A stretch of DNA of 64,000 bases from Podarcis bocagei. Its lineage: Eukaryota. Shown here piece by piece: positions 1 through 64,000 of this stretch. The position numbers and the translations under genes are program-made. Numbering within the stretch: position 1 is the first letter of the stretch; each line of letters begins with the position of its first letter. The notes under the pieces were generated by a model. That model saw only the letters and a list, made by a program, of their open reading frames with translations, made no database searches and was not told the origin of the DNA. Location of the stretch: assembly GCA_964188305.1 (NCBI GenBank), contig OZ076898.1; one strand, written 5' to 3'.

Positions 1-4
1 TGAT

Positions 5-48
5 CTTTGAGATGCAGAAAGACAGCAAGGGGGCAGCCAGAGATGAAA
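5..48 (-). other. Candidate 3' splice acceptor of the HCRT intron (intron ~5-2946)
   Basis: Minus strand reads ttttcatctctggctgcccccttgctgtctttctgcatctcaaAG|ATCA, an AG-free pyrimidine tract ending in AG. Only 4 exon bases are visible. Confidence 0.4.
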
Positions 49-504
49 ACGTTGTCATAATGGGTCACTTCAATTATCCAAAGTTTTTTTCTGGGGAAAC
101 ATACATTTAGCATAGAGACAACAGATCAAGCAGTGGAGGCAGGACTTATTAGGGCAAATGGGGCACTGCCCCACCAGCCTCAGTCTGCCCTCATCCAGCG
201 CCCACCTGCCTGCCTTCTTGGGGGGGGGGTGGCACTGCCTTGACATCTCCCCCCTCCTCTCCTCCTTAGTCTGTGTTGCCTTTGTAGTAATCAGCAGGGG
301 AGAAGAGGACCGGGATGAAACTAAAACAAGCAGATTGTGCCTGCCCTTGGCTCTGGCTCCCCCTACTGTCGGCCTCCCTATCTTGCACCCTACCAGCCCC
401 ACAGAGCACCAGCCACTCAAATCGAAGTGAGAGCAGTTCCGTTGGTAGCCTATCGTATTTTTTACTCGTAAGTCATATTGAAATATTATTTTATTTTTCT
501 TTCT

Positions 505-965
505 TCATTGCATTTATATCCACCTTTTCCTCCATGGAGCTCAAGGTGGCGTATATGGTTCATCTTCCTCTCTTCATTTAATCCAGTGTGAGGTAGTGGT
601 TAAGAGCGGTAGTCTCGTAATCTGGTGAACCAGGTTCGCTTCCCTGCTCCTCCACATGCAGCTGCTGGGTGACCTTGGGCTACTCACACTTCTCTGGAGT
701 CTCTCAGCCTCACTCACCTCACAGAGTGTTTGTTGTGGGGGAGGAAGGGAAAGGAGGTTGTTAGCCGCTTTGAGACTCCTTAAGGGGAGTGAAAGGCAGG
801 ACATCAAGTCCAAACTCCTCTTCTTCTTCCTCACAATGACCCTGTGAGGTAGGTTAGGCTGAGAGGCAGTGACTGGCCCAAGGTCACCCAGTGGGCTTCA
901 TGGCCGAGTGGAGATTTGAACCCTGGTCTTCCAGGTCCAAGTCCATCCCTCTGACCACTATGCTG
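505..965. mobile_element. MIR-like tRNA SINE (minus) interrupted by a second SINE (~585-828, plus) in the putative HCRT intron
   Basis: A/B-box head gtagtggttaagagc...ggttcgcttccc and (ttc)n tail; the host halves match SINE copies at ~39590-40410 and ~21015-21170. Confidence 0.55.
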
Positions 966-2946
966 CACTGATGTTCTCCCACTCAGTGAAAAATGAACAA
1001 TTATAAGTGGGTTATATATTAAGTAACTAAGTACGTATGTCATCACTCGCAGCCGCAGTGTTCCCCACGTACAAATTACGAACACTTTTAAATCAGATCA
1101 TTGGGCAGCCGTTCTGTCCAATTTTAAACTTTGGTTTTGAGAGCATCGTAACATAATGTCACTCCCGAGCCAGGTCAAAGGTCTAGCATCCTGTACTCAG
1201 TGGCCAACCAAGTACTTAGGGGAAGTCCGAAAACAGCACCTGAGCTCAACCGCACTTTTCCCACCTGCCCACGATTCCCAGGAAATGGCATTTGGAGTCA
1301 TATTGCCTCTGCCTGTGGAAGTGGATGTCAGGTTTTCTGATCTTAAGTCATTAAGGGCCAAGCTAAACATGATGTCCAATGTGTCTTTGAATTTACCAAT
1401 GTTGTGCAGGTTTATTTATTTATTTTTTTAATGCAAATTGCATCAGCTGTCTGAGAAAATATTTATTGGGATTTCAGCAGGCATATCAAGAGAATGCAGC
1501 CCTCCTTTCCCCCTTTGCAGATCAGAGGAATAAACTTCCTCTGAAGCTTGGATTTGCATTGAAAATGCACACACACACACACACACACACACGGCTGCAC
1601 GCACACACAGCAATGGAGGATTTATCCCTAAAGGAAAATCACACCATAGGAAGAGAAACTTTCCTCAGGACAACCAGAGGGAGGAAAGGGTTAAATCCCA
1701 TAAATCGACAGGGCTTACCTGTGAACAAACACAGATTCGGTCTCACTGTAACCTGTTTGGGGCTTGTTAATACTAAATAAGCCAACTGCAAATATATGAT
1801 AAAATTATAGACAGTGTAAGAAAGTGTCCATTATCCCTTACGCATAATATGAAAACACAAGCTCACCTAGTGATTGGCAGCCATTCAGGACAGATGAAAT
1901 GAAACAAATCACACAGAACGATGTGTAAGCCACCGATGGAATTTTATCGCCAAAAGGGCTTCTTTTTAAACTTAACCTGGGACCTTTTGCATGAAAAAGC
2001 ATATGCTCTGCTGCTGAGCTACAGCTCTCCCCCCCCCCCGCCAATGGACGAGAGGTCTGTCAACAGCTAGTAGCCATGAGAAATGGGACCTCATGCTCAG
2101 AACCAGTAAACCTCACTGAATCAGATGCTGATGACAGTCCACAGAGAGCTTTTGTCTTCATGACCATTTGTGAACTTCATACCGTAGATGCATTGGATCA
2201 GCCGCTGTTGAGAGATGAAGTGCTCGACCGCTGGACCGGCGATTCTTATTCACAGCACATCCTTGTTCTCTCACACCTGTTCCACTCAAGCACACTGGTT
2301 GTGCTCACATTTTGTTGCTTTTCTTCCATCCCACTACCCCTACTGCTTCCTCTCTCTACACCCAGGGCATTTCCCCTTTCTCTGTCCCATAGTGCAAGCT
2401 ACCAGAGACCACCACCCTCACAAAGTCCTTCTTGAAACCATCCAAACTTCCCCTGTTTTTTTACTCCAATAACTTGTCCCTTTTACCCATTTTCCCAACC
2501 TGGACCTCCCCTCCATCCCATCCCTTTAAACTAGCCTGAAGCCCTCTGGGGAAAGTAGCATTGCTTTTCTTTAATTTTCCATGCAGCTCCTAATACTCTC
2601 CAACAGCAGTAGTAGAAAATCATGAGGGGGAAACCTCACATTGGTGACAAGATGGTGTCTTCTATTGCACCATTAGCTTGATGGAAGCTTTTGAGCTCCA
2701 CAGCACTCTTCCGTGACACTCAAGTTTGAAATCGAGTCCTCTATTTTTAACTGGTTTTGTACATCGATCTACTGACTTCATTCTAAGAGCGTTTCCTAGC
2801 TTCACCCCAGATTCATGTTATCTTCCAAGGCTTGGCCCAACTAGAGAGGAACAGGACAACCGAGATATGCATCTCCAGCTCAACATTGTGCTGCCGCCAC
2901 CCCCACCCCAGGTTTGCTCATCTAGAGAGTGTGATAGGGCAGTTAC

Positions 2947-2967
2947 CTTAATCTTCCGGCTCTCCAT
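2947..2967 (-). CDS. HCRT: Prepro-orexin/hypocretin, coding part of exon 1 (MESRKIK); exon 2 probably starts at the left window edge
   Basis: ATG GAG AGC CGG AAG ATT AAG|GTAACT: 7 codons ending in Lys, then a phase-0 GT donor. This matches the known HCRT exon-1 architecture (recalled human MNLPSTK, chicken MEVPNAK). TATAAA lies ~90 bp upstream, and the gene is downstream of STAT5 on the same strand as in the mammalian STAT5B-GHDC-HCRT-KCNH4 block. A polypyrimidine tract plus AG acceptor is at 5-48. The mature peptides are not in the window. Confidence 0.72.
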
Positions 2968-3056
2968 AATCTTGGTTGTCTTCAAAGCGACAAGTTGGCT
3001 TGTGTCATGACCTTCCAGGGGTGATGCTGTAAGGAAAAGCTGGAGGAAGCGGTCAA

Positions 3057-3062
3057 TTTATA
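3057..3062 (-). promoter_or_regulatory. TATA box of the putative HCRT promoter
   Basis: Plus-strand tttata = TATAAA on minus (CCCTATAAATTG); implies a TSS near 3030 and a ~65-nt leader. Confidence 0.62.
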
Positions 3063-4890
3063 GGGCCGTTTTCTACGTAGGCCCCAGGTACCTCACTTGC
3101 TCCCATGATACGTGACACAAACACATCCTCTCCAATGGCAATGCCAAAAATAACTGTCTCCCCACCGACCCCTCAGAGTGGATCAGAAAAGAGAGGAAGG
3201 ATCCTTTTGTACCCCGTCTCTTGGAGACCAGCCAAGACATCCACCCGCCTTTGTCGTTCCCTCTCCAGTAATGAACCCACGGACGTCTGAGGAACCAGAC
3301 AGCCGCTTACAAGCCACAAAGGCAGCCAACGACTAGGCCGAGATAATGAGAGGAGCCGCACTTGTTAGCATGGGCCCATTAGGCTAATTACCTCAAAAAC
3401 ATGGAGCCAGAAGCTAGCGGTGCCCTTTTCGCTGGCACATGGCATTGGCACACTTCCTTCCACACGGGGCACATGACTCAGAGAATATGGCACCCCCAAT
3501 CTGCACGCGTACACAGCACCAGTACTTGGGTTTCAGGGGGGTGCAGCACCCCAATGTCACCCATCCTCCTGGCCTAGCCCAGAGGTGAGGAATCCAATTC
3601 CTAGTTGGTGGTGGCTTAGAAGTGATGTGCAGGCACCAAAGTCCCTTTCAGCTAAACTCCACCCTTACCTGTATGACGTCAGGTGTAGGGCAGGTGGGGA
3701 GGTTTGCCTGAAGCAGCCTCACAGAGCAAACAGGGAGGCCAAATTTGGCCCGGGGGTTGCAGGATCCCACCTGCCACCCCCCACCCCCAGCTCTAGGAAG
3801 AAGAGAGGCCTCGCATGGGACTTTCAGGGAACATGAAGCCAAAGTGAGATTTGTGGACTAAACTATTGTGTCTCAGGCTGCTCTTAACGGTACAGGAATC
3901 CTCTGAGGGAAAAAAGCAGGCAATCCCATTCTATGTTCCTCTCCATTTCAAGTAGCCCCATTAACTTTCTGCATCTGTTTAAGGCAGAGGTGGGGAACCT
4001 CCGGCCTGCAGGCCTCACGAAGCCTAGTACAGGCCCCCATTTTGACCACACAACTGTTTCTCCCAAACCATGTCCAACTGCCCCACATCAGAATTCATAC
4101 ATAATATCAGGTGTGGAGCAGGGAAAGGGGAGACCTCAGGGAAACTATTGGGTGCTTAAAGCGAGCTCTCAATTGTTCCTTTGCAAATGGGACTTGTAGC
4201 AACAACTGGGATCAGCTGCACTGTAGCTAGCAGGGCTTGTTGTCAGTGCCGATCAGCAGACTGGTAGTTTTGGCAAGCTCCTTTGAGCAGAGGTTGGCAG
4301 TCTCACTCACCCACCCATCACAGTCATAGCTGTCAACGTTTCCCTTTTTTTAAAGGGAAATTCCCTTATTCTGAATAGGATTTCTCTCAAGAAAAGAGAA
4401 AAGTTGACAGCTATGGCCCGTGTGGAATCAGGAATCTGGCCCGCTGGCCAGATCCGGTCTCACCTGCCCCCCACTCTATTTGTACTCTTATTGCACTAGA
4501 AGCCATACCCACACTGAGCAAGATTCAGGTATGTTTGGAAGTTGCAAATCCATCAATGGGGAGATGTGAGGAGAGGTAAGATGTCCCTCAAAGAGAGATC
4601 CAAAAAGGGCACTGATCCTGATAAGAGATAGTATGGAAACAGGGGGTATTATCCAGGCACAATGGCAGCATGCCTGGCCCATGTATTAGAGGACACAGGT
4701 TCTGCTTGGTAGACACCTGAGTTACCAGGAGATAAATGTTTATCAGAAATTTTAAAGAGAGGGAAGTGGTGGGTGAGGAGGGAATGCTCAGCCCTTTCTC
4801 TCACCCTTTTTCCTTGCCCCCATTGCTTTTCTCCAAGTGCTGTGAGGGCATGACTAAAAGAGACAGAAAGAACAGAAGAGAAGCTCAGGT

Positions 4891-4896
4891 TTTATT
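4891..4896 (-). terminator. Probable poly(A) signal of the PLCL-like gene (3' UTR ~2.2 kb)
   Basis: AATAAA on minus followed by a U/GU-rich stretch (CTTCTCTTCTGTTCTTTCTGTCTCTTTT). Confidence 0.5.
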
Positions 4897-7058
4897 GTCA
4901 AGAGAATCCATCCCTCACAATCCTAGAGGAAGCCTTCCAGGTCTGGCATGAGGGGAACAGGGCCCAGCTGGGGAGTCATCAGTCTATGCCCCCCCCCCAC
5001 TCAGCAACACCCCCAAAACAAGGAAAAGTGAGAGAGAGATCAATGTAAGGAACCAGAAGACACCATTGCACAAATATCTGTGAGACTGGCAAAATATTTC
5101 AAATTTCAACGTTTTCAAATGTGAATTTAGGGGACACTTTGAAAACTCAAGCTTTAAGGTCTGCGTGCTATTTTTCAAGATGGTATGATCTTCTTGTTAG
5201 ATTTACAATCTTATAGCCTTGCTTTCTTTTTGGCCAACAAACAAACAAACCCCACGACCCTGAATCCAACAATATTCCATAACTTGGGAATAATGGGGGG
5301 GGGGGGATCCAGTCAGGAGAGGATAAAATTTGGTTTGCATCCAGCTACATCATACTCAAAGTAGACCCACAGAAATCAACTGGAACGCTTCAATTAATTC
5401 TGCTGATTTCAGTGGATCCACTCTGAGTGTGACTTAACTTGATGCAACCATTTGAAGTTTTACAACCAGATTCTAGAGAGGAAAGTTCGAGATGTAGTCC
5501 TCCCTGTCCTTTCAGCTCTAACTAGGAGCCTCAAAGCATGGTGGGGGAGAACAAGACATACCAAGATGTCTTCTAGCCCTCTCCCTCCCCACTGCCACCT
5601 TGCCCTGAGGAAGATCTGTGTCCAGCAGACAACAGAACTGTATAATATTTCAAGTTGGAAGGAGGCAACCTGGAGGTTATTCAGACCACCCCAGCAATCC
5701 TGGAATCTCAGTGTCACAGCATCCCTGACAGTTGGCCCTCTGCTTAAATACTACCAGCAGGGAGCCCACCACACCTCCTGAGGGAGTCTCTTCCAGCACC
5801 CCACAGCTACAAGCCTTGCTCTGCAGCTGTGAGCCACTCAATTCCCAGGTGGCCCTGTACCCAAAATCTGAGTTTGGCCTTCCTCTTGCTAGTGAATTTA
5901 GTTCCAAGGGCGGAGAGAAAGAGAAGCTGTTTTTATTTTAGTCACAACCCAAATAACATGTCAATGGCAAATAACATGTCAAATAACATGCCAGCTCACC
6001 AACAGGGGGCGCTACATAGGATCAGAGGTGATCCTATGCACAGCTCTTAGGGCCTTGTGCTTCTAGCAGACCTTGACCCAAGACCTCATGAAATGTCAGG
6101 CAGGGGATTCAGCCTCTGAGGTGCCACCCGCCTCCGTCCAAAAGGATGAAATTCCAGCAGGGCCGGCCCTACCACTGAGCAGCCACCTGAGCTGATTTCA
6201 GGTGTCAGGAAAAGGACAGCAGATTGTTTGATTTATGATGGCTGTATTTTTACTGACAGAGAGGGGAAGACACTCATGTGGGAATTTCTGGCTCAGGTGC
6301 CAAAGAAAACAGCAGTATTTGGCTAGCTTTGGCTACTGCTCAACTCAGCTCATTCGCTGCTCTGCCTCCGGCAGTAAACTGACTTGACTGCAGAAGGCCA
6401 GCCGAACAACCACCTCTTTACACTGATGGGCCACAGCAGCTCAGCTGACACCTATCTGAGCCCCTATAGAAAAGCTTCTGGGCCAGGCTTGGTTATTGGT
6501 CCAATGAATGAAGAGGCCTCTGCCGATGCTGGTTTTTCGCGGGAGCCTCAGTAAAAAGAATGGAAGCACCCCAAGGAACATGGAGGCTCCTGTTTGTTTC
6601 AGTGATCACACCAACACCATACATGTAGAGCATGTGGCTTCCCTCAAAGTCTTGGGGACTGCAGTTTGCCCCTACCAGAGCTGCAATTGCCAGCACCCTT
6701 AACAAACTAGAGTTTCCAGGATTCTTTGGGGGAAGCTGCATGTCTTCAATGTGGAATGACCAAAGAGGCTGGTGCAGGAGAGGTTTTCCCACAGGTTACG
6801 GTCAAATCTGTTTGTCACTGCCATCTGCTGTCTGGGGTTGGTCACTCTGTTTACGAAAAGAGAGCCTCGGTTGTTACGCGCATAGTGACTTGGCAGTAGA
6901 CTGGCGAGAACCTCAAGCTACTTCCCCACGCTGGAGACAAAACTGTGCTTCATGTCAATTTTTAAAAAATAAAAATAGAAATCCGCCACGCTTCATCCCG
7001 AGTCTCTGTGTTTGTCCATAAGTCCGCTGCCCTCCCTAGGATTCGGGGCCACTCCGAG

Positions 7059-7244
7059 TCAGCAAGATCCGGTGTCGCTGCCTCCTTCGGTTTCCGGGAT
7101 GGGATCAAGGAGAGCTCGGCCGCGGAAGAGGTCGGGGGAGGCTGCGCCATTCCGGCCGATGCCACAGGACTGTGCGGCGTTGTGGATCTGCCAGAGTGTG
7201 TCGAGTGCCTCTGCCTTAGAGTGTTTCAGTAGGTCGGCCTGGCC
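7059..7244 (-). CDS. Inactive phospholipase C-like (PLCL2-like/PRIP) gene, exon 6, last coding exon
   Basis: cag|[28 protein letters not shown]...DTGSC*, homologous to the PLCL2 last exon (GQADLLKYAKNE...). TGA at 7059-7061. Confidence 0.9.
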
Positions 7245-7547
7245 CTGTGGGCGATGGAAGAGTTGAAGAGGTGATGAAAGGTGGTCACAGAGTCAAGGAA
7301 AGAAAACGAAAAACACACACCCAGAGGTCCAACGGCAAACTACGGTGTTGAAGGTAACCTGACAAGTTCAGCTGCTTAATAATTCTCCTTTTGGGGAGGG
7401 AGGAAGCCAACTTGCCTACAATGTATTATCGTTGGGCAACGTCACTGAAATAAACACAAAAGGTGCCCATCGTATGCAAAAGGAGTTGTTATAAAATAAT
7501 ACACATGAAGAGAATGAATCATACTGATGCAAATGGAAGTTGTATTG

Positions 7548-7928
7548 GCCTCTGTCCAGTATACCTGAAGGAGCGTCTCTACTCCCATTGTTCTGCCCAG
7601 ACACTGAGGTCCAGTTCCGAGGGCCTTCTGGCGGTTCCCTCGCTGCAAGAAGCCAAGTTACAGGGAACCAGGCAGAGGGCCTTCTCGGTAGTGGCACCCG
7701 CCCTGTGGAACGCCCTCCCACCAGATGTCAAAGAGAAAAACAACTACCAGACTTTTAGAGGACGTCTGAAGGCAGCCCTGTTTAGGGAAGCTTTTAATGT
7801 TTAATAGACTATTGTATTTTAATATTTTGTTGGAAGCCGCTCAGAGTGGCTGGGGAAACCCAGCCAGATGGGTGGGGTATAAATAAATAATAAATAAATT
7901 GTTGTTGTTGTTGTTGTTGTTGTTGTTA
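7548..7928 (+). mobile_element. L2-type LINE 3' end with microsatellite tail (similar copies at ~9434-9902 and ~23720-24085)
   Basis: Shared cctgaaggagcgtctc...gggccttctcggtagtggc...ctgtggaacgccctccc block in three places, each ending in (AAT)n/(TTA)n/(TTG)n. Confidence 0.65.
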
Positions 7929-8764
7929 TTGAAGTTTATCTCAACCTGTTTTAAAAAAAAGTAATTTCCTTTGTTGACACATTTTGGTAAAGGGGCAAAT
8001 CTTTCATCCCATTCTGACACAACAAAGACTTCAGCCATCACAACAGAGACTTAGTTCACTGCTTTTGCTTTTCTTACGCTGCTTTAATGAGAAAAGTGCA
8101 AATAAACCTAAACAAAAAGCTGCCCATTATAGTTGCAAAACACACACACAGAGAGAGCCATAACATTAGCAGAAATCAGAGCATAAGACCAAGCTAGTGG
8201 CATAGGAAGCTTCCTTATACCAAGTCAGAACATTGGTCCACCTAGGCTAGTCCTGTCTACAGTGACTGGCCGTGCCTCTCCAGGGTTTCTACCTGGAGAT
8301 GTCAGGGATTGATTGTGGGACCTGGATAGCTCAGTTGGTTACGAGTGTAGTGTTGATAATGCCAAGGTTGCAGGTTCGGTCCCTGCATGGGAAAGTTGCA
8401 TATTCCTGCCTTGTAGTGGGTTGGGCTAGAATCCTCAGGGTCCCTTCCGACTCTACAATTCTATGATTCTACGACTCTCAGTCTCTAACAAAAATTAAGA
8501 GATCAGGAGAAGTCAGTGTTAAGGGAGGAGTGGAACCCTTTCACAGAATATACGAAGAAATATAAAAGTCAGATAAGTTTGCAAGTAGGATTTGAACTGT
8601 GAACTGCAGTGAAGAACCATCTAGATATTAAGCTAAGCTGAAGAGGGGTGTTAGGTATAATATGCAGCAAGATAAGGGGAAATAAGGAAACCATGAAGGG
8701 ATGGAGGGGAAGTTCATATGTATTAGAAAGGGTGGTGGTAATCAAAGATGTGTTAAAGCTCTGG

Positions 8765-8810
<46 letters not shown>

Positions 8811-9839
8811 GTCAGTGTGCAGAGCAGATTGCTCTACCACTGAACCATTGGATTTTAAGCAACAATGTCATGCACTGGGGGAAATCAGCAGCAAGGAAGC
8901 CGTCTGGAGAGAAGCCATCAGCATCCCCTTTTAACCAAAGCAACTGAAGGAAAGCACAGCTCTAAGCAGCCCTCATGTTTTTCAAAACAGCAACAGACGA
9001 TCAAGATGCAAGGACATGGAACATGCAGCGCCCACCAGGTGGCAGTGCCTGCTCACCACCGGACCACGGACACTTTAGATTCTTTAGAAAGTCTGTGGCC
9101 CAAACACAACGTGGCATTCAATGCACAAATGCTTTTGACACCCCCCCCCCAAAAAAAACCCCCTAGAGCTGCAGCTTGAAATGCATGGGGAGGGAGAGAT
9201 CATTGCGTTTCTTGAATGCTGCGAGCCCAACAAAAATCTCCCAGGAAGAAAACGTCCGCAGGGCAATAGTATTTTGTTTACTTATTTGTTATGGTCTACC
9301 TTTCCTTCAAAAAGCTTAGAGTGGGAACTGTAGATGGTTCTCCCTTTCCCCATTTTATCCTTAGAACCCCGCCTGGGCAATAGGTCCCTGCTCTGGTTTA
9401 TCTCCCGCTTGGACCACTGCGCTCTACACAGAAAGTGACTCAGAAACTACATCTAATCCACTGGCTCCCAGTACGTTTCCAAGCACAATTCAAAGTGTTG
9501 GTGCTGACCTTTAATGCCCTAAACAGCCTCGGCCCTGTATACCTGAAGGAGCATCTCCACCCCCTTCATTCAGCTCGGACACTGAGGGCCAGCTCCGAGG
9601 GCCTTTTGGCAGTTCCCTGACTGTGAGAGAAGTTACAGGGAACCAAGTAGAGGGCATTCTGGGTAATTGCACCTGCCCTGTGGAACGCCCTCCTATCAGA
9701 TGTCAAAGAGATAAACAATGATACCACTTTCTGAAGACACCTGAAGGCGTGTTTTTATGCTTGATGTTTTTGTGTTTTTATATTATGTTGGAAGCTGCCC
9801 AGAGTGACTGGGACAACCCAGAGATGGGCAGGGTAATTG

Positions 9840-9902
<63 letters not shown>
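9840..9902. repeat. (AAT)n microsatellite; others at 1568-1592 (CA), 8767-8808 (AAT), 24023-24085 (TTA), 39935-39978 and 40263-40317 (AT), 57161-57200 (CATT)
   Basis: Direct inspection. Confidence 0.95.
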
Positions 9903-10068
9903 GGCTGAGAGGTAATGGCTGCCCCAAGGTCCCCCAGCGAGCTTTTTGGCTGACTGGGGATTTCTGCATTCTCAAACTTCTCTTTTCTCACATCCCGTGG
10001 CTGAAGTCCTGGCCCTGAGACCCTGTCCCAGAAAATCCTACCTCGCAGCAAGTGCTGCTCCTAATTAC

Positions 10069-10178
10069 CTTCAGGACAGTGATGTTCCAGGCAAAACTCT
10101 CCAGAGCTTTCTGCAGCTTCCGCCCTTTCAGGCCTTCCTTGGCCTCCAAACGGTGCAGCTCCTTGTGAAAACCCATCC
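10069..10178 (-). CDS. PLCL2-like gene, exon 5 (110 nt)
   Basis: AG/GT bounded; (G)[36 protein letters not shown] matches PLCL2 [36 protein letters not shown]; phases are consistent. Confidence 0.92.
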
Positions 10179-10879
10179 CTGGATAAATGTGGAAAGGGAG
10201 GCAAAGGAGACAACCTGTCACAGGCCTGCTGCTTTCTGGACAAGGTAGGACTGCGCTCCTGAAGGCTGGAAGAGCACACCCCCACCCCAAGGGTCAAGGG
10301 TGGCTGTGCGTTCACCCCACTATGGCACCTGGTCATCAGCTTTTGCGGGTTTTTCAAAGCGGTTCAAGAAACCCTTTCAGAGCACTCCAAAATCATTGCC
10401 CATCTACGTGCACAGAAAACAGTGCAACTGACTCTCAAAACTTGGGGATTATTGAAATACCGTATTTTTTGCTCTACAAGACTCACTTTTTCCCTCCTAA
10501 AAAGTAAGGGGAAATGTGTGTGCATCTTGTGGAGCGAATGCAGGCTGCGCAGCTATCCCAGAAGCCGGAACAGCAAGAGGGATCGCTGTGCAACGATCCC
10601 TCTTGTTGTTCTAGCTTCTGAGATTCAGAATATTTTTTTTCTTGTTTTCCTCCTCCAAAAACTAGGTGCGTCTTATGGTCTGGTGCGTCTTATAGAGCAA
10701 AAAATACGGTATATACCACAATAAATCAATTGATTTGAGTCGTGTGACTCAAATCGCATAGACTAGACCCATTTTAAAAAAAGCAATGCGGACTAAGCGT
10801 GCTTTTGGGGCCCTTCTGAGATCAGGGTCCCCGAAGCTTTAAGTTTCGTTAGTTTCATAGCAGATTCTCTGCTGCCTAC

Positions 10880-10955
10880 CTGCTTGTTGCACCTGGATAA
10901 TCTTGGCGTGAACGGCATCGGCTGACTCAATTAGCGTGCGGCCTGTTTGGATCAT
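10880..10955 (-). CDS. PLCL2-like gene, exon 4 (76 nt)
   Basis: cag|MIQTGRTLIESADAVHAKIIQVQQA G|gtaggc; homologous to PLCL2 MIQSLKALIENADAVYEKIVHCQKA. Confidence 0.9.
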
Positions 10956-11726
10956 CTGATGGCGGGGAAAGTAAAAGAGAGAGAAGGTGTGGTTAGTGGG
11001 GTGGGGGCTGAGCAAGCCTGCAAAGCACCCCACCTTACAAGAGGCCCTTGGCCCCACTATGCACAGATAGTGTGTACAGATAGGTAGTGTGTACAGATAG
11101 ATAGTAATTGCACAGATTCCAGGCCTTCTCTATGCGCTACTCTTTCTCACTGTGACAAAGTCTTTGCAGTTCTAGCTGCTAGGGCCCAAGAGCACGTTAT
11201 GTTAGTCACATGCCTCTGCCCTTAAGCGCCAATCCAGATCTGGAGTCTAGTGTGGGGAGTGTCTTTAGCCCTTTGCTATAGGCCCAATGCACATCAGGGA
11301 GTCCTATGCCTATCATGAGCATTGCCCAAGAAAAGATCTATGGGTTGCTGCACTTCAAACAAAAGAGCCTGGCAGATAGCTCAGTTGGTACAGCATGAGA
11401 CTCTTAATCTCAGAGTCATGGGTTGGAGTCCCACATCGGGCAAAACATCCATGCATTGCAGGGGGTTGGACTCTACGATTCTATGAATCTACCAGTAATC
11501 AGCTATCCAGGAAGCTGCTGGAGGCAGGGGCTGAAGCAGTGAAGCACAGTACCAGCTTGGCCACAGAGCACCTGAACAGCGCCGGTGCATATTGGATTGG
11601 CTTGAGTAGCACAGCCAATCTGCCAATCAAGACAAGAGGCTTGGCACCCCTAATAGTAGGGCTGGCCCTGCTGCCAGGGCCCCAGCAGCTGGCTGATGAT
11701 GCCATGTGCTGGCGCCAGGTCTGGTA

Positions 11727-11977
11727 CAGTTGTACCTTGGAAGTCAAAAGGAATCTGTTCCCGAAGTCCGTTCAACTTCCAAAACGTTCGGAAACCAAAG
11801 TGCGGCTTCTGATTGGCTGTAGGAAGCTCCTGCAGCCAATTGGAAGCCGCAGAAGCCTTGTCGGATGTTCGGCTTCCGAAAGAATGTTCCAAATCCGGAA
11901 CACTCACTTCTGAGTTCCAAACGTTCAAGGGCCAATTTATTCGGGAGCCAAGGTGTTTGAGATCCAAGGTACCACTG
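11727..11977. mobile_element. Tc1/mariner-type MITE (CAGTcGTACCTTGG TIR family; also ~15941-16190, 25400-25639, 62157-62407)
   Basis: TA-flanked inverted termini and a shared internal ctgattggctgcagg...cctgcagccaatcag palindrome. Confidence 0.75.
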
Positions 11978-12617
11978 TACTAAAATCCCCTTGAGGACAG
12001 AATAGGAAGGGAGTTTTCACACAATGCTAAAGCAGCTCTTGCTCCAGGCAGGATTGTAATGTAACAAAACCTACACGGGCCAGGGTGGGGAGAGATGCTC
12101 ATACCCATTAGAGAAGTGACTCTCTTCCATTTTGATCATGCACTTGGGAGGATAAACAACACAGGAGAACCTAAAACTCCACATAAGCTTTATACGTGGA
12201 AATGAGGCCCCTTAACTGGCACAACTTGGTGCATGTGCAGGGATGGCCACTCTATCCCTGTATCTCTATGGTGCAGGCCCCATAACTGGGCCTAGTCTTG
12301 GCTGCTGCCTAAAGAACTGCACATTATTGACTCTCTCTTCCATCTGAGTCTCAAGGTGAACGTGTGCTGCACTGAGAGAACAGGGATAGCGGGGGCAGGA
12401 GCCCTTGGTTAAGATTTGCACCACAAATGTGTGCCCCACCCCACCCCACCCCACCCCAAATTGATATTTTTGCTGGGCCTCGAAACAAAACCAGGAGATC
12501 AGAAAAGAGGGACCAACCCTGTTATGGAAAGGAAACAGCAGCTGATAACCCTGGCAAAGGCCCAGGGTCCATCCCCTCCCCCCGCCTCAACCCACCCACC
12601 CACCAGTTTACACTCAC

Positions 12618-12827
12618 AGTGTCGTAGGCAGCAAGCACTTTCCGCAGGAGCTCTGGGACCGGCCCCTGGGCCTCCATGGAGGGGTATTCCTCGCCCAGGT
12701 TGAGGGTGACAGCTGGGGGGCTCTCCTTCTCGCTGGGCTGCAGCCAAGTGGCCAACTTTAAGATGCACTGCTTGATGTTGGCTGCCGGCGTCAGGCCACA
12801 CAATTCCTTGAAGGAGACCAGAGCATT
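12618..12827 (-). CDS. PLCL2-like gene, exon 3 (210 nt)
   Basis: tag|[21 protein letters not shown]...[25 protein letters not shown]|gtgagt; homologous to PLCL2 [12 protein letters not shown]...YDM. Confidence 0.92.
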
Positions 12828-14385
12828 CTAGGAGAAGGAAAAGAGGGTGAGGGATGGGGAATGTCAACATGCCAGGAGGCCATAGGCCCCCCTGCCCCAT
12901 ACATTTCTGGCTGCTCTCTTGGACTACAGGTCCCTGCCCCCCCCAAAAAAACGACCCAGAGGGAGCAAAACTTTTGGTGGTCCTTGACTCTTTTCTGGGG
13001 GTGGATGTGGTAGCAAAAAGCTTCGGAGGCACTCAGAGCAACTGTGGGGCCTGCCCCTCACTTTTCTCCCCAGCTCCTAGCTTTGGGGAAGGGCAGAGGC
13101 TCACCGTAAGCACGGCATGGGGTGCTATTCATGATGGGAATGTGGGGGGGGGGGCTGCCAATCCCATTCTAAGCCAGCAGTCGCAGGGGGCAATCCTGTA
13201 GCTGGGACTTCCCAGATGTACCTAGCAGCACTGAGTTTCATCCGATGGCTTTGGGCTTGTTGCTTTCCCTCGGTCGCTTTTCTCGCAGCCTTTAAAATGG
13301 GCATAAGATCTCAGGTGGCACAGTGGGGCAGTGCATCTGGCTGTTAACCAGAAGGCTGCTGGTTCAAGCCCAACCAGGGATGGCTGTGAGCAGGATTCCT
13401 GTATTGCCGGGGGCTGGACTAGATGGTTCTTGGGGTCCCTTCCAACTCTACAGTTCTAGAGTCTAAGAAGATATGGGCAAGGCTGTGGACATTAGCAGCA
13501 ATCAGAATGATACTTAGCATTTCACTTTGTGGAGATTTCCGAACTGCTCAAAGCACTCCGGCTAAGTTGTCTTAATTGCCCCTCATACCAGTCTTGAATA
13601 AGGGAACTCTGGGTGGAAATTGAGTGTGAATGGTGGTTAGGTGAGGGTCTGGAAGAGGCAGATTCCTGGTTTACAGCTCATTATTTTAAATGCATTCACA
13701 CGTTCTCCTCTTTAGGAGGAATGCTGAGTCAGAGATAGCTGGACAGCCTCTCCAACACATCCCCACCCTCAAAAAAGAGGATTGCAGGTTTGCATCAAAT
13801 TTGCACATGCTAATTTATATTGTGTAGATGCAAAACAGAAACATGATACATGTCACTGTATTGGAGGAGACTGTGCCCAGGTGATGTGCTGTGTGTCCGC
13901 TCTGCCTGCTGCCCAGGTGTTGCCAACTGTTGATGGGCAATGCCGAGCGCCCCCACCTCTACTGGTTCTCCCTTCTTAGGGTTCTTTTATCATCCAGAAG
14001 AAGGACCAAAGAGGAGTGTCCTCTGCCAGCCCTTCAGACAGAGCAAGAGAGGAAAACCTCAATTTGCAGGCCTGATCCAGGTCTCCAGGTAAATTCTAAT
14101 CCATTTCCAAGACTCCACTGATTTTGGAAGAGGAAACAATATGGGGGGGGGGAGGTAGACGGAGCATGGGGTGAGGGGAGTTCAGGGTCTTCACAACCTT
14201 CTCCCCAGAGCAACCCTTGGAAGAGCAGAGAGGGGGAAATAAACCTCACTTCCACCAGCTGATCTGCACAACCTGTGTGACCTGTGAGTGTTTGTATGCT
14301 CTCTCTCTGTCTCTCTCTGTGTGTATGTGTGTAAGAGTGTGGCCCCCAGAGGATTGGCTAAAGGTGAGTGTGGCCCTCGAGCTAG

Positions 14386-14755
14386 NNNNNNNNNNNNNNN
14401 NNNNNNNNNNNNNNNNNNNNNNNNNNNNNNNNNNNNNNNNNNNNNNNNNNNNNNNNNNNNNNNNNNNNNNNNNNNNNNNNNNNNNNNNNNNNNNNNNNNN
14501 NNNNNNNNNNNNNNNNNNNNNNNNNNNNNNNNNNNNNNNNNNNNNNNNNNNNNNNNNNNNNNNNNNNNNNNNNNNNNNNNNNNNNNNNNNNNNNNNNNNN
14601 NNNNNNNNNNNNNNNNNNNNNNNNNNNNNNNNNNNNNNNNNNNNNNNNNNNNNNNNNNNNNNNNNNNNNNNNNNNNNNNNNNNNNNNNNNNNNNNNNNNN
14701 NNNNNNNNNNNNNNNNNNNNNNNNNNNNNNNNNNNNNNNNNNNNNNNNNNNNNNN
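14386..14755. other. Assembly gap (370 N) in PLCL-like intron 2
   Basis: Run of N. Confidence 0.99.
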
Positions 14756-16312
14756 ACTGCCCTCTGTAAAGCAAGACACATGGCCATTCTGCATCTCCAA
14801 GCGCTCACATCCCATTTCCCCTTGCCTTCTCCAATGCTTTGGGAAGGAGAAAACTACTGCTGCTTGTTTGTGCTTGGCCGGAGCAGCCCAGAGGAAAACA
14901 CAGCCGGGATGGGGAGGTGTGCTTTGTTGAATCAAGCCAGCTTTTTCTGTTGCAAATGGGGAGGGTGAGAGCGGCAGCTCCGCCCTTGGCAGAGAAGGCA
15001 ATGGGGGGATTAGAGAGACCAGAGGGCTCTCCAGCTGTTCATGGCTGTGACGGCTACAAAGCGAAGGCAGGTGGAAGCGAGATTTGTTATATCATAGGGA
15101 CACATAATTCGGCCTTATGCCGAATTAGACCACTGGTCGCTCTAGCTTAGCATTGTCTACACTGACTGGAAGCAGCTCTCCAGGGTTTCAGGCAAAGGAT
15201 ACTACTGATTAGCTTTTCTGATTGTCTCTGCGTCTTGAGTGCTGACTGCATTTGAACCAGCCCTGACACTAGGGCTTACAGGGCTCTTCCAATAATTCCT
15301 GGCACCCTCTACAAAATGGCGATCTCCTGCTGGTGTGGAAGTGGAGGCCTGTGGGACATTACTGCACTCAAACCAACAATTCATGTTTTGCCAGATAAGT
15401 GCAAGAAGAAGCTGAGGCTCACAGAGCTTTCCTGTAAAATTTGCTAGAGAGAACTCTGTGAGATCACTTCTTTTGCCTGCCTGGGCAAGAAGCTGTAACA
15501 GGACATAATTCCCTCCTGCCAGGGCACCTCTCTTTTTCTTCTACATGCTTCCAAGCCAACTCCACATATGTGTCTGAGCTCTGGAGCTCAGACACCATTT
15601 TGAACTTATATTTTGTATTTTTGTAACATATAGTAGTTATAAACCTGCCTTCATTTTGCTACAGTAACTGCTGCTTCAAAAACTAGATTATGTAAGTAAA
15701 TACTACTTGTACTTCTCCACAAAACAATGTGTGTGCAATTGTTATTTTTAAGGTGGAGAAAAGAGGTAATATCAGGGAAAATCCAGTCTGCCTTAAAGCA
15801 TCCTGGATTATTGTTTCTAGAGGGTTAAATCAACTTTGTCTTAGCTTCCAAATTTAAAGCTGCAAAGGATGGTACTCTGCTGATCTCGCTCACAAGAGCA
15901 AGGATAATAACAAAATAATATATGCCCTCCTTGTGCCTATACCCATACTTCGGAAGTCGTACTGAATCTGTTCCGGAAGTCTGTTCGACTTCTGAAACGT
16001 TCAACTTTCAAAGCACAGCTTCTGATTTGCTGCAGGAAGCTCCTGCAGCAAATCAGAAGCTGCAGAAGCCCCATCAGACGTTTGGCTTCCAAAATAATGT
16101 TCGAAAACTGGAACACTCACTTCCAGTTTCCAGTCATTCAGGAGCTGGAATGTTCAACTCCCAAGGCGTTTGGGAGCCAAGGTACGACTGTACTCCATAT
16201 TTTTAAAGTAGATAGGCATTCAGACAATTCAGACACCCTCCTCCTCCCCATCTCCAAGACCTGCAAGCCAAACTCAGAAGGCCCCATCCCCCATCTCCCA
16301 CTACCTGGGTAC

Positions 16313-18796
16313 CTGCATGTTCTCCCGCAGGTCTGTGGCCTCCCGCAGTGGCTGAGTGGCAGTGCGGAACACCTCGTCAATAGCCTTAATGCCCGTGGCC
16401 TTGGTGGAGGTGTACTCCCGCATGCGCCGGCCCTTGCGTCCCGAGAGCCCCCTCCGGTGCGCTTTGCCTCCGCCTCGCCGGTTGGTGATGGCAACATGGA
16501 CAAACAAGGTGGTGTTGGCGAGGGGCTCACCAGCCAGGGACTGGAGGGGCACATGGCGGTACCCCACCTGGAGGCACTCGAAAGGGATTGTGTACTGCGC
16601 GATGAACTCATCCCCGATGTAGTCGTCATCGAGCACCATGAATCTCAGAATCGCCAGCTCTGGGAGGTTCACCTGGAACTCCAGGGTTTCCTCAAAGACA
16701 GGGTTGTCTCCACTCTGCAGCACCGTCTTGGTGCGTTTCTCGGCACAGTCAGCGGGGATGCCATGCATCTCGGCACAAACGTACGGCTCCACCACGTCAC
16801 CCTTGGCCCCGGAGCCCTTGGGTTTGGGCAGATTCTGGCCACTGATCACCTTGAGGTGCAGGAGCTGGGCCGAGATGCCCGGCAAGGTGTCCCGGGTGTT
16901 TGCGCTGAAGTAGGACACTTCCTCGCGCATGATGGCTGGCCGGAGGACATAGCCGCAGCCCCCGTTCTGGCGGAACCAGCCAGCGTTCAAGTCCATCATG
17001 AGGCCTGGCGTCTGGTAGTTCATGGCCACCATCTGGCAGCCGCACTTCCAGAAGTCCTGGGGGTTCATGTTGCTGGCGTCAATGCGCATGGGGCTAGGGT
17101 AGACCCGGGAGAGGAAGCGCTTGTTGTACTCCACAAAATCCTCCGGTTCTTCATTGGCGTAGCGCCCGGCCTCCACCTCGCTGAAGGAGCAGGTTTCCCA
17201 ATAGCACTGGTTCCGCCGAGAGGCCTCAAAGCCCTGGAAGGACACCGCCTGGCACAGGCTCACCAGGTCCGAGAGCTCGCGGCACAAGGCCCGCCGGCAA
17301 CGCGGCCGCTCTCGGTCCTCCTCGCTGAGAGGCAGGCTGAGCTCCAGGGTCTCCTCATCATCTGACACGTCCCCCTCGCCGGCCTGGCAGCTGGGGAGCA
17401 GCTTCCGGCTCTTGATGAGGATGCAGTTCTTGAGCTTTTCCGGGGAGGGGAGGTAGGACTCGCTGGGGTTCGGAGGCACCAGGTACAGCTTGTCCCCAAA
17501 TGTCTTCCTCAGGTGCTCGGCCACCAGGTGCTGCTGGGCGATGCAGCAACGCACCGAGAGGCACAGGATGAGCGGGAAGTCGGAGGCCTCAAAGGCGTGC
17601 TCGGCAACTGCACCCACCACTCTAGAGAAGGCCAAGCGGGTGCCAGCACCGACTACTGGCTCCCCAGACGAGCCGTCGCAGACCACGAGCTCCAGGCTGC
17701 GGCAGCCGGCCTTGAGCGCCGCCACATAGCCCCCAATGTCCGAAGTGGAGCCGCCCCAGAAGCAGCTGTCCTCGGCCAGGCACGCTCCGTGCGCGGAGCT
17801 AATGAAGTAGTGGGACAACGGCTGGGTCATGTCCTGGCACACCTTGCGGTGCTGGGGGTCGAAGATGTCGCAGTCGGCGGAGAGGAGGTAGCGAGTGAAG
17901 CCGTCAATGGCCAAGTAGCCCCTTTCCCGGCCTTCCTTGGAGGGCTCGTACTTCCGGACGATCTCCAGGCACATCTCCTCTGTCACACCCTCCATGCCCT
18001 GCTCGGCCTCCAAGAAGCTCATGAGGTCCTTCAGGCCCATGTACTCCTTGTTGCTGGAGAACTGGACCAAGAGGAAGAAGACCTCCGGCCTGGTGCACAG
18101 CTCACAGTAGGCCTCCACAAAGACCTCGCAGCCCACCTCCTCCCCGAGTCGCTCACTGGCCGCTTTCTGGAGCTCCTTGAACTTCAGCTCTATGGTGGAC
18201 ATCTTCATGCCAGGGTTGAGGGCCCGGATGAGCTGCACAGCACGGGAAACCGGGATCCGGCCTTCCTTCTCCAGATCCGCAATGTCAAAGACAGAGGCGA
18301 TCCAGGAAGTGCGGGGGTTCGGGTGGCTGGTCTCGGGAGCCCCCTCCAGGGTGTGCTTCCCATAGGAGGCCAAGTACCGCAGCCCCATCACCCAGGCGTT
18401 CACCACGTCGACAGAGCCGGCCACCAGGTCCAGAGACTCGTAGTTGTCCCCGTAGATGATCGAGAAGGCGCATTCATCCGGGAACTGGTCCGAGAGGCCA
18501 TTGGAGCGCAGCACCGGCGTCTTCTTCCCAACTCGCACCTCCTTGACTGACTTGATTTCAATCTTGGCCTTCTCGGAGTCTTTCTTGGAAGGCTCCCAGT
18601 GCATGAAGCGCAAGTCCGGGTCCAGCACAAAGAACCGGCTGTACATGCGGGAGTTGGAGCGCACTTTCTTCATCTCGCAGCCCTCCAGCATGAAGGAGAT
18701 GCAGGCGGCGGTGCTGCTGAGCTTGCGGTTGCTGGGCATGGTGCTGAAGGAGACCGTCTTCTTCTTGTGTTGCAGGGGGCGCTGGCGGGACCCGTC
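16313..18796 (-). CDS. PLCL2-like gene, giant exon 2 (2484 nt): PP1-binding KTVSF, PH, EF-hand, degenerate X/Y catalytic-like and C2 domains
   Basis: Covers the 812-aa ORF 16301-18739, extended to the acceptor ttag|GAC ([25 protein letters not shown]). Ends at DLRENMQ|gt as in PLCL1/2. Long blocks are near-identical to PLCL2 ([13 protein letters not shown]; [14 protein letters not shown]; [12 protein letters not shown]). Confidence 0.96.
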
Positions 18797-20210
18797 CTAA
18801 GAGAAGGGAAAGGAGGAATAAGACAAGAGTGGTCAGGGGTGCAGCGGGATTCAGGCTAGGGCTTCTGAGTTAGGGCAGACATACAGGGCCCACTCACCCG
18901 GAAACATAGCAGGGTTGGCTTACCATATATGGAAGGATGTGAAGAAGACCATGAAGTCCACAGCCCAGAACAACCTTTCCTAACCAGGTGCTCTCCGGCT
19001 GTTGCTGCACTCCCATGAGCCTCAGCTAAAATGGCTGTGGCAGCCCAGGCCTGAATCCTGTTTGCCCATGGCAAGGCCACTTGTTGTTTTGCTTTATTTG
19101 TATTCGTTGCATTTAGGGGCAGATGGGGCTCGTGAACCTGGGAAGGCAGCCCATCTAGGAGAAGGAAAACCCTGATCCTAAAGCCCCACTGCCTTGGGGG
19201 AGAAGAAAAGGCTCAGGAGTAAACCCTACACAAATCCGAAGCTGAGTCCCTAAGCAATGGTTGGATGACGCCTTGTTCGCTTCCTGCTGGTGCTAAACGT
19301 ATTGCTCTGCTCTCCTTTGGACCAATGAGACCGAGAGAGTGTGTGGGGGAGGGGTGTCTTGCCATCTAGGCAGCCCAGGACCTCCATACACACTGCCCAG
19401 GCTTGTGTCCTGAGAAAGGATGGGTGGAGGACCTGAAGGAAAACTGAAGGGTTTGTAAGATGGGGGATGCTGAAGAAACAAGGGCTGAATGAAAAAAAAC
19501 TTTGGGAAGCATCTACACAACAGGGGACGGCAGGACCCTTGACACATAGGTGGGTGTTGTTGTTGTTGACATTATTATTATTGAACTATTTCGTTCAGCT
19601 TCAAGGAACCAAAGACCAACCAGTCGCAGCTGGAAGGTCAGGGACGAACCATTCTCCTAAAATGATCAGGCTTGACCTGAACTCTGAAAACGTAGCTCTC
19701 CGCTCCCCCATCCTCCAGCCCGGTGCAGGGGCCAGATAAGACCAAACTGGCTCCAGGAACTCCGAGCCAAACCCCCAATGCTAAAAATAGTTACATCCGA
19801 CCATTCTGTTGATTCTTTCCTTCCCCTGTTCCCTCACCCCCCCACCCACAATGCTTCCTGATGGGGGGTGGGGTAAGAAAGGGGGAAGAATAGCAGAGGA
19901 TGGAAGAGGGAAGAGGCAGGCAAACATGCTGGGAATTCACAAATGCAATTAACTGGAGGTACAGTGCGAAAATGTTTAAATGTATTTCCCATGAAGATCG
20001 CCCTCTGCGCCCCAGTTGGCTCCAATGGGTCTACAAAATGGCAAAAACTACAGGGATGTCAGCATCATCCCCCACAAAAGTTAATTTCTCAACAGGGTTA
20101 AAAGCTGCAACCCCAAACACACTTGTTGGTGAGCAATTCCCATTAAACTTAGTGTGATTTGCTTCCAAACAAATATAGAAGGATTGTGCCCTTGTGTTAA
20201 AAAGAATAGA

Positions 20211-20584
20211 AAAGTAAATGACCCCTGGACGGTTAAGTCCAGTCAAATGTGACTATGGGGTTGCGGTGCTCATCTTGCTTTCAGGCTGAGGGAACCAGCG
20301 TTTGTCCACAGACAGCTTTCCGGGTCATGTGGCCAGCATGACTAAACAGCTTCTGCCGCAACGGGACACTGTGATGGAAACCAGAGCGCACGGAAATGCC
20401 ATTTACCTTCCCCCTACAGCAGTACCTATTTATCTACTTGCACTGATGTGCTTTCAAACTGCTAGGTTGATAGGAGCTGGGACAGAGCAACGGGAGCTCA
20501 CTCCGTCGTGGGGATTCAATCCACCGACCTTCCGATCAGCAAGCCCAAGAGGCTGGGTGGTTTAGACCACAGTGCCACCCGTGT
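20211..20584 (-). mobile_element. Sauria SINE (different subfamily)
   Basis: Shares gggtcatgtggccagcatgact and gtacctatttatctacttgcac blocks with the other copies. Confidence 0.75.
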
Positions 20585-22703
20585 GTTAGTGTTAGTCCCA
20601 GACCAGGTAGTGTTTCATTGCTTGGTAAATGTACAATTGGATTTTATTGGGACAGTATTGTTATTCTGTAAGCTGCACAGAACTAAAAAATAATAATCAG
20701 GAAGTAATTTAAATTTTTAAAAGTCATTTCTCTCTGTGCAAGCTCAGAGCTACTCAGTTGACTTTATGTGTTCCAGGATTGTGAACTGAGCCCCGGTGAA
20801 GCTTTCAGCAGCTCGCAATCACACCAAAAAGAAACAACAGAAATAGGAATAGCTTACGCTTAGCAATTTCTGGGGTCCCCTAGTTTCTGGGGTCCTAACC
20901 AAGTATACCATGGTTAGGACCCTGGAAACTTTTCCTTAGCTAAGTCCTGGTACAGTTTCAAAGCAAAAACCATTTCAGGTTCTTCCTGGACTTGCACTGT
21001 AAACAAGGAAACCCATCGTGGTGTAATGGTTAGAGTGTTGGGCTAGGACCTGGGAGGCCAGGGTTCAAATCACCACTCAGCCATGCAGCTCACTGGGTGA
21101 CCTTGGGCCAGCCACTGTCTCAGCCAAACCTACCGAACAGAGTTGTTGAGAGGATAAAATGGAGATAGGGAGCAGTGTAATCTAATATACACATTTTTGA
21201 AGAAAACTTTCCCCTAATATAATGCATTTCTGTATGTTTTTTCCACCAACATATATATGTACTTTTATGCACACTTTACTCCAGAATGTGCTGTTGTTTT
21301 TTTTGTGTGAGAGTGAGGTACACATTACTTGCCTGGAGAACTGTACTGCGCAGTTCCAAGACTTGTGTATTTCAAATGATGGTTGTGTTTTGGTTTGCAT
21401 CTTGTTTCGAAGAGTTCTAATGTAAGTGGGATTGTCTTGAAATGCAAGCTGAACATAATTTCTTACCCATGTACTATCATGTGTGCACAAATCTGCTATG
21501 GGCAAAGATTTGTAGCTGGGAACGCTAAGCCAAATACTGGTGTTAGAATGACAAACCAAGCGCCTTATGAAGGCTGCATTCACACCATACATTCAAAGCA
21601 CACAGCTTCCCAGGAAGGGTCCCTGAAACTGTAGAATAACCTTCAAAGAGCTACAGTTCCCAGCACCCTTTACAAACTATAGTTCCCACGGTTCCTCCAC
21701 CACATATATTGTTTTGCAGGCCTCAAGCAACTTTCTCTTTAAGCCTCAGTTTTCCCCATCTGCAAAATGGGAACAGTTAAGTGATGCATGCCTTGTAGGA
21801 CTGGTGCAAAGACCAAATGCAATAATAAAACTCTACCAATGCAAAGTGCCACACACAAACAGCCTTCGGCTACTAACAGCAGCCCGAAGGACAAATCTGG
21901 CAGCTGACCAGAAAGTCCTGCCAACATTGGCACTCCATCTCCTGGGCACAATGAAAAATGATAAGCTCACTGCCAGGAGACTGCAGGAAGCAGGGTAGGG
22001 AAATTCACAAACAGCAGAACTCCCCTGGTGGGGGGGAGTGTCAACATTTCAACGGTCCCAGAAGGGATTCCCCCCTTTTTTTTTTTAAGATTGCCACCCT
22101 CCCTCATTTTGCCAAGCCACTGTGACTGCAGCTAGCTTTTGGAGACCGCCTCTCTGATGGGCAGGGAAATGTGCCTTTCTGGGTCCTGGGCTGGTGGGTG
22201 GGTGAAGCTTGCCTGTGCATCTGGAAACAGAAAGGGCATCTGTGCTGGAAAGTCAAGTAACTTGCACCCCAGGGGTTAAATCTCTGCCAGCTCTCCTCCA
22301 CTGGCATAAAAGCGCTGCTGGATGTAGCCATCTCCTCCTCTTGGCCTAGGGATGCTACTTGAGGATCCAACCCCAAGCCTCCCTCACACACCCTAAGCTA
22401 GTGCCCCCTCCCCCCCCCAACGCCTAGAATGGGCAGCTGGAAAAACGACAGCCTAATAGTACAATGCAAAAATTAAGACTTTTAGACTCAAATGCCCATC
22501 AGCTCACTGGGTGACTTTGAACCATTCCCTCTCCCTCTGCCTAACCTACCTTTCAGGGCTGTCGTGGGGACAAATGGGTGAGAACCATGTGTATGACCCT
22601 TGAGCTCTGTTATGAGGAAAGGCGGGGTTTAAATGCAATGAATTGATGCCACCCTATGTCTTCTGAAAGCACACAGTCAAACTCAAGAAGCTTAATCCAA
22701 GTA

Positions 22704-23186
22704 CAATGGTACCTCGGGTTAAGAACTTAATTCGTTCCGGAGGTCCGTTCTTAACCTGAAACTGTTCTTAACCTGAGGTACCACTTTAGTTAATGGGGAC
22801 TCCTACTGCCGCCGTGCGATTTCTGTTCTCATCCTGAAGCACAGTTCTTAACCCAAGGTACTATTTCTGGGTTAGCAGAGTCTGTAACCTGAAGTGTCTG
22901 TAACCTGAGGTACCACTGTACCAGAAACACCTGAGGAATCTGTATAGTGGTACCTCTGGTTATGAACTTAATTTGTTCCGGAGGTCCGTTCTTTACCTGA
23001 AACCGTTCTTAACCTGAGGTACCACTTTAGCTAATGGGGCCTCCCGCTGCCACCGCACCACCAGTGAGCGATTTCTGTTCTCATCCTGAGGTAAAGTTCT
23101 TAACCCGAGGTACTACTTCCAGGTTAGTGGAGTCTGTAACCTGAAGTGTTTGTAACCTGAGGTGTTTATAACCCAAGGTACCACTG
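22704..23186. mobile_element. Two adjacent copies of the CAGTGGTACC MITE family
   Basis: 22704-22918 and 22945-23186, each with TIRs and TA flanks. Confidence 0.8.
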
Positions 23187-24022
23187 TAGTTGTGTCCTTG
23201 CCTTGGGCGGATACAATTGGGTTTCTTCCAAACCAGAACCATAGCTGGCACCCCCTCTCTCCTTTCACCGGCCCTTACGGTTGTGAAGACATGCATGAAA
23301 GGCTGTTTGTAGACTGAGAGCCATGACAGGAAAGGTAATCTGAGAGGTATCATCATCACCACCACCACCACCACCACCACCACCACAGTTGCCAACCTGG
23401 AGGCAAAATAAATGTGGAGAAGCACAGTCATAAATGCACTGTGGGCAGAGCTGTCAGCTCAGCAGCAAGGGAAAGTAACTCTGCACGGGATCAGAGGCAA
23501 TCTTGACAGTCCTAATAGGACTGTCGCTGGATGGTGCTTTGGTGCAGAGAAGCAGTTCCAGGTTATAAGGTCTGACCTTGGAACTTGAGGGCTTTGAGCC
23601 CACCCATCACCCACTCGGCACCTTTTCCTTGCATGCCACTTCCTTGGCAAGAGCCACAGAAAGCACCTGAGCAGGAAGGAATGGGGTTCTCAGGACCTGG
23701 CTGCCCCTGAGACGTTTCCAGGTCCTGTATACCTGAAGGAGCGTCTCCACCCCCATCGTTCAGCCCGGACCCTGAGATCCAGCGCCAAGGGCCTTCTGGC
23801 GGTTCCCTCATTGCGAGAAGTGAGGTTACAGGGAACCAGACAGAGGGCCTTCTCGGTAGTGGCGCCTACCCTGTGGAACGCCCTCCCTTCAGATGTGAAG
23901 GAAATAAGCAGCTATCCTATCTTTAAAAGATATCTGAAGGCAGCCTTGTTTTTAACACTTGATTGGAAGCCGCCCAGAGTGGCTGGGGAGGCTCAGCCAC
24001 ATGGGCGGGGTATAAATAATAA

Positions 24023-24086
<64 letters not shown>

Positions 24087-25061
24087 CATGCCCTGCCATG
24101 GGAACTCTATGGAGGCTGACACTTCTTTTTTATTTTCCTGGGCCACGCGGAGATGCAGGCGGGTCCCAGATCCGAAGAACATAGGGGAGGATGGTTACCA
24201 CCCTGAGCTGGGCAGAGACAAAAATCGACAGCGAGGGGGTGGAGATGAGTCAGACATCAAAGTTACATAATGTACCGTCTCTACGGTTACCACAGGAAGG
24301 AGGGGAAATTGATGGTTCCTAAATTGACACAGATCAGAAGATTGGGATGGAGCGGGAGATGTTTATCCAAAGTCATTATTGGGTTTCGGCAGCTGCAGGA
24401 GGGCGTGGGAGGGAAAAGGTGAGATGAGGAGTTTGGGGGCAAACGGGGGTCAAAGTTCCTGGCCTGAACACAAAAGAATGAGTCCAACCGATTTTAGACA
24501 CTAGAACCTGTTCTCAGTGCCAGCGGTTCATTCCTGGAGCATGTGAAGTCCAGAATTCTCTCCTTGCCAAGAGAACATCATCCCTAAGTTGAGTATTGAC
24601 AGCCAGATCTCACACACCTGAGTCTCACCTGCCAGTCTCTCAACCTAATTTTATTAACGGCATCCAAGATCTCAGGCAACCCCTTCATTACAAGCTAAGG
24701 ATAAGGTAGAGTGCATAACTCAATGGCAGAGCACATGCTTTGAATGCAGAAGGCCCCAGGTTCAATGCCTGCTGTCTCCTGGTGGTTCTGGGAAACGCAC
24801 CTGAGGCGATGTCTGCAACAGTCATAGGATTCTTTGGGGAAAACCATGGCAGTTCAAAATGCAATCCTAGTGCTTTATGTTGCATATGTGGTCTGAATAG
24901 CAGGTTGAAGGCAGCTTCTTCCTATGACATGGTCTTATATGAATCTGCCTCATGCTAAATCTAAAGCAATTAGGCATGTTCTGCCAACCTTTCAACGACA
25001 AGTTTACGGAGGACAGATGGATGGATGGCAATGAGCCCATTTGTGTCCTGTCGCTCTAGAG

Positions 25062-25197
25062 CAGGCATGGCCAAACTTGGCCCTCCAGCTGTTTTGGGAC
25101 TACAGCTCCCATCATCCCTAACTAACAGGACCAGTGGTCAGGGATGATGGGAATTGTAGTCCCAAAACAGCTGGAGGGCCAAGTTTGGTCATGCCTG
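25062..25197. mobile_element. hAT MITE with 8-bp TSD ctctagag (same family at 38954-39089)
   Basis: Long TIRs caggcatggccaaacttgg / ccaagtttggtcatgcctg; TSD at 25054-25061 and 25198-25205. Confidence 0.85.
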
Positions 25198-25699
25198 CTC
25201 TAGAGGGTAGGACCCAGCCTGTGGGCTCAAATTAAAAGAAAAGGGATCCAGGCTAAACATTAGGAAGAACATCCTGGTGACTTGAGCTTTCCCACAGTGG
25301 AAGAGATTGCCTTGGAAGGGAGCTGACCTCCCCTTCATTAAGAGGTATTTAAAGTAGAAGGTGGATTGCCTGCCAATGCCACCTGTCAGGGACACTGTAC
25401 AGTCGTACCTTGGAAGTCAAACAGAATCTGTTCCGGAAGTCCGTTCAACTTCAAAAATGTTCGGAAACCAAAGCACAGCTTCTGATTGGCTGCAGGAAGG
25501 TCCTGCAGCCAATCAGAAGCCCCATCGGACTTTCGGCTTCCAAAAATAGTTTGCAACCGGAACACTCACTTCCGGTTTTCGATCATTCGGGAGCCAAAAT
25601 GTTCGGCAACTAAGCTGTTTGAGATCCAAGGTACGACTGTAGTAGATTTCTGTGGGGTTTTGTTAGTGGAGACACAGTTCTACTCAGACTTTAGCAGAA

Positions 25700-25830
25700 C
25701 TGGCTACCCCTCCCAGTTTGAGGTCGTCAACAAATCTGATGAGCATGCCCTCAATCCCTTCATCCACGTTGTTTATAAAGACACTGAACAATAATGGGCT
25801 CAGGAAAGAACCCTGCGGCACCCCACTTGT
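25700..25830 (-). mobile_element. CR1-type LINE reverse-transcriptase fragment
   Basis: Minus translation SGVPQGSFLSPLLFSVFINNVDEGIEGMLIRFVDDLKL resembles the CR1 RT motif GVPQGS...FADD. Confidence 0.65.
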
Positions 25831-26505
25831 TCACGTTTTCCTGAAAGGCTGAGGAACCACTAGTGAGTACTCTTTGGGTTCGGCCGGACCTTAGTGGCCT
25901 TCCTTATGTTTCACCTGTGTATGAAAATACAAGACCTCACAGCTTGTGCAGCATCCTTCTTTAGGCAAAACAGAGAGGGCCTTGAGCTGGCTACAAAAGC
26001 AATGGATTTTGAAAAAAGGAAGAAGAGGGGGAAAATGCACGTCAGGCAGCTCCGTCTTAATGAGAGAAGGAGCAAGATCTTCCGGGAAATACTCTTATTA
26101 ATTTGTTTATATGCTGCTTAGTGCCAATAAGTGGTTTACAAAATATAAAAAGCCAATTACACAGACGTTAAAAAAAGAATATCCGTAATTAAAATGCACA
26201 AGAGAATAATCCAATTAAAATGACGCAGCCATTAAAACAGGAGACTCGTGGTTACGCAGTATCCACTTAGGGTACATTTAGTAGGAGAAGGAGTTATTAT
26301 TTATTACAATACGTATTATATTATAATCATAATAATCAATTGGTTGGCTCTTCTCATGTTCATGATTATAATAAATAATATCTCAGTCCAACTCTTACAA
26401 GCATTTGGAATCTGCATTCTAAATGAATGAATCTTGGAGCAGTCTTATGCATGTTTACTCCGAAGTAAGTCCGACTGAAGTACAACAACAAAACTGCCTT
26501 TAGAG

Positions 26506-26643
26506 CAGCCTTTCTCAGCCTGTGGGTCCCCAGATGTTGCTGAACTACAACTCCCATCACCCCTAGCTAGCAAGGCCAGAGCTCAGGGATGATGGGAGTT
26601 GTAGTCCAACAACATCTGGAGACCCACAGGTTGAGAACCGCTG
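26506..26643. mobile_element. hAT MITE with 8-bp TSD ctttagag (related copy 58675-58783, TSD ccctaaag)
   Basis: Palindromic element with a perfect 8-bp direct repeat on each side. Confidence 0.85.
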
Positions 26644-28009
26644 CTTTAGAGTGTACTGGACCCGACAATTCCTCTTCCAGAAAAGGATGTCAAGGACAGG
26701 AAAGTATTGTTCAGAGGCAACCAACCACATAAAGGTGGTTTTGGACCCCCCACCCAAGTTTCAAAGATGTCAACAACTTGTTGAATAGGGTACCAACCCT
26801 TTGGAATGCTGACTGCCTATTGCTGGCCTTCATGGTGGCTAAACACTTAGCACTTCAACAAGGAAGGGAAGATACTCTTCCCCTAAGCAAACAATGGACG
26901 GAAGGCATGACCCAACCCAGCTACTTGTGAGAAAGTTACCTTCCCCAAGTGGGAAAAGAATAGAATATTTTCGGAGATATGGGGCCCCTGCACAGTCTTG
27001 TTTGCTTAAGCAATGGGCAGCAGACAAGTTTGGACCAATAGTCAAATCCCACTTCGTGCTCCTCTATCCACAATTGTTTGTTGCAAAAAGAATTATTTCC
27101 TTAATCGTTGTTTACTGCATTTGCACATGTATGTGTTTGTCTCTTGTGGTTTGTCTCTTTTCTTTTTGTACACGAAATATTCAAAATCTAATGAATGAAA
27201 CCCTGTAAATTAAAAAAGGCGCCTTTTGTACATAAATGACAAGCTGTATTGTGGCCAGGCTGTCCTATTTGAGTCCCACCAAAATGAACGAGAGCTGTTT
27301 GTTTGTTCCAATGGAGTTTTTGCACGGGAGAACTTCCCAGAGGACTGTGTGTTTGCCCAAAGGTTCTGTAACATTCAGAGAGGAGTAGCTGTGGGGAGTA
27401 GCTGTGAGTTTATAACAGAGTGTCCGAACATCGCAGAGTCCAAGGTTACCATGTGGCTCACTGTTCTTCATCTTAAGCAAGGTTATGAAAACACAGAGGC
27501 TGAGGACGCTGAGGTTTTAGAAACCAGAGGAGGAAACAGGGAGGGAAACAGCCCCATTGCTGGAGAAAAGAGCTTTTTTTCTGTCCCATGCATGGTTCTC
27601 AGTCCTTTGCCTCCTTCCCGCTACAACTAATACCCCAGCTCAATGCTTCCCTTCTTCCTTAGCCTAAGCTGTCACAACAGCCTGGGTTCTGCAATAAACA
27701 AGCAAACAGTGCCTCATAGATTTGCAGTAAGAAGTGATGTTTGGTTTTGGCTAGGCAGGCATTAAGTTATATTTAGAGCTTTGGGTACTCTACACTAAAA
27801 AAAGAAAAGAAAAATCTCTGCCTAGGAAATCCCAATTCTGCAGCAAGAAAAGCTAGGTTCTGCAACCTGCGTTATTTTGCAAATCAGAACTATTTCCATA
27901 ATCTCTTATTTTGCACGCTTCGATCCAGATTGCCTGGAGAAGGGCCAGGAGCTATGAATAAACCTAGCCTGAACCCAGAAAATAAAAACTGCAGACCAGT
28001 TGCCAACAT

Positions 28010-28370
28010 CCCCTTTCTGGGCACGGTGCTGGAGCAAGATTGTCACCGGCCAGCTCCAGGTACTCTTGGATGAAACTGACTTTCTAGATCCATTTCAACT
28101 GGGCTTCAGGCCTGGTTTTGGAATGGAAACTGCCTCGGTTGCCCTGGGGGATGACCTTTGCTGAGAGGAGGAGGACAGTGATCATATTGATTTCTCCTGT
28201 ATCTCTTAGAGCCTTTTTGTACTACATGGTATCCAACTGGTTAGGCTGTCTGGGCTGGGGGTTGGAGCGACCTCAGTGATTCTGCTCCTATTGGATGGCT
28301 GATTCCAGAATGTGGTGCTGGCAAGGTCAGCACTCTGCCCCTTTGCAGCTAGGCAATTGGGTTCCCTATA
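28010..28370 (+). mobile_element. Decayed L2-type RT fragment
   Basis: Translates as LDPFQLGFRPGFGMETASVALGDD, the typical QxGFRxxxxTETA motif. Confidence 0.55.
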
Positions 28371-28519
28371 TATTCCCTATTTCATGGGTGACCAAAACAG
28401 TGCCCAGGATCCCCTGAAGTCTTCCCCTGGCATTCACAAAGCCATTGAGGCCTCCCTCCCATCGCGTCCTTGGCCGCCGTGATCAGAGATAGTTACTTTT
28501 CCCCCTCCCTTGAGAAGTA

Positions 28520-29352
28520 CAGTGGTACCTTGGGTTAAGTACTTACCGTATTTTTTGCACCATAACACTCACCTTTTTCCTCCTAGAAAGTAAGGGGAAA
28601 TGTCTGTGCGTGTTATAGAGGGAATGCCTATGGGTGGCAGGGGGGGATCTGCTGCAGTCGTGAGCAGAGGATCCATGGTTCCCCTTCCTTCCCTCCTCCG
28701 TGGCTCGCTTTGAAACAGCAAAGCGGGAGAAGAGCTGCTGAGTGGGGAGGAGAGAGGGACAGAGAGCCTGGTTACAAAGCACAGATCCACATGGATCCTC
28801 AGGATTTTTGCATTAGGTCACCCCAAATTCACCATCAGATCACATAGCATGTCCATGGCTACAGCTTGCACCAAAAAAATCACGCACCCACTGTCGCTTG
28901 GGGCCGCAGTGGTGCAAAAACGTGGTTACAAAGCGTGGATCCACATGGATCCTCAGGATTTTTGCATTGGGCTACCCCAAACTCACCGTCAGATCACATG
29001 TCTGTGGCCACAGAATGAACCACAAAAATCATACATCCACTGTTTCATTTAGAATATTTTTTTTTCTTGTTTTCCTCCTCTAAAAACTATGTGCGTGTTA
29101 TGGTCGGATGCGTGTTATGGAGCGAAAAATACGGTAATTCGTTCCAGAGGTCCGTTCTTAAGCTGAAACAGTTCTTAACCTGAAGCACCACTTTAGCTAA
29201 TGGGGCCTCCTGCTGCCGCCGCACCACCGGAGCACGATTTCTGTTCTCATCCTGAAGCAAAGTTCTTAACCTGAGGTAATATTTTTGGGTTAGCAGAGTC
29301 TGTAACCTGAAGTGTATGTAACCTGAAGTGTATGTAACCCAAGGTACCACTG
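28520..29352. mobile_element. Tc1/mariner-type MITE (CAGTGGTACC TIRs, TA TSD) interrupted by a second MITE (28546-29134, CCGTATTTTT TIRs)
   Basis: The inner element sits at the TA of acttaattcg and duplicates it. Other outer-family copies: 22704-22918, 22945-23186, 37333-37574, 43551-43769, 56783-57016. Other inner-family copy: 10460-10709. Confidence 0.8.
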
Positions 29353-32300
29353 TACACAGAATAGGAGGAGGAAGTTGGAAGAATGACATTCATGCCTACT
29401 TCTTTCAACTCTATGTCCTTTTTGCAGCTAAGCTTAATTCTGCTCTGTCAGCTCCTTGGGAAAGTGAGGTCTGTGCATAAGCACTTTCTTTGGGGATGGG
29501 GGACTGATCCAGAGGAGGAGGAGCGGGGAGAAAAGCAACCAGAAAGGGTGGCGGCACCCACACACAGCGTTTACTCAAAAATCAAAATGTGCCCATAGCC
29601 TAGGTTGGCGACCTCTGCCCTATGCTGTTTAACATCTGTATGAAACCACGGACGGATGCTATCTGGAGGTATGTGCCATTCTGGAGATGCAGGTAGCCTG
29701 CAGCTCTACCTCTCCTTTTCATGAAATCAAAGTGAGGCATTGTGTAATCTGAATCAATGCCTGGGCACTGTAATGAACTGGGTAAACTTGACACTGAATT
29801 TAGACAAGAAAAAAGTACTATTACTGGGTAGCTTGTCTACCCCACTGAGCAGAATTTAGCCTCTATTTTTGCAGGGGAGGGGGAGGGGCTTGGGCCCCCA
29901 GGGAGATTTATGGACAACTGTAGGTTTAAGCTGAGTTCTTCCTAGTCCTGGATCAAAACCACTACGCAACACATATTATACATTTAAAGCAGTACCACGC
30001 CACTTTAAACAGCCTCACGCCCGCTGGCGGAAGCCCACAAGCTGCTTCAAACAGCACTTTTAAGAAGTGCTTTAATCCCTGCTCATCACCTGATGACAAC
30101 ACTCAAGGAGAGGGTCGAGCAAGGTCAGGGAGGGGTGTGGCCTAGGAAGAGTCCCAAGGGCCGGCCAGAGAGCATGTGAGGGCCGCATTCAGGTCATGGG
30201 CCTACCCCTCGCCTTAGCACAAGTACTTCTGTGTGTGTATTTGCTTGTGTTGCTCTGCAAAGTGTCACATCTAGTGCTGGTGGACCAACAGCCATATAAA
30301 GCGCTTCTCCCTCTAGCTTTCTCTCTGTGGGATCAACAGCTATGCATATCTTTGAACGTCCCCCTCCCAAAAGCAGCCCCAGATGGTGTCTCAGGTTGCT
30401 TTGAATGGCGCAAATGTTTGCAAGAGGCTCCGCTTCTCTCTCTTTAATGCGGTAGGCAGATGGACACCAGGCTGCGGCAAGGGGGGGCGGGGGGGGAGCG
30501 CACGAGGGAAGGGACTCAGAAACTGACTAAACCTCTTCCCAGCATGAGATGCACTTCCTCCCTATAAGGCACAGCTGAAGGGCCGGATCTGGACCTCCTC
30601 AGGAAGTTTGTACTAGAAGAATAACTTTTCCTGCCTTTGGAATCCGAACAGGTGTTTTGGCTTGGGGACAGGGAGAATAAAATAGGAATGCAAAGCCAGG
30701 AAGGAAGGAAAGAAGGAATGACTCCCTTAATAAAGCAGGCTGTAGGGCTGCCCAGCGCCAGTTAGGCAGGGCTTAATTTAGGCTCTTTTCATTTCATTGT
30801 GTGAAACGTTCCCCTTGCACAGGCGGCTCACAAGCACTGCCTTGTTGGCCAAAAGTCACGTCTACATTCCTTGGCTCATCAGAGCACCAGACCTCAGGCC
30901 AGAACCTCCAAAAGAGGGGAGAGAATGGCTCTGAGCATGTACAAAGCGAATGTCCGGAATTTCTCAGAGTGGTTGAACAATCCATCCCTCTTCCCAAGGA
31001 ATTCTGGGGATTCCAACAACTCCCAGCACCCTTAACTAACTACACTTCCCATGAAGCTTTGGGGAAAACCATATCTGCTTAAAGTGGTATGATAGCTCTT
31101 TATAGTGCAGATGGGGTCCACATTGGAGAAGGTCAGTCTTAGGCAGCTCTGCAAGTTCACAGAGTCATAGATTTGTAGAGCTGGAAGGGACCTTGAGGGT
31201 CATGTAGTCCAACCCCCTTGAAATACAGGAATCTCAATGCGCGCTCTCCTATCCAATTTGAAACCATACTGGACCCTGCTTAGCTTTACAAATGTGCTAG
31301 CAGTTTTATTGCTGTCCCACTAGGAGGATCCTATTAGCACCACGGCAGCAAGACCAAAATGACGCCAGCAAAGACTGCAGCACAGAATGAACTAAGATTC
31401 TGAAGAAAGGTTTCCAGCCTCCCCCAGTTGCTGTGGTGGATCCAGTTGCCAAACTGGGCAGACTCCTTCCCCCCTCCCACCCCGCGAATAGCCCTCTGGC
31501 ACCAGAAGATTATTTGCTTTCTTGGTCCATTAACCTCCAGTGATTAAAACGCGTCCTGCCAGGCCCTAATCTCAAAAGTCCCAATGAGCTGCTTTGCTGT
31601 CCAAGTGGAATTAATTTGCTTACGAAATTTTTTGTGGGGAGGGGGTGGAATTTGCACCTTCCTTGCTAAAAGCTCCTTCTCATCCCCATCTGCATCCCTC
31701 CTCTGGGGCAGCCTGGTCAGGGTACCAAAAAACCCGAGCAAAAAGATTATCAATAAATAGCTGAACAACAGATGGGCAGCCAACTGCATCTCTAGCCAGG
31801 CAGGTGGAAAGCAGGAAAGGAATTGCAGCATTGCACCAGCCATTGCCTCCTCCCCACATCCCACTGCAGCCTCTCAGATCCGCCGGGGGGAACTTTCCCC
31901 CCTTGGCAGAATGTATCCCATGCCAAAGGCTCATTTGAAAATTGATTGAGGGCTCAGCCAGAGACTGGAGGAGCTGCATTCATGTTAGATACCCGAAACA
32001 CTTTTTTTAGGCACCTGCAAATTCTCTCTGAAGTGCAGCCTCTGTCCGTTCTAGCTTTCTCCAATTTGGGACTCTCCAGATGTTTTGGGCTATAGCTACC
32101 GCTGATGGAAGCTTGAAGTCCAAAACATCTGGAGGGCATTGGATTGGGGTCAGATGGTGCGTTCTCTCCCCCCCCCCCCGAGTCCCCTGCCCTAGAGAGC
32201 TGCATCCTTTGGCAGTGGACACGTGGTCTGTGTTTCCTCTGCAACAGATGAAGGGGGTGGGTGTGATTTCTGCACCAGGACTTCTTCAGCTGTCACTTAG

Positions 32301-33043
32301 AGGCAGATGTAACCTGCGTCAGTCAGGCAGTGTGGTGACGACAATGTAAAAGGAAGCATTTTTGTTTTATTTTTGGCCATTTGTTTAATTAGTTCTATCC
32401 GTGCATTACACCTGAATAATGGAGGTACACAGACAAGTGCTCATGGAGGGAGGGGGGACTGCCCATAAATGGGCAACACTTTCCCCCCTCCAGTACTTGA
32501 CAAAGATGGCCTTTGTGTGCGCCTCTCAAAAGGATCCTGAACTACCTTATCTAGAACACCTTTCTGTTCCCGTGCCCTACTGTGCAACTGAATTAGCAAC
32601 GTAAGTTTAAGTGCATACTTCTTCTCTGTTTACCTTGCCTTCATTTCCCTTCTACTGCCCTGTTGTTTTCCTCCGTGTCAAATTTTAGATTGTACGTTCC
32701 TTAGGGCATAGACATGTCCTCTTACACTCTCTAAAAACGCAGGATGAAACTTGGAGACCAGAGTTCAAAGCCCAATTCTGTTCAAGTCTCACTGGGTGAC
32801 CTCAAGGGAGGGTGCCATCTTTCAGCCTCAGTTTTCCTATCTGTGAAATGGAATGACTAAGAGCTCATTGTACACCTCAAAGATGGGGAGGGGAAGGGGA
32901 GCCTTTGCAATACACTTGCTCTATGCTTCACTGTAGCTTGGATCACATAGGCCAATGAGTTGGCGTTCCCGATCTTTTCTCACCCCTTTCAGGTTGGTCA
33001 AATTTGTACCCAAGCCACCGTCCACAGCACTCAGGCCACAGAA

Positions 33044-33394
33044 AAAGGTAAAGGGACCCCTGACCATTAGGTCCAGTTGTGGCTGACTCTGGGGTTGCAG
33101 AGCTCATCACGCTTTATTGACCGAGGGAGCCGGCGTACAGCTTCCGGGTCATGTGGCCAGCATGACTAAGCCACTTCTGGCGAACCAGAGCAGCGCACGG
33201 AAATGCCGTTTACCTTCCCGCCAGAGTGGTACCTATTTATCTACTTGCACTTTGACATGTTTTCGAACTTCTAGGTTGTCAGGAGCAGGGACCGAGCAAC
33301 GGGAGCTCACCCTGTCGCGGGGATTCGAACCACCAACCTTCTGATCGGCAAGCCCTAGGCTCTGGGGTTTAACCCACAGCGCCACCTGTATCCC
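33044..33394 (-). mobile_element. Sauria SINE
   Basis: Reverse complement of the 34387-34745 copy. Confidence 0.8.
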
Positions 33395-34386
33395 ACATAC
33401 AGAGTCCCACTCAGGCCACATACAGAGGGAATTAACCCACTCCATCATCACAACAACACTGTTAAAGCTAGCGGGAAGCTATCCCAAGGTCGACTAGTGG
33501 GCTGCGTAGCCAAACAGAGATTTTATTTCCCTAGCCATGCCCTTGCCCCATACCAGGTCTCAGGATTCCATGAGTTTAGCTGCCAAGGTAACAGAGCTTT
33601 AGCACTTCTTGCTGTGCCTTTCCAGATCTTCCCCTGGCCTCCAACACCCTACCCTTGTGCACTTGCAAAAAATAACATATTCTATCACCGCCATGGGCCC
33701 ATCCCAGGGAGTGAACCACAATCCACATGCACCCAAAACCCCGGGTGATTTTTTTCTTTAGAAAGGCCACTGGAGGAATGGTAAGCCTGTTCCGTCAACT
33801 GCACTCTGTGCATGAGATCCATTTAGCCTTTTCAAAACACGCTCCCGACTGCAGGGCAAGCGAATTCCTTCTCCTTCAAGGTGCATGAGAAAGGCCTAAC
33901 AAGCTGAGGGGTGGCAGAGGGGCTGGAACGCAGCCCACACACCCTGTATTAATAGCACTGGAGCAATCAGTGCTTAAAATAGGCTGCGAGGAGCAAGGAG
34001 GCGGGTCTCGGGTGACAGCAACCTATTCTGGAGATGAACAACCGTGACGCAAAAACATTTAAAAGGCCGCTTTTAGAAACACGCACCTACCAAGGGCACC
34101 TACATCAGAACCCCGCAGTAAACGCCCACACTGAGGTTCATGCCCTATAGATGGGGGAAATAAAGGGGGGAGCAGGGGGGAGTCAGTAATATCAAGATGG
34201 GACACCTGGAGCAGAGTCACACCTCGAGGTTTTTGGCACATGGTGTTTGCTACGGCTCAGCCCTACCACCGCCATGCAGGAAAGTCTCCAGTGCAAAGGA
34301 TTCTGGGAGGGACCTGAGCCTCAGCAGCAGAGGAGGTGTTTTGCAGGCAGAAGCCACCAGGTTTGACCCTCGGTTAAAAGGGTCAA

Positions 34387-34745
34387 GGGATGTGGGTGGC
34401 GCTGTGGGTTAAACCACAGAGCCTAGGACTTGCCGATCAGAAGGTCGGCGGTTTCAATCCCCGCGATGGGGTGAGCTCCCGCTGCTCGGTCCCTGCTCCT
34501 GCCAACCTAGAAGTTCGAAAGCACGTCAATGTGCAAGTAGATAAATAGGTACCGCTCCGCGGTGGGAAGGTAAACGGCATTTCCGTGTGCTGCTCTGGTT
34601 CGCCAGAAGCGGCTTAGTCATGCTGGCCACATGACCCGGAAGCTGTACGCCGGCTCCCTCAGCCAATAAAGCAAGATGAGCACCACAACCCCAGAGTCAG
34701 CCATGACTGGACCTAATGGTCAGGGGTCCCTTTACCTTTACCTTT
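34387..34745 (+). mobile_element. Sauria SINE, full length
   Basis: tRNA-like head (ggtggcgctgtgggttaaacc...ggtttcaatccc), conserved body and (tttacc)n tail; 4 similar copies in the window. Confidence 0.8.
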
Positions 34746-37700
34746 AAAAGGATTAAGAGAGCGGGTGACAAGAACGGCTCTTCGCCTAGTTTCCTAAGAG
34801 AGCTGCTGCCCGTCAAGAGCAGACAACACCAACATAGCTCAGTTGGTACTATTTCTGAGACGCTTCATCTCAGGGTTGCGGGTTCAAGTCCCACGTTGGG
34901 CAAAAGATTTCTGCATTGCGGAGGGTTGGAATGGATGGCCCTTGTCCCTTCCAACTCTACGATTCCATGAACATTGGGACACATGAGACAACTAGCCAGT
35001 CCTGGGAATAAGGTCACTTTCGAAGTTGATTTCACGGGCTGGGGATGATGCTCTGCACACGCTGCCAAACAGCTGCTGCCAGTCAAAGTAAGCAGCAGAT
35101 CTCTGGTGACTGGTCAGAGGCAAAAGAAAGCTAGGTTATTGCATCTTTAATAGTCAACATGCACCACCTGCTGAAATTCCCTATTCCATGCAAATATTAA
35201 AGGCACAGGAGCCCCCATGTACCCAATTCTTTCTTTTTAAAAATCTGGCTGCCCTAAGCAGATGCAGAACCCCAAACTCCACCCAAGTGCAGCAGAGTTT
35301 TGAGTGCCAGTGTTGCAAAATTCATTTTGAAATAGTAATTTGAGTGACACTCAAGAAACAGCTCACACTGCGAATGCATGAAATCTGACAAGATCACTAG
35401 TTTAAATGATACCGTGAAGCAGGGATCTCTGCTTGAGACCTGGGAAAGTCACTACCAGTCAGAGTACACGGCTGGTAGTTAGACAGACCGGTGACAGCTT
35501 TGTATGGCTCTATTCAAACTTAAATATTGTCAATGCATTTTTAGGTAGTAAGTATTAGGGTGGCCAGCTGCAAAAGGAGAACAGGACTCCTGCACCTTTA
35601 AGAGTTGTGCAGAAGAGGAAATTTTAGCCAGTGTACGCAACTGTTAAAGTAGTAGGAACCCTGTCCCCCTGATGCAGTGGTGTCCAAACTTTTTTCAAAG
35701 AGGGCCAGATTTGATGAAGTGAAGGGCCGTGGGGCCGCCCAAATTTGTTGGCCTTTTCTTAGGATTGAAGTTGTTGACCTTTTTTTACAATTTTAGCCCA
35801 AAAGTTGTTGAGCTTCTTTTTGGGATTGAAGCTGTTTTTAGGATTTTACCCCAGGACATATACTGCCATGGGGGCTGGATTAAATTGACCAGCAGGCCAA
35901 GGATTAGGTCCCCGAAACGGACTTTGGACATGCCTGCCCTTATGCATTCGGCCACCCTTGTAACTGCAGTGCTATTTTTCTAGAAAAAGAGGTGCTGAAA
36001 CTCACCATCCCTTGTTCTCTTATAATGGCAATGGTGCCCACCTGAGAGGTGCCGGAACTGAGTTCTGGCTGGGGGGCAGGGGGAGCCCTGCTTACCTTAG
36101 GCAATTTCAATATTTTGCACAAATTATTTTTTTCTTCCCTGCCACAAGACTTCTCAAAAGCATAATTGTAAATGCTGCAATGCATACATCTTCGATTAGA
36201 ACATATATACTTATTTTCTTCCCCTTCCTGCCCACCCCCCACATAAAAAGTCTGGATAAAGAAAATTTGCTCGAGAGCATTCTCAACCTCACCCCCCATT
36301 TATTTCAGTTTCAAGACTGGGCTACATGAACTATCACCAACAGTTTCTTTCTATGCTGCTTTTTGGTCTAGGCCCCCAAAGTGTTGAGCAAGAAAATACA
36401 ACACACTACGTAGAACCATCCGACTCAGTAGATAGCTATAACATTAGACTTGTTCACACAACAGCATCTCATCGTTGAGGATTAAAGACACAGACCTTAT
36501 GGGTTCCCTTCCATAGGCATGCAGACTACTAGGGGGAGATGGGGTGCAGCCAGGATCCCACCTCCCAAAAAACTCATTCTCAGAACCCATTTTCAGAGCC
36601 AAAACCCAATCCTGGAACATGTGAAAAAATAACGTCATGTGAGTCCTGCAACAAAACATTATGGGGTAACGTTCTCCTGACCTTCAAGCCAGCTATGTCC
36701 TCCTCCCCTTTTTCCCTTAAAAAAGGCTTAGCTGCTTTGGGGTCTCACCACCACTCAAGAGTTTTTCTCCCTAAATATTTTGTATGCACTTCTGCATAAC
36801 TTGAGGTCCCCACACCACAAGCCTGCTGGCACTTCCCCCTTGGGCATGAGTTTTGGCTACGTGAGGACTGGCACCACAATATAACATGGAGCGCTTTTGC
36901 CCCATCCCAAGATGAGAGGTGCTGGGACTCAAGTGTGCCTGAAAGTCACACGCTGCTTGACTTGAAAGTTCTCCCACCAATCTCAGGTGCATGTAGGCTG
37001 GCCAACTATAGTTACTTTTGTGCTGAGAGAGGCGCCTTCTCAGGGCTGGCATTAGGGCAGAGCCCATAATTGACAACTGCATTGGGGATCCCTTTAGGAG
37101 GGGGGAAAGTCCAACCCAGAACTCTAAGCAGTGCCAGCGGCTGCAACAAGATTCCTTTCAAATTTCCCACAATGCCCAGGAGCAATGCTGAATTAAGAAA
37201 TGCTCTCCCCAGAGAAGTTTGCCTGGTGCCTTCATTACAAAACATTTGTAAGTGAAAACATTTCTCTATAACCAGGCTTTAAATGTGTTTGTGGAAGAGG
37301 GATTGGTGTTATTAATTAATTAAATTTGTATACAGTGGTACCTCGGGTTAAGAACTTAATTCGTTCTGGAGGTCCGTTCTTAACCTGAAACTGTTCTTAA
37401 TCTGAGGTACCACTTTAGCTAATGGGGCTTCCCACTGCCGCTGCATCACCACCGCACAATTTCTGTTCTCATCCTGAGGTAAAGTTCTCAACCTGAGGTA
37501 CTATTTCTGGGTTTGCAGAGTCTGTAACCTGAAGGGTCTGTAACCTGAAGTGTCTGTAACCCGAGGTACCACTGTACTGCCCTGCATCCGTAGGGCAGTT
37601 CACAACGCAAAGTACATAATAAAAATAAGAACAAAAACAAATCCCACAACTCATTTAAAAGGGCATTGGATGTCAATCAGCCAAAGGCATGGTAGAAGAA

Positions 37701-39769
37701 TGTTTTCGCCTGGTGCCTAAAGGTATATAATGAAGGCAACAGCCAAACCTCCCTGGGGAGAGCATTCCACAAACTGGGAGCCACTGCAGAAAAGGCCCAT
37801 TCTAGGGTTGCCACTCTCCAGGCTTCTCGTGGAGGTTATTGGTTTGTTTTCGTTTTGCTATTTATGTTCTCATTTTGTACTTCCATGCTGTGAACTACAA
37901 TGTGGTCTTCGGATGAAGGGCGGCATACAAATTTAATAAATAAAAAATAAAACTATAACTAGATTCAACTGTTCATAACCCTGCGAATGCAGCCGGCAGG
38001 TGAGCGCTGTCTTCGTCCAGCATTCCCAGCAACAGGCATTCAGAGAACGTAGCCACCATGAGCAGCCGCTCAAATTCAGCCATCTCAAATTAATCTTTTC
38101 ATATGGAGCGGCCCAACTGGCTATTAAAAAAACAACAATCCACGTGGCATCTGTGGCCCTACCGCCCTTAATCTTCCTACCCTTCGCCTTCTCTAACGCC
38201 CAAGGAAGTTGCCATTTCCAGAGGGCCCCCAAATATTTCCGTCACGGAAGCAGCAGCACAAGGAAGGTCACGTCACAGCCGAACAAGTGACCACGTGATT
38301 CTGTTTCCTTGGATCCTCCAGGCCAAGGAATGGCCTTGGCCATTTGGATTCTGGTAAACAAGACATAAATAACCCAAGGGAACCCGAGAACCCCTTCACA
38401 GCAGGCGATGATGGAGGGGTGGGGGAGATGACAGCAACATCCTTCCAAGGACACATGCACTGACAGGCTTATTGGCTCTCCCCTCGCCCCGCCCCGTGCG
38501 ACATGAGGCTTGGCTCATTTGCAGGAGCGATCAGCAACTATCTGCTGTGTGTGTGTACCTTTCTGCTTGCTCCAGTTCAAGGATCTCAGCCTGGTGAAGG
38601 AACTCAGCCGGGGAAGGGAGTGAAAGAGCTGGCGCCGCTTGTAGCTACATATGCGCCATGAACTTAAAGCATATTCCCTCCCTGCTTCCAAAGAATCCTA
38701 GGAACTGTAATTACCCTTCAAAAAGAGTTGCCATTCGCGGCACCCTTGACAAGCTTCCATTTCCCAGGTTTCTTCTTCTGTTTTGGACAGGCGGAGAGGG
38801 CTTTAAATGTGCTTTGAATATACGGCATGTGCACAGCCAATAGTAGAGAACAACCGGGCTCAACTGACAAGCGGGAGCTTCGCTGACATGCAAATGTTGC
38901 GGCCAATGTGACACAGTGATCTGGCCAGCCTTGGTTTGCAACAGGGACTGGGCCAGGCACAGGCAAACTTGGCCCTCCAGATGTTTTGGGACTACAACTC
39001 CCATCATCCCTGACCACTGGTCCTGTTAGCTAGGGATGATGGGAGTTGTAGTCCCAAAACATCTGGAGGGCCAAGTTTGCCTATGCCTGGACTGGACCTT
39101 TATGCCCGCTGTGGAAATGTCAGAGACACCTTCCTAGGATTTTCGTACGAACTTCAACCAGAACTAGGGGCGGGGGGTGGGAAGTTACTACTGCAGGCTC
39201 TTTAGGGAAAGGCCGTAGCTTAGAGGTAAGGCGTCTGCCTTGCATGCAGAAGGTCCCTGGTTCAAAGCCTGGCATCTCCAGGTAGGGCTGAGAGAGAATA
39301 CTGCCTGACACCTTAGAGAGCCGCTGCCAGACAGCGCAGAGCTGGGGTCTGACTCAGAATATGGCAGATTCCTATGTTCCAGTGGGAAGAGGCTCTGCTT
39401 AGAAATACTGATTAGGCTCCCCTTTTTCAGTCTTAGAAATTAGCCAGGCACCAGGAGCATTTTGCGACTGGCACAGGTTCAACTGCGACCACATGGGGAT
39501 CTCTGGAGGCCAGGTTGATGACTGACGTCTCAATCTGGCTAGCCCCTCCAGCTTTCTTAAGAGAGTAAGCAGAAGAGATTATTTATTGCATTTATATTTC
39601 ACCTTTTTCTCCATGGAGTACATAGTTTACCCCCCCCCCTCAGTTAATCCCTACAATGACCCTGTGAGGTAGGGTCAGGCAGTGACTGGTCCAAAGTCAC
39701 CCAGTGAGATTCATGACTGAGTGGGGATTTGAACCTTGTTCTCCCAGGTCCTCGCCTGACACTCTAACC

Positions 39770-39932
39770 CATGGCAACCTAAGGCCTGTGGGCCAGATCC
39801 GGCTCAATTGCCTTCTAAATCCGGCCCACGGATGGTCTGGAAATCAGCGCGTTTTTACATGAGTAGAATGTGTCCTTTTATTTAAAATGCATCTCTGGGT
39901 TATTTGTGGGGCATAGGAATTTGTTCATTCCC

Positions 39933-39981
<49 letters not shown>

Positions 39982-40260
39982 GGTTTTGGTGTCTTCGGGT
40001 GTCTTCCCGTGTAAGAGTTGGGGTGTCTAGGCGACGTTTCGACGAGGTCTCACTCGTCATCTTCAGGCTGGTGCTTTCGGCTTCTTGTTACTGGCTGGTG
40101 CTTTCGGCTTCTTGTTCCAGTAACAAGAAGCCGAAAGCACCAGCCTGAAGATGACGAGCGAGACCCCGTCGAAACGTCGCCTAGACACCCCAACTCTTAC
40201 ACGGGAAGACACCCGAAGACACCAAAACCTGCATTCCTGTACCCGTGAAAATCTACGAAA

Positions 40261-40321
<61 letters not shown>

Positions 40322-40387
40322 AGCCCCCCACAAGGTCTGAGGGACAGTGCTGCTGAGCCCCCTGCTGAAAATGTTTGCTGACCCCTG
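39770..40387. mobile_element. hAT MITE (TSD ctctaacc) inserted in a SINE and itself hosting the Penelope-like palindrome
   Basis: TSD at 39762-39769 and 40388-40395; 3' terminus gtttgctgacccctg. Confidence 0.7.
39977..40234. mobile_element. Penelope-like retroelement terminal fragment in inverted (palindromic) arrangement, with hammerhead-like motifs, inside an (AT)n tract
   Basis: 118-bp arms (39977-40094 / 40117-40234) with 2 mismatches; each arm carries CTGAAGA-stem-GAAACGTC; flanked by (AT)n. Confidence 0.65.
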
Positions 40388-40946
40388 CTCTAACCACTAC
40401 ACCACACTGGCTTCCCAGAGTTCTTCTGCTATGGGAAAGCTCTATAAATTAAGTAGGTAAATAAATATGAGGAAAGCAAAATGTCACTTAGAGAAGGACC
40501 TATTTTTTTTAAGCTTGAATTTTGTTTTTAGTCTGGATTGTTTTATTTGAGGTTTTAATGTGTTGCAAACCGCTATTAGCTTATATATCTGAGTTTCTAA
40601 CACTGCCCCTTTTGTTACTTGCATTTGGAAACCCAGCCAGGAGCCCCCCTGCAGATGAGGAAAAAGAGACTGTCATCCACAAGCAAGATGACTAGCTGTC
40701 CTGGGTACCCCATAAGACTGACCTCCCATAGCTGTTAGCACTGTAGTTCCCACTCGGACTGAAGGGAGTTGTAGTACACATCATATGGAGGACACCAGAT
40801 TGGGGAAGGCTGGCCTACGGCTACTGAGCAAGTTGTTAAATACAAGCATGCAGTAACCAAGTGATGTAGGGGAATGAATGAAGCAGACCAAAGTTGGGAG
40901 AAAATCTACCATTTGTGCCACTTTTGGCCCTCTCTCATCCATAAAT

Positions 40947-41270
40947 GGGACGAAGGTGGCACTGTGGGTTAAACCACAGAGCCTAGGACTTGCCGATCAG
41001 AAGGTGGCGGTTCAAATCCCTGCAACAGGGTGAGTTCCCATTGCTCGGTCCCTGCTCCTGCCAACCTAGCAATTTGAAAGCACGTCAAAGTGCAAGTAGA
41101 TAAATAGGTACCACTCCGGCAGAAAGGTAAACGGCATTTCCGTGTGCTGCTCTGGTTCGCCAGAAGCAGCTTAGTCATGCTGGCTCCCTCGGCCAATAAA
41201 GCGAGATGAGCGCCGCAACCCCAGAGTTGTCTGCGACTGGACCTAATGGTCAGGGGTCCCTTTACCTTTT
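40947..41270 (+). mobile_element. Sauria SINE
   Basis: Same family; flanked by catccata direct repeats. Confidence 0.8.
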
Positions 41271-41959
41271 ACATCCATATACATTTTATGGCTGCAACAT
41301 TTTAGAAATGACCTGCCTGTGCAGATGGACCACTGCCTATGAGGACACTGTAGATGCAACATGCATGTTGCTATTATGTCTGAAGCAACCGGGTCACACA
41401 TTCCAGAAATACCCATGCATACCCAGGTAGCACGGTGGCAGCAGCTGTGCTCTTTGCTCTGAGAACCTGCATGTTCACTCATTCACACTAATCCTTGGTT
41501 TGTCTTAGCTCTTTGTACCAAGTGGGTCTGCATAAAGTGAGTTTTGAATATGCCTCCTTATGAAAGCAAAAAAAAAAAAAAAAAGATTCACATGTACGGA
41601 GTTGGAAAGCTGTTTTTGTTGTTGTTGGTATAGGGGCTCAAATGTTTCCTTTTGTGGGAGCCGTTGACAAAGGTCAGAAGCTCCAACTTCAGTGTGGATT
41701 TACAAAGGTGAAGGCTGACCAGGCTGATGATCTGGAGTATGGGGGGGGGAGCGTCTCCAGAGGAGAGCAGCTTACTCTGAACCCCTGAATCAGTTTTCAA
41801 CGTCACACATCTCAGCCTTGAAGGTCTCAAACTACAATGAAGATCAGAGCACCTCTGGGTATATGCAGAGTGCCTTTCTCTGTTGCCAGTGAAAAACCCC
41901 AAGCAGGAACCCCAGCACCTGTTGTTTCTGAAAAGGGATGAAGTTGGAAGGGGGGTGGC

Positions 41960-43200
41960 AGTGAAGCGGGGGCGCTCTCGGCGCGGAGAGGGCAAGGCAA
42001 AGCTGCTGCGTTTGGAATCTCTCCTGGATCCCTAGGTTAGATTTAGAAGGTCATATTAGGACAGAAATGGTGGCACGCGGTGGCGGCGACAGGAGAAAAG
42101 AGGTGATTAGCTGCCGCTGTTATGGGGCTCAGTAAGGATGTCCTTAAGGAGGGGGAGCTGGGAAATCCCTGCGGGGATTCCAGATTAAATTGGGTGGGGG
42201 GAACGAACCTTACACACACGTGCCAAGGGAGTCGGAGGGCGGTACAAGGAGGGTGGAAGTCGAGCGAGCAGCACCCACCTTCATGATGCCGGCGGCGGGG
42301 GCGGTCCTGGCCAGGCCGGGGGGGTCCCTCTCGGCCGAGTTGTCGCGGCTGCTGCAAGCGGAGCCTCCGGAACCGGAGCGCAGCGGACTCAGGTCGCCGG
42401 GGGCTCCTGCGGCTGTAGTGGCGGCGGCTGCAGGTCCTTCTTCTTTTTGCGGGGCGCGGGGGGGCCCGGGCCGGGGCAAGCCCGAGGGGGGACCACCGGG
42501 GGCTCCGTCCGCCATCCCCCCGCGGGGCTCCCAGCAGCCGCACCGGCCCGGCCCAGACGGGGTCCTCAGCTCCTGCCCCAGCGGCGCTTGCACGCCTTTT
42601 GGCGCGCGCCCCTGACCCCCGGCTTGGCAATGCCGGCTCCCCTTTGCCGGGGAAGGAAGGAAGGAGGGATACAGCCAGCGAGCGAGCAGACGCTGCCGCT
42701 GCCGCCGCCGGGGGTGGAGGGTTGGTGGGACGGCTGGGGCGGGGCCAGGCGCAGCACAGCCCCTACCCCAAACCGCGGCGCGGCCCCACGAGCGAGAGAC
42801 CCGCGCAACCGCGCGCCCCGCTGGCTCCTCCTCCCCCGCGCCCCTCCTCCCGCCAAGGCGCTCTTTGGAGCCCCGGAACCTTTTTTTCCTCTTGCCGGCG
42901 CTGCAATCAAAGGAGAGAATTCGCCCCTGCGCGTGCTGCGCTCGGGAGGGCCTGGAGCTCACCCCGGAGGGCTGCTCGGCACCCCCGCCCCCGCCTGTTG
43001 GATCCCGCGGCGGCAGGGTTAATGCAAGGGATGCAAATGCAGGGCTTTTCTCCGTTCACACGTGATTGTTATGGCTTCAGTGCCTGCGTGGATAAGCCTC
43101 CTCGAAGGCGCAGCCCCCCCCCCGCCCCCGAGTTGCCATCAGAACGGGGCTTGGCGGGAAAAGGGCAGCTCCCACTCAGCAGGACCTCGCCACGTTTTCA
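41960..43200. promoter_or_regulatory. CpG island / promoter of the PLCL2-like gene
   Basis: Very GC- and CpG-dense stretch with GC boxes (GGGGCGGGG ~42736, CCCGCCCC ~42983) spanning exon 1. Boundaries are approximate. Confidence 0.85.
42279..42515 (-). CDS. PLCL2-like gene, coding part of exon 1 (79 aa, MADGAPGG...AGIMK)
   Basis: ATG in GGGATGG context inside a CpG island. The Gly/Ala/Pro-rich N-terminus ends in IMK|GTGGGT, phase 0, like PLCL1/2 exon 1 ending in SIIK. It splices in frame to exon 2; the total CDS is 3303 nt (1100 aa). Confidence 0.82.
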
Positions 43201-46200
43201 AAAACGGCTGCATCAACACAGCACACAGTTAAAGCCCACCGTCCAAAGGATCCAGGGAGCTGTAGTTTGCAGAGAGCGTTGGGAATTGTAGCTCTGTGAG
43301 GGGGCAGGCTACAGTTCCCAGGATTCGTTGAGGGCGGGAAATACGCTTTAAATGTATGGTGTGTGCGTGCACTGAAGTATTTAGCACTGTAAGATCCCCT
43401 CACCCAGTGCCATGAAGTCCAGAGCCTAACATTACCTAACTGAATCCAGCCACCCCAACCCATTATGCATTTGACCCTATCTAACCATCAGGTCCTCCTG
43501 GTCACAGGACTGTTACCAAGCGGGCTTTGAGACCCTATTTATATATTATACAGTGGTACCTCAGGTTACATACGCTTCAGGTTACGCTTCAGGTTACAGA
43601 CTCCACTAACCTAGAAATAGTGCTTCAGGTTAAGAACAGAAATTGTGCTCTGGTGGCGCAGCGGCAGCAGAAGGCCCCATTAGCTAAAGTGGTGCTTCAG
43701 GTTAAGAACAGTTTCAGGTTAAGAACGGACCTCCGGAACGAATTAAGTACTTAACCTGAGGTACCACTGTACATCTATCCCACCCTTACTGGATAGCGAA
43801 TGTGCCTGATTTTTCCTTCCCTGTGCTTACCACAACCCTGTGATGTAAATTAGGCTGAGGGTCAAACAAGATGAGATGTGGGAGATCTACGATCGGAATC
43901 CACCATGCTTATTTTTTTATTAAAAAAATATTTACTGCAATAGGTTGTGAATCAGATTAGAATGGTGGTACTGGAGAAAGGTTTATGTGGTTGTTCTTTT
44001 CTTGTACGTTTTTTAATGGCCCTTTCATGCCCCAGAGCAGCTAACTGCCTAATGGCAGAAGATGGGATGGGTACCTTCACTCCCCCCCCCCTTGGGACAA
44101 ATAGCAATTTATTTGGTGGGGGTATTATATTGAGAATATGACAACAGTTGGAGGGTTAAAATATCCCTTTGGGGTTGTCAATGGAGGCCCTTTTGCACTT
44201 GACTCTTCAACCTCAAGTTTGGAAGGTGCCTACAAGGAGAAGCCCTCTTCAGTGGTGGCTCCCTGATAGTGCAGTGCTCTCTCTAGAAAAGCTTGTGAGG
44301 TGCCTTCATTACCCTTTTCAGTGCCAGGCTAATAATTTTCTGTTCTCCAGGCCTTTTTTTAAAAAAAATATACTCACTGCTTTTTCATAGCTGGTTGTTT
44401 TTTGACTGTGGCTGCTACTGAATTTTGTTCCCTGTGCCAAGAAGCGGCATTCAAACAGTGGCACCGTAAGAGCAGGATTTGGGGCAGATGTCCAGCAGAA
44501 TAAACATGAAGCCAACTGGTTTTGCTATATTCTGAAGTAGGTGAAGCAATGCATATCACTCTCTTAAAGGCCTCCTCACCACCACCAGTGAGACCATGGG
44601 TAAGTCCAGCACCCAAATTTACCTAAATGAACCACTGAAACTAAACATAACTATTGATTCTCTCTTACCCTTTTTATACCAATGTGTCCGTGTTTCCATT
44701 CCATCTCCAATCCATCCATTGGGTCAAGCCCAATAAAGAATTCTGTGTGACATGGAAATTTGCTTTCAGGATTTTATGCACTTGTTGATTCTGGAAGTTT
44801 ATTTGTATGTGTGTTGGTGTTATTTTTATAAGCTACATACCATTTCTGGGAAAGACACTCTTTTATAATAACCATTCCAATGTCATAAATCACTTAATTG
44901 TTACCAGAGGGAACAAACTTGGAAATAAATCCAGTTACTAGACCATAAAATGTTAGCAGTCTACTTACTGAGGCATCCTAATGTCAGCCACTTAGAGTGC
45001 ACCAGTGACCTACAAGAAAAAAAGACCATCAACATATTATTTTGTAGTGTGCCAACCCTCCCCCCAACTTCTTATATTGGTTGCCTTGAGATGGCTCTTA
45101 CTTACCACAGGTAACCAGGCAGCCCAGTGTAACAGAGAAAACTCTCTACAAGAATCTAGAGTAGGATAATATTGAGTGTTTGATTGGGGGTGGGAAGACC
45201 TCACTTCAAATCCTTGTCCCGATGTGATGGTTAAAAAAGTTAATCTCTCTCAGCCTAACCTACCTCACTGGGCTGTTGTGATAAATTAAATTAACCCTTC
45301 ATATGCTGCCTAGAGCTCTTTGGAGAAAAGTTGGGGTGACAAATTAATCTTTCAGGCAAGTAGCTTAGAGGTCAAAAGTACATGGCAGAGGCAAGCTCAC
45401 CATGAACCAACTCAAAATAGCTGATTGGGACAAGAGGCCAAATCTGGTGCCATGTTCTTGCCTGCAATTTCATCAAAATGGTGTAAATTTTATTATTTAA
45501 AAAAACCACTCTGGTTCACAGCAAGGGGACATTGTTTCGTTGTCAACATGTTAGAACTCAGCACTGACTCCTAGACTGGATGTCAGAAGCTGCTGTGATC
45601 ATCCCCCAATAACTGCCTCATCTAATCCAGAATGATCCAATTGTTTTCCAGAGCAGCTGGTTCCCAGCAATTTCAGGATGAAAAAATTGCCTGTTGCAGC
45701 TAACACGCCCGCCCCCCGCCCCACTCTGCACCTGGCTTAGAAGGGCTGCTATCCCTGACTCTCCATTGATCATTCAGAGAGCTAGAGCAGCGTTAATGAG
45801 ATCCTGAAGGTTGGGCGCTCTATAATTGGCAGTGCAGCTTTGCAAGGCTCCTGCTACCCAGACCAGCACTCGTGAAAGATGCTGGCCTTAGTAGTGGGGT
45901 AGCAATTAGTGTGGAGCAGAAGGAACCCCCTACCTGGCCCTGCTGAGCACCAGCTGCTGGCATCAAAGCACGAAGGCCAGCGTCTACTTGCATGTCCATG
46001 CAGAAAAGGGCAGAGGATGGGATGATATTGTTGGTAGGGAAGAGATTATTGCCCATTTTCCATATTGTTTTCTGGTCCCCATTTATTGAGCAGAGGGAAG
46101 GGATGTTGGTATGGAAATTAATGAAGTTCCTGGTAGTCTTTTCAAGAAAAAGTTTCCTTTGCAGAAAGACTTTGTCTTTTTAAAGGTTTATGCAATAAAA

Positions 46201-46309
46201 TATTAAATAACAATTGTTAAAATTAATGGTTGCCTATACAAGATAAATCTCCTTATGTGCCACAATGACAGTGTTATCATTATCAGTAATAATAATATCA
46301 TTATAATGA

Positions 46310-46459
46310 CAGGTAGGTAGCCTGTTGAAACAAAATAAACAAATTCCTTCCAGTATCTGGAAGTATCTGAAGAAGTGTGCATGCACACGAAAGCTCATAC
46401 CAATAACTAACTTAGTTGGTCTCTAAGGTGCTACTGGAAGGAATTTTTTTTATTTTGTT
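46310..46459 (+). mobile_element. Second copy of the 51.3-kb Penelope-like family (short left arm)
   Basis: Near-identical to 51400-51492 (gtatctgaagaagtgtgcatgcacacgaaagctcatacc...ctactggaaggaattttt). Confidence 0.65.
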
Positions 46460-49400
46460 ATCATAATGATGATTAAGTAGCCTTTTAAATGCACCACAGT
46501 ACATTAGATTATTGTTGTTGTTTTCAGTATCCATTACATTAATGATTAAGTTCATGGTAGCATTTGCAATATGATTTTTTGTTTGCAGGAAGGCTTTTGT
46601 TTTGTAATCATTTGTTTCTTCACAAATGGGCAGCCTAGAACAGGTCTTACCATGGTTCAGACTGAGGTAGACAGTACTAGTCTTAAAGTAACATCATCAG
46701 TTCAGCAGGATACTTGAACCAACTTTTCAGCTATTGCCCTTTAGCTCTCCTCACAGCACTCCTTGCCAAGAAAACTGGTCTTCGTTTTGCCATCCTTCTT
46801 TCATTCTGCAGGTGAGTGTGAACTCCAGGAATGTTTCGATGCAGCCTGGGCCAAAAAGGATACCCTAATTGCCCTTTAAATGCTCATTGTCCCCAACAAC
46901 AGGCTAGCTAAGGCGAAAGCTATTTCTCTGCTTTGCTACACAACAGCACAGCAGTACATCCACAGCATCCTTTCGAAAACAACACTGAAGCTGTGCATAT
47001 CCTGCACGATTCACTGCTGGCAACAAGATGGTCCTAAACAATGGGACATTTTGTACAGAACCTAGCACACTGGAGATGTGAAATGATGACTAGGAACAGA
47101 TGGGAGTGATGAATTTCTGACGAGGTGCTGGGAGGCCCAAAGGAAAGTGCTTAGAGATGCCAGCCTCCAATTCCGCGTTAATCTACTGGCACTGGCAGCG
47201 AGGCAGGGCTTTGGGGCAGAAAGCAAGGCTGCATCCAGCAGAATGAGCAAGCACCGCTGCTGGCTTTCCACAATTTGAAGCAAAACAATACACGGCATCA
47301 TCTAAAGACCATTTTAAGTAAAGGAATATACATTGCCATTTGAGACCATTAAGGCCAGAATCTAAAATGACCCAGCTGTTTGAAACCTAAACCCTGGACT
47401 TTGGATAAATGGTGTGGCCCTGCATGGAAAGGAAGCTTCCTCTGAGCCTAAAACTCTGCTTGCCCCCTAATTCCAGATGCACATAGAGCTGGGTGGGGCA
47501 GGCAAATTGGAGAAACACACTTTGCACATGACCATAATTTGCATCCAGCCTGTGGGTGAATCTTGGGTTCTAGTTTGGTCTTTCTCTAAACCACGCCCAC
47601 TTCAGGCATCACCCAAAGTCACCTGTCAATCACCTGAGTAAAACAGCAACAACCCAGAGCGGATCTGAGAAGTCTGAAGTCTGCCCACCTAGACGGAGAG
47701 GCACTTCCAGATCTAGGATTCCTGGCTGCACTGCGGTTGCCCCTGTTAGAAGTGTCAGGATGCAACTCAGCTTCCACTATAGGTTGATGTTTCTGCATTA
47801 GAAGGAACGCTAGCAGGATACTCCACACAAAAAACACAATGGGATACTGAGTTCTCCACTCCAAGATGGAGAAAATCAGTGAGAGCTCACACCAACCGGA
47901 AGGAACACCCTTTCAGCAAGAGGCTATCAAATAAGGTGGACCAGATGTTCTGGTTTGCAGCATGGAGGGCAACAAAGGCTGTGGCAATGCTGGGAGGCGA
48001 GGTGGGTGAAGTTCCAGAGCAAGATGCACAGCCGGAAGGGGCAGCAGAGCTTGCACGAGGATGCTCAGCTTGCCCAGAAGCATGCCAGCATCACTTTGCA
48101 AGGGAAGATGACATTCCCAAACCAACATCATGGGAAGAAGTTGAAACCTTGGCCAGGGAAGAAGCTGTCAAGTGGAAGAAAACAGCTAAAGCACTGGATG
48201 CTGTCCTTGCGCAACCCAGATTGCACTGTAGGCTGACGCATCTGCACGAGAAAGGGTACCTCCAAGCTTCCTAGACTGCCCTTCTTGTGCTTACCTCCAT
48301 GGCCCTTAATTCAGTGTTAGCTTGATACTCTCAGGATTGCTTCCTCACTTCCTGCTTCCCTCCTATTCCTTCATTCCTCTCTTGAGAGCAGGCTTACTTT
48401 GGCGCTCTCTTCTCTTGAGATGCAAGATCATCTCCACCTCAGGGATCTTTCCCATCAATGTGTGTACTTCCTGTAGTGAGTATTAGCTTTCTGGTTTTCT
48501 TAAATGCAGAGCTTCCGTGTGACTGTAAAGGGAAACTGTGCTCCTTCACCGGGGATTCTGCCTTGGTTCAGCTTCTTCCAGCATTCAGCTCCAAATGCTA
48601 GCAGCCCCCGTCCTCCCCATCTCTGGGCAGCAGCTGTCCCCACAGTAGGTTCCCTCCACAGGAAGGCCTAGCCTCTTCGCTTGAAGCCTGCATGTGTCCA
48701 CGGAAACCAGCTGGTCCCAGCCAGCCATGGAAGTGACTCCATATTCAAAGAGGCTTTGCCAGGAACCAAAGTTATACAGTACTGCAAAATATTTTTTTTT
48801 TAAAAAAAAGAAAATCAAAACGGAAAGTCGGCCTCCAATCACACACACAAATCTCTTAATGGGGATTAAAGGAGATTCATTCGTAGCCACAAAGCAAAAG
48901 AGATAATCCCGCTTCCTTGTGCTTCATCTTTTAAACACACACGCAGATACACAATCGTTCCTATTTCTCCTAACCCAAAGCAGAACACAGTCAGCTTAAG
49001 AGGCATTTTGGAACGGGCAGTACTAAAAGGAGAAGTCCCAAGTCTCAGATCAGCCTGAAAGCCACAGACTTTGAGCTGAAAAGCTCTCCCACCCCCACGC
49101 CTCTGGGGTCAGGTTATGGTTCCGTTGTGCAGAGAAAAGGCACTGTGCTTTCCCAGGGCTCTGTCTCATTGCTTCAGATACATTCTCTGGATCAGCCTTA
49201 AAGTTGAAAAGTAAAGTCACACCCACACCATATGTTTAAAGCACTCTTATACGGTCAAAGAGAATCTTGGGAACTGTAGTTGGTAAGGGTACTGGAAATT
49301 GTAGGCCGGCACCCTTAAGAAACTACTATTTGGGGAAGCCATGACTGTTATAAAGTGGTATGATACTGCTTTAAATGTCTGGTGTGAATGTGAGTCAAGT

Positions 49401-51257
49401 TTGGGAATTGAGCCATATAAAGCCGTAGGCTGATTCTAGCTTCTACATGCAGAGGATCAGATCTCTCAAAACAGTGCTGCAAGTGGCCCTGCTTCTGTGC
49501 AACGCTGACGGACGCATTGAAATGATAAGAAAGCGAAATGAATGCTGTGCAAGAGAAGGAAGAGCAGGGGAATAGGTCAGGAAAAGAAGTTATGTTTATT
49601 GGGAGATGCCCCCCCCCCAAGTTCCTAGGCAAATAGATTAAAGGGGATTAACACTCCCCACCCAGGGCACATTTCCTGCACTTTAAACCAGGTGTGGCCC
49701 TCCAGAATGTGTGGGATTCTAAACCCCATCAGCCCCAACCAGCTTGGCCAGGAATGGTGGGAGTTGTAGTCCAGCAACACATGGCGGGCCACAGGTTCCC
49801 ACCCCTACTTTAAACAGTTGCAGGAAAGGAGACAGTTGAACAGACAAGCCTTTCCCCTGCAGTGATGTGGAAACTTCCATCTGTTGAATTGCTCTGTTCC
49901 ACAGCTGTTGAACAAAGGGGTAATGGATGGGTAGAATCCTGCCAAAGGGCCAGAGTTGGCTTTTCCTTTTAAGGGGACAGATTTGTGATTTGGAGGCCTA
50001 CCTGCAAATCCATCCTAACCTCTTTTCGGAGTATGCAGGCATACTTTACACTCTCCAGTGGGACGATTTCAGATGGGGCTTAATGTGGGCTTTTTACTCA
50101 CACAGAATCAGGGGTGCCAACTTGAATACAAATACTGGGGGGACCAGGTAAGCCTTACACCACATAACTGAGCCCATTGAGCACACACACCATTTGAATG
50201 GCAATGCCCATCAACTTGGGGGGGGGGTAGCCCACTCAAATATGTTAATAGAGGGCCGAAGCCCCCTTGGCCCCCATAAGTTGGCTCTATGCACGGAACA
50301 GCAGAACTGGATGGAAATATCCCTTCTGAATGTAAGAGCCAAGGGAAGACCCTAGGTGCAATTTGGCCACATTCACCTTTTCCAAGCTGAAAAACTTGAT
50401 TTCCGAGCACCCTCTGGTGGCCGCGTTGTGCTTAATCCAGAACAGGTAACAGCAATGTTTCCAGGATGGAGTGGGAATAGGGCCCTCCATATACCCTTCT
50501 CATAGTGCATTCATGATTATTTGTGCTCACGATGCTAACATGGCAGTCATAGGCAATCCCACTTTTGCATCTGTTGATCTTTTGAGGAGGACTTACTGCT
50601 TTGTTCCTAATTGGAAATCCGGAGATTCAACTTATGTAGCTCTCTCTCATTCATGTTTTCAAAGCACAGGGAATCTCTCTATTCAGGAAGGAGAAAGTGT
50701 GAAACAGCAGTAGTTGGAGAACACCCCATTGGTGAAGGGGGGAACTAAAGGAGGCACAAGGGGTTCACAATCTTCATTAAGCCAAGATATGTATGGGCCC
50801 TTGTTTGTTTTGCAGTTGTATAACTTGGGTCATTTTAGACCTTAGACTTAAATGGTCTTGGAGATGAGGGTGCTTTTGATGGCATGCATAATCCCGCTTA
50901 TTCCAAAATGCAGTAAGACAGCTCTGCTACGTTTAGGCCCTTTCTGCTGAGTGAGGCCATGGACCTCTGCTTCCAAAGGCCAAACTATTTGTCCAAGTAA
51001 CCCAAGCAGCAGGAGTCAGCGAGAGAGTGAGTTTTACCATCACCTGCCACTTTGCCTTATTAAGTGGCGTTGCAAAGCTTGCAAGATCCTTCCCATAGGT
51101 TACTCCTTTCCTTGGAGTGATCCAACACTCTCACCTACATATGCAAGTAGGACCAGCTTAGTTGAGAGGATAGGCAGCTGCCTGGGATGGAAAAAAATCG
51201 AGAGGGATTCAGCTACTCGTCCTCAAGAAGGCAGGCATAACTGCCTCACTGCAGATC

Positions 51258-51492
51258 TAGATAGGTAGCCGTGTTGGTCTGCCATAGTCAAAATAAAAAA
51301 ATTCCTTCCAGTAGCACCTTAAAGACCAACTAAGTTAGTTCTTGGTATGAGCTTTCGTGTGCATGCACACTTCTTCAGATACAGTGTATCAGATACTGTG
51401 TATCTGAAGAAGTGTGTATGCACACGAAAGCTCATACCAAGAACTAACTTAGTTGGTCTTTAAGGTGCTACTGGAAGGAATTTTTTTATTTT
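51258..51492. mobile_element. Penelope-like retroelement palindromic remnant with hammerhead-like motifs and a 12-bp TSD
   Basis: ~94-bp inverted arms (51290-51383 / 51399-51492); direct repeat tcactgcagatc at 51246-51257 and 51492-51503. Confidence 0.7.
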
Positions 51493-52257
51493 CACTGCAG
51501 ATCATTAGGGCCAGGGATGGGCATGGCTTTGTGGGAGAGCATCTGCTTTGCAAGCATGTTTCCTGGTTCAATCTCTGGCATCTCCAAGTAGGGCTGGGAA
51601 CGTCCTCTACCTGAAACACTGGAGAGCTGTTTGCCGTCGTCGGTGTCAATACTGAGCTAGGTGGACCACAGGTCTGACCAAGCATAAGGCAGCTTCCTAT
51701 GTCCTTGAGTGTGTTTTACAGCATCTTCTCCCATTCACTTGCATGGGGCAAGGGAAAGCAGGGTGTCAGGGAGTACCTGTAGGAACAACGTGATTTGGTT
51801 CTTTGGAGGTTTCCTGGGTAAATGCCATCATCCACCCTGGAAGCACCTCAACTGCTTGTAGATACCCGTGTTCCCTTTCACACTGACTGCTAGCCGGATT
51901 GGATTTGTTTGTTCATTGTATCCTCCCACACCTTTGTGTTTTGTTGAATACAAGAAGCTGCCGCGTGTTGACAGCTTCTAGGAGCCACAGGTGAGAGCTG
52001 AGTGAAGGGTGGGGACCCAAAGTGGACAGAAGGAGCGCGGCATGTCCCCCCAACAGAGGCACTACATCATCATCAGTCAGTGGTATCAAGGCATGGGAGT
52101 ATGGGAGAGCCTTACAATGAACAGTCAGGAAGCACTATGCAGATCAGTTAAGATTAACTTTGTGCTCCCAGTTCAAAAGGTTAAAGGTTGTAGCAAAATA
52201 CACTGGGATGAAGACACAATGACCAGTCTCCTTTTCAACACATAAAAGACAAGTACA

Positions 52258-52263
52258 TTTATT
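52258..52263 (-). terminator. Candidate distal STAT5 poly(A) signal (another AATAAA at 52661-52666)
   Basis: AATAAA on minus followed by GU/U-rich sequence (GTACTTGTCTTTTATGTGTTG) at the end of an AT-rich, UTR-like region. Confidence 0.4.
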
Positions 52264-55200
52264 TGAATCAGCCTCTAGCACTTTTTGAAATTCATAGATG
52301 CCTTGCTAATGATTCAAACAAACTAAAACCTAGGAATCAGCTGGTTTTAATAAAATACCTTACATTTTAGCCCTTTCCAGAGATTTCCTTCCTTGTGCAA
52401 TTAACTTCACTGGCTCCACCCTACTCCAGTGTCCAAGCATTGGGCGATAAAGACAGACATCCCTGTGCAATCAAACCCCCAAGTTGTTACGTTCTTGTTC
52501 TCCGTTCCCTAAAACAGAGAGATTTCTTCCATCTACTCGCTGTTAAAACTGTAAAAGCTCCCTACGCACTCACAAACCTTACTCCCCTGACCATAGTGGC
52601 CATTGTTAACCAAAACACACACACTGGCCATTAATTCCCCTGCAAAATTGCAGACAACACTTTATTAGTAGCACAGGGCTAGAGAACATCTTTCAAAACA
52701 TTAATATTTCATCAAAATATGTATTTTCCACATAAAAAGTGTCTTTTGTTCCAAATAAAACCTAAAAGGCATTTAAATCTATATCCCTTGAGTTCTCCCG
52801 TTTCCCCCAAATTTAATAATAATAAAAAAATCAGTTGCTCCTATGACTTCACTTTTCAGAGAGTGATATATTAGCAGGAAAAAAAATATTTTTTATATAT
52901 ATTTTCCATCAAAACTCTTCATAGTTTTGGCAAAATAACTATTTAAAATAGTGCAATAGTTGTGTTTTTTGGGGGGTTTCCCCCACCCCACCCCGAAAAT
53001 ACTAGTAACATTTGCAGCTGTTGCTTGGACAGGCCTGGCCTCACTAGAGAAAATGGGACAGGCACAATCCACCAGGTATTTGTGTGCAGTTTCCACGGAA
53101 ATGAATAGAAACACTGTGCTCTCCTGTACAAGCCCCACAGGATAACTGCCTAGCAGATCACAGTGCCCTGTGTAAAGGGAAAGAGAAACAGGAAGTTATC
53201 ACAACGTTCTGTGCTAGACTGTTGATCACTGTTTACGTTCCAACCTGAAGCTGGATTGACATACAAAGCTCCTGTAACTTTTTTTTTTGCCAGTCTTCAG
53301 TCTATTACAAGGATTTTAAAGCGTATGTATTCATTTCACATAATCACTGTTACCTTACTTAAACGTGATACCTTGCTTTGTGTCACGTACAATTTAGGAA
53401 AACAGAAAGCTTATTTATTCCGAATCATAGACCATTGGGTTCATCTAGCTCATTAACATCTACACGGATTGGCAGTGGCTTGTCAGGGTTTCAAGAGGGT
53501 GTGTGGGGTTGTCTTCACCTGAAGACGCAAGGAAGTTGGACCTGCAGCCTTTGGCGTGCACAGAATCTGCTCTACTGCTAAGTGACAGCTCTTCTCTATG
53601 TCGCTGACAGCTCCAAGAAATGCGTCAGACCCAGGACATGATTGTCTCTCAGTGTAGAAAATTTACATTGCACCCCATCTCCCACACTGACCAATAGGGA
53701 GAATCATCCATTGGGCAAATTCTCCACAGAACTTCCTAATGGATAAGCCCCATGGGTTGATTGAGAACTGCCAGTCTCCCACACTGATGAAACCCTTAAT
53801 CTGCCACAGGAGGTAGGTTCCATACCTCTCCTCTCTGGAAGGGCTACTGAGCAGAAGGTTCAACAAAAGTCCAGGTTTTCAGAACGGTAGCAAAAGGAGT
53901 CTTCTATCTCCCCCTACCCATCCAATGTTTCCCCTTCCCCTATGGACATTAGGGTATTCCCCCCCCCAGCCCCATATCCACACACTACAATACAAAAGAT
54001 TTCAAAATGGTTTCTGGAATTTGGAATCTGATCAGGGTCAGTCCATAACTTGGTGGCAGAGCACATGCATAACTTGTACCAAGTTGAAGATTCAATTCCT
54101 AGCCTTTAATGGGAGAATCTTCTGCTGGAGACCCTGAGAGCTGCTGCCAATCAGAGCTGCCGATACTGTGCTAGATTGACGAACAGGCTGAGCTGGTGTA
54201 AGGCAGCTCTTAACGCTAGCTGATCCTGCCACCTGAAAATGGTGGAAACACATACACACACATACCTGCACTTTTCAGATTTTAATATAAGCAGTCTTTA
54301 AAATTCTTTAGCAGAGTCCTCACAGCAAGTTTAGGCTGTATCCCCGGGAGCTCGAATAAGATTTGGCTTTTCCATTTGCCTGCTGTTGATGGGAGATGTA
54401 TTCTAACCATTTGAGCACCATTCAAGAGCTGTGTCACCCCAAAGGGAAGTCTGGATTTTAAAAAGTGAACAGGACAACCTCTCACTGTACACTTGCTTTG
54501 TCGATGCCAGGAAAAATATGGTAGCTGTTAGATCGGAGACTGAATCCTTCCTCCTAACAAATTACCTGTTCTGCAGATACATATGTGAGAAAGCTATAAC
54601 TTCGGTGTTGAAGTTAGTCTGAGCTTTACCGCTTAGTAAAAAAAATAACGTTTGGAGGGAGCTGTTCTTCCCAGTTGTTCAGCGAAATGAGAGGGTGGGA
54701 GGCTGGGGGATCAGAAGAAAAGAGGAAGCGATTGGGCAGGCTTTGTCCATGCATCTAGAAATCTCCACTCAAGGCTTCCCTTTTTCCCCTCGGAACTCAG
54801 CAATGAAATCCAGGGGCCTTCTTCCCATGCCACCCCTAATCCTAACAGGGGAAACACTGTTTCTGATTCTAATTCCTGCACTTTCGCTTGCAACTTATTT
54901 AAGAACACCACCACCATCACCACCCCTCAGCGATCTGCTGAACTTGTGATACCTGGGAGCAGAATGTCGGGCACATCAAAAGCCAAAAGGTACTAGATGA
55001 TGCAGGAGCCAAGAGGTAAGCGACTATCTTGCGACAAGGCAAAAAGAATGGCGTTGGGGTGAGGCGACAGAGCGACTCCAGAGGGTTCTATCAACCCAGG
55101 GGGGCCTGGTAAGAGTGGGCTACTACAAAGGGGTCCGAATAGAAGCAGCGCTCCCACTGAGTCAGGGTCTCTTGCACAGAATGCTGCTGCCCACACGCGT

Positions 55201-55742
55201 ATGCACCCGGGAAACACAGGTCAGAGGCAGGCAGGCAGGCAGGTGCACGCACACACCCGTTTATCCTGGGTGCAGCCGAGAAAAGAAATGTCAGACACAT
55301 AAAAAGATTACAAAAGACAAATACTTCAAATAAGGCCTACTATCCTCCACAGCTCAGCCCAAAGGCTCCTGGGCAAAGGACGTGGCAGTGTGTGGAATCC
55401 TGGGAGGAGGGGAGGGAATGATCCCCAACGCAAATCATATGGCAGCTTGGCAGAAGGAGGCAGTGCGCCAAAGCAGAAGGCCCGAGAAAAGCCGAGCAGA
55501 TGGGAAAGCCAAGCGATACACTCCACTGCCTTTTGCACGTGCGAAAGGGGAGAGACAAGGTCCACTGCCTCTCAGGCACAGCCCCCACACCCCAGTCAGT
55601 GCAGGGCAGGCTTGCCCTCACTACGGGGTGAGGAAATGCACCCCCCTCCAAACACACACACACACAGCAGCTGTACTCCCTAACGGCAGCACCCCCCATT
55701 TTTCACAGTCTCTACACGGTCTCTCCAGGGGAGGCGGCATGG

Positions 55743-55869
55743 TCATGACTGGGCGTGCGAAATCCACTGGCTGTCCATGGGGCGCCTCAGCAGCTCTTCC
55801 ACATGCCGCGCCACGTCCATCGAGTCATCTAGGTCATAGTCCGCTTCTGGGTCCAGCACGGAGTCGGGG
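55743..55869 (-). CDS. STAT5B: STAT5 last coding exon (127 nt to stop)
   Basis: cag|(N)[41 protein letters not shown]; the STAT5B-type C-terminus. Confidence 0.93.
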
Positions 55870-56574
55870 CTGAGAGGGAGAGAAAGGAGCAGTATAGGTC
55901 AGGTGGGCTGCAGGTGTAGGGGTGCATGTAGGTGTGGAGACGGGTTGGGAGAGTAGCTTCTCCGCTTCTGAAAATGCAGTGAACTATCTGTGAAGGAGCT
56001 GTGGTTTTCAAGCCAACTTTTCAACACCCTCAGAAAATTACAGTCCTCTGGCTTGTTTGGGGGAAGCCAGAAGAGTTAACTTGTGTTTAAACAGAAGATT
56101 ATGCAGAACTTACATCAATGGCAGCTGCCCTGTAAATAAGCCAACAAAAATTACCAGCCTGCAATTTTTTTATTTTACTGGTTTGGTAAGAGGCTAGTAA
56201 CCCATGTTTCTATGCTGGCCAAGGAGACGGAGAATCCTCTTCTTTCGTGGCTAGCAATTAGCCTTTTAGCAGCCTGGGGATTTTTTGTTTTGTTTATTAA
56301 AATGCCCTCTACTGGTGAAGGAGGGACAGGCTTTCCTTCCTCTGTTGTCAGTATAGAAACAGAGTGGCCTGGAAGAGGAAGAACAGAGAAACCTGCCGGC
56401 CCACTCACTCTCCTGTATGGAATTTCTGGTTGCCCATAGTTACCAAGCAAGTTATTAAATACAACGCTGAATAATAACAGGTTTGCTGAAGAGCAGGGTG
56501 AAGGGCCATGAAGCAGAACCCACTTGCAATGGAGAGCCCCCTCCTGAATATCCCACCCACCCAGCCTTACTTAC

Positions 56575-56682
56575 TTTGTTGGATAAGTGTTGTACAGGGA
56601 CTGATGGCAGACAGCTGGGGAGGAAGCTTGATCCATGTAGGTAGGTCCTCCAGCTGTAGAGTCTCCAGATGTAGTGGCAAAC
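56575..56682 (-). CDS. STAT5B: STAT5 exon (108 nt, transactivation region)
   Basis: cag|G FATTSGDSTAGGPTYMDQASSPAVCHQSLYNTYPT AA|gtaagt; same size as recalled human exon 18. Confidence 0.9.
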
Positions 56683-57719
56683 CTGCAACAGATGGGGTCC
56701 GCATTGGTAATAATCTCATATGCCCAAGGGACCTTTTGCCCATTGCATTGGGCACCTAAATCCACCAAAGGGGCACTTGATACAGTGGTACCTCTGGTTA
56801 CGTACTTAATTTATTCCAGAGGTCCGTTCTTAACCTGAAACTGTTCTTAACCTGAAGCACCACTTTAGCTAATGGGGCCTCCTGCTGCTGCCGCCGCGCA
56901 ATTTCAGTTCTCATCCGGAAGCAAAGTTCTTAACCCGGTGTATTATTTCTGGGTTAGTGGAGTCTGTAACCTGAAGTGTATGTAACCTGAAGTGTATGTA
57001 ACCCGAGGTACCACTGTATAGACAAATGAGGATCACCTGTGTCTTAGCATATGTCTTCCCAGCCTCTATCCTGCTTTGTTAGCAATCCTTCGCCCTTCCC
57101 TCAGCAGCAACGGCATATCTGTCCCAATTAGCTTATACTCTCCTGCCTTCTACCCACTGCCATTCATTCATTCATTCATTCATTCATTCATTCATTCATT
57201 CCAGGAGTTCCGTTTCCTGTTCCCTGGATGCCTTCCATGCCCTGTGTTTTAAGGACCATCCCCCAATGACTGTCAGTATCTGAAGAAGTCAAAATCCCTC
57301 CCTCACATCACAACTGGAAGCTGGTCAAACAGGGAGCAGACGTAGCTGCCAAGAAAATAAACTAAAAAGGAAAGGCCCATCGCATTGGGAGGGGGCTTGT
57401 GGAGAGAGAGACAACCCTGACTGTGAAAGCCACGAGTCCTCAACCATGTCCATTTCCTACCCACTCTTTCCCTTGGGGATAGTGCTGGCAAGATACAGAC
57501 CCAGACACATTTAGCTTACTTCAGGTTTCTAAAAACACAGATCCAAATGAAGAAGCCATCAACCCATGTTTGGAGACAGGGCAGTGGCCAGAACTCTTGG
57601 TTGAGGGCTAATGAGGAGAGATGGCAGCCAAAGGAGAGAATACATTTGCTTCCCACCCCAAATATTTATATTTCCTTCCGTTTTTTAAAAAAGAGCCTTT
57701 AAAGAGCCATGGTACTCAC

Positions 57720-57771
57720 TCTGGCACAACTTGCTTGATCAGCGGCTTCACATACCCATCCCCTGTCTTTG
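57720..57771 (-). CDS. STAT5B: STAT5 phosphotyrosine-tail exon (52 nt)
   Basis: cag|CA KTGDGYVKPLIKQVVP GA|gtgagt; contains the Y694/Y699-equivalent GYVKP. Confidence 0.9.
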
Positions 57772-58986
57772 CTGCAAAAGGAAAAAAAGAGGGGGAGGCA
57801 CTGAGTTATTACATAGGGCATGCAAGCATCTTGTCCAATCAGCTCTATGCAAATAGATGAACAAATTGAAACCATTTGGTGTTCCTTGTTCCTCTTGTTC
57901 CTCTTGTTTTGCTTTGTTTGTTTTATTGTCTTCCTATCCTGCCTATTTCTCCAAAGAGACTAAACGTGGCTAACAAACAGTAAATGTGCTCTCAAAGAAA
58001 TGTGTTGATATACAACTCATTTAACAAATCCCAGCAGCGTAAATAGAATGCAGAACTGCGACAACAAAAAATAAAACTATTGTACAGTTTTGCATCAACT
58101 GCTTGAAGCTGAATAGTGATGGCACCTGATTGACTTCAGCTGGAAAAGCATTCCAAAGGGTAGGTGCCACAAAGGAAAATGTACCCCCTACCCCTAAGCT
58201 GCCACCCATCTTGTATCCCAAAGTCAAGGAAAATGCAGTTTGCAGGGAGGAATATACTGAAAAGGCTATCATACACTTGGTCATGCATACCAGGGGAAAC
58301 CCCTTTGGCCCATGGAGAAGGCTAGATTAAACCTCACCTATATCCCTTCCTAGAATGCTTTATCCTGTTTTTGAGCTTTTCTAATTTCTGGCAACTTGGC
58401 TATTCTGTCTGCAAGAACAGCTGCCAAACATGTGTTGTTTTTTTGTTGTGTTTTTTAAGACACCTTGTTCTCTCCTGGAGCCCCATTCATCACAAAGACA
58501 TTTTCCCAATAAATCATTTTCACCTGCAATTCCATATTCTCAGCCTCTACACAATCCAAGTCTAGCGCCACCCACTTTCCTCTCCCTTTCCTTTTGCTTC
58601 TTCTCAGAGCCATTTCTGACCTATGCTATGTACCTGGCTAAACATTACGGTCATTTCTATATATCCCCCTAAAGTAGCCTCTCTCAACCTCGGGTTCCCA
58701 GATGTTGTTAGACTACAACTCCCATCATCCCTAGCTAACAGGGATTCCGGCAGTATCTGGGGACCCAAGGTTGAGAAAGGCTGCCCTAAAGAAAAAAATG
58801 TTGCACACAGATCACACAAATTCCAGAGCGGGGGGAAACGAGAGACTTGCAGCTGAATTTAACCATTGCTTAGGCTCCCTTGCCAGAGGCATGCAGAAGA
58901 AGTCTGTCTGTGGTTAGATGTGAGAGTGGGAATAGACCATGCCTGAAGAGATCAGGTCAGTTTTCTCTTGGTGCTGCAAAACCTAC

Positions 58987-59142
58987 AAAGGACTGGCATG
59001 TAGTATTTGGAGAAGACCTCTTCCTTGGGACGGTCAGGATACACATAGAGGAGGTATGGGAGGTCCCCAAGACGGTCTGCCAGGGTGCGGATGGAGAAGT
59101 CACGAGTGGTGAAGGGCATCAGGTTCCAGAACATTCTATCAG
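58987..59142 (-). CDS. STAT5B: STAT5 SH2 C-terminal exon (156 nt)
   Basis: cag|[54 protein letters not shown]|gtaggt; the donor is inferred from phase compatibility with the next exon. Confidence 0.88.
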
Positions 59143-60321
59143 CTGTAAGACACAAGAGCATCATAACTCAGCAGCGGAAACAAAACAAGCAGCTCTGCTG
59201 ACCAACCAGAAATAAATACAAATAAAAGCAAAACACCTACTCAGAATTGCAGGGAGAGGAAGCCTGCCAGAGGGCTTTTTGTATGGCAGCTCCTTTGTGG
59301 AGTTCCCTTCTCACAGAGGTGCATCTGTATAGCTTTCACCATATGCTGAAGAGGCACCTTTTCACCCTGGCCTGTGGCACTTTAGGTAAGTTTATTCTGT
59401 GGGACCTCCTCTTTTGCTGACTCTATACTGCTTCACACTATCTGTAACCATTTCACTTGTCTTATCATTGTAATGGTTTCATATTTTTTTTTAATGATTT
59501 TTTTTTTGATGATGGTTCAGAAGCTACAAGTGGTGTATAACACAGCAGCTAAGCTTCTAGTCGGGCTCATATTACACCAGTCTTGAAAGAACCTACAATG
59601 GTTACCAGCTGCCTACCAAGCCCAATTTAAAGTGTTGGTATTGACGTACAAAACCCAAAATGACTTGGGCCACAAATACCTGAAGAAGAACCACCTCCTC
59701 CTATATCAATCTGTTGAGATGCTAACATTGACAAGGGAGACTCTGTAAGCAGTAACACCACTTTGTGTGGTTTGGGCATGTGAGAGGGCCTTTTCTGTGG
59801 TGTCCCCCAAGTTATGGAATGCCCCCCTGGTGCATCTTGCATTACTGTTGTACAGTTTTTGATCTGAGGTCAAGCTGCATCACTTTACTCAGGCTTTTAA
59901 GTGAGTGGATTCCTCCCCACCCTGTCCTGCTGAATTGCTGCACTCTTGTTTTGCAGTGCTTGTGATTTCGTTTAGTTTTGTGGTTTTAACACGTGGTTAT
60001 AATGAATTGTATCTTGTTTTAAATTGTGGTATTTTACGTAACCTGCCCTGGCTCAAATCGATGAACGGCAGAATAAAAATATAAATAGCAAAGAAAGTAA
60101 ATAAGATTTCACACATAACATAGTCACATCTAACCCAGCTAATAGGAACATACAGGACAGGAAGTGAAACTAGATGCAATTATAAGCCAGCAATTCTGAC
60201 GGAGAAGGGCCAAGTTAATGCGCAACATGACAAATGGAATGCAATAAACTACAGCTATAAACTTAAAGCTATATTAGCCAATGTTACCTAGAACCCCAGA
60301 GACAATAATAGTGTGCTGTTA

Positions 60322-60582
<261 letters not shown>

Positions 60583-60662
60583 TCAGACTACAAAAAGGTA
60601 AGATGTGGCTATTGCAGCCTGTAAAAGCCAGTAAAGGCAGCAAAAGGATGGGGGAATCTCAC

Positions 60663-60757
60663 CCATCATTCCAGTGAGGTTTCAAGTGTTTCTTCAGGAC
60701 TTCCATCACTCCATCAAACCATTGCCAGAATGTGTAATTTCGTCCTGGGAGGTTCTC
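60663..60757 (-). CDS. STAT5B: STAT5 linker/SH2 exon (95 nt)
   Basis: [31 protein letters not shown]; AG/GT bounded. Confidence 0.93.
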
Positions 60758-62433
60758 CTGGTTAAAGAGAAAGAAAGATCAACATTCCTGCCTGTTTCTC
60801 AGTCACCCTGGGGTCTTGTAAAACAGCTGGAAGCTTTTTAGGTTTCCTTGGATCCTAAACTAATGGTTTACATAAAGTAAAGTAAATCCTTATCCAAATA
60901 AGGCTTGCCACTATCACAAGTTATGGGGAGAACTAGCCATCAGTTGAGAGACACTTTTGTCTTTGGTATGTGCCTTGATGATGACCAGCTGTCACTATAG
61001 CACTTCTTGTCAAAAGACAATGCAATCTCAACTCATTTTTTCACCCAAAAGGTTCTCATGAGCTCCTTTCACTGATTAGGGACAGAGAAAGAATGACTTG
61101 CCCTGTGTTACCAAGGGAACCCAAGGCTGAGCAGGATTCATTTGGACCAAACTTGTTTTTTTTGGTGTGTTTTTTTAAAAAAAAATATTTATTTTATTAA
61201 TTGCCTTCTAAACTACCATCTCAAGTCAAGTCAGTTTACACACAGAACAAGAGAGGAAACATCCTGGTGTGGCCCAGAGAATGTCCTAAAGACTTCTGAC
61301 CAGGATCCAGGATCAGAAGTCCCCAAAAACCTTTGGTACGCTTTATGTGTGTGCACAGAAAACCCTACCTACATATATGCCTAGAGTGAATTGTGGAACC
61401 TGTATAAAGATACCACAATGTGTATTTGTTAATAAGCTGGTTCAAAGTAAAGCAGTTAGATGGATTGAAGTTTCTTTAATAAACCGACGGCCTAGTTTTA
61501 TACAATCCTTTCCCAAACTGGTGCCTTCTTGGATGTTTTAGACGACCACTCCCATCATTCCCAGACTGAGGAAAGTTGCTTGACACAAATGCCAGTACAG
61601 TGGTACCACTACTTACGAATGCAATCTGTTTCGGGGTGCTGTTTAAACCCCAAAAATCTGTGAGCACCGCTACTGCGCATGCGCAAAGGGTGCACATAGC
61701 TTCTGCACATGCGGCGTACCTGGAAGTAAACACTTCTGGGTTTGCTGCGTTCGTAACCTGAAAAGCCACAACGTGAAGCAAACGTAACATGAGGTATGAC
61801 TGTAAATGAATATTGGCACAGGCCAATATGTCACGTAGGGTTCACGTAGAGAGATGTGTTCTTTCCAATTCTCCCTTACTGATTGGATCGCAAAACTGGC
61901 CGCCCCTAACAAGGCTGGCCCTAAATGGTACTGTTGCCAACCCAAGCTTTCCTTTCTCCTGCACCAGAATGATGTGTTTCAGACAGCAGGGAGGGGAAGA
62001 AGTGAGAAAAAGAGGCATAGATATGGAATGAAATATAAGTCCAGGTGGGGTGGGGTGAGCTGCGGTGATGGGAGAAGGCCTATAGGCCATGGTACCTTGC
62101 GCCCTATCCTCAAAAAGGTTATCCAGCAAGTTTCGTTACTAACCAATTCCCAACTACAGTCATACCTTGGTTGTCGAACGCCTTGGAACCTGTATGTTTT
62201 GGCTCCTGAATGCTACAACCCCGGAAGTGATGGTTCCAGTTTGCGAACGTTCTTTTGGAACCTGAACCTCTGACGGGGCTTCCGCAGCTTCTGATTGGCT
62301 GCAGGAGCTTCCTGCAGCCAATCAGAAGCTGCGATTTGGTTTTTGAACCTTTTAGAAGTCGAACGGACTTCTAGAATGGATTCTGTTCGACTCCCAAGGT
62401 ATGACTGTAGAGCACACACTCACACACCCTTAC

Positions 62434-62856
62434 CCTGTTGAACTGGGCCCAGGAAACAGCCATGCTGTTGTAGTCTTCTAAGAGGTTCATGTTGCTATTA
62501 AACAGTTTCTGGGCCAAGAAGAGCAGGTTTTCCTTGGTGAGACCTCGGCTGCTCTGGACCTCCGATTTGAACTTCATGTTGAGGGCCTCGCACAGCTGCG
62601 ACCACATCACCTTGTCGGGCACGGCGAAGGGCACACGGCCCGGCTCTGCAAAAGCGTTGTCCCACAGCACCGTGGCCGTGGCGTTGTTGTCCTGGCTGCC
62701 GTGCACAATCACCACCACAGGCAGGGACAGCGTCTTCACCTGGAAGACCAACTCGTTGCCGCCAACGCTGAACTGGGATTCAAAGAGGATGGTGAACTTC
62801 TCCTCGGTCACTGACTCGGCGCCGCGTCGGTCAGAGCGCTTGATCCGCTTCAAGGA
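62434..62856 (-). CDS. STAT5B: STAT5 DNA-binding/linker exon (423 nt); upstream exons lie beyond the window
   Basis: cag|[21 protein letters not shown]...[37 protein letters not shown]...WAQFNR|gtaagg. Confidence 0.95.
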
Positions 62857-64000
62857 CTGTGGAGAGGTGCCGTGGGAGAGGCAAGCACAGCAGCGGGGGG
62901 AGGCGGAGAAAAACAGAGCACAGCCTGTCAAGGCCCTAGAAGTGATAGCCATCGCTTGCAGATAGTGGTAGGAGAAAGCTATGCCATATATTAAGGCATA
63001 TTTGTGGAGGGAAATACACACAGCGTATTTTGGTCTACCTGGAGAGCTTCAGATGCAGATTTTGGCATTTTTAACAAAGCTCGTCACACTAGAAGTGGGA
63101 ATTGGATGGGGCCACTTTATAACACTGGCAAAAGGCCTGAAAACCAGAGAGCAGGGACAGGGAGGACAGGTACAAGGGAGTCCCCCCATTCAAGGCTCCA
63201 TCTTGGCCCTGGCTTTTGGCTCCATATATGGCTCATTTTTCCTCTCTCAGAATCAGGAGGATTAATAACAGACCCTTGGTAGGAAAAATAAAAGCGGGCT
63301 GGGTGGGAATCAGTGCAGGCATCTTTGTCTTACCATGTTACGGAAATGAGCGCTCAGAGTACCAGTCGCCTGGTGATATTCCATCACACAGCAGTTGTTC
63401 AAGATATCGCCGCTGCTCTCACTGCCAAAATAAACCAACGGTAGTTAGCAGAATATAAGCCAGTGCACCACAGGCAGTTTAATATCTTCCCATCTACATT
63501 TCTGCACGAGGACGACCCTGCTGACATAGCTTTTCATTGCTTCAACAAAAATCTTGATCTATTTATTTTTTAACATTAGGTTAAATTTTACAAACGAATG
63601 CATGCAAACGTACACATGTATTCTGAACGGGCTTAAATGGAATTGTCACTTTTTGCCTTGTGACCTTTCATTGCCAGCCTTGGGGGAAGGCTGCTGCCAT
63701 GCCACAAAAAAGTTTGCCAGCATGTCAGATTCCAAGAAGAAAGCCTTTTGCAACACAATGGTAGAGGATGTGAAAAGTCTGCTTGATTGAAAGAAAAACA
63801 ACACATAAGAGCCCAAGAGCCATGATAGCAGCAAGGGAGCAGGCAGGAAAGGAAGCTTCTAAAGTTCTATGGACTGAGGGGTAGGATGAATTTCACACAC
63901 TGGCCAAGATTTACATCTCTTAGTTCCTGAACACCTTGCACAGGTGTGAGACACCTTTTTTTCAGCCCAGGGGCAATATTTCCTTCTGGGCAACGTTCTG

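Follow-up and report, generated by a model that had tools for sequence, protein, structure and literature searches.

The window, which is the whole 64-kb stretch of lizard DNA analysed here, carries on its minus strand a complete gene that is very probably the lacertid ortholog of a third vertebrate PRIP/PLCL gene, the product of which would be a PRIP-type scaffold. The gene is already known in the sense that it has been auto-annotated in dozens of genomes and is called plcl5 in fish resources; the gene itself is unstudied. The concept is therefore not new, and the contribution of this study is a corrected label together with a documented evolutionary and residue-level account.

Gene structure and genomic context

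The gene (42515..7059, minus strand) was located by tblastn as six collinear minus-strand blocks, using snake and tuatara orthologs as queries (Table 1). The six exons join into a 3303-nt frame of 1100 aa, with no frameshift and a single, terminal stop; all five introns are bounded by GT..AG. A complete six-exon ORF of 1100 aa with canonical splice sites had been proposed by a sequence-only reading of this DNA, and its coordinates and numbers were reproduced exactly by tblastn and splice-site reading. The product was aligned without gaps to the annotated 1100-aa protein of Podarcis lilfordi, residues 1-1100 to 1-1100, at 99.4% identity. Exon 1 opens with the start codon at 42515, which corresponds to residue 1 of the P. 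lilfordi protein, and runs for 79 codons that encode a low-complexity N-terminus rich in Pro, Gly and Ala; the donor GT directly follows ...ATCATGAAG. Exon 2 encodes a KKTVSF motif, a PH domain, an EF-hand-like region, degenerate PI-PLC X and Y boxes and a C2 domain, and it is likewise undivided in snake, bird, gharial and catfish. PLCL2 probably shares this six-exon layout with one giant exon.

Table 1. Coordinates of the PLCL-family gene and of STAT5 in the window
Feature	Coordinates	Strand	Description and evidence
Exon 1	42279..42515	-	tblastn with snake and tuatara orthologs; splice-site reading
Exon 2	16313..18796	-	2484 nt, phase 0, 828 codons; Pfam, tblastn
Intron 2	12828..16312	-	holds assembly gap 14386-14755
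Exon 3	12618..12827	-	210 nt; PLCL-specific C-terminal extension begins here
Exon 4	10880..10955	-	76 nt; tblastn, splice sites
Exon 5	10069..10178	-	110 nt; tblastn, splice sites
Exon 6, coding part	7059..7244	-	186 nt with stop; 3'UTR runs on below 7059
STAT5 3' exons	55743..63441	-	bird STAT5 exons map collinearly, 63441 down to 55743

The only run of N in the window is the gap in intron 2, about 1.9 kb past the exon 2 donor and 1.6 kb before the exon 3 acceptor. Snake residues 905 and 906 adjoin across the exon 2/exon 3 junction, and the gap between these exons interrupts no ortholog sequence. Because the gap lies inside an intron, the orthologs are contiguous and the P. lilfordi alignment is ungapped, it hides no coding exon.

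The region around exon 1 (42-44 kb) is GC-rich (0.59). Positions 42516-42761 are conserved with the upstream flank of the snake gene, as would be expected of a promoter or 5'UTR.

An ORF at 62371-63021 was identified as STAT5 sequence, placing STAT5 upstream of the PLCL gene and on the same strand. The gene had been described as lying between STAT5 and orexin. The STAT5 side of this description was observed directly; no orexin exon was found anywhere in the 64-kb window, and searches of the same window for GHDC and KCNH4 found neither.

Phylogenetic position

Maximum-likelihood (ML) trees with PLCL1, PLCL2 and fish, amphibian and sauropsid proteins, an analysis suggested by the sequence-only reading, were obtained from two samplings. 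Three jawed-vertebrate clades were resolved, each extending from chimaera or shark to tetrapods: PLCL1 (support 99-100), PLCL2 (99) and a third clade containing the window gene (100). The third clade and PLCL2 were recovered as sisters with support of 96-97, PLCL1 was the outgroup to both, and the separateness of the third clade from PLCL1 and PLCL2 received an SH-aLRT value of 100. FastTree concurred, PLCL2 being the sister clade in every tree. The proposal of a third paralog closest to PLCL2 is thus upheld. Vertebrate PLCL1 and PLCL2 grouped with the window gene, with amphioxus and invertebrate PLCL as outgroups, and the gene was placed in the PLCL clade, apart from PLC-delta, PLC-eta and PLC-zeta.

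Third-clade sequences come from sharks, chimaera, bichir, teleosts, coelacanth, lungfish, amphibians and every sauropsid group, and their branching order mirrors the species tree. The earlier statement that the gene was retained in lizards is accordingly correct but understated, as the gene persists in all the non-mammalian groups of jawed vertebrates sampled. Database matches fell into two tiers, third-clade proteins at 67-92% identity (squamates to chimaera) and PLCL2 at 62-65%. The lizard protein is 67% identical to its catshark third-clade counterpart (74% in the C-terminus), 61% to lacertid PLCL2 (59%) and 56-58% to PLCL1 (50% in the C-terminus, lacertid PLCL1).

Podarcis raffonei, P. lilfordi, Lacerta agilis and Varanus komodoensis each have a true PLCL2 on a different contig from their third-clade gene. 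Both genes were also detected in Pelusios, Xenopus, Latimeria, Protopterus, Erpetoichthys and Callorhinchus, and PLCL1 is present in a lacertid (Zootoca), so that all three genes are represented in lacertids. Since PLCL2 and the third clade both run from chimaera to tetrapods, the duplication is placed before the jawed-vertebrate radiation. The three genes are explained most simply by two rounds of early vertebrate genome duplication; their assignment to specific rounds is one that we infer, because the placement of lamprey received moderate support only.

Synteny, nomenclature and distribution

In loon, the block containing the ortholog reads STAT5-GHDC-[gene]-orexin-KCNH; GHDC-[gene] was observed in gharial and [gene]-orexin-KCNH in catfish. 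The block STAT5-GHDC-[gene]-orexin-KCNH4 has thus been kept together from teleosts to birds, and in archosaurs the conserved neighbour directly upstream is GHDC and not STAT5. The order stat5-ghdc-plcl5-kcnh4-rab5c is given for spotted gar in the available excerpt of a 2026 paper (PMC13398235). The gar plcl5 site, between ghdc and kcnh4, is that of the bird and catfish orthologs. A teleost gene called plcl5 had been suggested as the possible ortholog, and a gene so named does sit at this place in gar (PMC13398235). We therefore equate the third clade with plcl5 on position and clade membership, and not through a sequence carrying the plcl5 label. The plcl5 of fish nomenclature occupies the same place in the block as the loon, gharial and catfish orthologs, whereas the corresponding Danio and Ictalurus entries are named 'PLCL2' by NCBI. 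As had been predicted, the records carry a PLCL2-type name: NCBI pipelines mislabel the third-clade gene as 'inactive phospholipase C-like protein 2'.

The gene was also said to have been lost in mammals. No mammal was found among the best 75 third-clade clusters of annotated proteins; mammalian PLCL1 and PLCL2, including PLCL2 of echidna, are in the same database. Within the annotated-protein databases searched, absence of the third gene from every mammal is what stands of this claim.

Expression and selection

RNA of a closely related lizard contains a 5418-nt minus-strand contig in which exons 3, 5 and 6 are joined where the gene model predicts. Exon 3 occupies contig positions 3011-3222, exon 5 (piece 10068-10177) positions 3300-3409, and exon 6 (piece 7000-7243) positions 3410-3653, immediately after exon 5. 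Exon 4 is not listed as a piece of its own; it is supported by length (77 contig positions separate the pieces for exons 3 and 5), by read depth and by one variant at 10913. Stranded raw reads from the related lizard covered the exon bins at 1-5x in a single orientation. The gene is transcribed and spliced as modelled in this close relative, the junctions being covered within exons 3-6. The RNA-seq check proposed earlier thus gave exact junctions for exons 3, 5 and 6, and the case that no spliced transcript exists fails.

Purifying selection on the gene is strong. For exon 2 (821-828 codons), dN/dS was 0.03 against snake (dS saturated), 0.13 against gharial and 0.18 against bird. Protein identity is 99% among lacertids and 89-94% across squamates.

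It is very unlikely that the gene is a decaying or unexpressed relic whose frame has stayed open by chance on the way to a mammal-style loss. Additional X-box changes in squamates (N312G, a shortened His356 loop) and the low raw RNA depth would agree with decay; however, these dN/dS and identity values, the open six-exon frame with canonical splice sites, the spliced contig of full-length size and the strong conservation of the PH domain, PP1 motif, Y box and C-terminus all argue against it. A further alternative is that PLCL2 itself, or a copy of it that arose recently in squamates or sauropsids, was moved beside STAT5, as the gene's public name and its greater closeness to PLCL2 than to PLCL1 would suggest. 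We consider this reading refuted, and its residual probability as slight in the extreme. The lizard gene neither nests inside the PLCL2 clade nor is the sole PLCL2-like gene in the Podarcis, Lacerta and Varanus species sampled, the combination that had been named beforehand as fatal to a third paralog: nine genera from Podarcis to Callorhinchus carry both genes, and an AU test rejected the union of squamate third-clade and squamate PLCL2 sequences (lnL difference 704, p 5.5e-5). The span of the third clade from sharks to sauropsids, its agreement with the species tree, and the same genomic position in catfish, gharial and loon also oppose a recent origin.

Domain architecture and catalytic site

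Exon 2 has the PRIP domain order PH, EF-hand-like, X, Y and C2, with matches to Pfam PF16457/PF00169, PF09279, PF00388, PF00387 and PF00168 that all exceed gathering thresholds. Residues 145-751 of exon 2 matched PLC-delta1 structures (1djg, 1qas) with 394 bits (E 6e-117). A putative PP1-docking motif, KKTVSF, is located within residues 88-99, ahead of the PH domain, as in PRIPs, and aligns with its counterpart in PLCL1, PLCL2, lamprey, amphioxus and C. elegans. After the C2 domain follows the PRIP-type C-terminal extension of ~270 aa (residues 828-1100), which is 50-59% identical to PLCL1/PLCL2 and 44% to amphioxus PLCL over ~240-290 aa. Basic residues of the PH domain (K-K-V-R, the R of YSRFF, and SKK) are conserved in the alignment, from which binding of Ins(1,4,5)P3 by this domain is predicted.

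In PLC-delta1, His356 is the general acid/base and Asp343 and Glu390 are calcium ligands. Using rat PLC-delta1 numbering, the alignment showed His356 replaced by Ala, Asp343 by Val, Glu390 by Ser and Asn312 by Gly in the window protein, i.e., four of the six residues of active PI-PLC (EC 3.1.4.11; His311, Asn312, Glu341, Asp343, His356, Glu390). The catalytic X-box replacement of PRIPs, at least that of His356, is thus present. Each of the 11 aligned third-clade sequences (shark to lizard) has His356 replaced (V/I/L/T/G/A) and a hydrophobic or small residue in place of Glu390; Asp343 is V in all but turtle (V/A). Asn312 is replaced in most third-clade tetrapods, including squamates and tuatara, and the loop that held His356 is shortened in squamates. 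His311, Glu341 and the substrate-phosphate contacts K438, K/R440, S522, R549 and Y551 are retained.

PLCL2 shares with the window protein the PH-EF-X-Y-C2 order, the C-terminal extension, the N-terminal KKTVSFS(S/T)MP and the loss of His356. Its differences, apart from locus, clade and the 61% identity to the lacertid's own copy, are that it is found in mammals and that it keeps Asn312, Asp343 and Glu390, of which Asp343 and Glu390 are gone throughout the third clade. PLCL1, of the same family and with the same motifs, is more distant; the Asp343, His356 and Glu390 positions are replaced here too (two fish PLCL1 aligned). Asp343 and Glu390 are kept in both PLCL2 and lamprey, so the catalytic-site losses in PLCL1 and the third clade look independent.

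Predicted function

The loss of catalytic residues and the retention of the PH domain, PP1 motif, phosphate contacts, C2 domain and C-terminus make a scaffold resembling PRIP-1/PRIP-2 the most likely role. Loss of Asp343, His356 and Glu390 would leave the protein unable to hydrolyse PIP2. The PH domain keeps the basic residues that PRIPs use to bind Ins(1,4,5)P3 and PI(4,5)P2, and the N-terminal KKTVSF may recruit protein phosphatase 1; also retained are the X/Y barrel phosphate contacts, the C2 domain and the C-terminal extension specific to PLCLs. The protein would then bind inositol phosphates or lipids and recruit PP1 as a non-catalytic scaffold, perhaps with PP2A, GABARAP and GABA-A receptor beta subunits as further partners, and control phosphorylation and vesicle or receptor traffic. 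Such partners are reviewed for the PRIPs, which are described as 'two isoforms in mammals' (PMC5390332). This PRIP-type role is likely, each binding activity and the cellular role being deduced from conservation with PLCL1 and PLCL2.

Two other functions were weighed. An active PLC-delta-like phosphoinositide phospholipase C is highly improbable. The full PH-EF-X-Y-C2 architecture, the strong PLC-delta1 similarity and the residues common to both proteins (His311, Glu341, Lys438, Ser522, Arg549, Tyr551) speak for it, but PLC-delta1 has the His356, Asp343 and Glu390 (and Asn312) that are replaced in the window protein, and lacks both the N-terminal PP1-motif extension and the ~270-aa C-terminal extension. 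The first three are missing from every third-clade sequence aligned, shark to lizard, Asn312 also from squamates and tuatara, and PLCL2, without His356 alone, has already been reported inactive (PMC5390332). A real third paralog that diverged in function from PRIP-1/PRIP-2 and is not a phosphatase scaffold, for example a pure lipid/inositol-phosphate buffer or a factor of the neighbouring orexin/KCNH4 neuronal programme, is unlikely, though less remote. The third-clade stem branch is long (0.23 vs 0.11-0.12 for PLCL2), the active site is more degenerate than that of PLCL2, the gene's tight linkage to orexin and KCNH4 has lasted >400 My, and zebrafish HCRT neurons express kcnh4a (PMC13398235). 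However, KKTVSF, the PH residues and the C-terminal extension are conserved between this clade and both PLCL1 and PLCL2, and linkage alone does not demonstrate co-regulation. We retain the PRIP-type scaffold as the preferred reading.

Implications

PRIP-1 and PRIP-2 regulate GABA-A receptor trafficking, insulin secretion, lipolysis, autophagy and PI3K signalling. The third gene offers a clean case of an ohnolog kept for >400 My and found in no mammal of the searched databases. Its misnaming as PLCL2 in public records can corrupt orthology tables and expression comparisons. As a tentative and rather doubtful extension, non-mammalian jawed vertebrates might possess a three-member PRIP system in which plcl5 is non-redundant, perhaps neuronal and linked to orexin/KCNH4; when it was lost at the base of mammals, PRIP functions would have been divided anew between PLCL1 and PLCL2. 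In that case, PRIP biology from mouse double knockouts would not be directly transferable to zebrafish, Xenopus, chicken and reptiles. A deeply conserved, constrained third paralog is present in fish, amphibians, reptiles and birds, and loss of plcl1 or plcl2 function in these animals may therefore be buffered.

Gene structure and annotation

The window carries an intact minus-strand gene of a jawed-vertebrate PLCL/PRIP group that stands apart from PLCL1 and PLCL2, here called the third clade. The top-scoring homologs from snake and tuatara were used as tblastn queries and matched six collinear minus-strand blocks. All introns are bounded by GT..AG, and the joined frame has 1100 codons with the sole stop at its end. 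The sequence-only reading had placed an 1100-aa gene at 42515..7059, in exact agreement with the tblastn-derived exon boundaries and the joined frame. The PH, EF-hand-like, PI-PLC-X, PI-PLC-Y, and C2 domains all lie within exon 2, the product of which matched PLC-delta1 structures (E 6e-117). Residues 1-1100 of the window protein aligned ungapped to residues 1-1100 of Podarcis lilfordi CAI5790226.1 (1100 aa; 99.4% identity), and identity to P. raffonei XP_053219741.1 was 99.2%; these annotated proteins thus provide independent validation of the 1100-aa model. The single N run of the window falls within intron 2. It conceals no coding exon and leaves the frame unaffected, since the E2/E3 junction is contiguous in the snake protein (residues 905/906) and in lacertid proteins.

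Features in and around the third-clade gene (window coordinates)
Feature	Position	Strand	Length	Remark
STAT5 exons	63441-55743	minus		upstream side, same strand as the third-clade gene
E1	42515-42279	minus	237 nt	
E2	18796-16313	minus	2484 nt	
E3	12827-12618	minus	210 nt	
E4	10955-10880	minus	76 nt	
E5	10178-10069	minus	110 nt	
E6	7244-7059	minus	186 nt	
N run	14386-14755			intron 2
Transcript contig piece 1	12618-12829	minus		record positions 3011-3222
Transcript contig piece 2	10068-10177	minus		record positions 3300-3409
Transcript contig piece 3	7000-7243	minus		record positions 3410-3653
Dispersed repeats	~7400-8000, 8200-8600, 9360-9600, 10350-10740, 11730-11920			intronic
AFSVVAP.LWNALP fragments	7463-7804, 23811-24119	plus		ORF-like
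AFSVVAP.LWNALP fragment	58021-58284	minus		degenerate copy
Inverted segment pair	39971-40276			intron 1, segments of ~100 nt

The gene is already known, having been publicly annotated in dozens of species, where it is mislabelled as PLCL2, and named in fish. At NCBI, the third-clade gene and the true PLCL2 of one species carry the same label, "inactive phospholipase C-like protein 2", as in P. raffonei (XP_053219741.1 for the third clade and XP_053215238.1 for true PLCL2). This shared label is a systematic annotation ambiguity. The gene is of modest relevance to PRIP biology and to orthology curation.

Selection and transcription

The snake, loon, gharial, and catfish orthologs likewise have exon 2 as a single unbroken exon of 828 codons. 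Pairwise dN/dS over exon 2 was 0.13 against gharial, 0.18 against loon, and 0.03 against snake, the last with saturated dS.

A spliced transcript was detected in a closely related species sharing ~65% of exon 2 31-mers. Three listed pieces of a 5418-nt minus-strand transcript contig map to the window. They correspond to exons 3, 5, and 6, their joins fall at the junctions predicted, and their one-base offsets are ambiguous G's at exon boundaries. A further 77 unlisted contig positions agree in length with exon 4, which showed read depth and one variant. The 3010 contig positions preceding exon 3 leave room for a 5'UTR and exons 1 and 2 (2721 nt). RNA reads were mapped over window positions 7000-12900. 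Two stranded raw RNA runs from the same related species gave ~1-5x coverage of exon bins, all in a single orientation, which is the pattern expected of minus-strand RNA. This is a genuine, ancient, and intact gene, and RNA from this close relative indicates that it is expressed.

Three PLCL clades

Database searches with the exon 2 protein returned two tiers, with the best 75 clusters at 67-92% identity and those from the 76th onward at 62-65%. Among the best 75 are sauropsids (squamates, tuatara, crocodilians, birds, turtles), amphibians and lobe-fins (caecilians, salamanders, frogs, lungfish, coelacanth), and other fishes (bichir, sturgeon, paddlefish, teleosts, sharks, rays, chimaera). The lower tier consists of true PLCL2 proteins, including that of echidna. 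Both tiers are present in Pelusios, Xenopus laevis, Latimeria, Protopterus, Erpetoichthys, and Callorhinchus. Judging from cluster members, Podarcis raffonei, P. lilfordi, Lacerta agilis, Varanus, Hemicordylus, Liasis, and Thamnophis elegans each have one protein per tier, at differing loci. Outgroups and a gar PLCL1 seed were taken from a 50%-identity representative set, in which vertebrate PLCLs occupy few rows. The gar query returned ray-finned fish PLCL1 only; a paddlefish seed then reached tetrapod and mammalian PLCL1, giving a set that spans a lacertid (Zootoca), snakes, geckos, opossum, tenrec, platypus, sharks, and chimaera.

Maximum-likelihood trees (LG+C20+F+G4, ~1070 columns) separated three clades. 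Support was assessed by SH-aLRT from quick IQ-TREE searches, by FastTree, and by an AU test. In the 50-row tree SH-aLRT was 100 for the third clade, 99 for PLCL2, 99 for PLCL1, and 97 for third clade plus PLCL2; in the 56-row tree, where PLCL1 was sampled from ray-finned fish only, the values were 100, 99, 100, and 96. FastTree (LG+gamma) gave local support of 1.0 for the third clade, 0.996 for PLCL1, and 1.0 for third clade plus PLCL2, with PLCL2 monophyletic. PLCL2 is thus the nearest relative of the third-clade gene, as had been proposed. The refuting scenario of the sequence-only reading, a gene nested within PLCL2, was put to the AU test and rejected: uniting squamate third-clade and squamate PLCL2 sequences as one clade cost 704 lnL units (p-AU 5.5e-5). 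In the 50-row tree all three clades span chondrichthyans through tetrapods, and their branching is near the species tree. The position of lamprey is unsettled: the 50-row tree makes it sister to third clade plus PLCL2 (89), and the 56-row tree joins it to PLCL1 (89).

The lizard protein is nearer to its catshark third-clade counterpart (67% overall, 74% at the C-terminus; the catshark gene spans 255 kb) than to lacertid PLCL2 (61 and 59%) or lacertid PLCL1 (56 and 50%), which places the duplication before the jawed-vertebrate radiation. Among the mammalian paralogous blocks, PLCL1 lies with SATB2/STAT1-4 and PLCL2 with SATB1/KCNH8/RAB5A, and STAT5/KCNH4/RAB5C presumably corresponds to the third-clade gene; an origin in the 1R/2R genome duplications would fit this arrangement. 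None of the best 75 third-clade clusters was mammalian, with mammalian PLCL1 and PLCL2 both present in the database. Two PRIP isoforms have been described in mammals (PMC5390332). Together, database proteins and PRIP literature support, without proving, loss of the gene in mammals. The evolutionary interpretation drawn in the sequence-only reading was judged right.

Synteny

In loon, STAT5, GHDC (with GH3 N, M, and C domains), the PLCL gene, orexin (PF02072), and a KCNH channel lie in this order on one strand within 32 kb. GHDC directly precedes the gharial ortholog, and orexin followed by a KCNH channel lies downstream of the channel catfish ortholog. These neighbors match the spotted gar block cavin1-stat3-stat5-ghdc-plcl5-kcnh4-rab5c (2026 paper, PMC13398235), so that the name plcl5, raised in the sequence-only reading, does exist at this position. 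Comparison of bird segments with the window by tblastx gave largely GC-rich noise, and the STAT5 matches alone were usable. Three separate loon STAT5 exons (loon segment positions 324-455, 609-704, and 839-1048) correspond to one unbroken minus-strand stretch of the window at 62431-62865, inside an ORF (62371-63021), which agrees with a proposed precise loss of two adjacent STAT5 introns in this lizard.

Orexin, which had been proposed as the other flank, was not found there. Six-frame scans of the window for AAGILT, GNHA, CC[RK]Q, and AGIL found none, and tblastn with loon orexin exon 2 detected none, either in the window or in the 10 kb that follow the snake ortholog. The loon and catfish orthologs have orexin 1.4-3 kb downstream. 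Window positions 1-7058 hold no orexin exon; squamate orexin must lie farther off or outside the window. No neighbor genes were found when the flanks of the snake ortholog were examined to 10 kb.

GHDC occupies the corresponding place in loon (segment 5072-7706) and gharial (segment 1-5257). GHDC exon pieces from loon and gharial, used as tblastn queries, gave no GHDC match in the interval that separates the STAT5 3' end from the third-clade gene (42516-55742); their sole window matches were intronic repeats, and the positive control (gharial versus bird) succeeded. Pfam gave no match on the ten longest minus-strand ORFs at 43-55.7 kb, and GHDC was likewise not found in the 10 kb preceding the snake ortholog (snake segment 1-10000). 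Its absence upstream of the squamate gene may reflect squamate loss or relocation.

Active site and predicted function

Residue states were read by aligning third-clade members to PLC-delta-like, PLCL1, PLCL2, lamprey, and invertebrate sequences and are numbered as in rat PLC-delta1. His311 and Glu341 are retained in the third clade. Asp343 is replaced by Val in all aligned members, with Ala in turtle, His356 by V/I/L/T/G/A, and Glu390 by I/V/S; Asn312 is Ser in frog, turtle, and bird and Gly in tuatara and squamates, and squamates have a His356 loop shorter by four residues. Degeneration of the core exceeds that in PLCL2, which is missing His356 alone, but not that in fish PLCL1, in which the same four positions are missing. 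Also retained are Lys438, Lys/Arg440, Ser522, Arg549, and Tyr551, the PH-domain basic residues common to PLCL1 and PLCL2, the N-terminal motif KKTVSFS(S/T)MP, the C2 domain, and a C-terminal extension of ~270 aa.

PRIPs are Ins(1,4,5)P3- and PI(4,5)P2-binding scaffolds with partners including PP1, PP2A, GABARAP, GABA-A beta subunits, and phospho-Akt (PMC5390332). No study of any third-clade member was found in the literature searched. A PRIP-like function is the best-supported prediction from the conserved motifs: the protein would act as an inositol-phosphate/lipid-binding scaffold for phosphatases and other partners.

Repeats

The dispersed intronic repeats showed very deep coverage by RNA runs and transcript contigs on both strands. 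ORF-like fragments with the motif AFSVVAP.LWNALP, including a degenerate copy (FSFVAPTLWNAFP), are repeats separate from the third-clade gene. The inverted pair in intron 1 has a 75-79% match downstream of the snake ortholog and is probably a transposable element common to lizard and snake.

Follow-up and report, generated by a model that had tools for sequence, protein, structure and literature searches.

Does the 423-nt internal exon of STAT5 in the lacertid lizard Podarcis bocagei represent three ancestral vertebrate exons fused by the exact loss of two adjacent introns and, if so, how old is this loss and by which route did it occur? We addressed these questions from a window of 64,000 nucleotides, meaning the whole stretch of DNA analysed (contig OZ076898.1, assembly GCA_964188305.1), with intron and exon numbers following human STAT5B. 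Read on the minus strand from 62856 to 62434, the exon formed a single open block of 423 nt, stop-free and in phase 0 at both ends. It was flanked by an acceptor AG at 62858-62857 (ccacag) and by a donor, GTAAGG, starting from 62433. Both former junctions were seamless, reading GTG AAG / ACG at 62734/62733 (FQVK/TLSLP) and GAG CCG / GGC at 62641/62640 (AFAEP/GRVPF). The fused exon and its three parts are given below, alongside their counterparts in a compact bird-like STAT5 locus (L012) and in a turtle (L002 and L003).

62434..62856, minus strand: fused STAT5 exon, 423 nt, 141 codons (SLKRIKR to QFNR); evidence from Pfam, STAT5B alignment, DNA contigs and RNA-seq
62734..62856, minus strand: counterpart of ancestral exon 11, 123 nt; tblastx against bird-like L012 10316-10438; turtle L003 764-886, with GT next
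62641..62733, minus strand: counterpart of ancestral exon 12, 93 nt; L012 10583-10675; turtle L003 1397-1489 and L002 159-251, with AG/GT flanks
62434..62640, minus strand: counterpart of ancestral exon 13, 207 nt; L012 10789-10995; turtle L002 818-1024; 55 ORFs with an acceptor-like Q before GRVPF

The product of the fused exon takes in the last part of the STAT DNA-binding domain and the first part of the linker domain, with Pfam matches to STAT_bind (E 3e-15) and STAT_linker (E 8e-20). Against the solved structure of STAT5B (6mbw), 141/141 residues aligned with no gaps (E 1e-80), and the alignments to STAT5A and to the outgroup exons were likewise gap-free. Similarity to other family members was graded, with E values of ~1e-80 for STAT5B/5A, 1e-49 for STAT6 and 1e-12 for STAT1/3. 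Judged from these matches, the 423-nt block is identifiable, well beyond chance, as a STAT5 coding exon. The first-pass annotation had described one uninterrupted exon of 423 nt from SLKRIKR to QFNR, with seamless junctions at VFQVK/TLSLP and AFAEP/GRVPF. The former was borne out by the minus-strand reading, the AG/GT flanks and independent contigs (see below), and the latter by the gap-free alignment to STAT5B. For the 3′ end of the exon, we take codon 560 of STAT5B to be the end of QFNR. If QFNR does end codon 560, this end coincides with the human exon 13/intron 13 junction, c.1680, as named in the title of Hwa 2007 (cited in PMC9899847 and PMC3356141).

The remaining exons were found by tblastx against the bird-like locus, and their ends were set by splice sites. 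The N-terminal half of STAT5 falls past the end of the window. Together with the two introns that flank the fused exon, the rest of the gene was as follows.

63334..63421, minus strand: exon 10, 88 nt; same size in the turtle and the bird-like locus
62857..63333, minus strand: intron 10, retained, 477 nt, GT...AG; splice sites, RNA depth zero in 62861-63288
60758..62433, minus strand: intron 13, retained, 1676 nt, with high-copy repeats inside; splice sites and contig depth
60663..60757, minus strand: exon 14, 95 nt; tblastx, bird-like L012 11315-11409 also 95 nt
60426..60556, minus strand: exon 15, 131 nt, start of SH2; tblastx, L012 11476-11606 also 131 nt
58987..59142, minus strand: exon 16, 156 nt; tblastx and splice sites
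57720..57771, minus strand: exon 17, 52 nt; tblastx and splice sites
56575..56682, minus strand: exon 18, 108 nt; tblastx and splice sites
55743..55869, minus strand: last exon, coding part 127 nt, ending ...HAQS stop; tblastx and splice sites

Exons 14-19, encoding SH2 and the C-terminal transactivation region, lie in the same orientation as the fused exon and their sizes matched those of the bird-like STAT5 locus. All of the exon sizes listed previously for this gene (95, 131, 52, 108 and 127 nt) were recovered, plus the unlisted 156-nt exon and the 88-nt exon 10. A separate observation concerns exon 16 (58987-59142), which in the lizard is the short 156-nt form, ending ...PVL and continuing with S-KTGDGY over the junction. 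The corresponding region of the bird-like locus (L012 11865-12035) offers two donors, one for the 156-nt form and another 15 nt beyond it, the latter of which would add a CESTP-type insert as in mammalian STAT5B.

Independent DNA data were in agreement with the assembly. Short-read Logan contigs of three closely related lizards, taken from three studies, cover the window from 62380 to 63600, 63030 and 62988, differing from the window by 3-5 substitutions each, with zero gaps and at single-copy-like depth. A separate Logan contig (L001, ERR14042333) shared 98.8% identity with the window over 1189 nt. The contigs of the three lizards and L001 cross the exon without introns. Stranded RNA-seq of one of these lizards gave 9-15x depth over 62433-62860 (four bins), on one strand only. 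Depth was zero in 62861-63288 (intron 10) and 60828-61683 (intron 13), and exons 10, 14 and 15 were covered, so that the use of exon boundaries is read from this depth pattern and not from splice joints. These data confirmed that the fused exon is genomic, not an assembly fault, and that it is transcribed and used as one block. All RNA reads of this lizard also displayed A>G differences at 62500, 62650 and 62833. RNA editing was rejected at these sites, as the same changes are present in that lizard's DNA contig and represent differences between close lizard species.

The ancestral state of this region was apparent from the outgroups. In the turtle Terrapene carolina triunguis (GCA_002925995.2), the same codons are divided among exons of 123 + 93 + 207 nt with AG/GT flanks, intron 11 being about 510 nt long and intron 12 about 566 nt. 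The bird-like locus (L012; Logan ERR14244249) owes this name to a gene that is compact and GC-rich, to the GH3-domain gene lying downstream and to a tree position beside the turtle. Here the exons measure 123, 93 and 207 nt and the introns between them 144 and 113 nt; exons 10, 14 and 15 are equal in size to those of the lizard. All four of the turtle and bird-like boundaries are in phase 0 and fall at FQVK/TLSLP and AFAEP/GRVPF, with the flanking codons as in the lizard. The proposal that three ancestral exons were fused by the exact loss of two adjacent introns therefore held, in that both outgroups have 123 + 93 + 207 nt at the very junctions that are seamless in the window.

A word search with the fused exon extended this comparison: many fish- and mammal-like ORFs run on into introns at these two junctions, since the underlying gene calls do not splice. 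At junction 1, eight ORFs go on after FQVK with a donor-like V (GT...) and 21 have an acceptor-like Q before TLSLP. At junction 2, VS or VT follows AFAEP in 24 ORFs, and Q precedes GRVPF in 55. The in-frame read-through lengths were 144-171 nt for intron 11 and 75-153 nt for intron 12, in a sample biased to short, stop-free introns. For mammals, this evidence consists of the protein strings of ORFs (P0037/38, P0039 and others). The first-pass annotation had allowed that outgroups might also be without these introns; turtle, bird-like, fish-like and mammal-like genes were all found to have both. Because these genes keep both phase-0 introns, the comparison shows that the ancestral amniote, and the ancestral bony vertebrate, had introns 11 and 12, and that the lizard state is a derived loss.

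Two further groups of ORFs recovered in this search were of a different structure. In the mammal STAT5A-like ORFs P0032 and P0033, exons 10, 11 and 12 are joined and then followed by intron 12 (AFAEP continuing into VSPRG), and these are most likely RNA-derived contigs retaining the short intron 12. In STAT5-like ORFs P0005-P0012, P0002 and P0003 (61-68% identity to the query exon, probably invertebrate), these codons and part of SH2 lie in one ORF, on contigs of up to 52 kb. Outside vertebrates these introns are thus absent, either independently or primitively.

Overall, the window gene was shown to be the ordinary, expressed STAT5 of a lacertid lizard, with introns 11 and 12 missing exactly to the base. 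The protein sequence is unaltered by the loss, whose sole structural effect is a constitutive internal exon of 423 nt, evidently spliced normally.

We further investigated the occurrence of the fusion among squamates. The 90% cluster of the window's ORF contains four other ORFs, differing in flanking intron read-through. The contigs of the cluster ORFs (L004-L011) have the same uninterrupted 141 codons with AG/GT flanks, sharing 84-88% identity with the window over the exon, and their introns are not alignable to it. Two of these contigs come from sources described in the literature: L008 from SRR32478114, a genome skim of muscle DNA of the viper Macrovipera lebetinus (PMC12377087), and L011 from SRR31508491, a PacBio HiFi genomic data set from the skink Prasinohaema aff. 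flavipes (PMC12400806). Wherever a squamate contig reaches far enough (Macrovipera L008, Prasinohaema L011 and L004-7), the separate 88-nt exon 10 sits 318-494 nt upstream. L009/10 carry the AG/GT-flanked fused exon, and exon 10 was not found on those contigs. In a small exon tree, for which the three outgroup exons were set side by side as alignment columns, L009 grouped with the skink (95% support) and L004 was unplaced. L009 and L010 also share about 130 nt of alignable intron with the skink.

No one-intron intermediate occurred among the sampled squamates, which comprised lacertid, skink, viper and two more lineages; one may exist among geckos, dibamids or tuatara. An intron-bearing lepidosaur ORF was also sought with the exon-13 part alone; this word search, a weak one covering ORFs of 0.55-1.75x the query length in that collection, returned nothing of >86% identity. 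The loss is common to lacertid, skink, viper and two more squamate lineages, and its distribution therefore places it before the split of skink versus lacertid plus snake. Published timetrees date this split to roughly 180-200 million years ago. The suggestion that the fusion could serve as a phylogenetic marker within squamates was undercut by this result, as the fusion is invariant across these lineages. It could discriminate only at the very base, that is, among geckos, dibamids and tuatara.

Not all readings of the locus involve a squamate loss. In one, the single exon would be the original condition and the introns would be gains of other vertebrates, for which it can be said that some invertebrate-like STAT5 homologues (P0005 and relatives) have these codons in one ORF on long contigs. 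However, this would need identical parallel gains in fish-like, turtle, bird-like and mammal-like lineages, matching in both codon boundary and phase, and we regard it as exceedingly improbable. An artefact or a non-working gene, whether through cDNA contamination, assembly collapse or a partly processed paralogue beside an intron-bearing STAT5, is very improbable as well. Introns 10 and 13 remain, each with proper splice sites, the exon is crossed at single-copy-like depth by the contigs of three lizards and by L001, the HiFi skink and genome-skim viper contigs share the structure, and the exon is used in RNA-seq. Against a paralogue in particular, the search with exon 13 only found no lepidosaur-like intron-bearing ORF in the collection covered. 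A processed retrocopy or retrogene was rejected, as introns 10 and 13 to 18 are all in place, beginning with GT and ending with AG. Taken with the independent contigs, the RNA data and the survival of the introns on either side, the distribution among outgroups leaves no practical room for a retrocopy, an artefact of assembly or a gain of the introns in other lineages.

As to the route of the loss, we regard a single event as the probable cause of the removal of both introns, namely repair or conversion with a spliced STAT5 transcript as template. Such an event would date to an early squamate (or lepidosaur) and would have affected its germ line. The transcript would have acted either as RNA itself or after being copied into cDNA by the reverse transcriptase of a retrotransposon. 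A short tract of the gene would then have been rewritten by gene conversion or homologous repair. To span exon 12 with both junctions, this tract would have needed about 95 nt or more; with an upper limit of 423 nt, it would have left introns 10 and 13 untouched. The fused exon would subsequently have been fixed as a neutral or nearly neutral change. In favour of one event are the exact junctions without any indel, the adjacency of the lost introns and the survival of introns 10 and 13. Concerted loss of adjacent introns is the pattern attributed to transcript-templated loss (PMC2614967), and introns 11 and 12 were both gone in every squamate of our sample of lacertid, skink, viper and two more lineages. 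The first-pass annotation had read the fusion as recombination with a reverse-transcribed mRNA, a plausible reading that the adjacent loss fits, but no trace of the mechanism survives in the sequence. The model also calls for germ-line expression and a source of reverse transcriptase when the loss occurred; what the RNA-seq shows is expression in the present day. The classical cDNA model favours a bias towards the 3′ end, which is typical and not obligatory. In STAT5 the loss is mid-gene (introns 11-12 of about 18), with six downstream introns (13 to 18) kept. Also pointing away from one event are the shortness of both introns in many vertebrates (75-171 nt in the read-through ORFs, 113-144 nt in the bird-like locus) and the AG...AG and G...G microhomology at the outgroup junctions. 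Short introns are the easiest to lose by simple genomic deletion.

The serious rival is accordingly a pair of independent, exact genomic deletions, microhomology-mediated or by end-joining, that removed the short introns in succession and without any RNA template, the squamate-wide loss being equally real. The introns concerned are short (144/113 nt in the bird-like locus, 144-171/75-153 nt in the read-through ORFs for introns 11/12), the outgroup junctions offer 1-2 nt of microhomology (AAG/gt...cag/A and CCC/g...cag/G), and microhomology-mediated intron loss appears among the cases documented in other animals in PMC3698931. Yet any splice junction of the AG/G type offers 1-2 nt of microhomology. 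Each deletion would also have to be base-exact and to fall in neighbouring introns of one gene, with introns 10 and 13 kept, whilst the expected one-intron intermediate is in no sampled squamate. We consider two successive exact deletions possible, if rather unlikely.

Coulombe-Huntington and Majewski (2007, Genome Res 17:23) reportedly catalogued precise intron losses in mammals. The squamate case resembles that catalogue, and the concerted-loss pattern (PMC2614967), in its exact removal, unchanged coding, introns that are short in relatives, joint loss of neighbours and a broadly expressed gene. It differs from the mammalian catalogue in the squamate lineage, the STAT5 gene and the mid-gene rather than 3′-biased position. 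Within the STAT family, Ag-STATa of Anopheles is a single-exon STAT retrogene (PMC3670131), and here too the missing introns are attributed to reverse-transcribed mRNA. Unlike Ag-STATa, a full retrocopy at a new locus with all introns gone, the lizard STAT5 is at its original locus and has lost two internal introns, with the others in the window (10 and 13 to 18) kept. A published description of STAT5 intron loss, or of this squamate event, was not found in a literature search, and on intron loss a STAT-family review cites only the mosquito single-exon retrogene (PMC3670131). The squamate STAT5 double loss is an instance of a familiar kind of intron loss, and one implicit in any correct squamate annotation.

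In this highly conserved signalling gene, the fusion is an old trait that squamates share, and it provides a presence/absence test for the deepest lepidosaur branches. Should some lineage keep one intron, or none do so, this would constitute a natural experiment on one transcript-templated event versus two deletions. The protein is unaffected, and the finding is of value for the evolutionary record and not as new biology. Amniotes seldom lose introns exactly and, because of this rarity, each such loss is a low-homoplasy character. A broader and speculative reading, which we think improbable, is that the STAT5 loss is one case of a wider, undescribed excess of transcript-templated intron losses in squamates, tied to their diverse active non-LTR retrotransposons. 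As part of that reading, the loss would also be a once-only rare genomic change on the squamate/lepidosaur stem, able to test the placement of geckos, dibamids and tuatara.

Several further features of the window were recorded. Intron 13 contains a MITE-like element at 62154-62410 (257 nt), 24 nt downstream of the fused-exon donor. Its terminal inverted repeats are 26 nt long and 92% complementary, and a perfect palindrome of 24 nt lies inside it at 62283-62333. Summed contig depth over this element rose to 10^5, which marks it as a family with very many copies in these lizards. RNA reads mapped to it on both strands. A second high-copy repeat, at 61684-61897, reached 10^4 in summed contig depth in each of the three DNA runs; one inverted-repeat arm (61792-61816) matches the element terminus at 62143-62167.

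Away from STAT5, a GC-rich island at 42000-43300 (59% GC) contains overlapping ORFs of 190-250 aa on both strands, for which no Pfam match was found; a CpG island or an adjacent gene's first exon may account for it. GHDC, the next gene after STAT5 in the bird-like locus, had no match anywhere in the window. Finally, the minus strand at 16301-18739 carries an uninterrupted ORF of 812 aa (61% GC) with a complete PLC-delta-type set of PH, EF-hand-like, X, Y and C2 regions, which looks like an intronless PLC-like gene.
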